A stretch of 58,865 nt of DNA, taken from positions 1 through 58,865 of the forward strand of contig JBFWVI010000017.1 of NCBI GenBank assembly GCA_050246815.1. The letters are read 5' to 3'. Made by a program: the position numbers and the translations under genes. The stretch is from Bdellovibrionales bacterium. GTDB lineage: Bacteria > Bdellovibrionota > Bdellovibrionia > Bdellovibrionales > UBA1609. The notes beneath the pieces were generated by a model, which ran no database searches, was not told the DNA's origin, and saw nothing but the letters and a program-made list of their open reading frames with translations. Positions 1-58,865 of this stretch are shown here, one piece after another. Positions within the stretch are counted from its first letter, which is position 1; each line of letters begins with the position of its first letter.

Positions 1-69
1 GCCAGAGCGTATCAGCTCAACCATGCGGTCTCTAAACTCGCTCGAATAACGTTTGGCTTTCTTTGACAT
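1..69 (-). CDS. IS3 transposase OrfA, N-terminus (runs off window)
   Basis: MSKKAKRYSSEFRDRMVELIRSG matches the R-Y-S-x-E-F-[KR] HTH start of IS3 OrfA; not in the ORF track. Confidence 0.85.
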   Translation of the reverse strand, partial: MSKKAKRYSSEFRDRMVELIRSG

Positions 70-100
70 AATGGACTCCTTCTACCCCCTGAGGGTATTT

Positions 101-127
101 TGTGTCCACTAATTCGGGGCAACTCCA
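101..127 (-). repeat. IS3 left terminal inverted repeat
   Basis: tgtgtccactaattcggggcaactcca; the partner repeat is outside the window. Confidence 0.75.
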
Positions 128-2613
128 TAACTGCAACATTGTTGTATGCCGATCACGATATTTTGCCTGCCATTGATGGGGTCTGGAGCAAACAACTATC
201 GGAGCCTTCAATCAACCGATTAAGATGTGTGGCTCTGGGATCTAGTCACCCTGCAAAAACCGTGAAGCAAAAGGACTGGGTAGCTGAACAGTTAACTAGA
301 TCAATGCCATCGAGTCGAACCATCTTAGCCAACCTTTGCTTTCCCCTTTCACGAGTACCGCAACACCCGCTGGGGTCATTACTAGTACACGAGGTGCTTT
401 CGTCGTTCAGTCGACCAGCTGATCGAGATCTGCTGTGGTCAGGATTGGATAGTATCCCGACAAATCAGAATGCTATATGGGAAGGTTACGGGCCGAATCC
501 TATTGTTGAGGAAGTTTATACGCTAGACGAAGACGATAAGTTTGATGGTCTACCTCTTCTTCACGCGTGGAATCTTGCATCCGTAGATAATACCATTGTT
601 GATCGATGCAGTAAAAATCTGACCACATGGGGCACCAAATGTCCTTCAGAGTTCTTAAAGCTATTTAGCATTGTAATGCCAACCAATGATCCCCAAATTA
701 ACGAATCTCTTCTTTGCTGTGCCTATGGGATTGCTTCAGTTTTAAAACCAACTGAACGTACTTTCGTTCGTGACATGACAACATGGCTTTTAAAAAATGT
801 TTTTACCTCTGAAGGGCTCACTGAATATCGAAGTTCCATCATTAGGGCTACTGGTCGAGCTATAATTGAACGAGCTCTCGAGTTAGGTCTCGTCTCCGAA
901 AAGGAAGCACAAGCGGCAAGGCCGCCATTTTCTCTAAAATTTGAAATGTTGCCTCTAAATAAAGAAGCAGCTTTAGAAAAGGAATCATACGGACCGATTT
1001 GGCACGATCTCGCTTGGTATGTGATCAAGGGTGCCTATAGAGGATTTTTCGAGCCAAAGCACGAAAGATATATTTCTGAATCTGATGAAGATAAAAAACC
1101 TATTTATTCTCGCCTTAGCGACGAATACATCGAATATTTACGCACGGAAAAATTAGGAAAGCTCTCAGCAGAGGAGCTGAAAGAGTTGGATGGCCTCGTT
1201 AACGAACGAGTTAAAAGTAGAAAGTCATGGGAAGAAAGAAAGCTAGAGTTCACTGATGAAGAAAGATCTACGCTTTTGGAGAAACTCGCAAATTCAAAAC
1301 GAAGTGAGGCACCCAAGACCATCCAAGAACAGTACTATCCAGACGCTGCCAAATTATTGGAAGAAGCGAAGCGTGTTCTTGGATTCGATGTGGGACCACA
1401 TCAGCTAACTCTAGCCGCAGGAATTGCTTTTATTGAAAAACTCGGATGGTCAGAAGAGGTTTTCTATGGAAAACCAAATGGTGGTAAGGAAGGAGAAATA
1501 TTAGGAGCCGACTTGGCTGTTACAAGAAAGCATTTTATGTCGAGCCACGGCTCTCGCTCCAAGATAATGAGCTTTGGTGAAAAGTATGTGTGGGCAGCCG
1601 TTCACTATCTTCAAGGGTATTACTCGGACTATATCGAGCACAGCTCTATGGGCGATGACCGAACCCCGGTTTCCGACTACTCGCTGATTGAAGATTTTCA
1701 GAATCCTGCACAAATAGTTTCTCCCAAGTATTCCGACACGAATAAACGGCAACGATTCATACTACCTTGTCAGATTTCACCAGCTGCCCCCGAAATTTCA
1801 GGGGATCTCAAGCCTAGCATTTCAAACTGGGTTCAAAACGCCGCGATACCGGATTTTCGCACTATGATTTTGCCTGATCTTAAATTCACAAAACACCTTA
1901 TTGAAAATCAAGAACTAGCACTCATCAATTCTTTCGTCAGTTTAACTGAGCCCACTGGCTTGGGTAACTCACTACTATGGCTGCACATGTTCCTTATCGA
2001 AAAAGGTGAACTAGAAGCTTTCAAAACCAACCTAGTATCAGATAACTGTTTCCTGAGACGCTTAATCGATGACGTAAACTCGGGAATGACCACTGGAGTA
2101 GAATGCGACTGCTATATAACTCCAAGAGATGTCATCTTTCAAAGTTGGAAAAAAGAAATCGAACCTCAAATTTCAGTAGCAATTGTCAAAGATGGAAAGC
2201 TCGTCAGTATCAAATTAGATAAATGTCTTTGCGAGGTTACCACGACCTCTACTGCGAACGGCGAGCGCAGCTATACTTTGCCTGCAAGGATCTTAAGAGG
2301 CGGATTAGGTATTGTCGAAGGAGATGGTATTGAATTTTTCAATGCGCAGGGTGAGTTAATCGCAATACATAGCAGCGCCGGTGCAGGTTTTAAGGACTCC
2401 CAAGACAATTTGTATGTGGACCGTAAAAAATTGATTGAGTTTTCAAAGTCTAAAGGCAAAGTACCTATTTGGCTCGTACGCTTTGATCGCAGACAATCAA
2501 CAAAAGCTTTTCATTCTATTGGACGAGTAGATCCGGAAATTTCTCATTATCAGTTATTTTTCTTAGAAAATGATCAGCTTAACGGATTTAATTTTGATCC
2601 TGAATCTCGCTAG
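128..2613 (+). pseudogene. C-terminal part of an Avs/AVAST-like STAND NTPase, interrupted by IS3
   Basis: HPLGSLLVHEVL...ADRDLLWS and SFGEKYVWAAVHYLQGYYSD resemble conserved C-terminal motifs of Avs-type proteins as I recall them. No P-loop is present and the frame begins at the IS end. Confidence 0.6.
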
Positions 2614-2649
2614 CGTAATAGACTAAATATATGAGCTGTTAGCATGAAA

Positions 2650-3948
2650 TTATAAATCTAAGTTTGGAAATTTCAATTGAGGATCATAAGCACTCTTCGA
2701 TTCCTCTCCAGAAAAACGCCAGTCATACCCATAGGCTTTTTTGCGATATCCATAGCCAGTTGTACAAGGCTTTCGTAAACAAACAGAACTAATAGAGGAC
2801 ACACAATTCATATTTTTAGCTTTGCCATTTTTCACTAGCCATTTTGCAGCCTCATGTTGACTCTGGAAGCGTTTTAAAACTTTCCCTGAAAACAAATCAA
2901 TCATACATACTTCTTTACTTGTTTTCGCTGCCGCTGCTTTGGCTCTTTTGCTCGTATTAGCCCTAGCTTGCTCTGAGTTCTGCTCTCTCCAAATCTTTAG
3001 TGAGGACTTACGCTTGTCCTTGGATTCTTCGCTTGCAAGGGCATTCAGTCGATTTTTTTCCCATGCCGCATGTTTTTCTGGGTTTTCAATAAGGTACTTT
3101 TTGAGACTTGCTTTTCGCTTATCTTGGCACTCTTTGGACTTTACTACTTCGTGATTTTTGCGTCTGGCAGCTGCATACGCTAGAGGAGAATTCTTCATCC
3201 ATTTTTTAATGCGAACCGCAGACATCTTGCGATACTCCGCAGTGCTCATGACTTCTTTTATTCTTCGACTTCTCTCTCTCAGAGCAGGAGTATCACCTGA
3301 TCGAAATGCTTTTTTTGCAGCTTCTAGCATTGGCTTGAATTGTTCAGGGTGACTTTTCATGTACTGACGCTTTTTTTCACTTGTTTCAGCCACGGACGGA
3401 TGTTTTGTAGTACCGCCTCCACCAGCAACAAGATTTAGACATTTCTCATCAGCTAAAAGGTCTTCATCGACAATTGTGGCCTCAAGCTGCTCTGTCTCCT
3501 CAGCTGTTTTGCATGAAGCGATATAATAACGCGCAAACTGCGCACTATTGCTTTTGAATTTGTTTACGAATTTGAGGCCCGACCCCTGATATCGCGTCAA
3601 CTCAGACCATTTGGGTCGATTAACTTTACCAATATAATACTCGCCACTCTCCCAGTTTATTTGGATGTAAATGGCTCTATAATAACCGTCAGTACTGTTC
3701 CTCATACGAACAAGCTCACTATGGGTCAAAACATCAAACCAACGACCCTTGATCGCTATACGTTCTTTATTAAATCCTAATCTCGCTAAGGTTCGCTTAG
3801 AATCAAAAGAACTAGAGGCATCATTATCCCACGATAATTCAAAAGGGCTAAACTCCCGCCAAAATTTGATTTTTTCGTTAATAGTGATTGTCACACCTAG
3901 ATGGTTCTCGCTCAGACTTCCCCCATTTACATGAATTGAACCGACCAA
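2650..3948 (-). CDS. GIY-YIG endonuclease (Seg-like) with C-terminal NUMOD1-like HTH
   Basis: AIY...YYIGK...RYQGSG, a later Glu and NL..GG; basic helical linker; C-terminal KVLKRFQSQHEAAKWL...ISSVC...AYGYDWRF. Start uncertain (TTG 3948 or ATG 3705). Confidence 0.75.
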   Translation of the reverse strand: MVGSIHVNGGSLSENHLGVTITINEKIKFWREFSPFELSWDNDASSSFDSKRTLARLGFNKERIAIKGRWFDVLTHSELVRMRNSTDGYYRAIYIQINWESGEYYIGKVNRPKWSELTRYQGSGLKFVNKFKSNSAQFARYYIASCKTAEETEQLEATIVDEDLLADEKCLNLVAGGGGTTKHPSVAETSEKKRQYMKSHPEQFKPMLEAAKKAFRSGDTPALRERSRRIKEVMSTAEYRKMSAVRIKKWMKNSPLAYAAARRKNHEVVKSKECQDKRKASLKKYLIENPEKHAAWEKNRLNALASEESKDKRKSSLKIWREQNSEQARANTSKRAKAAAAKTSKEVCMIDLFSGKVLKRFQSQHEAAKWLVKNGKAKNMNCVSSISSVCLRKPCTTGYGYRKKAYGYDWRFSGEESKSAYDPQLKFPNLDL

Positions 3949-3990
3949 ATGTGAGCTTTTTTAACGCACTGTCAAGCAAAGGCGGCTATA

Positions 3991-4057
3991 CAGGAACTAG
4001 AAACCTCCCCAGGAACCAGCAAAACCGTTGACCGGAACCACAATCAGGAACTAGAAA
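3991..4057. repeat. Four short direct repeats, possible integrase arm-type sites
   Basis: caggaactagaaa at 3991 and 4045, caggaaccagcaaa at 4010, ccggaaccacaa at 4032. Confidence 0.55.
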
Positions 4058-4121
4058 TAAATCTAATATAAACCGCTTCTTTCAAGCACTTGGACGCTAA
4101 GCGACGAACGCGAAGCACTCG

Positions 4122-4150
4122 TTCCTGAGTCTTAGGGCAAGGGGACGCCA
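4122..4150 (+). other. Degenerate tRNA-Arg 3'-half remnant, putative att site
   Basis: ttcctga-gtctt-agggc...ggggac-gcca resembles anticodon loop, stem, variable loop and acceptor end with the T-arm missing. Confidence 0.4.
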
Positions 4151-4214
4151 ATCTTCTTTTCGGCCCATTTCGGCGTGAGATGACTTACTACCAAATTTAT
4201 TTCAGAATTAGAAA

Positions 4215-5357
4215 ATGACTCCTGTTCATGAAATTGCATTCTTAGTTTTAAGTGGCGCACTTAGTTGCTGGACTTGGCCTGCTGAAAACAATCCATGTCC
4301 GAACGCTGATTCACTCAAGATACCAGCATACGAAAAACCTGATCTTAGAAAAAAACCTCTCAAATTTATCGATCGTAATTCATTTAAATCTTTTCTGACC
4401 GCGGAAGTTGGATATGAAGAAAATGGTTTCGCGGTGTTTGAAACTAAAAATTCTGACTGGTATCAAATTATGAATGAGTCGGGCGAAAAGCTTTGGCTGA
4501 ACCTACCCAGTGTTGAAAAGCAATTTCAATCGCATTTATCAACGTCAGATAAAGCCAGTCATTCAGCCTCTTGGCGACTAGAAAAAATAGAAAAGCTTGT
4601 CGGCCAGGGCATGGCGCGAGTTGAACCCGATTATTTAAAATATTTAAGAAACGAAGACTTGAAGTCACAGGTACAAATTCCCAAACAAATTCTTGTGCAT
4701 ATTCATGAGCGGCAACTTAAATCGCGATTGAACGAGACAAAGACTGAGTTGCCTACGTCTTTTGTTGAGGTAAGTTTGCCATGTACTTATAGAGAGATTT
4801 CTCCCGGCCACAAAACCGGATCCTGTACCCCGCCACCCAAAATTGCAGCGTACGAAAAGCCCGATCTAAATGCCCCGAATACAAAGATTGCTATGTCGTG
4901 GGCCAATTGGGCAGGAAAACCAATAGTCACGCCAAATCAAGAAAGAACACTTGAGCATCTTTATATATTTTCTGACAGCAGTGATTGGCTAAATATCCAG
5001 GTTGCATTTGGCGATTCGGCGAAACGATCCCGATGGGTGAAAAAAAGCGACATCGGGCAATTTAAAATTCAAAATTTACCTTATGATGAACGAGTTGCCG
5101 CGCTCATTCATATTTTAGAGTCAACTAACCGCCCCGACGACGCTGCCAAAATTAAAGAGCTGTCTCCAGAACCAGGGTTCCGCGCAACTGGTAGAACAAA
5201 GTGGTCGTCCGATGGTGTCCTGTGGGGAGAGATCAACATCCAGGACTTCCCCGCATGTTCAGTTGAAGAACCCAAAACGCTAATGAAAGCTTGGTTACCT
5301 TATAAACTAAACAGAAAATCGCCGTCGATCCTAAGTTGGTACTCGCGAGGCTGCTAA
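4215..5357 (+). CDS. Hypothetical exported protein with internal repeat (SH3b-like?)
   Basis: Hydrophobic N-terminus; IPAYEKPDL and IAAYEKPDL each followed later by DWxxI...W. Confidence 0.6.
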   Translation: MTPVHEIAFLVLSGALSCWTWPAENNPCPNADSLKIPAYEKPDLRKKPLKFIDRNSFKSFLTAEVGYEENGFAVFETKNSDWYQIMNESGEKLWLNLPSVEKQFQSHLSTSDKASHSASWRLEKIEKLVGQGMARVEPDYLKYLRNEDLKSQVQIPKQILVHIHERQLKSRLNETKTELPTSFVEVSLPCTYREISPGHKTGSCTPPPKIAAYEKPDLNAPNTKIAMSWANWAGKPIVTPNQERTLEHLYIFSDSSDWLNIQVAFGDSAKRSRWVKKSDIGQFKIQNLPYDERVAALIHILESTNRPDDAAKIKELSPEPGFRATGRTKWSSDGVLWGEINIQDFPACSVEEPKTLMKAWLPYKLNRKSPSILSWYSRGC

Positions 5358-5367
5358 TTCCTCACAA

Positions 5368-5399
5368 GCAGTTCGAAACTGCCGGACTTGGGGACGCCA
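5368..5399 (+). other. tRNA 3'-end-like remnant, putative att site
   Basis: gcag-TTCGAAA-ctgc T-arm-like hairpin followed by ggggacgcca. Confidence 0.45.
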
Positions 5400-5557
5400 A
5401 ATAAGCCGACGTAGAACCCTTTCGCGGCAGCTCCGGCGACAGCACTCCGCGTACACCGGGCTACTAGCGAACAAAGAAAATAACTACTTAGGTTAAGTTT
5501 CTTTCAGCATTCGATTATGGATTTCTTTCTATCGACTGGAGAAAAACCTCCCGAGAC

Positions 5558-5592
5558 ATGACAAAATGTCCCACCAAGAGGCGGTTTGTCTC
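5558..5592. promoter_or_regulatory. Tandem activator sites (GRGACA-N3-TGTCYC)
   Basis: atgaca-aaa-tgtccc (5558-5572) and gaggcg-gtt-tgtctc (5578-5592). Confidence 0.65.
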
Positions 5593-5630
5593 GATAGACC
5601 CCCTTCTATTCGATCCTAGGCCCTACCAAT

Positions 5631-5646
5631 CGGCCCCGACTATGCA
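5631..5646 (+). promoter_or_regulatory. sigma54 -24/-12 promoter
   Basis: cGGccccgactatGCa has GG-N10-GC spacing, 39 nt after the palindrome. Confidence 0.55.
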
Positions 5647-5649
5647 GAC

Positions 5650-6084
5650 TCATATGCCGAAGACCAGTTTGCCGCCAATTTGCCCGACCCGAACGGCAAT
5701 GTAAAACTGGCTGGCCAAAAGCACAAGGAGTGCCCCGTGAAAAAAAATCGACCACTTCAAGTTGCGCAGGGTTACAGCCAAAACCAGCAGACACAAAACG
5801 GCCAGCCAAATCAACATAAACCAAAAAGCCAACTCTTGGTGTTCGACCAAGAGTTCGGTTGGTGCCGAAGAAAGCACCATATCCCGCTGCCCCGTCAGGT
5901 AAGCCAGTGCAGCGCCAACCAATTGCACAACCACGACACCGATATGCAAAAACCAAGTTCGATGGGGCAAAAGCTGAGTTTTGATCAAAATCAGGAGCAA
6001 AACATGAATCAACGGAAACAAAAAGGCCAAGGCCAAAGGAACATGGACAGCCGCACTGTGATGAAGATTGATCATTTCGTTCAT
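5650..6084 (-). CDS. DUF2231-like membrane protein
   Basis: Four TM segments; H..AVHVPLAL, a His before TM3, GGKLVF end; start may be ATG 6075. Confidence 0.75.
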   Translation of the reverse strand: MNEMINLHHSAAVHVPLALAFLFPLIHVLLLILIKTQLLPHRTWFLHIGVVVVQLVGAALAYLTGQRDMVLSSAPTELLVEHQELAFWFMLIWLAVLCLLVLAVTLRNLKWSIFFHGALLVLLASQFYIAVRVGQIGGKLVFGI

Positions 6085-7221
6085 AGACTAAAGCCATCCT
6101 TTAATTGGCGTCAACTGGCATTGCTGCTTCTGCTGGTGCTGCCCGGTCTGGTTCAGGCCGATGAAGTGGACGGTCTGACCAAGGGGTTGATGCACAGTTT
6201 TGTGCTCGAATACGCCAAGATGAACCCTTATCTCACCAGCGAAAAAGCCTTCAGCAGCAAGGAAGGACAGGCGACCATAGGAAAATCGCTCAAAGTGCTG
6301 GCCGGCAAAGTTAAAAGCACTTCACCCCAACTTGAAGGTAGTCCTGGCTTTCGCATAACTTATGGCCTTCTGGCCGACCACCTGCAAAAGACCGAACAGG
6401 CCTTTCAAAGCGGCGAAATGGATCATGCCCGCATGCGCATCAACGGCCTGGGCAATTTGTGCGCCGCTTGTCATATGCAGGCGCCCAGGATTTCTCATTT
6501 TTCTGCCTTTGAGTTTGTGGTGGAACGAAGTCAAGATGTCAGCTTCAACAACGCCGAATTTTTGTTTGTCGTACGCCGTTATGACGAAGCCTTAGCCCAG
6601 TATGATAAACTGGTGCGAGACTATCCAAAATCAGGTCTCACGCCGGACCAGCTCAGCGAAGTCTATCGCCGTAAACTTGCCATTTTCGCACGCGTTTATC
6701 GAGACCCCAACGCGGCTACCGAAAACCTGAGCACTGATCTCAAGAATAAAAACCTGCCGATAGACGTGCGACGCAATATTGAAAGCTGGAGCACCACACT
6801 GCAAAGCTGGAAAAATGAAAAAGTCGATCCCGCCAAATTAAAAACCGCGGATCTTCTGACCTATACCAGCAAAAATCTGCCCGTGGACCTGAGCCGAAAA
6901 ATTGCGCCGGACAATCCACAATTGCTGCATATTTTAAGAATCTCGGGACTTTTGTACGAACGCTTGTACAAAGATCCCGCCAGTGACAACACCCAAGGAC
7001 TTTTGTACTATTTGGCTCGCTGCGAGCGAAGTTTGGCCCCTTTGTATTGGTACCCCATCAATGAAATTTACTTGAAACAGTGTGTTGTGCAATATCCCAA
7101 GAAGTCCTATTCAAAACGCTGCTTCGAAGCCTATCGTGAAGGCATGCAAGAGCGCTACTTTGGACGCCCCTTGCCTGATGGAGTACAGCAAAGTATTAAT
7201 GCATTAAAAGAATCTATTTAG
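6061..7221 (+). CDS. Exported cytochrome c'-like (single CXXCH) TPR protein
   Basis: Signal peptide ...LLLLLVLPGLVQA, helical domain ending CAACH, TPR-like repeats. The upstream part of ORF 5680 is antisense to DUF2231; start uncertain. Confidence 0.7.
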   Translation: MKIDHFVHRLKPSFNWRQLALLLLLVLPGLVQADEVDGLTKGLMHSFVLEYAKMNPYLTSEKAFSSKEGQATIGKSLKVLAGKVKSTSPQLEGSPGFRITYGLLADHLQKTEQAFQSGEMDHARMRINGLGNLCAACHMQAPRISHFSAFEFVVERSQDVSFNNAEFLFVVRRYDEALAQYDKLVRDYPKSGLTPDQLSEVYRRKLAIFARVYRDPNAATENLSTDLKNKNLPIDVRRNIESWSTTLQSWKNEKVDPAKLKTADLLTYTSKNLPVDLSRKIAPDNPQLLHILRISGLLYERLYKDPASDNTQGLLYYLARCERSLAPLYWYPINEIYLKQCVVQYPKKSYSKRCFEAYREGMQERYFGRPLPDGVQQSINALKESI

Positions 7222-7234
7222 AAAGGCTAACACC

Positions 7235-7714
7235 ATGAACGCAGCTCATTTTCATCTTCTCGTGAACCACTTCCCCCTGATTGGATTGTTTTTTGCGCTA
7301 CCACTTTTGATTTATGGTTCGCTTCGCTCGAATGAACATTTTGTGCGAGCAGGCCTTTTTGTCGCCTTGGTCGCGGGATTATTGGCCGCGCCCACCTTTC
7401 TGACCGGTGAGCCGGCTGAAGAAATTCTTGAAAAACGACCGGGCTTTTCTGAGCCCCTGGTCGAAGCCCATGAAGAGGCCGCTGAATTCGCCATTTGGGT
7501 AATCAGCATCACCACCTTGGCTGCCGCCGTAGCACTTTGGGCCTCCGTCAAAAAAAATACCAACTCCAAGATGCTAATCCGAGCTGTCATCGTGTTGAAC
7601 CTCTTTTCACTCGTGGTTATGGCCAGAACCAGCCAGCTGGGCGGCAAAATCGCACACCCTGAGATCCGCGACTCTAACGCGCCATCGTCGCCAGCCCATG
7701 AAGGTCACGATTAA
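7235..7714 (+). CDS. DUF2231-like membrane protein
   Basis: HFHLLVNHFPLIG, TGEPAEE, EAHEEAA, GGKIAH. Confidence 0.75.
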   Translation: MNAAHFHLLVNHFPLIGLFFALPLLIYGSLRSNEHFVRAGLFVALVAGLLAAPTFLTGEPAEEILEKRPGFSEPLVEAHEEAAEFAIWVISITTLAAAVALWASVKKNTNSKMLIRAVIVLNLFSLVVMARTSQLGGKIAHPEIRDSNAPSSPAHEGHD

Positions 7715-7731
7715 GTGATATCTACTTTGAG

Positions 7732-10308
7732 ATGAACAATGACATCCCCTACGAAGGATTAAGTGAATCTCAAGCGACCCAGCGCCTGGCCGCGGTCGGG
7801 CACAATGAATTGCCCCATGCCAAAAAAGAAAATTTTTGGCTGCAGATTTCACGGTTGTTTAAAGAGCCCATGCTTTTGCTTTTGGTTGCAACTGGCGCCA
7901 TTTACCTGACCATGGGTGATCTTGGTGAAGGGCTAATGCTTGGCGCGTCAATCCTTGTCGTCATTGGAATCTCTTTTTACCAGGAGCGCAAATCCGAGAG
8001 GGCACTGGCGGCACTTCGAGAAATTTCAAGCCCCCGCGCCTTGGTGATCCGTGATCGGATTGAAAAAAGAATCCCTGCCAATCTGATCGTCCCCGGTGAT
8101 CTTGTGGTCCTGCACGAAGGCGACCGAGTCCCCGCCGATGGAAGCATCCTGCAGTCTTCAAATCTTAGCATTGATGAGTCCCTGATCACGGGAGAATCAT
8201 TCCCGGCCAAAAAAGCGGCCTTAATAAGTACAGACCGCGAAAAATCATTCGAAGAGCTGGACAATTCACTTAAAGTTTTCTCAAGCACGCTTGTGGTCAG
8301 CGGAACGGCCTTCGTGCGAGTCATAAAAACTGGCCTGCAAACGGAAGTCGGAAAAATTGGCAAAAGCCTTCAAGAAATTGAACCGGAGGAGCTGAACCTT
8401 TCAAAAGAGATTCGTCAGATTGTGCGACTATTTGCCTGGTCGGGAGGACTGATTTGCATCGCGATCGTGGTGCTTTATGGCCTGTCACACCAGCAATGGA
8501 CCGAGGCCTTTTTGATTGGCCTGGCAACACAAATGGCGCTTTTGCCAGAAGAGTTCCCAGTCGTCTTGACAATTTTTTTAGCAATGGGAGCCTGGCGTCT
8601 TTCGAAGATTCAAGTTTTGATTCGTCGCCCGGCTTCGGTCGAGCGATTGGGTGCGGTCACCGTATTGTGCGTCGACAAAACCGGCACTTTGACATTAAAT
8701 CAAATGACGGTCGCGGGGCTGAACAATGGCAAAACTTCGATCGCCATCGATGCCAACTCTGCACAAAACTTAGCCGAAGATTTCCACACCGTAGCGGAGT
8801 TTGGGGTCTTGGCCAGCCATCTGGATCCCTTTGACCCGATGGAAAAAGCCATTCGCCGAATGGTTTTGGAAGGGAACTGGGGCAAAGATCATCTGCATCA
8901 AGATTGGCAGTTGATTCGCGATTACCCGCTTTCGGACAAACTTCTGGCGATGTCCTGTGTTTGGAAAGCCCCCAATTTGGACTCTTATGTGATCGCCGCT
9001 AAGGGGGCTCCCGAAGCCATTGTCGATCTGTGCCACCTGGACCCCAGCCAAGCAAAAAATGTCTTCAAAGCGACACAAGAAATGGCTAATAGCGGCCTTA
9101 GAATCCTTGGCGTTGCAAAGGCCTCATTTTCGCAAAAGCAATTGCCCGCCAATCAACACGACTTTGAGTTTCAGTGGCTAGGCCTAATTGGGTTGGCAGA
9201 TCCTCTGCGTCCAGAGGTTCCAAAAGCCATTCAGCTGTGCCGCAACGCCGGCATCCGCGTGATCATGATGACCGGCGACTACCCTGAAACCGCGCTCAAA
9301 ATCGCAAGCCAAGCAGGTATCGAGACTTCAAATTCCCTGATCACGGGCTCTGAGCTTAAATCACAGTCAGACCACGAACTTATTGAGCGTTTAAAAAATG
9401 CGCATATTTTCGCGCGCATGGCGCCAGAACAAAAACTTCGTGTCGTGAAACTGCTCAAAAATATGGGTCATGTCGTCGCCATGACTGGCGACGGTGTCAA
9501 CGATGCCCCAAGTCTTAAATGGGCTGACATCGGCATCGCCATGGGGGCCCGGGGCACGGATGTGGCCCGCGAAGCCTCGGATATCGTGATTTTGGATGAC
9601 AACTTTGCATCAATTGTTGCGGGCGTGGAACGCGGGCGTATCATCTTTAGCAATATCAGAAAAGCCATGGGCTATATCGTGTCTATTCACGTGCCCATCG
9701 CCGGTCTTTCTATTTTGCCCATCATATTCGACTGGCCGCTGATCCTAATGCCCGTTCACATCGTCTTTTTGGAGTTGATTATCGACCCCGCGTGCTCGCT
9801 GCTTTTCGAATCGCAGGACGCCGAGGAAGGATCTATGGACTCACCGCCTCGACTTTTGAATTCGCGCCTATTTTCGGGGCGCGATCTGATTCGCAGCTTT
9901 TTACAAGGTTCCTTTGTTTTGGCTATCGTGATGGCCCTTCTTTGGTTCGATACGCAGATCAATCAAAGCGACCCGGATGGCGCGCGCACCCTGGCTTTCA
10001 TCGTTCTGGCGATGAGCAACATCGGCCTTATTTTTGCCGACATGAGTGGGGGTAACCTTGGGCAACTGCGACAGCTGTTATTAAAAACATCGAACAAAAT
10101 AATAGTTTTGGCGGTGGTGCTTGGCCTGTTCTTGCTGACCCAGTTCGCTCAAGTTCGTGCGCTATTCCGGTTTGGACAACTTGAAACGCTAAAATTCATC
10201 TGGGCCGTGGGCATTGCGTTTTTAGTCTTTGTCTCTATTAGTTTGTGGAATTGGCTGGCCAAAGAATGGGGCCAGCCGCGAGCGACCCCAAGGAATTTTT
10301 CAGTCTGA
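7732..10308 (+). CDS. Cation-transporting P-type ATPase (P2, Ca2+-like)
   Basis: TGES, PEEFP, DKTGT, KGAPE, TGDGVND. Confidence 0.93.
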   Translation: MNNDIPYEGLSESQATQRLAAVGHNELPHAKKENFWLQISRLFKEPMLLLLVATGAIYLTMGDLGEGLMLGASILVVIGISFYQERKSERALAALREISSPRALVIRDRIEKRIPANLIVPGDLVVLHEGDRVPADGSILQSSNLSIDESLITGESFPAKKAALISTDREKSFEELDNSLKVFSSTLVVSGTAFVRVIKTGLQTEVGKIGKSLQEIEPEELNLSKEIRQIVRLFAWSGGLICIAIVVLYGLSHQQWTEAFLIGLATQMALLPEEFPVVLTIFLAMGAWRLSKIQVLIRRPASVERLGAVTVLCVDKTGTLTLNQMTVAGLNNGKTSIAIDANSAQNLAEDFHTVAEFGVLASHLDPFDPMEKAIRRMVLEGNWGKDHLHQDWQLIRDYPLSDKLLAMSCVWKAPNLDSYVIAAKGAPEAIVDLCHLDPSQAKNVFKATQEMANSGLRILGVAKASFSQKQLPANQHDFEFQWLGLIGLADPLRPEVPKAIQLCRNAGIRVIMMTGDYPETALKIASQAGIETSNSLITGSELKSQSDHELIERLKNAHIFARMAPEQKLRVVKLLKNMGHVVAMTGDGVNDAPSLKWADIGIAMGARGTDVAREASDIVILDDNFASIVAGVERGRIIFSNIRKAMGYIVSIHVPIAGLSILPIIFDWPLILMPVHIVFLELIIDPACSLLFESQDAEEGSMDSPPRLLNSRLFSGRDLIRSFLQGSFVLAIVMALLWFDTQINQSDPDGARTLAFIVLAMSNIGLIFADMSGGNLGQLRQLLLKTSNKIIVLAVVLGLFLLTQFAQVRALFRFGQLETLKFIWAVGIAFLVFVSISLWNWLAKEWGQPRATPRNFSV

Positions 10309-10686
10309 TAGATTTTCAAGAATGGGACAATCCGGCCGCGCGTCACCATGACAAGCTCGGGCCAACTGCTTAAGCGTTTTAGACATGTCTTGAAGCTCAG
10401 CAATCTTTTGATCTAATTGTGCAACATGCTCAAGCGCCAAGGCCTTCACATCCGCGCTAGCCCTGGATCTGTTGCGCCAAAGACCTACAAGTTTTTTGAT
10501 TTCTTTCATGGTAAATCCCAGGCCACGCGCACGCCTGACAAAGGTCAAGATATGCACATCTGTCTGCGAATACACACGATATCCTGCCTCAGTTCGAGAC
10601 ACCTTTGGGATCACGCCGATGGATTCATAGTGCCGGATCAGCTTGGCATTAACGCCAGACGCTTCGGCGGCTTCGCCTATATTCAT
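10300..10686 (-). CDS. cueR: Cu(I)-responsive MerR regulator
   Basis: MNIGEAA HTH, C-terminal CHGDARPDCPIL; RBS GGAGAGG before ATG 10686. Confidence 0.92.
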   Translation of the reverse strand: MNIGEAAEASGVNAKLIRHYESIGVIPKVSRTEAGYRVYSQTDVHILTFVRRARGLGFTMKEIKKLVGLWRNRSRASADVKALALEHVAQLDQKIAELQDMSKTLKQLARACHGDARPDCPILENLSD

Positions 10687-10762
10687 TTTGACCTCTCCAG
10701 ATCTAATTAAAACAACACCGGAATAATTTATCACAACATTCTAATTAATTGGAATGTTTCTC

Positions 10763-10793
10763 TTGACCTTCCAACCATTGGAAGGCCGAAAGT
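10763..10793 (+). promoter_or_regulatory. CueR box in a MerR-type promoter
   Basis: TTGACC overlapping ACCTTCC-aaccatt-GGAAGG; the hexamer at 19-bp spacing is a weak GAAAGT. Confidence 0.85.
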
Positions 10794-10831
10794 ATGATCA
10801 AAGGCCATCACAAGCCTAGAAAGGTGGATCT

Positions 10832-11242
10832 ATGGATGAATTTAAATTACTTCTGGCAATAACCAGCCTCTTGATGGCGGTCAGCCAAGCCGGCGCTCAC
10901 GGGGAAGACCGACCAGGACCCAACGGAGGATTTATTCAAATGCCGGGTGCATTTCATACCGAAGTTGTGCCCTTAAAAAAGAATCAGGTGGCGGTTTACT
11001 TATTGGATATGAACTGGAAGGACCCGCGTGTGTCAAACTCGAGCGTCACCGCCGTCTATATGAGCGATCATAAGACCACACAAAAGGTCAACGGCGACTG
11101 CGCGCCCGCAGCCAATCACTTTGTGTGCAACTTTACCAACAAAGTCGATCTGACTAAGGCTGGAAAGCTTGTTCTTGAAACAAAGCGCAATGCCCAGCAA
11201 GGAAACCCCGCCATTTACAAACTGCCACTGAAACACGAGTGA
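10832..11242 (+). CDS. Exported putative copper-binding protein
   Basis: Signal peptide, AHGEDRPGPNGG...FHTEVV, Cys pair; first gene after the CueR box. Confidence 0.6.
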   Translation: MDEFKLLLAITSLLMAVSQAGAHGEDRPGPNGGFIQMPGAFHTEVVPLKKNQVAVYLLDMNWKDPRVSNSSVTAVYMSDHKTTQKVNGDCAPAANHFVCNFTNKVDLTKAGKLVLETKRNAQQGNPAIYKLPLKHE

Positions 11243-11272
11243 ACAATAAGAATTTTTAAATAAGAGGTCTCT

Positions 11273-13492
11273 ATGGAGCACAATCCAAGTCATCACAATC
11301 ACCACAACCACTCATCTTGCTGCGCGATCTCAAAACCACCTGCAGTTTTGACTCCCGTTAGCGAAGCTGACAAAGAGCGTCTTTACACCTGCCCGATGCA
11401 TCCCGAAATTCAGCAAAAGGGTCCTGGCAACTGCCCGATTTGCGGAATGGCCCTTGAACCAATGGAAATTTCATTCGAAGAAGAGGAAAACCCCGAACTT
11501 ATTGATTTCACAAAGCGCTTAAAAGTCAGTGCGGTGCTGACGATTCCCCTTGTGCTGCTTTCAATGTCCGAAATGATACCCGGTCATCCTGTTCAAACCG
11601 CACTGCCGAACTGGCTGAATGCAGCGATTCAATTGATCCTGGCAACACCCGTCGTACTTTGGGCAGGATTGCCGTTCTTTGAAAGAGGCTGGGCCTCTGT
11701 AAAGAGTCGCAATTTCAACATGTTCACCTTAATTGCCATTGGAACTGGTTCGGCTTACCTCTTCAGTCTGATCGCCACGTTTTTTCCTGAAATTTTTCCG
11801 CAAAATCTAATCGGTCACAGCGGCATGGTGCCACTTTATTATGAAGCCGCCGCCGTTATTACGGCGTTGGTTCTTTTGGGGCAGGTGTTGGAACTTCGCG
11901 CAAGAAGTCAGACCGGCAGCGCAATCCGAAGCCTCTTGGGTTTAGCCGCAAAAACGGCAAGGCGAGTTCAATCCGATGGGACCGAACTGGATGTGCCTGT
12001 CGAACACATCCACGTCGGCGATTTTTTACGTGTCCGACCTGGCGAAAAAGTTCCGGTTGACGGCGAAATCACCGAAGGTCGAAGCGTCATTGATGAGTCC
12101 ATGATCTCTGGGGAGCCCATCCCGCTTGAAAAGGAAATCGGTGATCGTGTCACGGGAGCCACGGTCAACGGAACCGGCTCCTTCATAATGCGGGCGACAA
12201 AAGTGGGCTCAGAGACACTTTTATCGCAAATCGTGAAAATGGTTTCTCAAGCACAGAGAAGTCGTGCCCCGATTCAAAAGCTGGCGGACAAAGTTTCATC
12301 TTATTTTGTTCCGGCCGTTATTGTGATCTCGATTGTGACCGCACTGGCTTGGTACTTTGTTGGGCCCGAACCCAAGTTGACACACGCTTTTATCAATGCG
12401 GTGGCCGTCTTGATTATCGCCTGCCCGTGCGCCTTAGGGCTTGCGACTCCGATGTCGATCATGGTCAGCGCAGGCAAGGGAGCTTCGATTGGTGTTTTAA
12501 TTAAAAATGCCGAAGCCCTTGAGCGATTGGAAAAAATTGACACTCTGGTGGTCGACAAAACTGGCACTCTGACGCTGGGAAAGCCCCGGCTTTCAAAAGT
12601 TCATACTTTAGGCACGATAAAAGACGATGAACTGCTGACTTTTGTCGCCTCGTTAGAGCGCGCCAGCGAACACCCGCTAGCCGAAGCCATCGTCGAGGGT
12701 GCAAGAGAGAAAGGATTGTCACTTGCCGAAAGCCAAAGCTTCAACTCTGTGACAGGGATGGGCATTGAGGGAACTGTGAACGGAAAAAAAATTCTCGCTG
12801 GTAACAAACGTCTTTTGGATAAGCACGGGATCAATTCAGCCCAACTCTCAATAGCGTCGCAAGCCCTACAAGCCGATGGTCATGGCACGCTTTTGGTCGC
12901 GATCGACGGCAAACCGGCAGGCCTTATTGCTGTTCGGGACCCAATAAAGGAAAATGCAAAAACCGCCATTGATTATTTTCGCTCTAAAAATATTGAAGTC
13001 ATAATGCTCACGGGTGACGGGCGCGCCACCGCAGAGGTTGTCGCAAAAGAAGTTGGTATTCACCAAGTCGAAGCCGAGGTTCTGCCCGAGCAAAAAAACC
13101 AGGTGATCAAACAGCTTCAAGCGAAAGGAAAAAAAGTCGCAATGGCCGGAGACGGCATTAACGACGCCCCCGCATTGGCCCAAGCCGAGGTGGGTATTGC
13201 CATGGGCACAGGCACGGACGTGGCCATAGAAAGCGCCGGTATAACACTCGTCAAAGGAGATTTGACGGGCGTGGTCCGCGCCCACTTGCTGAGCAAAAAA
13301 ACCATGGGCAATATAAGGCAAAATCTATGGTTTGCATTTGGCTACAATGCCCTGGGGGTACCGATAGCAGCTGGTGTTTTGTATCCAGTCTTCGGGCTTC
13401 TTTTAAGCCCCATGATCGCAAGCCTGGCCATGAGCTTGAGCTCTGTTTCGGTTATCGCCAATTCACTTCGGCTACGAAAGACCAAACTTTAA
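11273..13492 (+). CDS. copA: Cu(I)-translocating P1B ATPase
   Basis: His-rich N-terminus, YTCPMHP..CPICGM, CPC, DKTGT, SEHP, YN and MxxSS. Confidence 0.93.
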
Positions 13493-14058
13493 ACCGCACT
13501 CTCAGTCAGGCGGGCCCAGACCTCATCATCTGGGCCCTGACTTAGTTGTAAAATAAAGTCCAAACCATGATGAGCGGTTTGGATCATGTCACCCACGAGC
13601 TGCATCCGCTCAGGATCAAGCTTGGAATTGGTTTGCTGGGCAGACACCTCACACAGATCTGCCATGCGCTTTTGCGCCGTTTCAATCAAACGCTGTTCAC
13701 GATTTTTCAACACCTCTCGAATCACCGCCACAACCTCAGGATTGGCGACATAACGTCGGGTTTTACCGTCCCCGCCCCGTGGCCGGACAAGCTTGTAAGA
13801 CTCAAGCTCAGCAAGTGCTGGACTGACCAGGGCCTTTGAAACCTTCAAGACGCGCGTCAAATCCGCGCCACTCATCGCGGCACGGCCTAAAAAAAGTACC
13901 GCCCAAATTTGTCCATGAATGCGGCGAAACCCCCAATGGCGGATGAAGTCACCAACCGCGATAGCAAATCGCCTCAATGCCGCCTCTTCTGAGGGAGAAC
14001 GTTTCATTTTGGACTTTAAATTGACGTTGTTTTTCAGCATTTGACCCACAACCCTCAT
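13489..14058 (-). CDS. GbsR/MarR-family regulator
   Basis: [16 protein letters not shown], winged [16 protein letters not shown]; start may be 14040 or 14007. Confidence 0.8.
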
Positions 14059-14063
14059 TTTTC

Positions 14064-14097
14064 TTGCGAAATTCGACTGTTCATACTACCATGAACA
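14064..14097 (+). promoter_or_regulatory. sigma70 promoter with overlapping inverted-repeat operator
   Basis: TTGCGA-17-TACCAT; TGTTCAT-N6-ATGAACA at 14078-14097. Confidence 0.6.
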
Positions 14098-14099
14098 AT

Positions 14100-14531
14100 A
14101 TGAAAAACCTCAAAAAAAAGCACGATTCAGTTCTTTCAGTTTACTACGACGGATTGTGCCAGATCTGTTCACGTGAAATTGACCATTACCGCAAAATCGA
14201 AGGTGCAAACGAAATCCGCTTTGTGGACATCACAGATGAAAAATTTAATCCCTCGGCCGAGGGACTGAACGCCAAAGCCGTACACAAAATGATGCATGTC
14301 AAACTGGCCGATGGCACGATTCTGACCGCCGTGGATGCTTTTCGTGAAATTTGGAAAGTTCTGCCCGCTTACAGACAGCTCTACAAAATCACCGGCCTGA
14401 GCATTTTGCGCCCCCTGCTGGATTTGGGTTATCACACATTTGCCCGTCTGCGCCCCTGGCTGCCCAAGCGCTCAAGCAACTGCGAAAGCAGCCCATACTA
14501 CGAAATAGGTAAAAAACCGGGGTTAATGTGA
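14100..14531 (+). CDS. DCC1-like thiol-disulfide oxidoreductase (DUF393)
   Basis: YYDGLCQICSREI (DxxCxxC). Confidence 0.85.
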   Translation: MKNLKKKHDSVLSVYYDGLCQICSREIDHYRKIEGANEIRFVDITDEKFNPSAEGLNAKAVHKMMHVKLADGTILTAVDAFREIWKVLPAYRQLYKITGLSILRPLLDLGYHTFARLRPWLPKRSSNCESSPYYEIGKKPGLM

Positions 14532-15241
14532 AAAGCTCGCTATTTTGGATGTTGATGACTTGTCTTGCACCCACGGCTTTCGCGAACCCTGCACAGGTGC
14601 AACAAACCTACTTCGGAGTTGCCCGTGATGGCCAGGGGCAGATCACCTACCAAGAGCGCCACAAAGCCGCTTTTCTAGGTAATAAGGTGCAAAAAGCACG
14701 CACTGAGTATCTGAACAAAGATGGCCAAGTGATCGGCGAGCTTGAATCTGACTTCAGACAAAGCCTGAACGTGCCCAATTACCACTTCAACGATTTGCGC
14801 GACGGCTCTTCACACGGGATTACGCTTGAAGGCGACAATTACGTCGTTTGGCGCAAGATGAAAAACAAAGACAAGGAGCAAAAAGTCTTCGCCAAATCCA
14901 AATTTAGCCCCGACACACTGGTTGTGGGTTGCCAAGGGCTGCACTACGACTTAGCCAATCGGCTGCAAGACCTCAATGACAAAAAGAAGATTCCCATCAA
15001 GTACCTGATTCCCGGCAAACTAGATTACTACAGCTTCACGATGACCAAACAGGGTGAAGACCAAGACCATATTTATCTAAAAATTTCGATCGACAGCATT
15101 TTTCTGAAAATTTTCACCTCGGCGCTGGAGCTAAAGTACCGCAAATCAGACCTCAAACTGCTGCAGTATTCAGGCCTTTCAAATATTCCCAGTGATTCGG
15201 GCGACACGCAAAACGTCAAAATCGATTATGCCTACAGGTAA
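14528..15241 (+). CDS. Exported hypothetical protein
   Basis: Signal peptide ...TAFA, beta-rich; 4-bp overlap with the DCC gene. Confidence 0.7.
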   Translation: MKSSLFWMLMTCLAPTAFANPAQVQQTYFGVARDGQGQITYQERHKAAFLGNKVQKARTEYLNKDGQVIGELESDFRQSLNVPNYHFNDLRDGSSHGITLEGDNYVVWRKMKNKDKEQKVFAKSKFSPDTLVVGCQGLHYDLANRLQDLNDKKKIPIKYLIPGKLDYYSFTMTKQGEDQDHIYLKISIDSIFLKIFTSALELKYRKSDLKLLQYSGLSNIPSDSGDTQNVKIDYAYR

Positions 15242-15268
15242 GCTCTGAAAATGAATTCGTTTTTCAGG

Positions 15269-16099
15269 CTATTTTTTTAAAGCCTTTTTGGCGATCGACA
15301 AATTGTGGCGGGCGACCGTGGAGTCAGGATGAACTTTAATCGCCTGCTGCAAGTGCAGGACTGCGCGGCTAAAGTCTTTTTTATTGTAGGCCAAATTACC
15401 TAAACCGATCAATGCAGCCAAACTGGTCGGCCAGCGCTTTAAAATGTTTTGATACGCGACTTCCGCGGCATCAGTGTGCCCCGCCTGCTCAAGCCCCACG
15501 GCCGCCTTTAGATGTGCCAACTCATCGCCTGTGGCCGCAGTCATCGACACCGGCAAGACCACAAGCCCCCAGTAATCGGCCATCTTCCAGCCACGTTCGA
15601 AGTAGTTCAGACTTATACGCTTAAAGGGAGTCTCACCGGAATGCAGGATCACCTCTTGCTCATTCAGGTCATAGCCAATCACCAGGGAGTAATGCCATTG
15701 CGGATACCAACTTAAGCCCAAGTTTTCAAACACGATCACGGGGTGACCCGCCGCCACTTCTTTGAGCAGGCTGACCAAACCCTCAAGCGGGACCGCCACC
15801 AGACCACGGCGTCGGCTGGCGCTGATCATGTCGGTTTGAAGGGTTCCCTTCTTTTTGTCGATAAAAACTTCGGAACCAATTTCGTCCAAGGTAACCTTGT
15901 GCCCCGCCCACTGCATCGCCATAGTCAAAGTCGAAGGACCGCAGAAGGCTTCGGTCTGCCTCACAAAAGGAACGTTTTCGATCTGACTAGATTTTGCAAT
16001 ATCAGGGGGAGACTTGAGCACGGCCCGAGTTTGGACACCCGCCGTCGCGCAGGCGACCAAAAAGGCTGGCATCATCAAAACCAGGGCAGAACGAAGCAT
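15269..16099 (-). CDS. PA2778-family C39-like cysteine peptidase lipoprotein with TPR
   Basis: Lipobox LVAC, VPF.RQ...CGP, WHYSLVIGYD, C-terminal TPR. Confidence 0.85.
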   Translation of the reverse strand: MLRSALVLMMPAFLVACATAGVQTRAVLKSPPDIAKSSQIENVPFVRQTEAFCGPSTLTMAMQWAGHKVTLDEIGSEVFIDKKKGTLQTDMISASRRRGLVAVPLEGLVSLLKEVAAGHPVIVFENLGLSWYPQWHYSLVIGYDLNEQEVILHSGETPFKRISLNYFERGWKMADYWGLVVLPVSMTAATGDELAHLKAAVGLEQAGHTDAAEVAYQNILKRWPTSLAALIGLGNLAYNKKDFSRAVLHLQQAIKVHPDSTVARHNLSIAKKALKK

Positions 16100-16471
16100 C
16101 TAAATGCGCTTAGCAAGATATAGGATCAACAAAACTAAAACTACGATCAGCAAAATCCCAACTACGCCATCACCGCCGTAGCGCGCTTGATCGATTTGTT
16201 GGGCCATCTGTTTCATTTCGGCGTCACTTAGCGTGGCCAGTCGTTTTGAAATTTCGTCCTGGCTTAGACCCATGGCCGCCAATTTATTTTGAACTTCTTG
16301 GTCGCTCAAAATCTGTTCGATTTTTTGCTGGGTTTGCGCCCGACTCATCTCTTCAACAACAATCGCCGTTGAAATCATTTGGTCCGGATTGGAGGCCAGG
16401 GTTTCGGCGGCCACGATATGGGGAATGTTTGAAATCATCGCCGCCATCAACAAACAAATACAAAACTTCAT
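16100..16471 (-). CDS. PA2779-family protein
   Basis: MISTAIVV...RLATLSDAEM...GG plus C-terminal TM; adjacent to the PA2778-like gene. Confidence 0.8.
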   Translation of the reverse strand: MKFCICLLMAAMISNIPHIVAAETLASNPDQMISTAIVVEEMSRAQTQQKIEQILSDQEVQNKLAAMGLSQDEISKRLATLSDAEMKQMAQQIDQARYGGDGVVGILLIVVLVLLILYLAKRI

Positions 16472-16598
16472 AAAAGTCCCCCTGTGGCCTTTTATGATGC
16501 GGCTATTTCCATTCGCGGGCAATATTTTATGTTGTTTAAAATTGGCCCCCGCACCAACTGGCCTTACGACCAAATGCGGCCTGCTACTAATCAAGGGC

Positions 16599-17252
16599 TT
16601 AAGACCTTATCAAACTTCTAGAAAACCAATACGAAGCCACCGCACCCACAAACTGGGCCATCACAAAACTTGGCACGCCGGTCCACAATAGACCTGAAAA
16701 TGTATCCGTCAGGCTTCGCGCAATCGTGACTACGGGGTTTGCAAAAGATGTGGACGAAGTGCACCAATAGGCCGCCGTGATATAAAGCGCCACGGCTAAA
16801 GGCACAGATTCTCTACTCCTTTGACCCGCGAGTAAAATAACAAGAAGTAGACCGAATGTCGCGACGGCTTCTGAAATCAAAAAACGCATCTGCCCGCGAT
16901 CATGGGTGGACAATTGAAAAAGATCCTTCCCAAACATCAGGTGCGTCAGCAAAACGCCGACCCACGCGCCAAAGAGTTGAGCCAGGCCATAGGCAAAAAA
17001 ATCCCGTGAGGTCACCCTCTTGCTTCGCCATTCAACAAAAGTGACAATCGGATTGAAGTGGGCACCGGAAATCGGCTGAAAAATATGAATCAGCACGAAC
17101 AATCCCGCACCCGTTGCCATCGAATTCGCCAAAAGAGCGACCGCCCCATTTTCGGGCGAAAGTGATTCGCCCATAATACCCGATCCCACAATCACCATCA
17201 GCAGGCCTGCACTACCGATAAATTCGGCAATGTACTTCGGTGGTAAAATCAT
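16599..17252 (-). CDS. MIP/aquaporin, AqpS-like arsenite channel
   Basis: SGAHFNP and TSSTSFANP; overlaps arsC by 4 bp. Confidence 0.85.
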   Translation of the reverse strand: MILPPKYIAEFIGSAGLLMVIVGSGIMGESLSPENGAVALLANSMATGAGLFVLIHIFQPISGAHFNPIVTFVEWRSKRVTSRDFFAYGLAQLFGAWVGVLLTHLMFGKDLFQLSTHDRGQMRFLISEAVATFGLLLVILLAGQRSRESVPLAVALYITAAYWCTSSTSFANPVVTIARSLTDTFSGLLWTGVPSFVMAQFVGAVASYWFSRSLIRS

Positions 17253-17665
17253 GATTCCAGTTCTCGCTTGAATTCCATTAGACGCGCCTGAATTTCATCA
17301 CGTGTTTGACGAAATCTTTGTAAAGATTCTTCCTCTGAAATCGACTGCTGAGTTGCCGGGTCGGTGAATGGCCAATGATGCTTTTGCGCTTTCGAAATCA
17401 AGGTGGGGCACACCTCTTCGGCACACAACGTGATCACATGGTCCAATTGCACCAAAAACTGTGGCGAAAGATCATCATAGGATTTTGAATAGTGCCGCGA
17501 GATATCGATGCCGATTTCGGCCATCACTTGGACGGCGAATGGATTTAATTTTCCAGGATGAGAGCCCGCGCTTTTAATCTGAGCTTCCGGGAACATCTGT
17601 CTGGCCAAACCTTCTGCCAACTGACTGCGAGCTGAATTGGCCACGCACATAAACAAAATATTCAC
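17249..17665 (-). CDS. arsC: Arsenate reductase (thioredoxin-coupled, LMWP fold)
   Basis: CVANSARSQLAE, TLCAEEVCP, HWPFTDP. Confidence 0.88.
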   Translation of the reverse strand: MNILFMCVANSARSQLAEGLARQMFPEAQIKSAGSHPGKLNPFAVQVMAEIGIDISRHYSKSYDDLSPQFLVQLDHVITLCAEEVCPTLISKAQKHHWPFTDPATQQSISEEESLQRFRQTRDEIQARLMEFKRELES

Positions 17666-17683
17666 CCTGAACCCTCAGTTTTA

Positions 17684-17706
17684 ATCATATTGATACGATA
17701 TATGAT
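17684..17706. promoter_or_regulatory. Inverted repeat upstream of arsC, putative ArsR-type operator
   Basis: ATCATAT-N9-ATATGAT. Confidence 0.45.
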
Positions 17707-17958
17707 GTGACCGTGGCACTAGCAAGGCGCGAAGAATTTCCTCAACAAGATCTGACATTGGCGCAATCCGCCGGAATGTCCTGGAACGGCACCAGAGGGA
17801 ACTCAATCGCTGGTCTGAAAAAAAATGAAAAAGCCGCGACAGAACTACTGTTGTTGAGGCTTTTGCCGGGGCAAAATTTCTGCTTCTTGAAGACCGATTG
17901 ACGCCATGCAATAATTAGTGCTAAGCCCTGCGCTTCAATCCTTTGGGAGCGGCTAAAG

Positions 17959-19404
17959 ATGCTTTTTTCATCACTTTTAGTTTTGTGGCTTTCAAACGCA
18001 GCTTTGGCCACTGAGACACCAACTGTTGCCCCCAACTCGTGTGAAAAAGCTCTCTCCCCACCCAGCCTGACAGGTCTTAAAGCTATCGTGGCCATGAAAA
18101 AAATGATGAGCGGTGACAACAATGCCAAACTTCAGAGCTTAACCACGCTCGCCCTTGATTACCGTGGCGTGCTTGAGATTCGCATCACTCCCAACTGGCT
18201 TCGCGCCACTTTAGGGCAACTGGCACGTTTGCCGGATTTTTTGGGTGGCGCCAAATTCACCCGATTCCATGATGTCCTACCGCCGACCTTTGTTCTTATC
18301 GCCGATCCCGGTATCACCCGTGACATTTTATTGAACACTAAAGATTACATCCGTCCTTACGGCGAGATGGCGGATATCATCGGTGAACACTCCCTTTTTG
18401 TCCAAGACGATTCACAGGCCGAAGAACATGAATCCTGGAAGTTGTCGCACAAAGCGATGGTCGGCGCCTTCACCCCCCAGTTCATTCATAAAAATTACCA
18501 GCCCATTATTCGCGACGAATTGGACAGAATGGATCAACGTTGGCAGCGCAAACTGGATGGCGCGGAAAAGAATACGATTTCAGTGCAAGAGGATTTGGAT
18601 GTTTTTGCTATTCGCACCGGCTTTCGTGCCTTTTTGCAGGCTGACTTAAGCGATGAACAATCACTCGAATTGCGTCCGGTTTTTGCCAATGTTTTAAAAA
18701 GAGTGGATCATCAAGCTGAACGCGGTCATCTGCTGGCACTCATACAGCCACTTGTGAACCAACGTCGTGATGCACAAAGCGGTGATTCTTTGGTCGACAG
18801 GCTACTTCTGGCTCAGAAAGAGCATGGCCTGCCGGATGAATGGGTCTGGGATCAATTGATTACCGTTTTGTTCGCGGCGCAAGAAACCACTCGTTACGCT
18901 TTAAGCATGACCTTGGTTGAACTCGGACGAAACAGCGATTGGCAAATTTATTTGCAGCGCGAGCAACGAAACGATCATGCCGAGGCTTTTGTAAAGGAGG
19001 TCTTGCGGCTTTATCCTCCCGTGCCCATGATCCCACGAGTGACAAACCAAGCCGTCACGGCGGGTGGGTACAAATTTGCGGCAAACAATATCTTGCAGAT
19101 CCTGCCGCGCGCCCAGCATCTTAACCCCGAAGTTTGGGGCCATGATGCAATTCAATTTAGGCCCCGACGCTTTTTGAGTACCGAGGTCGACAAATACGCC
19201 CTTTGTCCCTTTGGTGGCGGCATGCGCTTGTGCCTAGGAATGGCGATGGCTATGACAGAACTTAAAATGTTTGTGCTCGATGTGGCCCGGCGCTGGGATG
19301 TCTATGGGCCCAACGAAACACCCCAGATCAACATGGGACCGGGCGTGATGACCTTGGGTGAACCGTTGGTGATCAAGCTAAAACGACGTACGGAAGAGCG
19401 CTAG
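17959..19404 (+). CDS. Cytochrome P450 with N-terminal signal-like peptide
   Basis: FAAQETT (I helix), EVLR, FRPRRF, PFGGGMRLCLG heme-thiolate motif. Confidence 0.92.
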   Translation: MLFSSLLVLWLSNAALATETPTVAPNSCEKALSPPSLTGLKAIVAMKKMMSGDNNAKLQSLTTLALDYRGVLEIRITPNWLRATLGQLARLPDFLGGAKFTRFHDVLPPTFVLIADPGITRDILLNTKDYIRPYGEMADIIGEHSLFVQDDSQAEEHESWKLSHKAMVGAFTPQFIHKNYQPIIRDELDRMDQRWQRKLDGAEKNTISVQEDLDVFAIRTGFRAFLQADLSDEQSLELRPVFANVLKRVDHQAERGHLLALIQPLVNQRRDAQSGDSLVDRLLLAQKEHGLPDEWVWDQLITVLFAAQETTRYALSMTLVELGRNSDWQIYLQREQRNDHAEAFVKEVLRLYPPVPMIPRVTNQAVTAGGYKFAANNILQILPRAQHLNPEVWGHDAIQFRPRRFLSTEVDKYALCPFGGGMRLCLGMAMAMTELKMFVLDVARRWDVYGPNETPQINMGPGVMTLGEPLVIKLKRRTEER

Positions 19405-19405
19405 T

Positions 19406-20803
19406 TTAAACTTTCACTTCAAGTCCATCCAATAAGATTTCTTCATCTTGCTCAACAACTCGAGCCTTCCAGCCCAGTTCGGTTTGAATACGGTATTTGA
19501 GCGCTTCCAATGCGGCGGGCTCACCGTGGTTCAAAAAAACCTCGCGTGGTTTTCTTTGCAGTTGCTTGAGCCAATCCAGGGTTTCATCGCTGTCCGCATG
19601 AGCACTTAAGTTATCTAAAGATAAGATTTCAGCCTCAACATGAACCAATTCATGGTGAATGCGAATTGTGGTCAGGCCGCTTCGCAAAAGACGCCCCTTG
19701 GTGCCTTCGGGCTGATAACCCACAAACAACACCGCGCTGTTTTCATCGGGCAGTTTGGCCTTTAAATGATGCATGACGCGGCCGCCGGTCAACATCCCAG
19801 CCGCAGAGATCACGATTTTCGGCTTTGTGCTCATGCACAAAAGCATCGAGTCATCCGCCGACTTCACCACTTTGTAGTCCAAGGGCGAAAATGGAGCGAC
19901 AAATCCATCTTCATGATTTTCAAGGCGCAACTCATCTTTAAAACGAAGATAAATTTCAGTCACGTCTTGGGCCATGGGACTGTCCAAATAGACCGGCACG
20001 TTGCCTATCAAATTTTTGCGCTGCAATTCATGGATCATGTGCAGCATCTCTTGAGTGCGTCCAACAGTGAAGGCCGGAATCACCAAAGTGCCTCGGCGGC
20101 TGATGACTCGGTTGATAATCTCGGCGAATGGCATCAGTGGGTCTTCATGTGACTGCACCCGATCGCCATACGTCGCCTCTAGAACAAGATAATCGGTTTC
20201 CATTAAATGAACAGGCGGTTTCAGCACCTTTGAACGCTGGTTGCCCAAGTCGCCCGAAAAGGTCAGCAGACGAGATTCGTTGCCAGACGTGTACTGGATC
20301 TGAATAAATGCCGAGCCCAAGATGTGCCCCGACCGCAGAAACTGAAACCCAATCCCAGGGTGTAGTTCATGCCACTTATTCATGGGCATCGGCCTTAAAA
20401 ATTCAATCGCCGCCATGGCATCCTGCGTGTCGAAAAGAGGCAAGCACGGGCTATGCCTTGAATACTTGGCCATATTGGCAAAGCGCGCGTCTTCTTCTTG
20501 CAGGTGAGCGGCGTCTAGCAACATGATTTTGCAAAGCTCGGCGGTGGCCTCGGTGCAGTAAATCGGCCCACGAAAGCCATCCTTCACCAATTTCGGCAAA
20601 TAACCAGAATGGTCAATGTGGGCATGGGTCAACAAAACACCGGACAAGCCCTCAAGCCCCTCGGGTTTTTGCCAATTGCGCGTGCGCAAAGGCTTTGGGC
20701 CTTGAAATAATCCACAATCGATTAAAAATTTGTGGTGATTGAAGCTCATCAGCGTTCGACTGCCTGTCACAGTTTTAGCCGCACCTAAAAATTTGATCTT
20801 CAT
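19406..20803 (-). CDS. MBL/beta-CASP family ribonuclease
   Basis: THAHIDH, GHILGS, FSGD, AVGR-like TVGRTQE, SAHAD, NHGE. Confidence 0.9.
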   Translation of the reverse strand: MKIKFLGAAKTVTGSRTLMSFNHHKFLIDCGLFQGPKPLRTRNWQKPEGLEGLSGVLLTHAHIDHSGYLPKLVKDGFRGPIYCTEATAELCKIMLLDAAHLQEEDARFANMAKYSRHSPCLPLFDTQDAMAAIEFLRPMPMNKWHELHPGIGFQFLRSGHILGSAFIQIQYTSGNESRLLTFSGDLGNQRSKVLKPPVHLMETDYLVLEATYGDRVQSHEDPLMPFAEIINRVISRRGTLVIPAFTVGRTQEMLHMIHELQRKNLIGNVPVYLDSPMAQDVTEIYLRFKDELRLENHEDGFVAPFSPLDYKVVKSADDSMLLCMSTKPKIVISAAGMLTGGRVMHHLKAKLPDENSAVLFVGYQPEGTKGRLLRSGLTTIRIHHELVHVEAEILSLDNLSAHADSDETLDWLKQLQRKPREVFLNHGEPAALEALKYRIQTELGWKARVVEQDEEILLDGLEVKV

Positions 20804-20818
20804 GGTTCCTTCGCCCCC

Positions 20819-21733
20819 TTAGCGGATCGGCAAAACAAAAAGTGGCAGCTTGGACTCGCGAGCCAAGGCCCGAGTCACGCTACCCCCAAGAAAAGCCTCC
20901 AGTGCATTGACGCCGGTGCCGGTCATGATCATTTGGCATTTTTCGCGACGCGCCTTTCGCTGGATCAAATCATGGATCATACCCGCTTCTTCGCTGACTT
21001 CGCCTTTGCAGCGCAATCCTTGCGCATTCAATGTTGCCACCAATCTTTTCATTTTGGCCTGTCGGACTCGTAAATCATCACTTCTGAATTGATCATATCC
21101 AATCAAACCGCCGCCCATCATGGGAACCCCACCTTCAACGATGGGCTCAATGGGGTCCATCATCTTATGAAAAAGAACCAGCTCCGCGTTCAGTGCCGTT
21201 AAGAACGGCACTTGCTTTTTTAAGCTGTGGATCGACTTGGTTGAAAGATCCGTCGCCACAAAAATCCGTTTTACTTTGCCGGGCAGATCCATAGATGGAT
21301 TTAAAATCAACATGGGCGTTGACGAACCCATCAGCGCGGCCTCGGTGAAGCTGCCCAAAAAAAATCTTTTCACGCCCCGGCGCGCGTGGGTTGAAAGCAC
21401 AATAAACTGCGCGCCTTGTTTTTTGGCGTAACGGCTCAGCCGTTCGACATCGTGACGTCGCGATGATTTTGGACTGACCAAAAGATCCAAGCCCGATACA
21501 TCTTTCAACTTCAATTCCGAAAGCGCCTTATGGGCATTTGGCTTGATGTGTTTCAGCCAAGCTGTTGATAAGTCCCCGTCCCACTCTATGCTTTTGGGGC
21601 TTAAGACATAAGAGAGCCTAATTTTTGCGCCCGGAGAGGCCAAACGCTTGATGAAGGTCAGGGTCTTCGTGGCTTTTTGCGTGACAGTGGAGTATGGATC
21701 CACGGCCCACAACACGGTTTTTGACTTGCTCAT
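20819..21733 (-). CDS. Tandem universal stress protein
   Basis: Two USP domains (STHARRG..RFFLGS, ATDLS, GGSVT). Confidence 0.85.
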   Translation of the reverse strand: MSKSKTVLWAVDPYSTVTQKATKTLTFIKRLASPGAKIRLSYVLSPKSIEWDGDLSTAWLKHIKPNAHKALSELKLKDVSGLDLLVSPKSSRRHDVERLSRYAKKQGAQFIVLSTHARRGVKRFFLGSFTEAALMGSSTPMLILNPSMDLPGKVKRIFVATDLSTKSIHSLKKQVPFLTALNAELVLFHKMMDPIEPIVEGGVPMMGGGLIGYDQFRSDDLRVRQAKMKRLVATLNAQGLRCKGEVSEEAGMIHDLIQRKARREKCQMIMTGTGVNALEAFLGGSVTRALARESKLPLFVLPIR

Positions 21734-21734
21734 T

Positions 21735-22946
21735 TTATTCTCCTATTGAGTGCCAATCGTCGAAACGTTCATTGGGGTTTTCAGAAAGATTTCTGAGCTC
21801 AAAAAGTCGCTCGCGAATCGAACGCGGAAGCCTTGCGCCTTCGTCAGTGGCATAGGCCGACAGTTTGAGCGCCTCAAGCCTGAGATAACATTTTTTCGCC
21901 AAAGGCGTACGCGGTGAGTGCCGCACACAGGCCTCGTAATATGAATCCTGCAACGTCCAAAGATTCATGTCGCGCAACGATTCCGCCGCCAGGCCCGAAT
22001 AATAAAGGTACTCGCCATACTCTGGTTGATTAGAGGATTGTCCGGCCAGCTCGTGCAACAACTGCGATGCACGCAAAAAATGCACAAGCCCGGCTTGGCC
22101 CAACGGGGAATTTAAGCTCTTTTTCCACCCCTGCGTCATGATCCTCTTGGCCGATGCAAACTTGGCCCGCGCCGTAAGGGCTTTAGACGAAGATTCCGCA
22201 CGCCATTCTTTGATGGCAGACTTCCAAACCAAAGCGTTCAAACGCAAGTAGACCGGAGCCCATCGCGCATCCGCAATGCGACTCACCATCTCGTCCGCCA
22301 AAGCGGGGTCTTGTTTCACGCGCACGGCCACGGCCAGGGCCTTTTCGGCCGCCAGCTCAAGTTCATAGGGGCTTTGAATCTGGGCATCCGGTGAGTTGAC
22401 CAACTGGTCAAAAAGCTCCAAGGCTTTATCGTAATCACGCATGGCAATCGCGAAATTGGCCTGCTCCATTTTGGACATGGAACCCATGTTGGCGAAGGCA
22501 CTCAACTGCATATTGCTACGACCATCACTTGTGCGAGTGTGGCAACTAATACAATGGCGCGTGGTTTGCTGAAGGATGTGGCGCGCAAAAATCCGATTGT
22601 CTTCTTCAATTTGCTGAGCGGCCTCATCCATTTCGCTGGCAAAACGTTGGGCCATAAAAGACAGCGCAGGGTCATGAGTGGGTTTATGTTTGGTCAGATC
22701 AACGGCATGGGCCATGGCTCTTATATTTTTGACTTCAAGATCAATGGTTTTACGATTTTCCGGCCGGTCAAAAGCACGTTGGCTGACCGTCAACGGCATC
22801 AATTTTGTCAAAGACTCCGACAGCACATGCATTTTGCCATGCCAGTTGACCATTTCAGTTGCAGGTGTCGTTTGAGGTTTACGGTGGGCGCAATGAATAC
22901 TGACAAAGGCCAGGCCCATCACGATTAATACTACTCTCAAGCTCAT
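21735..22946 (-). CDS. Cytochrome c'-like TPR lipoprotein (paralog of 6061-7221)
   Basis: RBS GAGGA, lipobox-like VSIHC, CISCH, TPR-like repeats. Confidence 0.72.
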   Translation of the reverse strand: MSLRVVLIVMGLAFVSIHCAHRKPQTTPATEMVNWHGKMHVLSESLTKLMPLTVSQRAFDRPENRKTIDLEVKNIRAMAHAVDLTKHKPTHDPALSFMAQRFASEMDEAAQQIEEDNRIFARHILQQTTRHCISCHTRTSDGRSNMQLSAFANMGSMSKMEQANFAIAMRDYDKALELFDQLVNSPDAQIQSPYELELAAEKALAVAVRVKQDPALADEMVSRIADARWAPVYLRLNALVWKSAIKEWRAESSSKALTARAKFASAKRIMTQGWKKSLNSPLGQAGLVHFLRASQLLHELAGQSSNQPEYGEYLYYSGLAAESLRDMNLWTLQDSYYEACVRHSPRTPLAKKCYLRLEALKLSAYATDEGARLPRSIRERLFELRNLSENPNERFDDWHSIGE

Positions 22947-23060
22947 CACATCCTCACTTTTCAAATGTTTCAAGGGAATCGTTTGCAATCATAGTCACCA
23001 CCACACAAATTTGCAATTACTTGAAATTAGGCCATTTTTTTATTGAGGCACGGCGCATGT

Positions 23061-23108
23061 GAGACAATTCGCCCCAAACATATAATTTCCATTGAGTTCA
23101 ATTGTCCC
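23061..23108. promoter_or_regulatory. Two activator sites
   Basis: gagaca-att-cgcccc (23061) and gagttc-aat-tgtccc (23094). Confidence 0.6.
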
Positions 23109-23146
23109 CTTCTGGACCTGAAAGAACGAACGGTTGGCTCTTAGAA

Positions 23147-23162
23147 CGGCACGACTCTTGTA
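23147..23162 (+). promoter_or_regulatory. sigma54 promoter
   Basis: cGGCACGactcTTGTa (near-consensus, T at -12), 39 nt after the palindrome. Confidence 0.65.
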
Positions 23163-23214
23163 ATAATAGGTCTCGAATCGAAACAAACATAGTTTATTCA
23201 AGAGGAGCCGAACC

Positions 23215-23625
23215 GTGAAAGCAATTCCAAAAATTCAAAAGTACATGACAACAACCCCTTATGCCATCAACTGGGCATCCACACTGGAAGAGGCTATGAA
23301 AGTAATGGCCAAACATGAAGTCCGGCATTTGCCCGTGATTAAAGATGGAAATATGTTTGGTGTGGTCAGCGACCGCGACATTCGCTCGATCCTGTCCTTT
23401 GCGGGATCAAACCCGACCCAACTTAAAGTCGGCGATGTTTGCACGGACAAACCTTATGTTACAAAGCCCGACGCCCTGCTAAATGAAGTCGCCACACAAA
23501 TGGCCCGAGAAAAATTTGGCAGCGCTTTGGTGGTCGACAACGGCAAACTGGTGGGAATTTTCACCGTCACTGACGCCTGCCTGGCACTCAGCGAAATTTG
23601 TGAACAAAAATTTTCATCACACTAG
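23215..23625 (+). CDS. CBS-pair protein
   Basis: VRHLPV, GVVSDRD, GSALVV, GIFTVTD; RBS GAGGAG. Confidence 0.9.
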   Translation: MKAIPKIQKYMTTTPYAINWASTLEEAMKVMAKHEVRHLPVIKDGNMFGVVSDRDIRSILSFAGSNPTQLKVGDVCTDKPYVTKPDALLNEVATQMAREKFGSALVVDNGKLVGIFTVTDACLALSEICEQKFSSH

Positions 23626-23631
23626 CATTCA

Positions 23632-24918
23632 ATGAAAAGCTTCGGTTTGAAACAAGTCGACTCAGCGGCTGAACTGATTCAAGAAATCAGTTCGAATCAG
23701 AGCGTGTTTGTGCACGGGGCGGCCGCAACCCCTCATGTCTTGCTAAACGCCCTGGTCGAAGACGCACCACGCTTACGCAATGTGGAGCTTGTGCATTTGC
23801 ACACCGAGGGCGAAGCGCCATACGCGGATTCAAAATACAAAGACGCCTTTCGCGTTACAAATTTATTTGTAGGGCCCAACATGCGCTCCAAGCTGGACTA
23901 TGACCGCGTGGATTATTTGCCCGTCACGCTTTCAGAGATTCCGAGTCTTTTTCGCTCGGGGCGCAGGGCCCTGGATGTGGCTTTGTTGCATCTTTCACCA
24001 CCGGACTCATTTGGCTTTTGCAGTTTAGGCACCAGCGTGGACGTGGCGCTTGCCGCCTTTCAAGCCGCGGACCTCATTTTGGCGCAAATCAACTCGCAAA
24101 TGCCACGCGTCCTGGGCACCGGACTCGTTCACATCGACGACATTGATGGCTACATTGAAGTCAGCCAGGATCTGCCCACGGCCGCCGTCCACAAGGTGAC
24201 CGAAACCGATTTGCAAATCGCCCGTCATGTGGCGGAACTTGTCGAAGATGGCGCGTGCCTGCAAGTGGGTATCGGTGCTCTGCCCGATGCTGTGCTGGGC
24301 CAGCTGACGGGGCACCGTCATTTGGGCTTGCACAGCGAAATGTGGTCCGACGGAGCCTTATCCCTAATCAAGTCGGGGATCATAGATAACTCGCGCAAAG
24401 AGCTTCATGGCGGAAGTTCGGTTTCGAGTTTCATTAACGGAAGTCGTGCCGTCTATGATTTCATCCACAACAATCCAAGCGTCTTGCAGATGTCGATCGA
24501 CTACGTCAACAATCCGCGCTTCATTGGCCGCAACTCCAAGGTCACGGCCATTAACTCGGCCGTGGAGGTTGATTTAACCGGCCAAGTTTGCGCCGACTCA
24601 GTGGGGCATCGCTTGATTTCTGGCGTCGGTGGACAGTTGGATTTCATGCTGGGCGCGGCCCTTTCGCAAGGTGGCAAGCCGATCATTGCACTTTCAAGTC
24701 GCACCAAGCATGGGGCCCCGCGCCTGGTGCCTCAGCTTCAAGTCGGTGCGGGCGTCGTGACCCCACGGGCCCACGTCCACTTTGTCGTGACCGAATACGG
24801 CTACGCCGATTTGCACGGCAAAACCCTGGGCGAGCGAGCCAAAGCATTAATCAAGATTGCCCACCCCGAGGACCGTGAAGCCCTGACCGCCGCCTGGAAG
24901 CAACACAATTTAAATTAA
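23632..24918 (+). CDS. Acetyl-CoA hydrolase / 4-hydroxybutyrate CoA-transferase family
   Basis: LQVGIG, HSEM, SGVGGQLDF, VVTEYG, IAHP. Confidence 0.9.
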   Translation: MKSFGLKQVDSAAELIQEISSNQSVFVHGAAATPHVLLNALVEDAPRLRNVELVHLHTEGEAPYADSKYKDAFRVTNLFVGPNMRSKLDYDRVDYLPVTLSEIPSLFRSGRRALDVALLHLSPPDSFGFCSLGTSVDVALAAFQAADLILAQINSQMPRVLGTGLVHIDDIDGYIEVSQDLPTAAVHKVTETDLQIARHVAELVEDGACLQVGIGALPDAVLGQLTGHRHLGLHSEMWSDGALSLIKSGIIDNSRKELHGGSSVSSFINGSRAVYDFIHNNPSVLQMSIDYVNNPRFIGRNSKVTAINSAVEVDLTGQVCADSVGHRLISGVGGQLDFMLGAALSQGGKPIIALSSRTKHGAPRLVPQLQVGAGVVTPRAHVHFVVTEYGYADLHGKTLGERAKALIKIAHPEDREALTAAWKQHNLN

Positions 24919-24937
24919 ACCAAAAAAGGAGTAACAC

Positions 24938-25351
24938 ATGAATCAACTGAATTTACCGGTCGAAGAGTTCACCACCCCTGATCCGGTCACTGCACCGGAA
25001 ACCATGCCGATCGAAGAGATCAGTGCGATCATGAAAGAATGCGGTATTCGTCACCTGCCCATCGTTCGCGATGGAAAAGTCGTCGGCTTGGTGAGTGATC
25101 GAGACCTTAAAGTCGCCATGGGCTTGAACCGTGGAGAAAAACTGATGGTAAATGCCAGTGACATCATGGTCACGGACTTGGTCACCATCAATTCAACAGC
25201 CACACTAGACCAAGCCGCTTTTAAGATGTCTTCTAAGAAAATCGGCAGTTTGCTAGTGAACGACGAAAACAACAACTTTCTGGGAATTTTCACGGCCACT
25301 GATGCTTTGAACGCCTTGATCGAAATCGTTCGCGAAAATTTGGGGGATTAG
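24938..25351 (+). CDS. CBS-pair protein
   Basis: IRHLPI, GLVSDRD, GIFTATD. Confidence 0.9.
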   Translation: MNQLNLPVEEFTTPDPVTAPETMPIEEISAIMKECGIRHLPIVRDGKVVGLVSDRDLKVAMGLNRGEKLMVNASDIMVTDLVTINSTATLDQAAFKMSSKKIGSLLVNDENNNFLGIFTATDALNALIEIVRENLGD

Positions 25352-25382
25352 GGCTTAAGCTCTAATCCCTTTCGTTCGAACT

Positions 25383-26813
25383 CTAGTCGACAGGCTCTTC
25401 TTCGTTGCCGGTCACAAAGCCATAGTCTCTTTCTTTGCGATACAGAGTGCGTCGATTGATGCCCAAAATCTGCGCCGCTTTCTCTTTTTTGCCGCCGGTT
25501 TTTTCAAGTACCATGGCCATATAGCGTTTTTCTAGGTCTTCAAGAGACGGCAGATCTTGCGTTGTTTGGCCATAAAAGCTTTCAAACCCGCGTTCTTCGC
25601 CGCTGGGGATATCGTCGGTTTGAATGATCGGATGTTTTGCCAAAACCACCATACGCTCGACCAAATTTTCAAGCTCGCGCACGTTGCCCTGCCAAGATAA
25701 AGCCGAAAGTTTTTGCATGGCCTCTTGGCTAAAGCCCGTCACGCGACCACCGTTCATCAACGAGTATTTGTGCAAAAAGTGCTGCGCCAGTAAGGGAATA
25801 TCCTCTGGGCGATGTCTGAGCGGCGGCACCACAATCGGAATCACAGTCAAGCGGTAGTAAAGGTCCTCTCGAAAGGTGCCGTTGACGATGGATTTTTTAA
25901 GATCACGATGTGTGGCGGCCACCACACGCACGTCAATGTTTTTTGACTGGTTCGAACCGACGGGACGGATCACTCGCTCTTGCAGCGCGCGCAGAAGTTT
26001 GGCCTGCAGGGCCAGATCCAGATCGCCGATTTCATCTAAAAAGAGGGTGCCGCCTTCGGCTTCTTCAAAGAGGCCTTTTTTATCCGCTGTGGCGCCTGTA
26101 AAGGAGCCCTTGACGTGGCCAAAAAGTTCGCTTTCTAAAAGCGAATCGGGAATCGCCGTGCAGTTGACGGCCACAAAAGGTTTGGACGCACGGGGACTTT
26201 GCTGGTGAATAGCTTTGGCCACCACTTCTTTGCCGGTTCCCGACTCACCCATAATCAAGACGTTCGAGGTCGCCTGCGCCACACGCTCGATCAAGTCAAA
26301 GATGCTTTTCATAGCCTGGCTTTTGCCGATGATGTCTTGCAGAGCCCAGGACTTTTTAACTTCCTTCACCAGGCTTTTGTTTTGGCGCTGTAAGCGGCCA
26401 AACAAGATCGCGCGGCCAATGACATGGCTCATCTCAGCCAACTTAAACGGCTTGGTGATATAATCGAAAGCACCTTTACGCAGACCTTCGACTGCTGTTT
26501 CAACCGTGGCAAAAGCCGTCATTAAAATAACCGGAACGTCGGGGTGATGGGGCTTGTAGTTCCTAAGCAGGCTTAATCCATCGACATCCGGCATGCGCAG
26601 ATCGGTGACCACCAACTCGACCGCTGCGGCTTCGGAACTGCTACTTTTAAGGAAGGCCAAGGCTTCAGCGCCATCGGCGAATTCACGCACATGATAGTTT
26701 TCCATGTGCAGGTGGTCGACCAGCAGCGAACGCATCTGCGGGTCATCATCTACCACCACCACGAATCCCTGGCTATTTTTGTCCATATCACACCCTTTTG
26801 ACGCTTCTATCAT
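25383..26813 (-). CDS. sigma54-dependent response regulator (NtrC/AtoC family)
   Basis: REC, GESGTGKE, GSFTGA, FLDEIG, FREDLYYRL, Fis HTH; start may be 26786. Confidence 0.95.
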   Translation of the reverse strand: MIEASKGCDMDKNSQGFVVVVDDDPQMRSLLVDHLHMENYHVREFADGAEALAFLKSSSSEAAAVELVVTDLRMPDVDGLSLLRNYKPHHPDVPVILMTAFATVETAVEGLRKGAFDYITKPFKLAEMSHVIGRAILFGRLQRQNKSLVKEVKKSWALQDIIGKSQAMKSIFDLIERVAQATSNVLIMGESGTGKEVVAKAIHQQSPRASKPFVAVNCTAIPDSLLESELFGHVKGSFTGATADKKGLFEEAEGGTLFLDEIGDLDLALQAKLLRALQERVIRPVGSNQSKNIDVRVVAATHRDLKKSIVNGTFREDLYYRLTVIPIVVPPLRHRPEDIPLLAQHFLHKYSLMNGGRVTGFSQEAMQKLSALSWQGNVRELENLVERMVVLAKHPIIQTDDIPSGEERGFESFYGQTTQDLPSLEDLEKRYMAMVLEKTGGKKEKAAQILGINRRTLYRKERDYGFVTGNEEEPVD

Positions 26814-26859
26814 GACCGCTGGCGTCTAAAAACCAATTTCGATTGCGAGATCAAAATGC

Positions 26860-26874
26860 GAGACTATTTGTCTC
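26860..26874. promoter_or_regulatory. Activator site between the divergent regulator and kinase genes
   Basis: gagact-att-tgtctc. Confidence 0.65.
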
Positions 26875-26928
26875 AAAAACCCCAGGAAACCAATTTTATT
26901 TCCAGCCAAACTCATCTATACAAGAGAA

Positions 26929-28062
26929 ATGCCAACTACCGAACTCGATGCGCTTAAACAGCTGCAGGACCAAAAATTTGCCTTAGACCAATCGGCGATT
27001 GTGGCCCAAACCGACGCCAGGGGCATCATCACCATGGTGAACGACAAGTTTTGCCAGATTTCGGGTTACTCCCGCGCCGAATTGATCGGCCATGACCACC
27101 GCGTCGTAAATTCGGGCACCCACAGCAAGGAATTCTTTCGCGAGCTTTGGCACACCATTCGATCAGGCCGGGTTTGGCGCGGTGAGGTTTGCAATCGTAA
27201 AAAATCCGGTGAGCTTTACTGGGTGGCAACAACCATCACGCCATTTTTAGACGCCAACCAGCAGCCCTATCAATACCTTGCCATTCGTCAAGACATCACC
27301 GCCTTGATGCTGGCCAAGCAAAGGATTGAAGAGCAAGAGGCGCAGCTGGTCTCAGCCTCGCGCCTAAGCGCCATAGGTGAAATGGCAGCGGCAATCACCC
27401 ACGAAATCAACAACCCCCTGGCGGTGATTTTGGGTCGTACCGAAATGATTTCAAGCCTGGTCGATAAAAACCAATTGAACCCTGAAGTGCTCAAACGCTT
27501 GGTGGACACCATTTACATCACGGGTAAACGCATTGAAAGAATCGTGCGCTCGATGAAGACCCTGGCTTACAGTGGCTCGGACGAAGAGCCCTTTGCATTG
27601 TGTTCGGTCAAAGAGATTCTGACCGATTCGCTTGAGTTGTGTTCGCAGCGCTTTGAAAACCATGGCATCCAAATGCAGACCCCAAAGATCGAAGACTCCT
27701 GGATGATCGAGTGCCGCAGTCACCAAATCGTGCAAGTTCTGGTCAATTTGATGAACAATGCCCATGACGCCGTCAAGCAGCTGGATGACCGTTGGGTCAA
27801 AGTTGAACTCCAAATTAAAAATGACCTCTTAGAAATATCAGTGACCGACAGTGGCCAGGGAATCCCGTCCGATGTGGTGCCAAAATTATTTGACCCTTTT
27901 TTCAGCACCAAACGGGTTCAATACGGAACGGGCTTGGGCTTAAGCATTTCAAAAAGCCTGATTGCCGCCCACCAGGGAGAGTTGCTTTACGATGCCTCAA
28001 ACCCCAACACCCGCTTTGTTATGCGTTTGCCGACCCGGCACAAAAAAACCAACTCCGCTTAA
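26929..28062 (+). CDS. Cytoplasmic PAS histidine kinase (NifL/Aer-like PAS)
   Basis: PAS with LW...WRGEVCNRKKSG; HEINNP, N box, DSGQG, GTGLGL; no TM. Confidence 0.9.
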   Translation: MPTTELDALKQLQDQKFALDQSAIVAQTDARGIITMVNDKFCQISGYSRAELIGHDHRVVNSGTHSKEFFRELWHTIRSGRVWRGEVCNRKKSGELYWVATTITPFLDANQQPYQYLAIRQDITALMLAKQRIEEQEAQLVSASRLSAIGEMAAAITHEINNPLAVILGRTEMISSLVDKNQLNPEVLKRLVDTIYITGKRIERIVRSMKTLAYSGSDEEPFALCSVKEILTDSLELCSQRFENHGIQMQTPKIEDSWMIECRSHQIVQVLVNLMNNAHDAVKQLDDRWVKVELQIKNDLLEISVTDSGQGIPSDVVPKLFDPFFSTKRVQYGTGLGLSISKSLIAAHQGELLYDASNPNTRFVMRLPTRHKKTNSA

Positions 28063-28676
28063 GACTGGCAACAGGCGGGCACTTCTTCCCGAATCAATTG
28101 GGTGACTTGATTCATTTTTTCAAAAAAATTAGCTTTGCTTTCAATGATGTGACGGTTGGGATGCCCCTGCCAAGCCTTGAGAATCTTGTCGTCAATGAGC
28201 GCGGCTTCTTCGGGAGTTTCGATGCGCATAGGATTTTGATGGTTGTACCCCAGGTCAATGTCCGGGGTTCGCAGGTGGATCACCTTAAAATAGCGGGCAT
28301 ATTCGTCTTCTTGCTTGGCTGCAACGTCGCGCCAGAACTCGCCGTCTTGACCTGGCCAATAGCCCAGACCATCCACAGTTCCCCGGTCGCACAAAATAAG
28401 ACAAGCCTGGCCCTGCTGAATGGCAATATGCTCAAGCTCTTTTTGAACGCAAAATATCGCTCTTTGTGCGGCTTTTCTGCCCTCATCCGTGCGCAGGCGA
28501 AAAAAACCGCCTTTAAATAAAATGGTTGCGGCTTCCGGCAGAATCACAACATGGGGGCAAAAGATTCTTTTGGCGGCCTCTAAAATCGCCGTCTTACCGC
28601 CGCCCGGTCCGCCCGTGATCACGATCATTTTAGCAATGTGATTTTGTTTAGTGCAACGACAAAACTGTTTGCTCAT
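28059..28676 (-). CDS. AAA_28/NadR-like P-loop protein
   Basis: ITGGPGGGKT, PEAAT, CDRG. Confidence 0.8.
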   Translation of the reverse strand: MSKQFCRCTKQNHIAKMIVITGGPGGGKTAILEAAKRIFCPHVVILPEAATILFKGGFFRLRTDEGRKAAQRAIFCVQKELEHIAIQQGQACLILCDRGTVDGLGYWPGQDGEFWRDVAAKQEDEYARYFKVIHLRTPDIDLGYNHQNPMRIETPEEAALIDDKILKAWQGHPNRHIIESKANFFEKMNQVTQLIREEVPACCQS

Positions 28677-28767
28677 AACCCACCTTCATGTTCGTCTAGG
28701 ATGTCATCGATTGCCAAAATTGACCAGGGGATGCGGTGCCTTGTTTTGAGAAAATTGCAGAGCGGCT

Positions 28768-28805
28768 ATGACAAATAATCCCATGGATGCGGGACAATCT
28801 GTCCC
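28768..28805. promoter_or_regulatory. Tandem activator sites upstream of the cco operon
   Basis: atgaca-aat-aatccc (28768) and perfect gggaca-atc-tgtccc (28791-28805). Confidence 0.7.
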
Positions 28806-28834
28806 AAATGCCCCCTTGCATATCCCTTTGCCCC

Positions 28835-28861
28835 TGGCATCTTTTTGGCAAAGCTCTGGCC
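28835..28861 (+). promoter_or_regulatory. sigma54 promoter candidate(s)
   Basis: tGGcatctttttgGCa (28835) or tGGcaaagctctgGCc (28846), both GG-N10-GC. Confidence 0.5.
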
Positions 28862-28863
28862 AT

Positions 28864-31032
28864 ATGAGCAGTTATTTTACCTCACCTTCAGCACAATCCG
28901 ACTTTTCATTTCTGGATGAAGATTCGTTGAATTCGATCTATGTCAAGGGCCAGGCCCAGCAACATATTCGCTTTTTTGTCGAGGGCATCCGCTGTGCCAA
29001 ATGCCTGCGTAAAATTGAATCTCTGCCAGCCTCCATCCCAGGGTTGTACGAAGCTCGGGTCGAGATGGGTAAAAACTTGGTCCATGTGAAATTTGACCGC
29101 CAGCAAGTCAACCCCTCGCAAATCGCGGCCAAGCTGATCGGCCTCGGCTTTAAGGTCCGTGCCCTGGCCCAGGACGCCGATGTGGAACTGGCACAGCGCC
29201 TGGAGGACCGCCGGTCCTTGATCCGCTTGGCGGTGGCCGCCGCCTGCATGGGTAATATTATGGGTTTTGCCTTTGCACTTTATTTTGGCGTGCAAGGGGC
29301 CTGGTTGACGGTCTTTTCTTGGTTGAGCTTTATTTTTTACCTGCCCGTGGTCACTTTTGTGGCTTGGCCATTTTATGTGGGTGCCTGGCAAAGCCTCAAA
29401 CAAGCTCGTATCTCGATCGATCTGCCTATGGCAGTGGCTTCATTGGCAGGCTTTGTCTTTTCAACGGTTCAACTTCTTCGTGGCCACACCGATTTTTATT
29501 TTGATTCCATGAGCGGTTTTTTGTTCTTGATTCTTCTGGCCCGCTTTGTCCAAACCCGAGTCCAGCGTCGTTACTTAAGCCCCACACACAATAGCGAAGA
29601 CCTGGGCCGCGCGCGACAGATGCGGGGCCTTGACTGGAAATGGCGCCCCACCAGCCAACTTGTGCCAGGCGATGAGATCTTGGTTGAAACAGGTGAAACT
29701 GTTCCGATTGAAGGTCGGCTGCTGAGCCCGCGGGCCCATATTTCCATGGCTTGGCTGACAGGTGAATCAAAACCACGGCTTATTATGGCGGGTGCCCTTG
29801 TACCGGCCGGCGCCAAGCTATTGGGTGGCGCAATCCGAATTTCTTACACCAAACCCCTTGCCGAAACCGACTTCGGTAAAACCTTAAACGAAATCCAAAG
29901 CTTTGCCCTGACACAAAATCGCGCCATTTCAACTGCGGATCGCTGGACTCAGTGGCTGCTGGGCACGGTGTTTCTTTTGGCTTTGGCGTATCTGTTCACC
30001 CATTGGCAAGCGTCACCGGAAGAGGCCATCCACCGCAGCCTGGCCTTGATTGTAATCGCCTGCCCCTGTGCGATGGCATTTGGCACCCCACTGGCCTTAG
30101 CTTTTTCTCTCAGAAAAGCAAAAGAACGAGGCCTTTTGATCGCCGACGCCAATGTTTTTGAATCCACCACCCGCATCAAAAATGTCTTCTTCGACAAAAC
30201 AGGAACCTTAACGGACGCCGAACTGAGTTTGTCGACTCCGGTCGCACGGATACCGCTGGTGTACCAAAAAATTATCTTGGCACTTGAGAATCAATCTTAT
30301 CACCCGATCGCCTTCGCCTTTCGTAATGCCTTTTCAGATTTTGGCAAATTGCCCCCGGTCAGCATGTGGAAGGAAACTCCCGGTAGAGGGGTTTCTGGAT
30401 ACGTTTTCGGAAAGTTCTACAATCTGCAAAGCATCGCCGACTCAAAAGCACAGATGACAAGCTGCGAACTGCTGGAAGATGCGAAATTGGTGATGCGCTT
30501 TGAGTTCGAAGCCAGCCTTAAACCCGGTGCAGAACAGACGCTGAAGCGCTTGCGTCAAAACGGCCTCAGCCTGCAGCTGATTTCTGGCGACAACGAACAT
30601 GTGGCCATGAAACTTGGCCAACGCCTGGGTTTTCGGCCCGAAGAAATTCACGCCAACATGACACCGCAACAAAAAGAGTCGTTGGTGCGACAAACGCCCT
30701 TGTCGATGATGATTGGCGATGGTGTCAACGATGCCCAAGCCATGATGAGCGCGGATGTGGCTGTGGCGACATCAGGAGCCGTGGGTGCCGCGCTGAAAAG
30801 CTCGAAAGTTTATTTGGCTCAAGACGATCTCAACTCACTGCTAGACTTATTCAATATTTCAAGGGCCAGCTCGAAATTGATGCGCCAAAACCTATCACTT
30901 TCACTGATTTATAACTTGGTGGGAGCCGCCTTGGCCCTGACCGGCCACATCAATCCACTGCTCGCAGCCCTGTTGATGCCAATCAGCAGCTTTGCGATTT
31001 TACTGAACACCTGCCGAGGTGGGCAGTCGTGA
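28864..31032 (+). CDS. ccoI: cbb3 oxidase assembly copper P1B ATPase
   Basis: EGIRCAKC, CMGNIM, CPC, DKTGT, YHP, GDGVND; precedes ccoS/ccoN; start uncertain. Confidence 0.88.
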   Translation: MSSYFTSPSAQSDFSFLDEDSLNSIYVKGQAQQHIRFFVEGIRCAKCLRKIESLPASIPGLYEARVEMGKNLVHVKFDRQQVNPSQIAAKLIGLGFKVRALAQDADVELAQRLEDRRSLIRLAVAAACMGNIMGFAFALYFGVQGAWLTVFSWLSFIFYLPVVTFVAWPFYVGAWQSLKQARISIDLPMAVASLAGFVFSTVQLLRGHTDFYFDSMSGFLFLILLARFVQTRVQRRYLSPTHNSEDLGRARQMRGLDWKWRPTSQLVPGDEILVETGETVPIEGRLLSPRAHISMAWLTGESKPRLIMAGALVPAGAKLLGGAIRISYTKPLAETDFGKTLNEIQSFALTQNRAISTADRWTQWLLGTVFLLALAYLFTHWQASPEEAIHRSLALIVIACPCAMAFGTPLALAFSLRKAKERGLLIADANVFESTTRIKNVFFDKTGTLTDAELSLSTPVARIPLVYQKIILALENQSYHPIAFAFRNAFSDFGKLPPVSMWKETPGRGVSGYVFGKFYNLQSIADSKAQMTSCELLEDAKLVMRFEFEASLKPGAEQTLKRLRQNGLSLQLISGDNEHVAMKLGQRLGFRPEEIHANMTPQQKESLVRQTPLSMMIGDGVNDAQAMMSADVAVATSGAVGAALKSSKVYLAQDDLNSLLDLFNISRASSKLMRQNLSLSLIYNLVGAALALTGHINPLLAALLMPISSFAILLNTCRGGQS

Positions 31033-31190
31033 ACATTTTGGTTTTGATGATACCCATCACCTTTTTATTGAGCGCGGGTTTTTTAGCCGCATTTATTTGG
31101 GTCGTTAAGAGCGGCCAATATGACGACACCGAAACACCCGCGCACCGCATTCTTGTCGATGAAAACAAAGCTGAGGAGCAATCAACATGA
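31029..31190 (+). CDS. ccoS: cbb3 oxidase maturation protein (53 aa, missing from ORF track)
   Basis: GTG start: MNILVLMIPITFLLSAGFLAAFIWVVKSGQYDDTETPAHRILVDE...; overlaps both neighbours by 4 bp. Confidence 0.92.
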   Translation: MNILVLMIPITFLLSAGFLAAFIWVVKSGQYDDTETPAHRILVDENKAEEQST

Positions 31191-33331
31191 AATCGACCGA
31201 GCAAAACAAGTATGAAGACGTCATCTACGACGACGAGATCGTCAAGAAGTTCGCCCTGGCTACGATGGTATGGGGTGGAATCGCCTTCGTGGTGGGGCTG
31301 GTGGCCGCCCTGCAGTTGGCCTATTGGAAATTCAACTTCAATCTGGAATGGCTGAGTTTCGGACGGCTTCGCCCACTGCACACCAACGCAGCCATCTTCG
31401 CTTTCGCCGGCAACGCCATCTTCGCCGGCATTTATCACTCAAGCCAACGCCTGCTCAAAACCAGAATGTTCTCAGACGCCTTAAGCAAGATTCACTTTTG
31501 GGGTTGGCAATTAATCATCTTGGCCGCCGCGATCACCCTGCCGCTCGGCTACTCCCAGTCTAAAGAGTACGCCGAGCTGGAGTGGCCCATTGACCTATTG
31601 ATCACCCTGGTGTGGGTTGTTTTTGCGGTCAATTTTTTTGGAACTTTGGCAAAACGACGTGAAAAGCACATGTACGTGGCCATTTGGTTTTATATCGCCA
31701 CCATTATCACCGTGGCGGTTTTGCACATTGTTAATTCGATTGAAATTCCGGTTTCACTTTTTCAAAGTTACCCGGTTTACGCCGGTATCCAGGACGCCTT
31801 GGTGCAGTGGTGGTACGGGCACAACGCGGTGGCCTTCTTTTTAACTACGCCCTTTTTGGGTCTCATGTATTACTATCTGCCCAAAGCGGTCAATCGACCG
31901 GTCTACTCTTATCGACTGTCCATCATCCATTTTTGGGCTCTTGTTTTCATCTATATTTGGGCGGGGCCCCACCACTTGCTTTACACCTCACTCCCCGAAT
32001 GGGCGCAAACCCTAGGCATGGTCTTTTCATTGATGCTTTGGGCCCCTTCATGGGGCGGCATGATCAATGGTCTTTTGACCTTGCGGGGATCTTGGCACCT
32101 GCTGCGCACGGATCCGATCGTGAAGTTTTTGGTCACTGCGGTGACCTTCTATGGCATGTCGACCTTTGAAGGCCCCTTGCTTTCAATCAAATCGGTCAGC
32201 AGTCTGGCCCACTATACGGATTGGATCATCGCGCACGTGCATGGTGGTGCTCTGGGCTGGAACGGTTTTCTGACCTTTGCCATGCTCTACTATTTAGTGC
32301 CACGCTTATGGAACACCCAACTTCACAGCGTGAAGTTGGCAACCACCCACTTTTGGTTAGGTTTTTTGGGGATCATTCTTTACTACCTGTCCATGTGGGC
32401 CGCGGGCATCACCCAAGGTCTGATGTGGCGTGCGATCGATGCCAACGGCCGCTTGGTCTACCCCGATTTTGTTGAAACAGTGATGCGAATTGTACCCCTT
32501 TATTGGGTCCGCGCACTGGGTGGTTTGCTGTTCATCGCCGGCTTTTTGATCATGGTTTACAACATCTACAAAACCATCAAGTCGGCGCCCGTCAGTCACC
32601 CGCAGCGCTTAAGCGTGCTCAACACACGCCATGCACCCAGCGAGACCGGACACCGTCGGCTTGAAGGGGCCGCAACTGCCTTTTCGATACTCTCTCTCAT
32701 CGCGATCCTGGTGGGCTCGGTGATCGAGATTTATCCGACACTCTCTTTGCACAAATACATCCCTGCCAATATGCAGAGCCAGCCCTATAGCCCGCTCGAA
32801 TTGGCCGGACGCGACATCTACGTCAAAGAGGGTTGTTACGTCTGCCACTCGCAACAAATTCGTCCGCTGGCGGCGGAAATTCTTCGCTATGGCCCACCGT
32901 CAACCGTTGCCGAATCGATGTACGATCGTCCGTTTCAATGGGGCTCAAAGCGCACGGGTCCGGACTTGGCACGTGTCGGCCAGAAGTACCCCGATCTTTG
33001 GCACTACCGCCATATGATCGACCCCCGACTGGTCACGCCAAAATCAATCATGCCCGCATACCCCTGGCTGGCCTCGAAAAAGCTCGACTTTCAAATCTTG
33101 CGCAAAAAACTTTCGGTGATGCGCAATTTGGGCGTGCCTTATGACGACGAGACCGTGGCCAACGCTGACTTATTGGCCGGCAAACACGCCGCAAAAATCG
33201 CAGCGGAGCTTCACGCGCAAGGAGCACCAAAAGGATTGGACGATAAAGAAATCGTGGCCCTGATCGCCTATCTTCAAGCGCTGGGTCAAAAAAGCAAACC
33301 TGCTGCGGGTACAACCGCCCAAACGGAGTAA
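31187..33331 (+). CDS. ccoNO: cbb3 cytochrome c oxidase, fused subunits I/II
   Basis: RPLHTN, WWYGHN, GPHH, HVH; C-terminal GCYVCHSQ, WGSKRTGPDL. Confidence 0.96.
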   Translation: MKSTEQNKYEDVIYDDEIVKKFALATMVWGGIAFVVGLVAALQLAYWKFNFNLEWLSFGRLRPLHTNAAIFAFAGNAIFAGIYHSSQRLLKTRMFSDALSKIHFWGWQLIILAAAITLPLGYSQSKEYAELEWPIDLLITLVWVVFAVNFFGTLAKRREKHMYVAIWFYIATIITVAVLHIVNSIEIPVSLFQSYPVYAGIQDALVQWWYGHNAVAFFLTTPFLGLMYYYLPKAVNRPVYSYRLSIIHFWALVFIYIWAGPHHLLYTSLPEWAQTLGMVFSLMLWAPSWGGMINGLLTLRGSWHLLRTDPIVKFLVTAVTFYGMSTFEGPLLSIKSVSSLAHYTDWIIAHVHGGALGWNGFLTFAMLYYLVPRLWNTQLHSVKLATTHFWLGFLGIILYYLSMWAAGITQGLMWRAIDANGRLVYPDFVETVMRIVPLYWVRALGGLLFIAGFLIMVYNIYKTIKSAPVSHPQRLSVLNTRHAPSETGHRRLEGAATAFSILSLIAILVGSVIEIYPTLSLHKYIPANMQSQPYSPLELAGRDIYVKEGCYVCHSQQIRPLAAEILRYGPPSTVAESMYDRPFQWGSKRTGPDLARVGQKYPDLWHYRHMIDPRLVTPKSIMPAYPWLASKKLDFQILRKKLSVMRNLGVPYDDETVANADLLAGKHAAKIAAELHAQGAPKGLDDKEIVALIAYLQALGQKSKPAAGTTAQTE

Positions 33332-33334
33332 ACC

Positions 33335-33532
33335 ATGAAAGCCGAAGGACTCAAATATTTTAGCGACTCCCCGATCATGGTGATCGGGCTGCTGATTTTT
33401 GTGACCTGCTTCTTGGGGTATGTGCTGTGGGTGAACCGAAAAGGCTCTACCGATTTTTATCAAAGAATCGCATCCTTGCCGCTCAATGAACCGGATTCTG
33501 CAAAGGAGAACCACCATGTCGGACACAAATAA
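33335..33532 (+). CDS. ccoQ: cbb3 oxidase subunit CcoQ
   Basis: Single TM, ASLPL ending, position in operon. Confidence 0.8.
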   Translation: MKAEGLKYFSDSPIMVIGLLIFVTCFLGYVLWVNRKGSTDFYQRIASLPLNEPDSAKENHHVGHK

Positions 33533-34085
33533 AAACGATCCCACTCCGATGGACCATGCGTATGATGGCATACAAGAGTACGACAACCCCTTGCCCGCAT
33601 GGTGGTTGATCACGTTTTTTCTGACCATTATCTTCGGTTTCAACTACTGGATCGACGCCGAGTTCGCCGGACGTCAAACCCAGGTGCAGGAGGCCGAATC
33701 CGAAGTGGCCGCCCTACGCGCATTGAGTCCCACGACGGCTCAGCCGCAAGAAAGCGAAGATGAGTACAAACAATTGGCCGCCAGCGGCGCACTGGCCGCC
33801 CAAGGTAAGAGTGTCTATGTCGCAAAATGTGCGGCTTGCCACGGCGCTGAAGGTCAAGGTCTGATCGGACCCAATTTGACGGACGATCACTGGCTGAACG
33901 GCCGAGGTGGCTTTGTTGATGTGGCCAAAGTGGTTCGCCAGGGCGTGCTGGACAAAGGTATGCCCGCTTGGGAGACTCAAGTTAGCGCCGACGAATTAAA
34001 ACAAGTCGTGGTGTACGTGGTCAGCTTGGCCGGCACGCAGCCCGCCAACCCCAAACCTCCGCAAGGTGAGAAAGTCGCTCGCTAA
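33516..34085 (+). CDS. ccoP: cbb3 oxidase subunit III, short mono-heme form
   Basis: HAYDGIQEYDNPLPAWW, CAACHG, GPNLTD, GMPAW. Confidence 0.9.
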   Translation: MSDTNKNDPTPMDHAYDGIQEYDNPLPAWWLITFFLTIIFGFNYWIDAEFAGRQTQVQEAESEVAALRALSPTTAQPQESEDEYKQLAASGALAAQGKSVYVAKCAACHGAEGQGLIGPNLTDDHWLNGRGGFVDVAKVVRQGVLDKGMPAWETQVSADELKQVVVYVVSLAGTQPANPKPPQGEKVAR

Positions 34086-35479
34086 TGGAAACCCCCAGCC
34101 TGGAGAGATTATCGAGCCTCGACGAATGGGGGGATCGCAAACACATCATCCCCGCCAGCGTCACCGGGTATTGGAGAACCTTACGAACGCGGGTTTATTT
34201 CGTCTTGCTGATGATTTTTTTGATTGCGCCGTGGACCAAGGTCAACGGCCTGCAAACCATCTGGCTCGACATACCTGCCCGTCGTTTTACAATTTTGGGC
34301 CGAGTCTTTTTAGCGCATGAAGCACCGATGTTGTTCTTTATTTTCGGAATTTTGGTTTTGGGCCTCGCTCTGGTGACGGCTCTATGGGGGCGAGTCTGGT
34401 GTGGCTGGGCTTGTCCGCAGACTGTATTTATCGACACCATCTATCGCCGCATCGAAACTTGGATCGAAGGCGACTACATCAAAAGGCGTAAGCTTCGAAC
34501 GGCTCCCATCAACTTCGAAAAAATCTGGAAAGGCACACTGAAATGGGCCGCGTTCATTGCCGTCAGCTCTTTGATCGCCCACAGCTTTATCGCTTACTTT
34601 GCCGGCGCGGAGCCTCTTTTGAAGATGGTGCAAGCCGCACCTGGGACCAACTGGGGGTATTTTATCGTCGTGACCTTTGTCACGGCCGTCTTGGCTTTTG
34701 ATTTTGGTTGGTTTCGCGAGCAATTTTGCGTGATCATGTGCCCTTACGGCCGATTTCAATCTGTGCTGATGGATGAAGACTCCGTCACGGTCGTTTACGA
34801 CAAGGCCCGTGGCGAGCCCCGCCGCCGCAGCGTTCCCCAAGGACAAAAAATCGGCGACTGCGTGGCCTGCAACCGCTGCGTTGAAGTGTGCCCCACCGGA
34901 ATTGACATTCGCAACGGCACCCAGATGGAGTGCATCGGTTGCACGGCCTGCATCGACGCCTGCAACGAGATGATGGAGCGCGTGAAAAAGCCCACCAATC
35001 TGATTGCCTATCAAAACTTGACCAAAGCGCCAGCTCGCTGGAAGCGACCACGGGTTTTGGTGAACATTGTGCTGCTCGCCTTGATGACTCTGGGTTTGAG
35101 CGCCAATTTAGTCGGCCGCTCGACTTACTATGCCTCGGTTTTACGAGCCAAAGATGTCCCTTACCAGGTTCTGCCGAATGGCGAAGTAATCAATCATTTT
35201 AAACTGCATTTGCACAATCAATCCAATGCGAAGCAACGCTTTGAACTGGCTTTGGATCCAGAATGGATCGCCAAAGGATTGCGCTTGACCCACGCCCAGA
35301 CCAGCTACGACATCTTGCAAGGGCAAGATAAAGTCATTCACTTTTTCGTTAATTTTCCGGCTGTATTGACCGCCCAAACGGGAACGCTCAATCTAGTGCT
35401 GCAAGTCCGGGAGAACTTGTCCGCCACCACCAGTGAACTGTCGCTCAATGCCATTGGACCGCAAGCGAGCAACCCATAA
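34085..35479 (+). CDS. ccoG: cbb3 accessory 4Fe-4S protein
   Basis: GRVWCGWACPQT, CPYGRFQ, two CxxCxxCxxxC motifs. Confidence 0.93.
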   Translation: METPSLERLSSLDEWGDRKHIIPASVTGYWRTLRTRVYFVLLMIFLIAPWTKVNGLQTIWLDIPARRFTILGRVFLAHEAPMLFFIFGILVLGLALVTALWGRVWCGWACPQTVFIDTIYRRIETWIEGDYIKRRKLRTAPINFEKIWKGTLKWAAFIAVSSLIAHSFIAYFAGAEPLLKMVQAAPGTNWGYFIVVTFVTAVLAFDFGWFREQFCVIMCPYGRFQSVLMDEDSVTVVYDKARGEPRRRSVPQGQKIGDCVACNRCVEVCPTGIDIRNGTQMECIGCTACIDACNEMMERVKKPTNLIAYQNLTKAPARWKRPRVLVNIVLLALMTLGLSANLVGRSTYYASVLRAKDVPYQVLPNGEVINHFKLHLHNQSNAKQRFELALDPEWIAKGLRLTHAQTSYDILQGQDKVIHFFVNFPAVLTAQTGTLNLVLQVRENLSATTSELSLNAIGPQASNP

Positions 35480-35522
35480 TTTCTTTGCAACAGCACAAAA
35501 GACCCGGCTAAGCTAACCGCAC

Positions 35523-36248
35523 ATGTGGCAAGAATTCGCTCTTTTTATGACTTCGATTGCGGCCGCGATGGTCGCCTCGATCACCGGCTTTGGCATTGGC
35601 AGCTTGATCACGCCGCTTTTAAGTGTATCGGTTGGCACCAAACTGGCTGTGGCGTTGGTTTCAATCCCTCACTTAGTTGCAACGGCCTTGAGGTTTTGGC
35701 TGCTCAAGAGCCACGTGGACCGCCGCGTTTTGCTGATCTTCGGATCCATGAGCGCCATAGGCGGGCTGTTGGGCGCATTTTTGTACGCGCAGTTTGCCAC
35801 CCCCGCGCTGAATCTTATTTTCGGCTCCATCTTGATTTTTGCCGGTTTTATGGGCGCATCCGGCCTATCTGAAAAAATGCGCTTTCGAGGGGCTGTGGCC
35901 TTGGCCGCGGGTGCGCTTTCAGGACTTCTTGGTGGAATGGTTGGGAATCAGGGGGGCATCCGCTCGGCAGCCTTGCTGGGCTTTCAAATTTCAAAGGAAT
36001 CCTTTGTGGCCACGGCCACGGCCATCGGGTTGATCGTGGATGGGGTGCGCATGCCTATTTACATCTGGAGCGAGTGGCAAGGACTGGCCGCCAACGGCAA
36101 ATGGATCCTGCTGGCCGTTGTCGGCGTGGTTGCCGGCACACTGCTGGGCTCAAAACTTTTGAAGAGGATTGAAGAGCGCCTTTTCAAAAGGATTATTTCA
36201 AGTGTTATTTTAATTCTCGGCGTTTTTATGCTTTACCAAGGGCTATGA
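35523..36248 (+). CDS. TauE/SafE (TSUP) membrane protein
   Basis: TGFGIG..ITPLL, GGMVGNQGG, about 8 TM. Confidence 0.85.
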   Translation: MWQEFALFMTSIAAAMVASITGFGIGSLITPLLSVSVGTKLAVALVSIPHLVATALRFWLLKSHVDRRVLLIFGSMSAIGGLLGAFLYAQFATPALNLIFGSILIFAGFMGASGLSEKMRFRGAVALAAGALSGLLGGMVGNQGGIRSAALLGFQISKESFVATATAIGLIVDGVRMPIYIWSEWQGLAANGKWILLAVVGVVAGTLLGSKLLKRIEERLFKRIISSVILILGVFMLYQGL

Positions 36249-37449
36249 CCGCAGCCAAGGCCATCAACAAGAAAACAACAGTCAAGCGGCGTGAGTAAGA
36301 GCTGCGCGTGATGACCCAAGCCATACCTATTTTCGCGGTCAAAGAGGCCACCACCCCGATCAAAATAGAATCGCCCGCGGCTTCTAGTGGCATTTGCCCT
36401 TGATCAAACATAGTCGCTATTGCCAGACTCATGCCGTGTAGCTCGAAGAGTCCGGTGAAAAAAGCCGCAAGTTGAGTGGCGCCCGTTCCCAAACTTTTTT
36501 GAACTGCCGCGACCAGGGCCAAAATCACGGCCAAAAAAACCGATAAGCGCACGACCCCAGAAAAATCCAAGGGAGAGTGCAGGTCCATCGGCGTCGAAGC
36601 GCGTGGGGCCTTTCTGCCCATGAGTAAAAGTGCTCCGACCGCGACAATAAGGCTTGCGCTCACAGGCATCGCCACGCGCATAAGTAGGGGGGGCGACACC
36701 ATTGCCACAATAATCAGCAGTTCAATCAGTGCGGCCGCTTTTGCAGCAACAGCCGAAGACAACAAGGCCGAGGACTCTTTCGGTAACTGTGTGCTTTTTC
36801 TTGCCGTAGAAAGTAGCACCGCCGTGCTGGACGCGAACCCCCCTAAAAAACCTGAGATTAGAGATCCCTTCTTGGCACCAAAAATTTTCGAGAATACGTA
36901 GCCGGTAAACTCGAGGCCCGCCAAAACCAAAACTAAAAGTCCAAATTTTTTGGGGTTCAAGATGCTCCACGGATCAACGGCCCGATCTGGCAGCAAGCGC
37001 AAAACGCTGACCGCCAAAAGCATCAGCAAAATCGCAGCCTGCAACTCTGATGGACGAATGGTGGCGGTGAATCGGTGCAATGTTTTCTTTGAAAACAAAA
37101 CCAAAGCCACCACAGGCCCCAGCACCGCGCTCAGCAGTGGTTCATGGTGCGCGCCATAACCGATCACAAAGACGACTGCGGCGGCAAACTCGGTGGTCAA
37201 CCCCATGTCATCGGGCTTTTCTTTACTCGAAATAAAATAAGCAACGACGATGCTCAACAAAACGAAAATGGCGATGGCGAAACCAAAAAAAATTTCCTCT
37301 GCGCCCCCCGCCAAGGCGCCCAAAAGGGCCAAAAGCACGAAGGTCCTTACCCCCATGGTCTTTCCCAAGGGGTGGGCTTTTTCTCTCTCGATACCCACCA
37401 ACAAACCAAGTAGGCCGGCAATCAAATAGGGCGACCAATATTCCATCAA
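36226..37449 (-). CDS. MgtC/SapB-DUF4010 membrane protein
   Basis: GIERE, GVRTF, GLTTE, GGFASSTA. Confidence 0.88.
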   Translation of the reverse strand: MMEYWSPYLIAGLLGLLVGIEREKAHPLGKTMGVRTFVLLALLGALAGGAEEIFFGFAIAIFVLLSIVVAYFISSKEKPDDMGLTTEFAAAVVFVIGYGAHHEPLLSAVLGPVVALVLFSKKTLHRFTATIRPSELQAAILLMLLAVSVLRLLPDRAVDPWSILNPKKFGLLVLVLAGLEFTGYVFSKIFGAKKGSLISGFLGGFASSTAVLLSTARKSTQLPKESSALLSSAVAAKAAALIELLIIVAMVSPPLLMRVAMPVSASLIVAVGALLLMGRKAPRASTPMDLHSPLDFSGVVRLSVFLAVILALVAAVQKSLGTGATQLAAFFTGLFELHGMSLAIATMFDQGQMPLEAAGDSILIGVVASLTAKIGMAWVITRSSYSRRLTVVFLLMALAAVIALGKA

Positions 37450-38000
37450 GGCGCTTTCTCAAGAAGCTGAATATTGGTCTTGGCCCTAGTCAAAATTTGG
37501 AACAGACGACGGCGACGCAAAATGGGCCACCACTCATAAAGCAGCAGGTTTAACGGCCGCCAAAGCGCAACCCATCCCAAAATTTGCAAACCCTGCTTTA
37601 GAACTTCCATGACCAGACTGTTCTGCTCGTGTAAAAGCAGACCGGCTGCCTGACACGCCAACAAAAACAAAAGACCTAAGGCCGCCGCCCAGCGGGCCTC
37701 ACTGAATAAAGCGCGAAGCTCCCCTTGGACCGATTCAACTTCGAATTCAAAATATTCGTGAATCGCCTGTTCAACGTCACTGGGGCTAAAATGCTTCATT
37801 TCAGAACCGGCGATTTGTAGATTTAAGTGAACTTCACGAATCTCGGGCGCCTCTTTGACGGCGACAATCAGATAGCGGGCGAAATCGTCATCCAAATCTT
37901 TTTCGCGAAATGGCGATGGATCACGCAAATCAAAGATTTGATCCAGACTTTTCAGAGTCAAAGAGATAAAGAGGCCGGAACCCTGAATTTGAAATGCCAT
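37446..38000 (-). CDS. Conserved hypothetical membrane protein
   Basis: DPSPFREKDLD, two TM, GWVALWRP..LLYEWWP. Confidence 0.7.
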   Translation of the reverse strand: MAFQIQGSGLFISLTLKSLDQIFDLRDPSPFREKDLDDDFARYLIVAVKEAPEIREVHLNLQIAGSEMKHFSPSDVEQAIHEYFEFEVESVQGELRALFSEARWAAALGLLFLLACQAAGLLLHEQNSLVMEVLKQGLQILGWVALWRPLNLLLYEWWPILRRRRLFQILTRAKTNIQLLEKAP

Positions 38001-38027
38001 GCAGCTTGGCCCCCAGCTGCTTGACTA

Positions 38028-39200
38028 TCAAAGACCACGCCCGGCAAGCAAACCTTTTCGCTCAATTTGAGCGGCGGGGCTGCCACTTTCCGCTTGTCTT
38101 TGAATGGCGCGTAGCAGACTGCCCATGTAAAGCCGGATGCCGACCCCAAGTAAGCGCCAATACCACCGAAAGAGTCGTTGCGCACCTGGGCTTGTCGAAT
38201 GAATTCGCATTTCGGCATGGAGCAGGGATTGTTGCATGCCCGGGATGGCTTCGATGCGAATTACGGTCACAACTTTCGAAAACCCCAAAGCGGCAAAGCT
38301 AGAAAACTCATCGGGTCGGCAGGTCTCGATACCAAAATTAAAACGCCAGAAGCGGCCAATCAGCCCGGTCACGAACTCATAAGGCATGTTCTCGTACAAA
38401 GTGACCATGCCAAAACGTTTTGCAGTTTGCGCAAAACTTTCTTGAGCTTGTATCTTTTCGCCCCGCCCCAAGGTGCGAACGGCCGCCAAAAAACGAGCCA
38501 TCTTCATTTGATTAAAATTCAAGCCTGCCAGGGCGCGATAAATATCGCTCGGCTGCCCCGCCACGATCAATCGACCCGTCCAAGCCTGTTCGAATTGTGG
38601 CATAAAGCCCTGCAGCCGAACCTGGTCAGGCAAACGAACAACGCTCGCAAAAGGACCAATGTTGTTTTCTGCACAAAAGTCTTCAAGAAAGGCGTCTACG
38701 GTATTCCAATCCGTCATCTCATGATCTTGCCGCGTGTCGGTCGGACCACCGGCCGACTGACTGATCCACAACATCAATTTTCGCAGCGGCCAGCTGTATT
38801 GGGTGTACTGAATCGCGCCCGCGATGCTGGCCACATAATCCGGAGTCCAGTGAGTTTGTTGAATGAATTGGCGCAGCAACCCGTCGTCGGCTAAACGTCG
38901 ATCCGTTCGTTTGTCGGCCGCATTTAAACTGACGGTGAAAAAGGCGCTCGTCAGATCGCTGAGCTTGCCGGACTGACTTCGCACCCACGCCAGCATGGTC
39001 TTCGAAAACTGCTGAGCATACACCGGACAACCCACAATCACGGCATCCACTTGCGGATCAAAAGCAAAGTCTGAGCCCAAGGCATTGACGTCGTGCCTTT
39101 GCACGCCATAGCCATGGCTAAGCAAAGACAGCTCCATATATTTGGTGATTTTTTCGGTTTGCCCGGATTTGCTTTGATAGATGATGGCGATGTGTTTCAT
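38028..39200 (-). CDS. hemG: HemG-like flavodoxin protoporphyrinogen oxidase fused to a ~200-aa C-terminal domain
   Basis: YQSKSGQTEKI, AFFTVSL, AGAIQYTQY, GGPTDT..DHEMTDW. Confidence 0.75.
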   Translation of the reverse strand: MKHIAIIYQSKSGQTEKITKYMELSLLSHGYGVQRHDVNALGSDFAFDPQVDAVIVGCPVYAQQFSKTMLAWVRSQSGKLSDLTSAFFTVSLNAADKRTDRRLADDGLLRQFIQQTHWTPDYVASIAGAIQYTQYSWPLRKLMLWISQSAGGPTDTRQDHEMTDWNTVDAFLEDFCAENNIGPFASVVRLPDQVRLQGFMPQFEQAWTGRLIVAGQPSDIYRALAGLNFNQMKMARFLAAVRTLGRGEKIQAQESFAQTAKRFGMVTLYENMPYEFVTGLIGRFWRFNFGIETCRPDEFSSFAALGFSKVVTVIRIEAIPGMQQSLLHAEMRIHSTSPGAQRLFRWYWRLLGVGIRLYMGSLLRAIQRQAESGSPAAQIERKGLLAGRGL

Positions 39201-39232
39201 TTAAAATTGCTCCCGTGTCTTAACTGCTTTGG

Positions 39233-39248
39233 AGCAACATCAATGCCG
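39233..39248 (-). promoter_or_regulatory. sigma54 promoter for the hemG operon
   Basis: Minus strand cGGCAttgatgTTGCt, 39 nt from the palindrome. Confidence 0.7.
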
Positions 39249-39286
39249 TTCAACATATGCTATTTAAGACCCGTCCAGCGAAGAAT

Positions 39287-39323
39287 GGGAAAAAATGTCT
39301 CGGATCGACGAGGCACTTGTCCC
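39287..39323. promoter_or_regulatory. Tandem activator sites
   Basis: gggaaa-aaa-tgtctc (39287) and cgaggc-act-tgtccc (39309). Confidence 0.6.
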
Positions 39324-39412
39324 ACCCAAGCGGTCGTCGACCCATATCAAAACACTCAGATGTTTGATTTCATTGACTTAGACTTTGCCGCCAAAGACGG
39401 TTATGCAGAGCC

Positions 39413-40543
39413 ATGAAACACGAACTGAGTTGGCAAGAAAATGGGCACTTGATTCGCCGAGTTTGGCTTTGCGAGTCCCATTTGTCGCCCCCCAAGCAGG
39501 TTTTGGTGGCAGACGACACGTTAAAGGCCGACGCCTTTTACGCCCAAGCCAGCCAGGGCGCGGGCTTTTTGTGGCGCGGTGATTTCCAAAACGCCAAACA
39601 ATTGCTACAAGCCGTCGGGCGTCGTCTTATAAAAAACAGCAAACCACTCGAGGACAAACTTAATCTGACTGAAAGATTTCATCGCCATCGTCAGGCCCAG
39701 GCCCACCGGGCCCAACTGCTGGCCAGGCTATTGATCCCGGTTGAAAATGACTTCACCATCCCCTTGGGCCGAGCCCCCGATGTTCGGCTAGCGCTAGCGG
39801 AAGCCCTCGAACCAATGGCCAGCGGATTTGTCATGAGTTTACGTGAAATTTTAGGTCTGATCGGCGCCCATGAATGGCGAAAAAAAGGTGTGCTGATACC
39901 CGCACTCAATGCCAATATTCACCCCCACTACGGAATTTTTTCGCCGGTGCGCGGGGAGTACTTGGATCTGATTGCCAAGGCCCCCCTGCCCAATCCTGCA
40001 AACTGCGCATTTGATATTGGCACTGGCACAGGCGTGATTGCGGCGCTTTTGCTCAAGCGTGGGGTACCACAAGTGGTGGCTACAGATCTGGACCCTCGTG
40101 CCTTGGCCTGCGCCCGCGACAATCTGAACCGCTTAGGATTGATGACAAAGGTTGAGATCATTCAGACCGACTTATTCCCCAATGGCCGCGCCGATCTGAT
40201 TGTCTGTAACCCCCCTTGGGTGCCGGCCAAACCAACCTCACGGGTGGAGCAAGCCATCTATGATCCGGACAGCCGCATGCTAAAAAGTTTTTTAACCAAA
40301 GTGGGTGAGCATCTGACGGCTGAAGGTGAAGCCTGGCTGATCTTGTCGGACCTGGCCGAGCGCTTGGGCTTGCGAAGTGAAGATGATCTCACGCGGTGGA
40401 TCCTGGCGGCAGACCTTCGTGTTCTTGAGGTATTGACCGCAACCCCTCAACACGCAAAAGCCAAAGACCAGACAGATCCCTTGTATGAAGCTCGCGCCAA
40501 AGAAGTCACAAAACTTATTCGCCTTAAGAAAAATAGCCCCTGA
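39413..40543 (+). CDS. Class I SAM-dependent methyltransferase (MTS/PrmC-like)
   Basis: DIGTGTG, CNPPW. Confidence 0.85.
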   Translation: MKHELSWQENGHLIRRVWLCESHLSPPKQVLVADDTLKADAFYAQASQGAGFLWRGDFQNAKQLLQAVGRRLIKNSKPLEDKLNLTERFHRHRQAQAHRAQLLARLLIPVENDFTIPLGRAPDVRLALAEALEPMASGFVMSLREILGLIGAHEWRKKGVLIPALNANIHPHYGIFSPVRGEYLDLIAKAPLPNPANCAFDIGTGTGVIAALLLKRGVPQVVATDLDPRALACARDNLNRLGLMTKVEIIQTDLFPNGRADLIVCNPPWVPAKPTSRVEQAIYDPDSRMLKSFLTKVGEHLTAEGEAWLILSDLAERLGLRSEDDLTRWILAADLRVLEVLTATPQHAKAKDQTDPLYEARAKEVTKLIRLKKNSP

Positions 40544-40631
40544 TCTCATTCGTGGGCCACCGCGTCAACCGATCGCTGTGAAATCCATTGGATTTTTTTG
40601 CTATCTCTTGGCATCTTTTCGGCACTTGCGC

Positions 40632-40707
<76 letters not shown>

Positions 40708-40717
40708 TTTTTAAAGT

Positions 40718-40794
40718 GTCTCCGTAGCTCAGCTGGATAGAGTGTTAGCCTCCGAAGCTAAAGGTCAGTGGTTCGAATCCACTCGGAGACGCCA
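40718..40794 (+). tRNA. tRNA-Arg(CCG)
   Basis: GTCTCCG/CGGAGAC, anticodon loop CTCCGAA, TTCGAAT, CCA. Confidence 0.97.
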
Positions 40795-40908
40795 CACTTT
40801 CTTTCCGGCCATTTCGGCGGGCAAGCCTATGAAACAACTAAATATTTTTAGTTCGATAGTCACGATTCTGGACTACTCAAATATTTTCAGACCATTAAAA
40901 TATAAGCC

Positions 40909-42045
40909 ATGCTCTCACAGCCACTGAACTATAAACTTGTCATAGCATTTTGTTTTTCGATTGGCCTCGTCGCCTGTGAAAAAAAGAAGAACGATCCTCC
41001 ACCGTCTACACCTGCTACTTTTAATGGCGTACTTTCATTCAATCTTTCGATTTCAAGCAGTCCCACTTGTGGCGAGGCTCTTTCACTTTACACAACAGAA
41101 TACCAAAGTGCTTACACTTTTGGGGCAAGAGGAGCGCAGACGGCGGCGCCTTGGTCGAGCATGGAAGATGATGGCACTGTTGAGGCAGGAGAAAATGCTG
41201 ACGGCTTTGACTTAGCAATGGTTAGCAATTCGTTCTTTGGCTTAAATGCGATTGATGGATATGGCTTCACGCATATCTTTTTTAATCTTCCATCTCTCAC
41301 GCACACAGGTCGCAAAATACCTAGCGACATTTCAGGATTAGCTTTTAATCATGCAACAATAAAAACGCGCTATCGACGTGCCATTGATAATGTCCAGCCC
41401 TACCTCAACGACAGTGTGAAATACTTTTCCCTAGGAAACGAAGTCGATTCGTACTTAAAGACCCGCCCCGCTGCTGAATGGACTGAGTACAAAGAATTAA
41501 TTGAGGACGCTCGCACTTATTTGAAAAGCTTAAAGCCCAACATCATAGTGGGTGTCACAACAACTTTTGAAGGTTTTAGCGGTACTGAATCCACTGAGAT
41601 TGCCGACTTGAACACAAACATGGATGCCATTTTTCTAACTTATTATCCTATTTCAGGCGCTTTTGTGGCTGATAACCCCGGTGTAGTCAGTACAGATTTT
41701 GCCACCATGGTGACTCAATCGGGCAGTAAGGCCGTCATCATTCAAGAAATTGGTTATCCGACAAGCGCGACAAACAGCGGCAGCGAAGCCAATCAAGCCA
41801 CATTTATTTCCAACGTTTTTGATGAATGGAAACAACGTGGCTCCACAAAATTTCCATTCATTAGTTTTTTTAAGCGACGCGATTGGAACGCTTGCGAATG
41901 TGCGGCGCAAACCAGTGGCGGCTCGGCTGGCCAACCGTTTTACGAGTTTATGTGCTCGCTTGGTATACTGAACAACAACTCGGCCGCAAAATCAGCGAAC
42001 GCTACACTTGTAACCAAGATGTCCGAGATTGGGATACCCAACTGA
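40909..42045 (+). CDS. Lipoprotein, clan-A glycoside hydrolase-like TIM barrel
   Basis: Lipobox LVAC, SLGNEVD, TYYP, IIQEIGYP. Confidence 0.7.
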   Translation: MLSQPLNYKLVIAFCFSIGLVACEKKKNDPPPSTPATFNGVLSFNLSISSSPTCGEALSLYTTEYQSAYTFGARGAQTAAPWSSMEDDGTVEAGENADGFDLAMVSNSFFGLNAIDGYGFTHIFFNLPSLTHTGRKIPSDISGLAFNHATIKTRYRRAIDNVQPYLNDSVKYFSLGNEVDSYLKTRPAAEWTEYKELIEDARTYLKSLKPNIIVGVTTTFEGFSGTESTEIADLNTNMDAIFLTYYPISGAFVADNPGVVSTDFATMVTQSGSKAVIIQEIGYPTSATNSGSEANQATFISNVFDEWKQRGSTKFPFISFFKRRDWNACECAAQTSGGSAGQPFYEFMCSLGILNNNSAAKSANATLVTKMSEIGIPN

Positions 42046-42222
42046 TTTACCGTAGAAACACGATCTGAAGAAGAAACAGTAGAAACACCCTGCCCCTGTT
42101 TCTCCTTGACCCGAAATATTTCTCCCTATACCTAAAAAGTGTCCAGTTTTCAAAACCTTAACTATGCCGCGTATTCGGTGTGAGCGGTTATAAAGTTGTC
42201 GAAAAGAGTACGCCATACCGTC

Positions 42223-43080
42223 TTAAAATGTCACTTTTGTGCCTTCTTGAATCTTATCCCCGGGAAACAGAATCACTCGATCGCCTTGATCGACACCAGA
42301 CGTCACCATCACAACGCGATCATTTCTTTTTGAAATATCGATCTGCCTCAGATGGGCTTTTCCATTTTGCACGGTATAGATCGCCCACTTCTCACCGCTC
42401 TTGAATAAGGCCCCTAAGGGAATGGACCACACTGACTTTTCACGAGAAACGATAAACTCCACGTCAACGTGATAAGTGTCACCCAACTTATTCTTAAGTT
42501 CCGGTGTGATTTTGTTGAATTCAATTCGAGCCTCAGTTTTTTCCTCTTCAACACCCAAAGCCGAAGTTTTGACCACCCCTGCGCGGCTGATCTGAACGAT
42601 TGTCCCCGCAAGCTCACCTTCGCCACCCCAATTCGAAATTCTAACCTCGCCTTTTGGGCTTAGTCGAACTGCATCTTGAGTTTGCATCTCAACGACCACT
42701 TCAAGATCCTCAAGTCGCGATACCTCAAGTATTGGCTCTCCCCTTAAAATTGGTCCCGCCGACTCACGAAAAACCTTTGAAACGACTCCCGCAATTGGAC
42801 TTTTAACAGACACCTCACTGTCCCAAATCAGTTTGGTCACAATTTGATTCTTTTTAACGATGTCGCCAACTTTCACATTCAGGTTTTCCACTTCGCCGGT
42901 CGCAAATGAATAAATGATCTGCTTTGTCCGAGAACGAATCTTCCCCTCAGCAGCAAAGGTTTCCTCAAAATCAGCCGGGGTTATGACGACTGTCTCGACC
43001 TTCAGTGGCGTCTGCCTGACAATTAAATACACGGCCACAAAGAGTATCATTGTAAAGGCGATATACATTAATCTTTTCAC
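42223..43080 (-). CDS. Efflux periplasmic adaptor (MFP)
   Basis: N-terminal anchor, VKVGD.VK, SPIAGVV, SALGVEE. Confidence 0.88.
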   Translation of the reverse strand: MKRLMYIAFTMILFVAVYLIVRQTPLKVETVVITPADFEETFAAEGKIRSRTKQIIYSFATGEVENLNVKVGDIVKKNQIVTKLIWDSEVSVKSPIAGVVSKVFRESAGPILRGEPILEVSRLEDLEVVVEMQTQDAVRLSPKGEVRISNWGGEGELAGTIVQISRAGVVKTSALGVEEEKTEARIEFNKITPELKNKLGDTYHVDVEFIVSREKSVWSIPLGALFKSGEKWAIYTVQNGKAHLRQIDISKRNDRVVMVTSGVDQGDRVILFPGDKIQEGTKVTF

Positions 43081-43083
43081 TTC

Positions 43084-45444
43084 TTACTCCCGTGCCTTAA
43101 GGGCTTCCGAAAAATCGAGCTGATTCACTTTTCTGTACAATAAAACTCCGCTGACCAAATAAGTGAAGACCAAAACCAAAACCGCCGCAGCGTATGTAGA
43201 TAACTCAATGACCAATGGGAATTTAAAAGTTTCATTGTGTATCAGGTTTGTACTTAGGTAAGACAACCAGTAGCCCAATGCCAGACCTGGTATCAGGGCC
43301 AATAAAACCTGTAAACCAATATCTAAAAACAGGATCTCAAAGCTTGGTCTAACGCCGAACCCCAAAATACGCAAGCTCGCAAGCTCCCACGCACGCTCTG
43401 AAAAATTAATGCGTGCCGAGTTGTATATAACAGCGCCAACAATAGCCACGGCAAACAAGTAGAGTATCACGGTAAAAGTTGTGATCATGTTGGCCACAGT
43501 TTCTGTAAAACTATTCAGCAGCAGGCGACGAATGGTGATACCTGCAACTTCCGGCCTGGACTTCAACGCCACATAAATAGAGTCTGCATACATCGGATCA
43601 ATTTTAACTTGAAGCGTGTCAAAGGTGGGAGTTTCTTTTTGCCATCGATGCAAATCGTGCTTTAAAGCATAAGCCTGCTGCCCAACAAGATCGTCGACAA
43701 AACCCATGACGGGGACTGCAAATTCAGCCTGAGTGCCCTCCAATACTTTCATGTCAACAAGGTCTCCTGGCCTTAGACCAAATGTTTTTTCAAAATATCG
43801 ACTCAGCAGTACCCCTCCGGGGCTGGGCTCAATCAACCGGCCTTTTTCATCTAAAACTCGGCTTAAAGTCGCGCCCTTATTCCGCCCAAGCAAAGACGCT
43901 TCCTTCTTATAATTTTTAAACTGCACACGCACCGGAACCGATCGTTCTCCTTCAGCCGTAATCACACCGGGAATCCGATTTATTTCAGAAAGCACGCTCA
44001 GCCCGCGCGGGTGGCCCAAGCGAACGGTCAAATCCTCACGGCGCATTTCATGAAATTGTCGATTGATCATAAAATCTATAATGTCGGTCCAAAATGAACC
44101 ATTGATTAAAATAGCAAGTGCCGCCGCGATTCCAAGAACGCTTAAAGACAGGCGCAACGGTCGGAATAACATCGACCGTAGTATCATTTTTGAAAACAGG
44201 TTAAGCCGGCGACCTAAGCCAAATTTTTCAAACAGGCCTTTTTGGAAACTCGGCGGACTGAGGGGCCTAAGTGCCTCGGCCGGCTGTAGAGAAAAAACGC
44301 GTCTTAATGCCCCGATTGCACCGACCCAGCCAGGCACAAGTCCCGCCATAATGCCCAAAATGATAGCACTGGATGATAAAGAGAAATTGATGGATGGGAA
44401 ACGAAAAAAATCCTCGTAAAGGCCCGAATACCACTTCCCGATCCAGGCCCCCAAAAAAAGGGAGGGCACAATCCCGGCTATTAAAATCAGTGTGACTAGC
44501 TGAAAATAGTGAAACAACAATGTCCAAGCTCCATACCCCAATGATTTCAAGGTCGCAATCTGGGCCCGATGCAAAGAAATCATTCTTGATAAAATAATAT
44601 TTAAAATAAACATCGCCACAGCCAAAAAAATTGAAGGGATAACAATCGCCATGACCCGCTGCTGACGAATCTCATCTTCCACAAATAGGTTGCTGAGTTG
44701 GCGTATGCGATCATAGGCTTGTATGTTTCCGTACGGCTGCAAGATGACATCAATTTGCCGTTTCAATTCATTAACTGAATCATGATGATCCGCTTTGATT
44801 TGCAGACTGTTGAATGCCCCATCCATTCCAGTGAGGGCTATTAGATCTTCATGACGCATCCAGAAGACGCCAAAATGTTTGTCGTCCGGCAAAGGCGCGA
44901 TCGGACTTAAAGCATACACGTATTCCGGTGACAAACCCACCCCAGATACAATGAGGTCCTTTTGTTTGCCGCCGATCAAAACGCGCAATGTTTCACCCGT
45001 TCTTAGGCGATGAGCGGTCGCAAAGGCCTCGTGCACAATCACCTCGATCGGCGAAGCTGCTTGTGGCATGCGTCCTTGTCGTAAATAAATTAAGTTAATA
45101 CTCTGCGGATCACCATGCCATGAAATAAATCGCCCCAGGGCCGGTTCCACTTGCCCGCGAACTTCCACCAGACCCTCTTTGATAATGCGCGTTTCAAGTT
45201 GCGCGACGCCATCAAGATGAGCGATCGTTTGAGCAACAGATTCAGGTGCTCGGACCACTTCTGCAAAAATGTCAGCGAATCGAAATTCCTTGTAGAACAT
45301 TTCTTTCGCTGCTTGTAACGATTGGTATGAGCTCCACGAGGACACCAGCACTGAAACGCCGCCAATGATCAACAGCGCGATTGTGAAGATCTGCCCACCC
45401 ATACCTCTAAAATCACGAAACAACTTGCGGTGCAGTCCGGTCAC
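43084..45444 (-). CDS. ABC transporter permease (duplicated FtsX/MacB-like)
   Basis: [27 protein letters not shown]. Confidence 0.9.
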
Positions 45445-46154
45445 CAGTGAACCTCATCAATCGAGATTTTCTTGTCGTTGATTTTGACTTCGCTAATTTT
45501 TCCATCTGTCAAGCGAATCACACGGTCCGCGATACCCGCGATGGCGGAATTGTGTGTGATGACAACGACAATAGAACCTAGCTCACGGTTCACTCGATCG
45601 ATCGCTTCCAAAACCAATTTACCAGTCTTGATATCCAGGGCTCCGGTAGGCTCATCACAAAGCAACACATCCGGGCGCTTCGCAATGGCCCGCGCAATAG
45701 CAACTCGTTGTTGCTCTCCACCCGACAGCTGGGCTGGAAAATGATCTTTTCTGTCAGCTAGTCCCACTAAGGCAAGGGCTTCTGCGGGGGGCATGGGATT
45801 GGAAACTAAATCCGTGGCGAGCTCCACATTTTCTAGCGCTGTTAAATTCGGGATAAGATTAAAAAACTGAAAGACAAAGCCGACATGCTCTTTACGATAT
45901 GTCGTCAATTGCGTGGGGCTGGCCGAAACCAAGTCATGATCTTTATAAAAAACCTTGCCCGAACTGGGGTTGTCAAGCCCGCCAAGAATATTCAATAGTG
46001 TCGACTTTCCACTCCCAGAAGGACCCAAAAGAACAACGAATTCTCTGGCATAAAGGTTCAAATCAAGCCCCCTTAGGGCGTAAACCTCCACTTCGCCCAT
46101 GCGATAAATTTTCTTAAGATCTTTTGCGGTAAATATGGGTGCTGACTTGGACAT
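45441..46154 (-). CDS. ABC transporter ATP-binding protein (LolD/MacB-like)
   Basis: [24 protein letters not shown]. Confidence 0.95.
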
Positions 46155-46288
46155 AGGATTTAGTACCTCAAAAGTTGCTTTAAATCCATAAAGTTGCTCA
46201 GTTAGTCTGAAACGAATATCCCTTCAGTCATTTCTTCAATCGCAGCCGCCCCTGACTTGGGGACTCCATTTTCCTGTTTGGCGCTTTT

Positions 46289-47620
46289 TCAAATATCAAC
46301 CCACGGGAGAGATTTAACTAAGCCAACATGTTTTGTCCCAAGATACCTGGGAAAGTAGTTCCCGGTGAATCCAAACAACTTAAGAAGTGCTAATTCAAAA
46401 TACCAGAGCCCCAATTGGCGGCATTCATAAAGCGCATAGTCACTACTTTCTTGAGTCGTGTTGCGGTTCCTTGGATGTACGGTTGAGTTTCTAACCTTTG
46501 TAAACACCCCGGGACCGTCCCTGCCATCAATGTCACTACAAAGTTGAGTCAAGTGTGAAAACTCAGGTGGAATTTTAAGAGGAACACGCAGCTCCTTTAA
46601 CAATAGTCTTATCTTTGTTGCCGCATTCTTCTCATCAAATTTTTGGGGGTCATACTGTTTACCTTCTTCAACTAATAGAATCCAGCAGTAGAGCTCCAAT
46701 GCAGCCTGGAGCAATATTGCTGCACTTTCCATTGTGATGTTATTTTGGCTTTCAATATACCAATGAAGAAACTTAGACATGCTACCGCACCAAATGGGAT
46801 CCCGCCTGCGATCGGAAATACCATGTAAAAGCTGATTAAATCTTGTGGCTTCGGTGTCATCAAACCACGTGCCTGACGAGCTCCACTTTCCTACCCGTCT
46901 AGCTGTCCAGTCAAACCAACAGGCGTTGCCAGGCAATGAAAACCCAACATAGAGAATTGGGTAGGTCCAATGACCAAGTGCAAATGTAAACAGGTAGCCT
47001 AAATTAGTCAGGAGATCTTCAACTTCGTGAGGCAGAAATTCTGAATCATCTTTTTTATAAACATGCCCACAATACGTTAAGGCGAAACCTGAATTTTCTT
47101 TGATTGATTTTAAAGCTGATTTAATTGATTTAAGTGGGTCAAGATATATTTCCCATTCTCCAACCGTGAGATTAATCCTGCCCCGGATAGCCGTTGTTCC
47201 AATTTTGACAAAACTGCCACCCATCAACTGTGGTAAGTTTGCAAAATGAAAAGTTAGACCTTTTAGTTTTTTTTCACCTGATCGATCATTCTGCGGCAAT
47301 ACAATACCGACCAGGCTCAAAGCACTTGTGTCAGTCGAAAAGCTGGCATTAAGTATCCGAACCTTTAAACTAAAACCAACTTCCTTCAATTCGACATCAA
47401 CAATTTTCGAAGACAATGCGAGGGCCAGCGGCCCTAGCGTGCCGCTATATATGTCGATTTTTGTACCCTGAGTTGGAAAAAAATTATGATATACCCTGCC
47501 CGTCCCGTGCACGCACCTACCTTCAAATATGAAGCTCACACCCCCCGAATAAAGATCAATCGGCTTATTCGGCTCATGCTCATAGTAAGGCTTGAAGGCT
47601 TCAGGAAACTCATTGTCCAT
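46289..47620 (-). CDS. HEPN-domain protein (ApeA/YopA-like)
   Basis: C-terminal RNSTVH (RxxxxH), LQAALE helix, beta-rich N-terminal region, AT-rich DNA. Confidence 0.65.
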   Translation of the reverse strand: MDNEFPEAFKPYYEHEPNKPIDLYSGGVSFIFEGRCVHGTGRVYHNFFPTQGTKIDIYSGTLGPLALALSSKIVDVELKEVGFSLKVRILNASFSTDTSALSLVGIVLPQNDRSGEKKLKGLTFHFANLPQLMGGSFVKIGTTAIRGRINLTVGEWEIYLDPLKSIKSALKSIKENSGFALTYCGHVYKKDDSEFLPHEVEDLLTNLGYLFTFALGHWTYPILYVGFSLPGNACWFDWTARRVGKWSSSGTWFDDTEATRFNQLLHGISDRRRDPIWCGSMSKFLHWYIESQNNITMESAAILLQAALELYCWILLVEEGKQYDPQKFDEKNAATKIRLLLKELRVPLKIPPEFSHLTQLCSDIDGRDGPGVFTKVRNSTVHPRNRNTTQESSDYALYECRQLGLWYFELALLKLFGFTGNYFPRYLGTKHVGLVKSLPWVDI

Positions 47621-47830
47621 GCGACGTTTAATTAAGTTGATTATTCGATTACGTCAAAGATTGAGGAAGTTCTGCTGGCCCGAAATGGGGCTAAAAAAGC
47701 GTAGGCGCTCCAAAAGAAACATTTTATCCAATATTGGGGGCCCCTTATATGGCCATATCTCAAGACAAGTAGTTCTAACTTTTTCCGCGGCGGGACACTA
47801 TCCTACTTAGCAGCACCGCTGGTCAGCCAC

Positions 47831-47861
47831 AAAAACACGGCGGCCACCACAGTGGCCGTCG
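47831..47861 (-). terminator. Putative intrinsic terminator after the HPF-like genes
   Basis: Minus strand gacggccac-tgtg-gtggccgcc then gtgttttt. Confidence 0.5.
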
Positions 47862-47914
47862 ATCGCGGCGCGATTATAAGGCATCTGATTTGTTGCCTGG
47901 ATCTGTCACCATCC

Positions 47915-48238
47915 TTAAGACGCATGAGGCAAAAACACTCTTTTGCGCTTATGGATTTTTTTATTGGACAGCTCGTGAATTTGCTTCAATACCGTTTTTC
48001 TAACTTTTCGAAAAACCGCCATGATCTGCTTGCCGTCCTTTTTGACAATAATGGGTTTTTTCAAACCAAAGACGCTCATCGAAACCCAGAATAACCCCTT
48101 GTCTTTCGCCTCGGGTTCAATATGGATTTGCACGTCGGCCCGATCTCCCGTTTCGGCCTTAATCTCTTCGATCGTGCGATCCGCGTATTCCTTCAGGGCC
48201 TCGGTGAACATCAGCTCTTTGACATGAAATTCGGACAT
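47915..48238 (-). CDS. HPF/RaiA-like protein
   Basis: RBS AAGGAGG; FTEALKEYADRTIEEI start, beta-alpha-beta-beta-beta-alpha pattern, basic C-terminal helix. Confidence 0.6.
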   Translation of the reverse strand: MSEFHVKELMFTEALKEYADRTIEEIKAETGDRADVQIHIEPEAKDKGLFWVSMSVFGLKKPIIVKKDGKQIMAVFRKVRKTVLKQIHELSNKKIHKRKRVFLPHAS

Positions 48239-48248
48239 AAAACCTCCT

Positions 48249-48554
48249 TTAGTCGTCGTCGCCGACAAATCGGTGTTTTTTCCAATCCTCAAGTTGCAAG
48301 CGTATTTTTTCATCTAGGGCTTGCATGGCCTTGATCGGGGTATCACTGATTGTTTTGGCCACGAAAGTGCCTGCAATCGATGCGATCCGGCAGGTGGCTT
48401 CCACAACCCCTCGCCCTTTACGAAATGCCACGTTCATAGCCGAATCGCTTGGAGCCAGGCTTTGCAGCCCCTCCATCAAATCCGCGATCAGTTGGCGTGT
48501 TTCATACTCAGGCTTAAAATCCCTAAATTCTAATTGCGATCGATCAAACCCCAT
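48249..48554 (-). CDS. Divergent HPF/RaiA-like small protein
   Basis: Same predicted topology; FVA...P..A...L...I..QL..W...RF. Confidence 0.5.
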   Translation of the reverse strand: MGFDRSQLEFRDFKPEYETRQLIADLMEGLQSLAPSDSAMNVAFRKGRGVVEATCRIASIAGTFVAKTISDTPIKAMQALDEKIRLQLEDWKKHRFVGDDD

Positions 48555-48776
48555 CCTTAATCCTCCTTAAAAAGCGCCACTGGTCTTGCAAAGAAGACTA
48601 AACTTGTTTAGTCGACTGGTGCTCCGGGACAACGCTTTTTCTTACAAAACGACGAACTTTTATTCAGTGTGCTCTGGCGGCGCGTTTAGGGTTGGTTTCA
48701 TACGGACCTCCTTTAAAAGGTTTCTGAAGACGAGAACTTTAAAAGAGTTGTGCAGCCACATCCTGCCTCGCCTAAC

Positions 48777-48804
48777 AAGATATATCCGACTCAAAAAATG
48801 TCAA
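48777..48804 (-). promoter_or_regulatory. sigma70-type promoter
   Basis: TTGACA-16-TATCTT upstream of the HPF-like genes. Confidence 0.45.
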
Positions 48805-48906
48805 GGTTGGGCGTGCCATTTTTGAGCAAAAAAACCTGCTGCTAAAAACTGCATTTTCAAATGGCATAAATCAAACTTTTATCTGGAAATAAAAAACACT
48901 TCAGAA

Positions 48907-49434
48907 TCAAACTGACAGGCCTAGAGTCCAAATTTTTCGCCAATCCTGATTATTGTGAATAAAAATTGTTTTTTCGCGCATATCAGGAAGCAACAAAATG
49001 CGCAGCATCTCGGGACGCATTTTTTGATGAACTTGCCATAAACTGCGGTAGGACTTCAAGACCTGCACCCAACCGTTCTCATTGCAATCGGCCGGCAGCT
49101 CCACGCGACGGGACCACAGATTTTTTACCTGCCGCTTGCTGCACCACCAATAATGATGCCAAAGCGGCCAATCCAAAAAGACGATCTTGTTGGCCAGCCG
49201 TAAACGTTCTTCTAAAATATCCAAGGGCCCATAACCGTCGATCAACCAGCTTTCTTGAGCCTGAACACACCGCAGTTCGGCAATGGACTCGGCATGGGGG
49301 CGGATCCGCATCGGCGGCAAGAACTGAATGGAGTCCACGTGAGTAAGCGGTAAATTGTGTCGCTTTGCCAGGTGACGGCTAAGTGTAGTCTTGCCGCCGC
49401 AGGAATTGCCGATCACCACTACTTTTTGAATCAT
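48907..49434 (-). CDS. FlaR/topology-modulation-like P-loop kinase
   Basis: GNSCGGKTT, WLIDGY, IVFLD. Confidence 0.78.
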   Translation of the reverse strand: MIQKVVVIGNSCGGKTTLSRHLAKRHNLPLTHVDSIQFLPPMRIRPHAESIAELRCVQAQESWLIDGYGPLDILEERLRLANKIVFLDWPLWHHYWWCSKRQVKNLWSRRVELPADCNENGWVQVLKSYRSLWQVHQKMRPEMLRILLLPDMREKTIFIHNNQDWRKIWTLGLSV

Positions 49435-51776
49435 GTGGACGAGGCACTGGCGAAACTACGAATGGTGCGCACCAAAAGTTTGCTATCCAAGGGTTTAGTC
49501 ATATGGGCATTACAACCTGCTTGAAAAATCCGAGTGCGCTCTTCACTCATCGCGTGGGCGGTCAATGCCAAGATCGGCTTTTTGTAGCCACTCGCCCTTA
49601 AACGCTTGGTCGCAGCGTATCCATCCAGCACCGGCATCTGCATATCCATCAAAACCACGTCATAATCCGCAGTGCGGGCTTTCTCGACTCCTTCGGCGCC
49701 GTTGCTGGCAATGTCGACTTTTATGCCCGCACGACGAAGCAATGCGCTGACCAAAACTTGATTGTCTAGGGCGTCTTCAACAAGCAACACTCGCGCGGCC
49801 GCGCAGGCCGCCTCAGTTGAAATATTCTCGTGGGCCTGTGGAGATGAAGGTTCACGAACCACGTGCGCCTCGATCGTCGCGATAAACGTACAGCCCCTCT
49901 CGGTCGATTTTGGCGCCAAAACAACATCCCCGCCCAACGCTCGAGCCAAGCGCCGCGACAACACCAACCCCAAGCCGGACCCTCCAAACTTGCGCGTGGT
50001 GCTGTCATCCGCCTGCGAAAATGGTTCAAACAAACCCCGCGACTGACTCTCACTTAAACCCACCCCGGTGTCTTTTATTTGAAAGTGCAGCTGAACGACT
50101 TGAGAGGTTTTCCAAACCGGCTCCACTTGAATCTCAACCTGCCCGTCCGCCGTGAACTTCACCGCATTGCCGATCAAGTTGATTAGAATTTGGCGTAGGC
50201 GGGCCGGATCGGAATTGACGACTTCGGGGGTGAGGGGCGCTAGGCTCGCCTTCAACGTAACCCCTTTTGTGGCGGCGGCTTCTTGGAACAAGCTTAAAAC
50301 TTCCTCCAGCAAACTCTCGACGCGAAAGTCCACGCGCTCGAAAACCAGGCGCCCTGCTTCTACCTTGGAGAGGTCCAAAATATCATCGATTAAGCGGGTC
50401 AAAGCCTTGCCATTGCGTGTGATCGCCTGCGCGTAATCAGCCTTTTCGGAAAGTTGGGTGCTTTCTTTCAGTAACTCAGAAAACCCCAGAACCGCTCCAA
50501 GCGGGGTTCGGATCTCGTGGCTCATATTGGCCAAAAATGCGCTCTTGGAGCGATTGGCAGCCTCGGCTAGCTCTTTGGCTTGGCGCAATTCATTTTCTAA
50601 AGTCTTTTGATCATGAATGTCGGTATTGGTTCCATACCACTGCACGATCATTTCAAAGTCGTCACGCACAGCGGTGGCACGCCCCAAGTGCCAGCGGTAC
50701 TCGCCATCGTGCCGGCGCAAGCGGTACTCAACCTCGTAAGGCTTGCCCGTGATCAAGGATTCTTGCCAATTCTCCATGGTCATCGCGTAATCATCGGGAT
50801 GCAGGATTGGGCGATCTTTCCAATGCCACCCCCTTCGATCACCCACCGGCAAATCCAGGTAGCGATAAAAGCGCTCATTCAGATAGATCATTTGTCCCTG
50901 AGCGTCGGTGATAAAGGCCATCTGTGGCATCGCCTCGGCAAAAGTACGAATGCGCGCTTCACTGGCACGCTGATACTCATCGTACTGCTTGCGATCAGTC
51001 ACATCCAAAGTCACGCCGGCCATCGAAATCGCCCGACCCGAGGAATCGAATTCTGCCCGACCCGTCGAATAGAGCCAGCGTATCTGACCATCTGGGCGGA
51101 TAATCCGATATTCATGGGCAAAAAAAGTGCGGTTGCGAATGGCTTCTTCCCACAGACGAAAGGTTTCGGCGACGTCGTCTGAATGAAGCAGGCGTTTGCT
51201 GATCTCAATGAAGTTGTCGGTCGGAGGAATCGCACCCAACATCTTTTCAATTTGCTCGGAAAGCGCTATTTTATTGGTTTTTAAGTCCACATTCCAAGCG
51301 CCCATCTGCGCGCAGCTCAGGGCCAGATTCAGCTGTTGCTGGCTTTCTTCAAGCCTACGACGCGCAAGCACCTTGTCTGTCACATCCATGCCATGCGCAA
51401 AAATGCCCGCAGGCTGACCATGCTCGTCATGCAGCGGCTGGTAGACAACATCCAAAAAGCGCCTTTCCAAAACCCCAAAAGGAGTTCGCTGCATGTCAAC
51501 CTGAACTTCACTCCCCATATAAGGCACACCCGTTTGGATCACCTTTTTCATTAAATCGACATACCCTTGGGCTGCGGCCTCGGGCAGGGCTTGCGCCAAA
51601 GGTTTACCCACCACGTCCCGATGGCCGATGATCTCTTGATAGCGGGCATTCAATTTTTCAAAAATCAGGTCGGGGCCACGCAAAATGGCCATATAGGTCG
51701 GCGATAGGTCAAAAACCTCTTCAATCCTGCGGCCTGATGGCTGAACGACGGTAGGGGACGCTTGCTTTCCGTTCAT
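49431..51776 (-). CDS. Hybrid sensor kinase (3 PAS-HK-REC)
   Basis: Three PAS domains, SHEIRTP, GGSGLGL, REC with MDMQMP. Confidence 0.92.
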   Translation of the reverse strand: MNGKQASPTVVQPSGRRIEEVFDLSPTYMAILRGPDLIFEKLNARYQEIIGHRDVVGKPLAQALPEAAAQGYVDLMKKVIQTGVPYMGSEVQVDMQRTPFGVLERRFLDVVYQPLHDEHGQPAGIFAHGMDVTDKVLARRRLEESQQQLNLALSCAQMGAWNVDLKTNKIALSEQIEKMLGAIPPTDNFIEISKRLLHSDDVAETFRLWEEAIRNRTFFAHEYRIIRPDGQIRWLYSTGRAEFDSSGRAISMAGVTLDVTDRKQYDEYQRASEARIRTFAEAMPQMAFITDAQGQMIYLNERFYRYLDLPVGDRRGWHWKDRPILHPDDYAMTMENWQESLITGKPYEVEYRLRRHDGEYRWHLGRATAVRDDFEMIVQWYGTNTDIHDQKTLENELRQAKELAEAANRSKSAFLANMSHEIRTPLGAVLGFSELLKESTQLSEKADYAQAITRNGKALTRLIDDILDLSKVEAGRLVFERVDFRVESLLEEVLSLFQEAAATKGVTLKASLAPLTPEVVNSDPARLRQILINLIGNAVKFTADGQVEIQVEPVWKTSQVVQLHFQIKDTGVGLSESQSRGLFEPFSQADDSTTRKFGGSGLGLVLSRRLARALGGDVVLAPKSTERGCTFIATIEAHVVREPSSPQAHENISTEAACAAARVLLVEDALDNQVLVSALLRRAGIKVDIASNGAEGVEKARTADYDVVLMDMQMPVLDGYAATKRLRASGYKKPILALTAHAMSEERTRIFQAGCNAHMTKPLDSKLLVRTIRSFASASST

Positions 51777-51844
51777 AGGGGCTTTGTTTTAGCTTATTTC
51801 GGTCGCATGCGATAGGGCGGAAATTATGTAAAAACGTTAACAAC

Positions 51845-52381
51845 TCACAAGCCCACCATCAATCCGAAGGTTGGTCCAGAACGACCGTCTGCTAAATCAG
51901 AATTGGTTATGCCGGCAACGAAGCGATAACCACCGCTCAGGGCAATATTGTCCCCCACCCGCACAGTCACCCCCAGAGACGTGGCTGAGGCCAAACCCAA
52001 TTCACTTTCGTAATTCGGGCCCGCGGCGGGTTCAGGGTCGATGGGGTTTCGTACATCCAAATAAAGGAGCTCTTGACGGATGTGGCCGATGAACACCTCG
52101 CCCAGTCTTTCGGCGTAGCTGACAAAAGCGCCTCCGCCATATTCGCGGTCACGCGAGGCACGGTCACCAGCCGCGTAGTGCCCGGTCAGCCCCATGCGCC
52201 AATTCTGGTTGGCCGCCATACCCAAATCTAAACCAAAAACATAGCTGGTTCCTTGCTGCGAATTAAAGCCCACGCCCACTTGGGGGTGAAAATACCAACT
52301 GTCTTCAGATTGAGCCACCGTATGCCAGGCAAAGCTAATCATCACGAATAGGGCCAGTAAAATAGGGCTTTTCATTGGCAC
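51845..52381 (-). CDS. Outer-membrane beta-barrel-like protein
   Basis: Signal peptide, amphipathic beta strands. Confidence 0.55.
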   Translation of the reverse strand: MPMKSPILLALFVMISFAWHTVAQSEDSWYFHPQVGVGFNSQQGTSYVFGLDLGMAANQNWRMGLTGHYAAGDRASRDREYGGGAFVSYAERLGEVFIGHIRQELLYLDVRNPIDPEPAAGPNYESELGLASATSLGVTVRVGDNIALSGGYRFVAGITNSDLADGRSGPTFGLMVGL

Positions 52382-52575
52382 CTCCGAAGCTCAGTAGCCT
52401 CCTGTCGTGTCATAAAGTCAATCGCTTGCCCGACGCTGCACGCTAGTCTAGAGTTTATCGGCACCAATAACTGGTCAGGCCGGTCACATTGAAATTGCTT
52501 AAGGCGCGCTTTGCCTTAGACTTTTAATGCACCGATCAAAAACAACATTTTCCCATACGGGAAGGGAGTCATTAA

Positions 52576-52839
52576 ATGAACAAAAATATTTCTGCCTTGC
52601 TAAAGGCTGCCGTGGTCTCTGGCTTTACCGCCGGCAGCATCGCTTATGCAGACGACCAAACCACCCCTCCTCCGGCTGATGGCGCAAGTGCACCGCAAGC
52701 TGAAGGCGAAAAGAACAAGTGCAAAGGCCACAAGGCCAAGCACGACAAACATGCGAAGGGCAAAAAGGACAAATCTGGCTGCAACGGCAAGCATGGCTGC
52801 GGTGGCGAAGCTGAGAAAAAAGAAGAAGCTCCTAAGTAA
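52576..52839 (+). CDS. Exported Cys/His/Lys-rich RiPP precursor (bufferin BufA2-like)
   Basis: Signal peptide ..IAYA, KCKGH...SGCNGKHGCGG, directly upstream of DUF692. Confidence 0.75.
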   Translation: MNKNISALLKAAVVSGFTAGSIAYADDQTTPPPADGASAPQAEGEKNKCKGHKAKHDKHAKGKKDKSGCNGKHGCGGEAEKKEEAPK

Positions 52840-52848
52840 GGACATGGG

Positions 52849-53694
52849 ATGAATCGACTGTTCACAGATCATGGCATTGGAGTCGGGCTTAGGCCGGCCC
52901 ATTACCACCGGTTCCTTGAATCAAAACCGAGTAGCGTGAATTGGGTCGAAGTCATCACAGAAAACTTCATGAAGTGGGGGGACTTAAAAACTTTTAAGCC
53001 CCTCCACAATTTAGAAAAAATTCGTCGTGAAGTGCCCGTGGCTCTTCACGGGGTTTCGCTGTCCATCGGCTCGGCCGATGAGCTTAACTGGGACTACCTT
53101 AAAGCCCTCAAAGAATTAAAACACAACATCGAACCTCTATGGGTTTCAGATCATCTGTGCTGGACCGGCGTAAACGGCGAAAACTTGCATGATCTGCTGC
53201 CCCTGCCCTACACGGAATCCGCCTTGAACCACGTGGTCGATAAAATTCGACGCGTTCAAGACTTCTTGCAAAGCAGGATTCTGATTGAGAACGTGTCAAG
53301 CTATGTGAGTTTCAAAGACTCCGAAATGGCCGAATGGGAATTTATAGATCAAGTCGCCCGGCGAGCGGAATGCGGACTTCTTTTGGATGTAAACAATGTG
53401 TTTGTAAGCGCTATCAATCATGGCTTCGACCCCCAAAAATACATTGATCAAATGCCGACGGGCCTGGTTGGACAAATTCATTTGGCGGGTCACACCGAAA
53501 AAGATGGTTATCTGATCGACACCCACGATGCACCCGTGCGCCCCGAAGTGTGGGATCTATATCGTTACACCCTGCAGACAGTGGGCCTGGCCAGCTCGAT
53601 GATCGAACGCGATGACAACATCCCCGAATGGTATGAATTGGAACTTGAACTCAAACAAGCGCAGAGGATTTACGATGATGTCCGAACTGCGTGA
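52849..53694 (+). CDS. MNIO (DUF692) RiPP maturase, BufB-like
   Basis: GVGLR, ENF, HGVSLSIG, SDHL, IENVS, DVNN, IHLAGH, IDTH, IERD. Confidence 0.93.
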   Translation: MNRLFTDHGIGVGLRPAHYHRFLESKPSSVNWVEVITENFMKWGDLKTFKPLHNLEKIRREVPVALHGVSLSIGSADELNWDYLKALKELKHNIEPLWVSDHLCWTGVNGENLHDLLPLPYTESALNHVVDKIRRVQDFLQSRILIENVSSYVSFKDSEMAEWEFIDQVARRAECGLLLDVNNVFVSAINHGFDPQKYIDQMPTGLVGQIHLAGHTEKDGYLIDTHDAPVRPEVWDLYRYTLQTVGLASSMIERDDNIPEWYELELELKQAQRIYDDVRTA

Positions 53695-54355
53695 GCTGCA
53701 AACCCTTTTTGTCGCGGCGATACGCAACGAAAATCCCGAAGCCGTTGAAAATATGCCGATCCACGAAACCGCCCAGGCCTCTAAGGCCGTACGTTTGGGC
53801 GTTTATGCTTATGCTTACCGGCAACGGATTCTAGACTCCCTAGCCGAAGACTTTCCCGTGACTTTTGAAAATTTGGGTGAAAACGCCATTCACACAGTCC
53901 GTGAATTTGTCAAAACACAAAGAACGGGGGTTCCTAGCCTTGGCGAGGTTTCGCGGCTGTTCTTCGAATTTCTGTCGCATGCCCGCCCTGACTTGAAAAG
54001 TGATCTCAGTTTGGATTACGCGTTTTTGCTTGCGGGGCTCGAAGACTGGAGCCTGAAACTACAGAGTATAAGCCCCTTAACAGCTGAACAACTGGCAAGC
54101 TCCAAACCGCAGAATGTTCGCGCACTTTGGAATCATTCGCTGCGTGTGGTTGGCGACACTCTCATCTTTCAAAAGAACGGCCTGCTTGAATCCGCACCGG
54201 CGTCGCCCCATGTTTTAAGCCTTTTGCAACAGCGGAAAACAATTTCAAATCTTGAACAACTTCTAATCGCCGTCGAACACATGGGCTTAACGCCCGTCCA
54301 AACAGCTGATTTAGTTCACTTCTTGACTCGAAATGAACTCCTGATTTGGCACTAA
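53678..54355 (+). CDS. DUF2063 partner protein, BufC-like
   Basis: ELQTLF, RLGVYAYAYRQRILDSLAEDFP; start 53675 or 53678. Confidence 0.82.
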   Translation: MSELRELQTLFVAAIRNENPEAVENMPIHETAQASKAVRLGVYAYAYRQRILDSLAEDFPVTFENLGENAIHTVREFVKTQRTGVPSLGEVSRLFFEFLSHARPDLKSDLSLDYAFLLAGLEDWSLKLQSISPLTAEQLASSKPQNVRALWNHSLRVVGDTLIFQKNGLLESAPASPHVLSLLQQRKTISNLEQLLIAVEHMGLTPVQTADLVHFLTRNELLIWH

Positions 54356-54371
54356 GGTACGGACGAATTGT

Positions 54372-55058
54372 TCAAGCGGCTCTAAATGAGTACCCCCGAC
54401 CATACACTGAAACAATGCAGTTCTTGGCAGAACCTATTTTTTTTCGCAAATGCGCAACATGGGTGTCAATGCCACGAGATTCAATATTGGTACCGTACGC
54501 CTGCCATATTAATTTTTCCAACTCGGGTCTGGTTAAAACTTTGTTTTCACTGCGGCAAAGCAATAGCAGCAATCGAAACTCCGTGGGCGTTAAATTCAGA
54601 TTTTGCCGCTCCTCGCCTTGGACACTGTAGCAAACCTGAAAATCAAGATCGAATTCAAAACCCGCCTTCAAAAAAACCTTCTTTTCGGGCGACTTAGATC
54701 GACGCAAGTAGCGGTCGACGCGGGCCCTTAACTCGCGGCCCTGAAACGGCTTCGTCAAATAATCATCGGCCCCATGCGCAAATGCGTACTCTTTATCAGC
54801 CACTTGATCCAAAGCGGTGAGCAGGATTTTTGGCGTGTCTAGGTACTTTTGACTCTCGACCAGTTTGCCGCACAGGTCCATGCCATTTCCATCAGGCAAA
54901 AGCGCATCGATCAACAGTAAATCGTAGGTCTTTAATGAAAGCGCGTTCTCGGCTTGCGACAAAGTGTAAACCTGTTCAACCTGGTGCTCTCCCTTCATAC
55001 CCTCTCCAACTAAAACGCCCACCTCGTCGTTGTCGTCGATCAATAAGATATTGGCCAC
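54372..55058 (-). CDS. OmpR-family response regulator
   Basis: REC, LTPTEFRLL, DTHVAHLRKK, VYGRGY. Confidence 0.92.
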   Translation of the reverse strand: MANILLIDDNDEVGVLVGEGMKGEHQVEQVYTLSQAENALSLKTYDLLLIDALLPDGNGMDLCGKLVESQKYLDTPKILLTALDQVADKEYAFAHGADDYLTKPFQGRELRARVDRYLRRSKSPEKKVFLKAGFEFDLDFQVCYSVQGEERQNLNLTPTEFRLLLLLCRSENKVLTRPELEKLIWQAYGTNIESRGIDTHVAHLRKKIGSAKNCIVSVYGRGYSFRAA

Positions 55059-55278
55059 AATTTGCTCCTTTAATTTAAAACACTAAATAAAATAAGTGTA
55101 TGTTGCCTTTATCGGCGATGCTTCGTGCAACAATAGTCGAAAAATTGCATTCTCATTTTGGACAAGCAATCTACACAACTATTCTCAATTTGACCGCTTC
55201 AATCCCACCATCAACATGCCGATCTAGACATCTCAACACATCATCAAGATTTGTTTTGCCATACTGAATCACAGAAGG

Positions 55279-55794
55279 ATGGATCAAATGCTTAAAACTA
55301 ATTTCATTTATGAAGAAAATAACAGTCTGGCAACCCCGTCACGATCGTTGGAGACTCCCATTCCCCCCAAGGAATTCAACCGCTCTGCCAACGTTCTTAT
55401 TATCGATGACGATGTGGACTCAGCCTTGCTTGTCGAATCTGTATTCGCACATCTGGGTTGCCAGACCACTTGCTCCTTAAGTTCTGACGAGGCCCGCCGT
55501 CGCCTCAACTCTCTTAAGGCCGACTTCATTATATTGGACTGGTGCCTGGATCATCAGATCGAGGCCAGCCAGATTATTAGCCAGTGCACCCAGACTTTTG
55601 GTAAGTTCGACAAAAAAATAGGCCATGGCCCGCGCCGTAAACCTAAAATTATCACCTACTCAAGTCTCAACGAAAAAGAGATTGAGCCGCTGCAAAGTCC
55701 CTACTTCCAGCACATTGATCACTGGCAAAAACCCATTTCTCACCGCGAATTGTTAAGCCGCGTACTGCACTTGTTGCAAAAAACGGGGCCCTAG
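55279..55794 (+). CDS. Atypical single-domain response regulator
   Basis: IIDDD, ILDW, ITYS, WQKP. Confidence 0.75.
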   Translation: MDQMLKTNFIYEENNSLATPSRSLETPIPPKEFNRSANVLIIDDDVDSALLVESVFAHLGCQTTCSLSSDEARRRLNSLKADFIILDWCLDHQIEASQIISQCTQTFGKFDKKIGHGPRRKPKIITYSSLNEKEIEPLQSPYFQHIDHWQKPISHRELLSRVLHLLQKTGP

Positions 55795-55805
55795 CAGGAG
55801 GACTT

Positions 55806-56540
55806 ATGAACAATCCAATGATTGAAGCCCAAGTCGAACGCATCTGGCATGAAGAACTTCCCGAGTTGATCCAACACATGCCCTACAACAGCTGGTGCCA
55901 GCCAACTCTTTCTAGGTCGGAAAGAGGCTGGCGCTTTGTATTCCGTTGTAACGCAGAAGCCTGCCGCTTTTTTGCCGCCGCTATTGGCAGCACGCCCATG
56001 GAAGCATTTTTGATCGTCAAACACCATCTGGCCAACCAAATGCGGCGCTGGCACGACTTACGTTTTGGCAATGCCCAAGAACGCTCACGGCTTGAAAGCC
56101 TTGCTTTGCCCGTCACGGCAGAAATTCCTAAGGTCTTGATTGTTGACGACGACCTCGACACCGCACTATCTATGCAGGTCGCCTTTAAACAATTAGGCTG
56201 CGAGACCGAGGTTGCCACTCAGCACGAGGGCCTTCATCACAAGCTGATTTCAAGTCAAGCCGACTACATCTTTTTAGATTGGCGGCTGAATGACCAAGTC
56301 ACTGCCGGCGAAGTCGTGGAAAAGGCCGTGCGCTTGATCGAGACCTTTTCTGACCTACAAGAGAAATTTTTGAATCATCGCCCGCGCATCGTCACCTATT
56401 CCGCGCTCAAACGCGGACAAATTGCACTCCCTCATCACGGCGATCATTATTTCAAACATTTAGATCATTGGGAAAAACCCATGCCGTTCACCGAAGTGAT
56501 TGAGCGAGCATCCGAAGTTTTTTTGATCCCACACTCGTAA
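55806..56540 (+). CDS. HPF-like domain fused to an atypical receiver domain
   Basis: N-terminus aligns with 48249-48554; C-terminal REC is paralogous to 55279-55794. Confidence 0.7.
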   Translation: MNNPMIEAQVERIWHEELPELIQHMPYNSWCQPTLSRSERGWRFVFRCNAEACRFFAAAIGSTPMEAFLIVKHHLANQMRRWHDLRFGNAQERSRLESLALPVTAEIPKVLIVDDDLDTALSMQVAFKQLGCETEVATQHEGLHHKLISSQADYIFLDWRLNDQVTAGEVVEKAVRLIETFSDLQEKFLNHRPRIVTYSALKRGQIALPHHGDHYFKHLDHWEKPMPFTEVIERASEVFLIPHS

Positions 56541-56552
56541 AGGAGGCATCTG

Positions 56553-56888
56553 ATGAGAGCACATGAAGAGCACTTCAACACACTCATGAACATGGTCCCC
56601 ATGGACTTACGACATCTGGTGCCAGGTTTTCTTGAAAGACGCGAAAAAGACGTGGAAGACATGACCTTGATGCTGAACGCGGAAGACTTCCCCAGTATCA
56701 AAGCCTCTGCTCATAAATTAAAAGGCATGGGGGCAGGATACGGTTTTCAGATTGTCTCGGACATAGGTCGCGAAATCGAAGCGGCTGCAATCCGTCATGA
56801 CGTTCGTGGGTTAAAAAGTGGAATTGATCAGTTGGCTGAAGTAACACGAAATTTAAAAATGATTTTGAATCAACGTCGCGACTTTTGA
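56553..56888 (+). CDS. Hpt phosphotransfer protein
   Basis: AHKLKGMGAGYG. Confidence 0.88.
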   Translation: MRAHEEHFNTLMNMVPMDLRHLVPGFLERREKDVEDMTLMLNAEDFPSIKASAHKLKGMGAGYGFQIVSDIGREIEAAAIRHDVRGLKSGIDQLAEVTRNLKMILNQRRDF

Positions 56889-56908
56889 TTCAAATCGAGG
56901 TGGTCGAC

Positions 56909-58834
56909 ATGAGATTTTTAATGATCGAGGATCAAAAACTAAACTTGGATCCCTTAGAGACCCTTGTTTGCGCCAGTGAACTCTCGCCAAAAGCAAAAGT
57001 GACCAGAACGCGGGATTTAAACCACGCCATCAGCGCCCTGCAACATCAAAGCTTTGAAATGATTTTCATCGGTGCCGGGCACCTGGAGGCCAACTTGGCT
57101 GGCGGACTTAAGACGTTGCGCGAAAGCAGCGGCGAAGCCCCGATCGTGATTGTTACGGACAAAAATATAGAGGATTTTGGACAAGAGGCCATTCGATGGG
57201 AAGCGGACGACTTTATAGACCGTTCGGATTTTAACCTGAAAATGGTCCGACGAATCATGCGCTATGCAAAGGTTTCTTTTCAGGCCAGTCAATCGGCCCG
57301 GGCCAAATCCGCTTTTTTAGCCAATATGAGCCATGAAATCCGCACGCCCTTGAACTTAATCATCGGCACAGCGGACATTTTGGCTGAAACTCAATTGACG
57401 CAGCAGCAGCGCCGGCTCATCAGCACCTTCACTAACGCCGGCAATCATTTACTGACTTTGCTCAGTGACGTTTTGGACCTAAGCCAAATCGAAGGCCAAG
57501 GGTTGCGCTGCCTAAAAAACACTTTCGATTTAAATGAAGTTTTTTTTGAGTCCTGCAATTTAGTCGGTGTTTTGTGCCGCTCAAAGAAACTCAAGTTTGA
57601 CTATTTGCTGGGTCAAGGTATTCCCTCCGCATGCCGCGGCGACAAAGTCCGAATTCGCCAAGTGATGTTGAATCTTTTGAATAACGCGGTGAAATTCACA
57701 AAAAGGGGTAAGATCGAACTGCGTTTGGAAGTTTTAGAACGTCAAGACAACGAGGTCGCGGTGCGCTTTATCGTGCGCGACACGGGCATCGGTATGGACA
57801 AAAAGGCCTTGGACCACGCCTATAGTTACTTTTACCAACGTGAAGCCGGCCTTGAAAGAACTTATCGCGGTGGGGGATTGGGCCTGTCACTCGTGAAGGC
57901 CATAGCGGAACACTATCACGGCTCCACGGAAATCATCTCGGCCGACGGCGAAGGCACCGAAGTCCGCGTGACCTTGCGACTTGAGCTTGAACCTGCCACC
58001 ATGGTGTCGCCGCAAATGCATTTGCAAAATAAAAAAATTCATCTGGTCACTTATGGAGAACTAGAAGCGCAATCGATTCGCCATCAACTACAACGTCTGG
58101 GCGCTCGCGTCACTCACAACACCTCCGGCGAACTGGCTTTGCAGCGGCTCGCAAATGAGCCGGACTATGATTATCTATTGCTTGACGTGCAAACCTCGGA
58201 CATCGGAGGCCTTGATCTTCTTGGTCGCCATGATTTTACTTTTCCGCGCGAAAACGTCATCATGCTTTTGCCACCCTTGCACCGACAGCGGGATGTGGAG
58301 GACTGCAGCCAATTGGGCGTGACCCGCTCGCTTTACAAACCCTTCTCGGTCACGCGTTTTTTGGAATTGACGGGGCACCTGCAGCCGATTGAAAAAATCA
58401 AATCCGGCCCTGCGTCTTTTAGCCCCTTGGAAATTTTGGTCGTGGATGATGACCTGGACAATCGTGAATTGGTTGCGGCTTACTTAGCCAAAACGCCCCA
58501 CCGGGTCACCTATGCCAAAGACGGGCAAGAGGCGATCAACTTGTCCAAGGATCGAAGTTTCGATTTGATTATGATGGACATCGAAATGCCTGGTCTAAAT
58601 GGCTATGAAACCGCCAAGCGCATCAAAGAGCAAGAGCTTGGCCAATTCAGCAAAATTTTGGGTGTATCCGCCAACGCCTTTCCGGAAAACATCACTGAAG
58701 CCAAGCAAGCTGGTTTTTCTGGATATCTCACCAAGCCAATACGCAAAGAGCGCCTTTTGAACTCGATCATGGAATGCGCGTCCTCAGAGCAGTTTTTAGA
58801 AGTCGCACCGTCCACAGCCTATGAAAGAACTTAA
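56909..58834 (+). CDS. Hybrid histidine kinase (degenerate REC-HK-REC-REC)
   Basis: SHEIRTP, NAVKFT, DTGIG, GLGL, two C-terminal REC domains. Confidence 0.9.
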   Translation: MRFLMIEDQKLNLDPLETLVCASELSPKAKVTRTRDLNHAISALQHQSFEMIFIGAGHLEANLAGGLKTLRESSGEAPIVIVTDKNIEDFGQEAIRWEADDFIDRSDFNLKMVRRIMRYAKVSFQASQSARAKSAFLANMSHEIRTPLNLIIGTADILAETQLTQQQRRLISTFTNAGNHLLTLLSDVLDLSQIEGQGLRCLKNTFDLNEVFFESCNLVGVLCRSKKLKFDYLLGQGIPSACRGDKVRIRQVMLNLLNNAVKFTKRGKIELRLEVLERQDNEVAVRFIVRDTGIGMDKKALDHAYSYFYQREAGLERTYRGGGLGLSLVKAIAEHYHGSTEIISADGEGTEVRVTLRLELEPATMVSPQMHLQNKKIHLVTYGELEAQSIRHQLQRLGARVTHNTSGELALQRLANEPDYDYLLLDVQTSDIGGLDLLGRHDFTFPRENVIMLLPPLHRQRDVEDCSQLGVTRSLYKPFSVTRFLELTGHLQPIEKIKSGPASFSPLEILVVDDDLDNRELVAAYLAKTPHRVTYAKDGQEAINLSKDRSFDLIMMDIEMPGLNGYETAKRIKEQELGQFSKILGVSANAFPENITEAKQAGFSGYLTKPIRKERLLNSIMECASSEQFLEVAPSTAYERT

Positions 58835-58844
58835 GCGAGGAAAA

Positions 58845-58865
58845 ATGATAAGCATCTACAGAGAA
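58845..58865 (+). CDS. Start of next gene (runs off window)
   Basis: GAGG then ATG 10 nt after the kinase stop; open to the window end. Confidence 0.35.

Follow-up and report, generated by a model that had tools for sequence, protein, structure and literature searches.

Which regulator turns on the cbb3 oxidase genes in a bacterium that lacks the customary candidates? Operons of the cco type are usually controlled by FNR, FixK or Anr, or by RegBA. In the genome of the Bdellovibrionales bacterium analysed here, we found no full-length FNR match, only a cysteine-free Crp-type gene beside nirK; no RegA match exceeded the cut-off, and no FNR-like box was found upstream of ccoI. A first-pass annotation of one 58,865-nt stretch of this genome (the window) had proposed that a sigma54 two-component low-oxygen switch, marked by the palindrome GRGACA-N3-TGTCYC, replaces these regulators. 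Drawing on what can be read directly from the sequence (the sites, their pairing and phasing, co-occurrence with one activator clade, flavin-pocket residues in a kinase, and a lack of FNR-type and RegA matches), we think it quite probable that the palindrome is an enhancer bound by an activator encoded in the window, that the adjacent flavin-PAS kinase provides the signal, and that together they form a low-oxygen switch for cbb3 oxidase and stress genes.

All nine 15-mers proposed as copies of the palindrome are present where they were placed. Mismatches to GRGACA-N3-TGTCYC number one at 26860 and 39287, two at 5558, 5578 and 23061, three at 23094, four at 28768 and five at 39309; position 28791, in front of the cco operon, is the perfect copy it had been said to be. 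The window holds 10 positions with at most two mismatches against 5.2 expected, a modest enrichment matched by 3 of 100 shuffles. With a matrix rebuilt from 71 sites in relatives, which is partly circular as those sites were chosen with a window-trained matrix, the consensus becomes GDGACA-WWW-TGTCHC, and eight of the nine sites fall within the top 10 window positions (10.5–19.3 bits). The ninth, 39309, scores −5.6 bits and retains only a right half-site, leaving the promoter of the HemG-like gene with a lone full site (39287..39301) instead of a pair. The description of the sites as mostly paired is borne out at 5558/5578 (5558..5592, 20 nt apart), 23061/23094 (23061..23108, 33 nt) and 28768/28791 (28768..28805, 23 nt, the first member weak), but not at 39287/39309. 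Pair spacings fall into classes of 20–24, 29–34 or 40–43 nt. The pair upstream of the cco operon is kept in G002, G003, G004, G025, G037 and other relatives; a single strong site between the activator and kinase genes (26860..26874), likely autoregulatory, occupies the same position in G002 and G033. Further window positions at 51940, 30341, 50884 and 775 were set aside, lying inside reading frames without a convincing promoter.

Could the motif have no regulatory function, being an artefact of base composition or of fitting by hand? The weak enrichment within the window and the failure of one claimed site speak for this, as do simple pattern counts per genome, which rise above reversed controls in just a part of the genomes and proved too noisy to separate genomes with the activator from those without. 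Against it stand the remaining data. Genome-wide, 12 of 23 sites with at most one mismatch are intergenic, while intergenic DNA makes up about 8%. The other 148 contigs, scanned with the window-trained matrix and hence held out, yield 10 intergenic matches at ≥14 bits versus 2.4 ± 2.5 for 30 column-permuted matrices; at ≥12 bits the excess on these contigs is not significant (14 versus 9.0 ± 4.9). Twenty further genomes, 17 of them from other orders, contain 37 non-coding matches versus 7.0 ± 3.1 for permuted matrices; 5 of the 20 distant activator loci gave no site. All the genomes compared are kin, which makes p-values look stronger than they are. Held-out contigs, 40 loci of close relatives and the 20 further loci agree in intergenic enrichment, pairing and phasing. 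The recurrence that the first-pass annotation had suggested looking for is therefore found, both on other contigs and in relatives: the palindrome is a genuine motif, and the artefact reading, which we rate as very improbable, is already largely refuted by the relatives' and distant loci.

If the palindrome is an enhancer, sigma54 promoters would be expected at fitting distances. Elements scored with weights set by hand from the general sigma54 consensus lie at 5630..5646 (+ strand), 23146..23162 (+) and 39233..39249 (−), their first G (5632, 23148 and 39247) in each case 39 nt from the nearest site (5578, 23094 and 39287). Positions and gaps agree with those proposed; the element described as GG-N10-GC at 23148, however, reads GG-N10-GT. 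Transcription from these three is predicted to start near 5657, 23173 and 39222. Two elements precede the cco operon, with first G at 28836 (28834..28850, +) and 28847; the perfect site lies 30 and 41 nt away, respectively. The predicted +1 lies near 28861, 3 nt ahead of the ATG at 28864; the 41-nt alternative was rejected, as its predicted start falls after this conserved ATG. Of the 57 non-coding sites in relatives, 27 lie within 140 nt of a sigma54 element, versus 8.7% of 1500 control positions, and the other 30 do not; the corresponding figure for the 20 further genomes is 25 of 37 non-coding matches. A period of 10.2 nt shows in the site-to-element spacings (R 0.78; 24 distances), which form helically phased classes of 29–30, 38–43, 49–51 and 59–64 nt. 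Several strong sites of the own genome (nrdJ pair on C4, C106, C1) lack a sigma54 partner, and the copy correctly placed between the activator and kinase genes likewise has no partner of the upstream type.

The protein most likely to bind GDGACA-WWW-TGTCHC is the NtrC-like sigma54 activator encoded at 25383..26813 (−). It combines a receiver (D71; PF00072), an AAA+ domain (PF00158) with Walker A, a GAFTGA-type loop reading GSFTGA and Walker B, and a Fis-type HTH (PF02954); paired palindromic enhancers upstream of −24/−12 promoters and the presence of rpoN in the genome complete the NtrC-like picture. The motif immediately precedes the activator gene in 15 of 21 orthologue (clade) rows and in none of 8 paralogue rows, and this gene has the best upstream motif score among the 12 activators of its own genome that we examined. 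The recognition helix, RRTLYR, is invariant throughout the clade, whose family is present in 109 of the 301 genomes of the surveyed phylum, likely Bdellovibrionota. Some or all sites might instead be read by another regulator, such as a sigma70-type factor or the sister activator on C37, leaving the neighbouring activator in charge of only some. The C37 paralogue shares a wider clade with the window's activator, resembles it in the helix and carries a variant site upstream (11.9 bits), and some paired sites have no −24/−12 element. Yet motif sites cluster around the activator in relatives from many families, and in G003, G006, G023, G222 and G260 ccoI and the activator gene are close neighbours or divergently oriented, and sites lie between the two or next to them. 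We regard another reader of the sites as improbable, and the neighbouring activator as the likely one.

Which genes would this activator control? The cbb3 oxidase and CBS/CoA-transferase targets put forward previously hold up as predicted targets. The former operon (28864..36248, +) comprises a ccoI-type Cu ATPase, a fused ccoN-ccoO, ccoP, ccoG and a TauE-family gene, the latter (23215..25351, +) an acyl-CoA:acetate CoA-transferase flanked by two CBS proteins. Divergent from it, an operon for a CxxCH protein, a tandem USP and a beta-CASP metallo-hydrolase (19406..22988, −) is of uncertain membership: the shared intergenic region contains no canonical −24/−12 element for it, and this gene set is common near the activator in relatives. 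The presumed hemG heads a predicted target operon at 36226..39200 (−), followed by a hypothetical protein and an MgtC/DUF4010 membrane protein, but the flavodoxin fusion it encodes is only HemG-like (104 bits against a cut-off of 142, plus about 200 extra residues). The proposed cytochrome/P-type ATPase operon (6061..10308, +; exported CxxCH protein, DUF2231 protein, type II P-type ATPase) is only a probable target. The pair 5558/5578 is real but does not immediately precede the cytochrome gene, which more probably starts near 6061: an antisense gene overlooked in the first-pass annotation intervenes (5650..6084, −), and the sigma54 element points into its 3' end. This gene, of DUF2231 membrane type, is likely real, with no Pfam match at E 0.01. 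Homologues of the 6061..10308 operon sit after motif sites in G036, G135 and G172. On other contigs, Hsp20 together with a host-attachment-like protein, a CBS protein and a Spy-like protein are likely targets, and nirK is probably another. HPF-like S30AE, ion-channel and hemerythrin proteins also occur among the predicted targets.

Does the switch take the place of FNR? We surveyed 30 cco operons from 21 genomes with and 9 without the activator, examining a fixed 420-nt span for each. Motif plus sigma54 element occur at cco in 12 of the 21 and none of the 9; within this fixed span the combination failed in the other 9 activator-positive genomes. Conversely, an FNR-like box is absent from all 12 motif-plus-sigma54 operons and present in 6 of the 18 others, and these six accompany a cysteine-cluster FNR gene. 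G013 has a near-threshold site (9.8 bits) and a phased sigma54 element at cco, yet no activator was found there; G006 and G034 carry both regulators. The sigma54 switch thus shares target operon and presumed purpose with FNR/FixK/Anr and RegBA, but is found here in a genome without FNR-type protein or RegA, whereas FNR and its box occur in motif-less relatives. Clade tracking, phasing, rpoN and the lack of FNR and RegA, along with the FNR gene and FNR-like box often found in relatives without the activator, support the replacement originally proposed: the sigma54 switch seems to have taken the place that FNR customarily fills, and where the activator is missing, cco is likely served by an FNR-type protein in its stead.

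The likely cognate sensor is a soluble histidine kinase (26929..28062, +; phospho-His 158) with one MmoS/Aer-type PAS domain, whose best PDB match is MmoS (E 1e-46), followed by Aer and NifL. Its residues H57, W74, N89 and R120 correspond to the flavin-pocket residues H53, W70, N85 and R115 of Aer, as given in PMC9668731; the position of Aer R57 is N in the kinase, as in the MmoS alignment. An NCBIfam FixL match raised the possibility of a haem PAS, which we rejected in view of the PDB matches and pocket residues. No globin domain was matched in the kinase or in 29 entries from the relatives' activator loci. In PAS sequence and pocket residues the domain resembles MmoS (Methylococcus capsulatus, 3EWK), Aer (E. 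coli, 8DIK) and NifL (Azotobacter, 2GJ3). It differs from them in its setting: it is the only PAS of a short soluble kinase, and the kinase adjoins a sigma54 activator of receiver type whose predicted targets are respiratory and stress genes. The domain is predicted to bind FAD, through which it would sense the redox state of the cell. The kinase would report the redox state of respiration, being more active with reduced flavin, and would phosphorylate the activator at D71, causing it to oligomerise. Activator dimers on one or two sites on the same helix face could then open sigma54 promoters 30–70 nt away, switching on the cbb3 operon and stress genes as oxygen runs low, while the lone site beside the activator gene would act as an autoregulatory operator.

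We call the signal low oxygen because sensor type and target genes suggest it. The wiring may be right and the signal another, the flavin PAS reporting general energy or reductant status, with cbb3 as part of a regulon for starvation or dormancy. USP, CBS, Hsp20, S30AE and ion-channel targets would suit such a role; Aer-type PAS domains track respiration instead of binding oxygen, according to PMC9668731; and partner kinases vary among relatives, those of G034 and G040a having no PAS match. On the other hand, the cbb3, ccoI, hemG-like, hemerythrin and nirK targets point to oxygen limitation, as does the exchange with a cysteine-cluster FNR at the same operon. A signal other than oxygen shortage is therefore unlikely in our estimate, though less so than another reader of the sites.

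How new is such a switch? In Myxococcus xanthus, NmpR is a sigma54 activator of ccoI-cbb3, hemN, CBS and USP genes (PMC11841059, which also names FixLJ and Fnr). Paired 15-bp palindromic enhancers of sequence GCGCA-N5-TGCGC, a hemerythrin target, autoregulation, a proposed low-oxygen role and a sensor consisting of a protoglobin kinase with hybrid kinase and phospho-sink (NmpRSTU) have been described (PMC11841059; PMC6211767). Because this regulon is published, sigma54 control of cco is less novel than the first-pass annotation assumed, and the mechanism as such is not new. Our system resembles NmpR in its NtrC-like activator, paired palindromes, putative autoregulation and oxygen-utilisation targets (ccoI-cbb3, haem synthesis, CBS, USP, hemerythrin). 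In contrast, the activator is 44% identical to NmpR and has a different recognition helix, its site is GDGACA-WWW-TGTCHC, and one flavin-type PAS kinase adjoins it. NmpR (L081), identified by D54 and V87, which match the paper's primers, belongs to a separate clade (100% SH-aLRT in a quick tree). Orthology was rejected: NmpR is only the fifth of 16 matches in M. xanthus, and its own best match in our genome is another activator. The ccoI promoter of M. xanthus was sought at E 1e-60 with no match. Since clade, helix, site and sensor all differ, the similarity of the regulons looks like convergence. A literature search, with subscription papers mostly outside its scope, returned no paper that treats this motif or a switch of this type in Bdellovibrionota.

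We see an even chance that this is a phylum-wide flavin-PAS sigma54 switch, independent of NmpR, serving as the main low-oxygen regulator in about one-third of Bdellovibrionota-like genomes and exchanged with FNR at cbb3 several times, so that three unrelated regulators govern one regulon. The ccoI-cbb3/CBS/USP set would then be a natural case of regulon convergence, under NmpR in Myxococcus, an unrelated activator here and FNR in close relatives. For a largely uncultured phylum, the locus offers a candidate regulator, site and sensor for oxygen adaptation. The motif also suggests a likely expression condition for unnamed families, for example the helical CxxCH proteins whose genes accompany that of the activator.

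Does the palindromic 15-mer mark a genuine regulon? The predicted regulon is well supported by sequence comparison, and the analysis adds a refined site (GDGACA-WWW-TGTCHC, from GRGACA-N3-TGTCYC in the first-pass annotation), a predicted flavin-type sensor, non-orthology of the activator to NmpR of Myxococcus xanthus, and a likely exchange with FNR. All nine 15-mers originally listed are present at their coordinates and differ from the earlier consensus at 0 to 5 positions. The window by itself is weak evidence for the motif: matches with at most two mismatches number 10 versus 5.2 expected, and 3 of 100 shuffles are equally high. When the matrix was rebuilt from relatives' sites (71 of them, picked with a window-trained matrix, which makes the ranking partly circular), 8 of the claimed sites fell among the top 10 window positions; site 39309 scores -5.6 and was discarded. 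Distances from the proposed sigma54 promoter elements to the closest site are confirmed as 39, 39, 39 and 30 or 41 nt; the element at 23148 ends in GT rather than GC. A sigma54-like element at 26919-26935 (-) precedes a site by exactly 59 nt, which places the site downstream of the promoter; when conservation was compared, this arrangement was absent in G002 and G033. A second such element, at G000:C49:15065 (-) in the same genome, has the same 59-nt offset from its site. Another precedes tRNA-Thr and tRNA-Arg at 40608-40794, without an enhancer site.

Beyond the window, which is contig C17, the 3.4-Mb genome (99% complete) shows enrichment at the stricter of two cut-offs. With eight window sites as the training set, a matrix finds 10 intergenic matches at 14 bits in the other 148 contigs versus 2.4 +/- 2.5 for 30 permuted matrices, but 14 versus 9.0 +/- 4.9 at 12 bits, not a significant excess. 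Sites with at most one mismatch number 23 genome-wide, 12 of them intergenic, three in 5' ends and eight within reading frames, as split by a crude ORF caller (92% coding). Off-window pairs are spaced by 20-22, 29, 33-34 or 43 nt. With weights set by hand from a sigma54 consensus, a score of at least 11 occurs within 200 nt at 7 of 16 off-window loci versus 17.6% of 843 background regions. Good composites of site and sigma54 element stand upstream of Hsp20 (C15), a CBS protein (C45), a Spy-like protein (C5) and an operon whose last gene is DUF1003-like (C135). At nirK, a pair lies within a Crp-type gene, 167 nt ahead of a sigma54 element; class II ribonucleotide reductase has a strong pair upstream, yet no sigma54 element was found there. 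All these off-window gene names were read from translations rather than taken from family-library matches. Both nirK and the reductase gene cluster with a Cys-free Crp-type regulator and an NnrS-like gene at G000:C4:44500-52650; this stretch has three motif pairs and an FNR-like box at 50859, and a perfect site falls within the regulator's reading frame.

Is the enhancer geometry shared by relatives? Close relatives contribute 57 non-coding sites in 40 loci; a sigma54 element lies no more than 140 nt away at 27 of them, versus 8.7% of 1500 control positions. Distances fall at 29-30, 38-40, 49, 59-61, 69-70, 79, 88-89 and 109-113 nt, and phase concentration at 10.2 nt, the best of four periods tried, is R 0.78 (n=24, four second sites sharing a promoter being removed and one borderline case retained). 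Twenty further genomes were selected solely for activator presence, 17 of them from other orders. Fifteen of these 20 loci contain sites, and enrichment held here too, with 37 non-coding matches versus 7.0 +/- 3.1 permuted (maximum 21 in 100 permutations), 25 of the 37 having a sigma54 element (R 0.50); the genomes are kin, so these geometry and enrichment tests overstate significance. At ccoI, which heads the cbb3 oxidase (cco) operon, the 29-30 nt spacing is preserved in G002. The start codon lies 3-6 nt past the predicted +1 in G000, G002, G003 and G004 (the ATG 3 nt past it in G000), and in the window (28836-28866, promoter to start codon) ccoI appears nearly leaderless.

The candidate binder, the activator at 25383-26813 (-), has receiver, AAA+ and HTH domains and shares the recognition helix RRTLYR with its clade. 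Of 21 clade rows, 15 have a site scoring at least 10 bits no more than about 270 nt from the gene start (14 of 20 minus the training genome); none of the 8 rows for the closest abundant paralogue does, and both sister rows have a variant site. When 12 of the genome's 13 sigma54 activators (strong matches) were compared, this one had the best upstream site (19.3 bits), compared with 11.9 bits for the C37 sister paralogue. rpoN is present. A profile of the C-terminal region (E 1e-20) finds the family, possibly including sister paralogues, in 109 of 301 phylum genomes; it is almost absent from the well-sampled genus g44 (1/20) and family f22 (1/74).

In the adjacent kinase (26929-28062, +), no hydrophobic segment was found. 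The closest solved relatives of its single PAS are MmoS (E 1e-46), then Aer and NifL, and its H57, W74, N89 and R120 correspond in the alignment to flavin-pocket residues that PMC9668731 describes for Aer and MmoS. We infer that this PAS binds flavin, as predicted from these residues, and likewise the sign of the kinase signal. Similar PAS kinases lie beside or near most close activator orthologues; the kinases of G006, G023 and G035 carry a more distant PAS, and the partner kinases of G034 and G040a lack one.

Could this be the NmpR system? NmpR recognises paired GCGCA-N5-TGCGC sites and switches on the sigma54 promoters of a P-type ATPase-cbb3 operon and of hemN-hemerythrin, CBS and USP genes (PMC11841059); its system has a protoglobin sensor and a phosphorelay (PMC6211767). 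NmpR, taken from a named M. xanthus record, is 44% identical to the activator and ranks fifth among the activator's 16 matches in M. xanthus; NmpR's own best match in this genome is another activator. A quick tree puts NmpR in a separate clade, and its recognition helix is unlike that of the activator. Separate clade, different helix and non-reciprocal best match rule out membership; the system is predicted to work like NmpR without belonging to it. PMC3707914 deals with a copper regulon and was judged not applicable. Our literature search, with subscription papers and preprint supplements outside its reach, found no description of the motif or of such a system.

The activator system has likely been exchanged with FNR at cco, judging from a 420-nt window of fixed size scored at each of 30 operons (G016, whose contig ends within ccoI, was excluded). 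A site of at least 10 bits occurs at cco in 15 of 21 activator-positive versus 1 of 9 activator-negative genomes; 12 of the 21 and none of the 9 combine a site with a sigma54 element. For G035, G189 and G314, sites that locus scans showed were overlooked, or could have been, by the fixed window. FNR-like boxes accompany 0 of the 12 site-plus-sigma54 operons versus 6 of the 18 others. In seven genomes cco adjoins a Crp/FNR gene whose product carries an N-terminal cysteine cluster. Full-length FNR-type matches occur in 9 of 41 genomes, two of which have the activator too. In the window's own genome there was no full-length FNR match and nothing over the cut-off for RegA, and the single Cys-free Crp-type gene adjoins nirK. 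Three switches between the two states are required on a FastTree tree of CcoI, and strongly supported branches force two of them. The split is not clean: in G013, which has no activator match, a site of 9.8 bits accompanies a phased sigma54 element, and G001, G012 and G030 have neither state at cco.

Of the targets first proposed, the cytochrome-P-type ATPase operon (locus 5558-10308) needs qualification: the element at 5632 stands but is not directly upstream of the cytochrome gene. Between it and the cytochrome gene lies an antisense, likely DUF2231-type membrane gene (5650-6084, -; no Pfam match), so a cytochrome target requires a transcript crossing that gene. The cytochrome start is probably closer to 6061 (gene 6061-7221, +); the divergent starts overlap, leaving no intergenic promoter space. 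Antisense genes also occur within activator islands in G150, G263 and G023. The exported proteins at 21735-22988 (-) and 6061-7221 (+) each carry one CxxCH motif and helical repeats, and match no Pfam family; their Atlas clusters are unnamed and mostly from Bdellovibrionota, and homologues lie close to the activator in many relatives.

Elsewhere in the window, a MNIO-family bufferin maturase with a partner gene suggests a RiPP locus at 52849-54355. The low-GC end at 100-3948, with a weak Avs2-like match and an unannotated 432-aa ORF, is a possible defence or mobile island. A CueR-CopA copper module lies at 10300-17665, together with an arsenate reductase and an aquaporin-family gene.

Follow-up and report, generated by a model that had tools for sequence, protein, structure and literature searches.

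The window analysed, a stretch of 58,865 nucleotides, carries two adjoining genes for stand-alone proteins, A and B, and an operon that encodes a fusion protein, F, with the following genes and features:

47841..47858, reverse strand: terminator-like hairpin after B, a consensus match only (2 found versus 2.2 expected in shuffles)
47915..48238, reverse strand: B gene, overlapping or abutting A; diverged protein of predicted HPF/RaiA fold, 107 residues, second subfamily, helix 2 strongly basic
48249..48554, reverse strand: A gene; diverged stand-alone protein of predicted HPF/RaiA fold, 101 residues, predicted β-α-β-β-β-α
48777..48804, reverse strand: predicted A-B promoter, TTGACA-N16-TATCTT, a shape shared with sites upstream of dnaK, clpB and hsp20 in the same genome
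54372..55058, reverse strand: divergent OmpR-type response regulator, REC and Trans_reg_C (Pfam), which recurs beside the fusion operon in related loci
55190..55217, forward strand: TTGAC-N17-CAACAT motif, 89 nt upstream of the REC gene, which may be due to chance
55279..55794, forward strand: R, a single-domain receiver, the closest paralogue of F's receiver (35%, tblastn)
55806..56540, forward strand: F, the fusion, with an HPF-derived N-terminal domain (residues 4–87), a flexible linker and a receiver
56553..56888, forward strand: Hpt phosphotransfer protein, His in AHKLKG (PF01627, 34.5 bits)
56885..58834, forward strand: hybrid histidine kinase, with a degenerate N-terminal REC, HisKA, HATPase and two REC domains (Pfam)

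AGGAGG-type ribosome binding sites precede the starts at 48554, 48238, 55806 and 56553, all genes lie at the coordinates given here, and for B the start at 48238 is preferred to 48313 by its ribosome binding site. The operon order of receiver, fusion, Hpt and hybrid kinase, reported in a first-pass annotation, is confirmed; 11 and 12 nt separate the first three genes, and Hpt and kinase overlap or lie a short gap apart. The N-terminal REC of the kinase apparently lacks its acceptor Asp, and R clusters with the receivers of derived fusions in the REC tree (support 0.99). No RNA holder is listed for the region.

None of A, B and F matches PF02482 at E ≤ 1 in a Pfam scan, which places all three below the curated cut-off, or TIGR00741 at E ≤ 0.05 in an NCBIfam scan; the pattern-based HPF assignment made earlier had to be established from profiles and models. 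Protein searches with a word index lacked sensitivity (the A query retrieved itself only, the A profile 9 proteins). The A profile retrieves HPF/RaiA first among PDB sequences (best E 8.5e-6), and the A family, with its signature P35...QxxxW91KxxR95F, aligns with the canonical HPF profile (HHalign 97.2%). Among 30 family members, 12 have a PF02482 match at E ≤ 1 (the best at 4.3e-7), and an A paralogue on contig C49 (45%) exceeds its cut-off. With the AF2 model of A (pLDDT 90.4) as a Foldseek query, all matches listed to rank 38 are HPF/RaiA/pY (best E 2.8e-6), with TM by query of 0.64–0.81 to HPF/RaiA structures among the matches listed; rank 39 is a weak match to a DCL4-hairpin RNA complex (E 4e-3).

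Two B homologues score above the PF02482 cut-off (25.1 and 24.9 versus 23.7 bits), and B has a paralogue on C49 (58%). B aligns with the A family (HHalign 88.9%) and at 4.6% only with the canonical HPF profile, and a search of PDB sequences with its profile, built from 7 sequences, yielded no HPF. The first-pass description of one HPF-like domain present twice alone and once fused stands in that all three proteins belong to the HPF family; A and B are not copies of one domain, duplication being ruled out by a lack of pairwise similarity (score reached by 1312 of 2000 shuffles). As judged from their profiles, A and B are separate HPF-fold subfamilies.

The reported ungapped alignment of 67 residues between A (residues 30–96) and F (offset 9) was reproduced on realignment with exactly 15 identities, including P35, S38, R56, F64, A66, I69, T72, P73, A76, Q87, W91, R95 and F96; E16, outside this stretch, is a sixteenth. 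The local score of 46 is reached by 0/2000 shuffles of F1–105 and 3/2000 shuffles of the whole of F, and profile-profile comparison of F with the A family gives 98.6% (E 1e-15, 86 columns), against the canonical HPF profile 77.9% (HHalign). In the AF2 model of F (pLDDT 87.6, pTM 0.58, low-confidence linker) the N-terminal domain is predicted as α-β-β-β-α, with strand β1 missing, and its Atlas model has a TM of 0.68–0.72 to S30AE clusters, below the naming bar. Fold searches with the whole of F gave receivers only among the matches listed and are thus uninformative on this domain. The N-terminal domain of F is tentatively predicted to have the HPF/RaiA fold, and profiles and models together assign it, A and B as diverged HPF/RaiA-family domains.

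The receiver of F, with D115, D116, D158, S199 and K224, has a CheY fold by structure search (VIA Z up to 14.7, rmsd 2.6 over 118 residues), although its PF00072 score (22.5) is below the cut-off of 30.2, plausibly because of a helix insertion. D115, D158, S199 and K224 are kept in 39/39 fusions. The gene directly downstream of the fusion encodes Hpt in this window, as it does in 13/23 further fusion loci; by this gene order F would likely be phosphorylated via Hpt. The linkers of the fusions span 5–38 residues, and 19/42 fusions carry an N-terminal hydrophobic segment.

A-type genes occur in 105/151 genomes of Bdellovibrionales. The genes for these diverged HPF-type proteins lie outside the rpoN operon and are present in several copies per genome; the REC fusion is found in 37 of the best 150 clusters at 50% identity. 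In the domain tree (83 columns, with weak deep support and no firm recovery of monophyly for all fusions) derived fusions form a clade with support of 0.995, and early fusions are scattered with weak support. A canonical HPF is encoded in the same genome on contig C27, behind rpoN. None was found in genomes G016, G358, G383 and G386, all of which have A-type genes, by a search whose control run yielded true canonical-type positives in G000 and G306 only (the match in G396 is A-type, and that in G394 lies within a 981-residue frame).

A promoter matrix for A genes, built from 15 sites in other genomes (control 99th percentile 10.7), scores 10.8 for the A-B promoter in the window, and in the same genome 19.3 for dnaK, 16.9 for clpB, 7.6 for lon, 6.2 for groES and 3.1 for dnaJ. 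The chaperone-type pattern, defined post hoc, precedes 15/37 A genes, 7/9 chaperone/protease genes and 19/1334 controls, and an Hsp20 gene adjoins stand-alone relatives in 6/28 loci. From their upstream sequences, stand-alone A-type paralogues would likely be heat-shock-induced. Stand-alone A genes, being net basic, often preceded by a dnaK/clpB-type promoter and kept where no canonical HPF was found, may still guard ribosomes. Before the fusion operons, the TTGAC-N17-CAACAT-type motif occurs in 1/19, against 19/1334 control upstream regions, and the window copy before the REC gene has a matrix score of 2.9 only. A strict TGGCAY-N5-TTGC box, absent from the window, precedes 2/21 fusion genes (L105, L106), 1/8 single-REC genes (L040) and 12/1334 controls. 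A sigma-54 promoter for the window genes was rejected (no site at ≥10/11 before any of 37 A genes or 19 fusion operons), and FNR-type palindromes were found before 0/37 A genes.

The first-pass annotation had proposed a phosphorelay with a ribosome-binding output. The relay is conserved and the receiver intact; for F itself, HPF-like ribosome binding found no support. S. aureus HPF leaves the ribosome when K27, R30, K84 and R87 are all mutated (PMC4889938). With sites mapped by table offsets and the ungapped HHalign register, rather than by structural superposition, the corresponding residues in F are E20, Q23, H74 and N77 (0/4 basic), and A and B have 1/4 each versus 4/4 in the canonical HPF on C27. 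Mean counts are 3.5 for canonical proteins (n = 28), 1.2 for stand-alone A-type proteins (n = 142), 1.1 for early fusions (n = 10) and 0.7 for derived fusions (n = 29). The helix-1 sites are D or E in 21/29 and 22/30 derived fusions. Mean net charge over α1–α2 is +3.0 (canonical), +3.3 (stand-alone), +1.4 (early fusions) and −0.8 (derived fusions), and a β1 motif is present in 111/142 stand-alone proteins, 8/10 early fusions and 2/30 derived fusions. The test may under-call binding, since A-type proteins, despite their low scores, are retained in genomes in which a canonical HPF was not found. Derived fusions keep the signature (W 32/32, R 32/32, P 30/30), an invariance that for W and R is partly built in by collecting sequences with profiles carrying the motif. 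One basic residue, R86 at the far end of helix 2, does not vary. Although W82 and P26 may be purely structural, P/W/R conservation suggests that the F domain stays under selection.

Given that the basic residues anchoring HPF to the ribosome are missing from F, we tentatively favour, at somewhat under even odds, an analogy with PhyR in which F would be a phosphorylation-switched, protein-binding decoy of its stand-alone paralogues and not a ribosome plug. Phosphate would flow from the kinase through Hpt to D158 of F. R and the OmpR-type regulator would be relay targets in parallel, joined in some loci by a sigma-54 activator. Phosphorylation would expose or hide the surface bearing the invariant P26, W82 and R86, common to F and the stand-alone proteins, and F would thereby capture partners of the likely heat-shock-induced HPF paralogues, as PhyR captures NepR. 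B-type proteins are candidate partners, though B was detected in few loci.

A less probable but still credible account is that F is a phosphorylation-gated hibernation factor, its HPF-derived domain binding the 30S cleft via shifted contacts; in a variant, binding to idle ribosomes would tune the receiver as a phosphate sink. The family and its predicted fold are genuinely those of HPF, P0085 among the fusions has a match to PF02482 (E 3.3e-4) as well as to REC, and early fusions retain β1 and a positive mean net charge. HibA, a sensor-fused archaeal CBS-HPF, is reported to bind ribosomes (PMC13324472), and Csp-, SigE- and CBS-HPF chimeras are reported to coexist with canonical HPF (bioRxiv 2025.11.04.686544). 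The Hsp20 neighbours and chaperone-type promoters of the stand-alone relatives, their retention in the four genomes where no canonical HPF was found, and the reported heat-shock control of V. cholerae raiA and archaeal hibA also fit. Because known HPFs tolerate divergence, with one residue alone reported as fully conserved among solved HPFs (PMC10618245), and stand-alone members resemble stress factors, ribosome binding by F keeps some probability; its basic residues could be shifted elsewhere. Against this stand the 0/4 mapped basic residues, acidic helix 1 and absent predicted β1 of F, when both helices of mycobacterial RafH contact 16S rRNA via basic residues (PMC10799931). The frequent N-terminal hydrophobic anchors of the family and linkers as short as 5 residues would also be awkward for the 30S cleft. 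With similarly limited probability, F-type proteins, of which roughly half would have a membrane anchor, may plug or sense idle ribosomes by receiver phosphorylation state, via new P/W/R contacts shared with overlooked heat-shock HPF paralogues that replace canonical HPF in some genomes.

It is doubtful that F functions simply as a single-domain receiver, a phosphate sink or relay modulator whose HPF part is an appendage from REC/A read-through that lacks an output and was retained for stability or localisation. Unfused REC-then-A pairs do occur beside Hpt/OmpR genes in 2/28 stand-alone loci (L031, L040), R is a near-paralogous receiver without an HPF domain just upstream of F, and the low-confidence linker, the pTM of F and the scattered early fusions are compatible with such an origin, but retention of the HPF-derived domain across the sampled clusters, with P/W/R invariant across the derived clade, is hard to explain without selection. 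Least probable, and quite unlikely, is that β1 loss left a dsRBD-like module binding other RNA (an mRNA leader or small RNA), with F resembling ANTAR proteins, the model for an RNA-binding response regulator: the α-β-β-β-α topology, the net basic distal helix 2 of derived fusions (+2.4) and the DCL4-hairpin match to A agree with this, but the domain has a neutral to acidic net charge, and a scan limited to promoter-type motifs identified no RNA element near fusion genes.

The A-type family escapes standard annotation despite its presence in about 70% of sampled genomes of this predatory order. If F binds ribosomes, hibernation would be under direct, minutes-scale phosphorylation control, where known control acts through metabolites or at the level of expression. 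Should F not bind them, it would be a clear case of an HPF fold put to new use in signalling. Either way, the stand-alone proteins are candidate "missing" hibernation factors where canonical HPF has been lost, genomes without it having been highlighted as a hibernation-factor gap (bioRxiv 2025.11.04.686544).

A, B and F are similar to HPF/RaiA/YfiA (PF02482; TIGR00741) with respect to profile homology and a conserved helix-2 Gln, A also in its modelled fold, and some A and B homologues exceed the Pfam cut-off; they differ in their eroded basic patches and new P/W/R signature and, for F, in the lack of a predicted β1. RafH is likewise a second, stress-specific HPF paralogue, and its Trp after helix 2 is reported to stack on 16S rRNA (PMC10799931), making W91 of A and W82 of F candidate counterparts of W96 of RafH; in contrast to F, RafH has basic residues on each of the two helices. 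The chimeric HPFs, including HibA, resemble F in that an HPF domain is joined to a module for sensing or stress with a canonical HPF alongside, but the partner in F is a phosphorylatable receiver of a His-Asp relay, and F has lost the mapped ribosome contacts, whereas HibA is reported to bind ribosomes. Consistent with the earlier statement that no described example was known, our searches of printed text found no HPF-fold domain fused to a receiver, and "response regulator" is absent from the main texts of PMC13324472 and bioRxiv 2025.11.04.686544. PhyR is reported to combine an N-terminal sigma-like domain with a C-terminal receiver and to capture NepR in a phosphorylation-dependent partner switch (PMC4551977). 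Its N-terminal domain is not homologous to that of F, for which a partner switch is proposed by analogy, but in both proteins an N-terminal copy of another protein is followed by a C-terminal receiver.

The first-pass annotation had placed HPF/RaiA-like sequence in three genes of the window, and all three positions were confirmed, each gene with a ribosome-binding site before its start:

47915–48238, minus strand, B, the neighbour of A
48249–48554, minus strand, A, a stand-alone HPF-fold gene
55806–56540, plus strand, F, an HPF-like domain followed by a receiver (REC)

The reported 15 identities over 67 residues were recovered in an ungapped alignment of A residues 30–96 with F. Its local score was reached by 0 of 2000 shuffles of F1–105 and 3 of 2000 shuffles of whole F, and HHalign matched F to A family profiles at 98.6%. 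No pairwise similarity was found between A and B (score reached by 1312/2000 shuffles). The proposed operon order also holds: a single-domain receiver gene (R), F, Hpt and a hybrid kinase, with an OmpR-type regulator divergent from them. At gene level, the coupling of an HPF-derived domain to a phosphorelay is real.

No sensor domain was detected in this hybrid kinase, and its N-terminal receiver (56885–57290) is apparently a pseudo-receiver without acceptor Asp. Another hybrid kinase (49431–51776, minus strand), which carries three PAS domains, is encoded between A-B and the fusion operon and might feed the same Hpt. Just downstream of B is a lone 443-residue gene (46289–47620, minus strand) that weakly matches Apea-like HEPN (E 0.069). 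A RiPP-type cassette (52576–54355, plus strand) encodes a small precursor rich in Cys, His and Lys whose N-terminus is signal-like, an MbnB/TglH/ChrH enzyme (353 bits) and a DUF2063 partner, and resembles metal-buffering peptide clusters. Earlier in the window, at 7732–13492, 25383–28062 and 28768–35479, are three P-type ATPases, a sigma-54 activator with a PAS kinase, and a cbb3 oxidase cluster.

The domain of A, B and F is HPF/RaiA-derived. None of the three matches PF02482 (Ribosomal_S30AE) directly; an A paralogue on contig C49 (45%) passes its cut-off (24.5 against 23.7 bits), 12/30 A-family members match it at E ≤ 1, and two B homologues exceed the cut-off. The first 18 of 21 matches of the A-family profile to PDB sequences are HPF/RaiA/pY chains, as are all Foldseek matches listed down to rank 38 for the predicted β-α-β-β-β-α model of A (pLDDT 90.4). 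Against canonical HPFs of the order, HHalign gave 97.2% for A and 77.9% for F. The pattern-based HPF assignment is supported by profile searches and, for A, by fold searches. The B profile, of 7 sequences only, did not retrieve HPF. F is predicted (pLDDT 87.6, pTM 0.58) to form α-β-β-β-α at residues 4–87, the first strand being absent, followed by an ill-defined linker and then by a CheY fold; an Atlas model of F1–96 reached TM 0.68–0.72 with S30AE clusters, below the Atlas naming bar. Similar unnamed clusters in the ESM Atlas occur most often in Planctomycetota, Bacteroidota and Myxococcota, and the Atlas also shows HPF-ECF sigma fusions in Acidobacteriota; diverged HPF-fold families may extend beyond Bdellovibrionales.

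Behind rpoN the genome also encodes a canonical HPF, which scores 57.5 bits and exceeds the cut-off of TIGR00741. Also present are three stand-alone A-type copies, two B-type copies and a weakly matching third type. The second A-B pair, on C49 (L001:1773–4422), belongs to a block of three tandem HPF-fold-like genes (A′, B′ and the third type) that also includes a conserved gene of unknown function and follows hsp20; the window copy is A-B only, and loci L024, L025 and L026 hold similar blocks. The third stand-alone A-type gene (C92:7190–7474; L110:4194–4475) is convergent with an OmpR-type regulator. The A profile matches 105/151 sampled genomes of the order; as single queries, A found 52/301 genomes of the phylum and F, at 1e-8, 7/301, and the titled loci were Bdellovibrionales, Bdellovibrio or Pseudobdellovibrionaceae in 12/12 cases. 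Four genomes (G016, G358, G383, G386) gave no match to PF02482 or the canonical profile in two queries with controls. All four carry two A-type matches apiece, and in G016 one of the two is a fusion; A-type genes persist even in such genomes of 1.3–1.5 Mb (L121–L124). In G016 and G386, hpf is absent between rpoN and the downstream gene, which we take to be metK. This retention fits either HPF replacement or an independent function.

From their surroundings, stand-alone A-type genes resemble stress factors. In 6/28 stand-alone loci Hsp20 is encoded no more than 1.5 kb away (72/93 neighbours scanned), and CTTGACA occurs upstream of 11/37 A-type genes, 7/768 control regions, 0/27 canonical hpf genes and 0/19 fusion operons. 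A promoter matrix from 15 sites in other genomes scored dnaK at 19.3, clpB at 16.9 and A at 10.8 (control 99th percentile 10.7), with lon, groES and dnaJ lower; these five names were assigned from characteristic motifs. The post hoc pattern TTGAC-N17-YA-N3-T precedes 15/37 A genes and 7/9 chaperone/protease genes; its frequency among controls is 19/1334, no canonical hpf gene has it (0/27), and the single fusion operon that does (1/19) is the one in the window. In this genome it also stands before dnaK (C43), clpB (C5) and hsp20 (C49). It is a candidate heat-shock promoter consensus of Bdellovibrionales. The RpoH-annotated factor of B. bacteriovorus has been argued to lack the RpoH box (PMC3464611). 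V. cholerae raiA and archaeal hibA (PMC13324472) are both reported to be under heat-shock control.

The fused architecture recurs. A profile of seven F N-domains found 603 clusters at E ≤ 0.001; among the best 150 of these, 40 are at least 150 residues long, with a receiver in 36 of 39 scanned and, on record, in the fortieth (P0004). P0085 matches PF02482 (E 3.3e-4) as well as REC. In 23 other distinct fusion loci, which include kin and are not independent, Hpt follows the fusion directly in 13 and is nearby as gene or domain in 4; no Hpt was labelled in the other 6, of which two are short contigs. Repeated neighbours of the fusions are OmpR-type regulators, sigma-54 activators and CsbD-like genes. 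A sigma-54-type promoter box precedes 2/21 fusion genes and does not occur in the window. At L017:10487–11599 and L085:7078–8187 the kinase homologue that follows the fusion is truncated, with some 370 residues; in the former Pfam found REC and HisKA, and no ATPase domain. Unfused REC-then-A pairs stand beside Hpt/OmpR genes in 2/28 stand-alone loci, and in a tree of 69 receivers (that of L040 not included) fused receivers cluster with the single receivers next to them as one subfamily (support 0.895), R grouping with derived fusions (0.99). Such gene pairs are thus the likely origin of the fusion, and R is probably a duplicate.

The basic patches that would face the ribosome have eroded. Joint K27A/R30A/K84A/R87A mutation abolishes ribosome binding by S. 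aureus HPF (PMC4889938), and RafH is described as using basic residues on both helices (PMC10799931). Mapped through tabulated offsets and the ungapped HHalign register rather than by superposition, these four sites carry on average 3.5 basic residues in canonical HPFs (n=28), 1.2 in stand-alone A-type proteins (n=142: 30 aligned members and 112 short cluster representatives that may include redundant ones, with P0032 excluded), 1.1 in early fusions (n=10) and 0.7 in derived fusions (29/32 scorable). A has 1/4; F has 0/4 (E20, Q23, H74, N77). Such counts call for caution, because solved HPFs reportedly share only one invariant residue (PMC10618245). Net charge from helix 1 to helix 2 is −0.8 in derived fusions versus +3.3 in stand-alones. 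The β1 motif, a crude one that also misses 9/28 canonical HPFs, is found in 2/30 derived fusions versus 111/142 stand-alones. Derived fusions fall in one clade (31/32; support 0.995) of a domain tree built on 10/28 canonical and 30/112 representative sequences. A new signature, P...QxxxW(K/H)xxRF, is retained by all, partly owing to search construction, and the receiver is intact (D115, D158, S199, K224) in 39/39 full-length fusions. Linkers span 5 to 38 residues, and 19/42 fusions, F not among them, have an N-terminal hydrophobic segment.

We tentatively favour F as a phosphorylation-switched protein-binding decoy, phosphate presumably passing through the relay to D158 of its receiver, because selection has kept the surface common to F and the stand-alones while rRNA-facing features decay. 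The first-pass proposal of signal-controlled hibernation survives in its wiring; its ribosome-binding output is doubtful for F, judging by the mapped sites, and phosphorylation-gated ribosome binding is accordingly unlikely here, if more plausible for early fusions. That the HPF-derived part is passively carried by a receiver acting as a phosphate sink is quite improbable. Binding of another RNA is very unlikely.

The decoy reading is also favoured because F, like PhyR (PMC4551977), has an N-terminal copy and a C-terminal receiver. The earlier statement that no described example was known agrees with literature listings on HPF/RaiA/S30AE with receiver domains, response regulators, Bdellovibrio or Bdellovibrionota, among which no description was found; 'response regulator' and 'Bdellovibrio' are absent from the main texts of two sources that describe fusions of HPF with Csp, SigE or CBS modules (bioRxiv 2025.11.04.686544; PMC13324472), and the preprint's supplements could bear on this. 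In those chimeras HPF is joined to sensing or stress modules; F instead carries a receiver.
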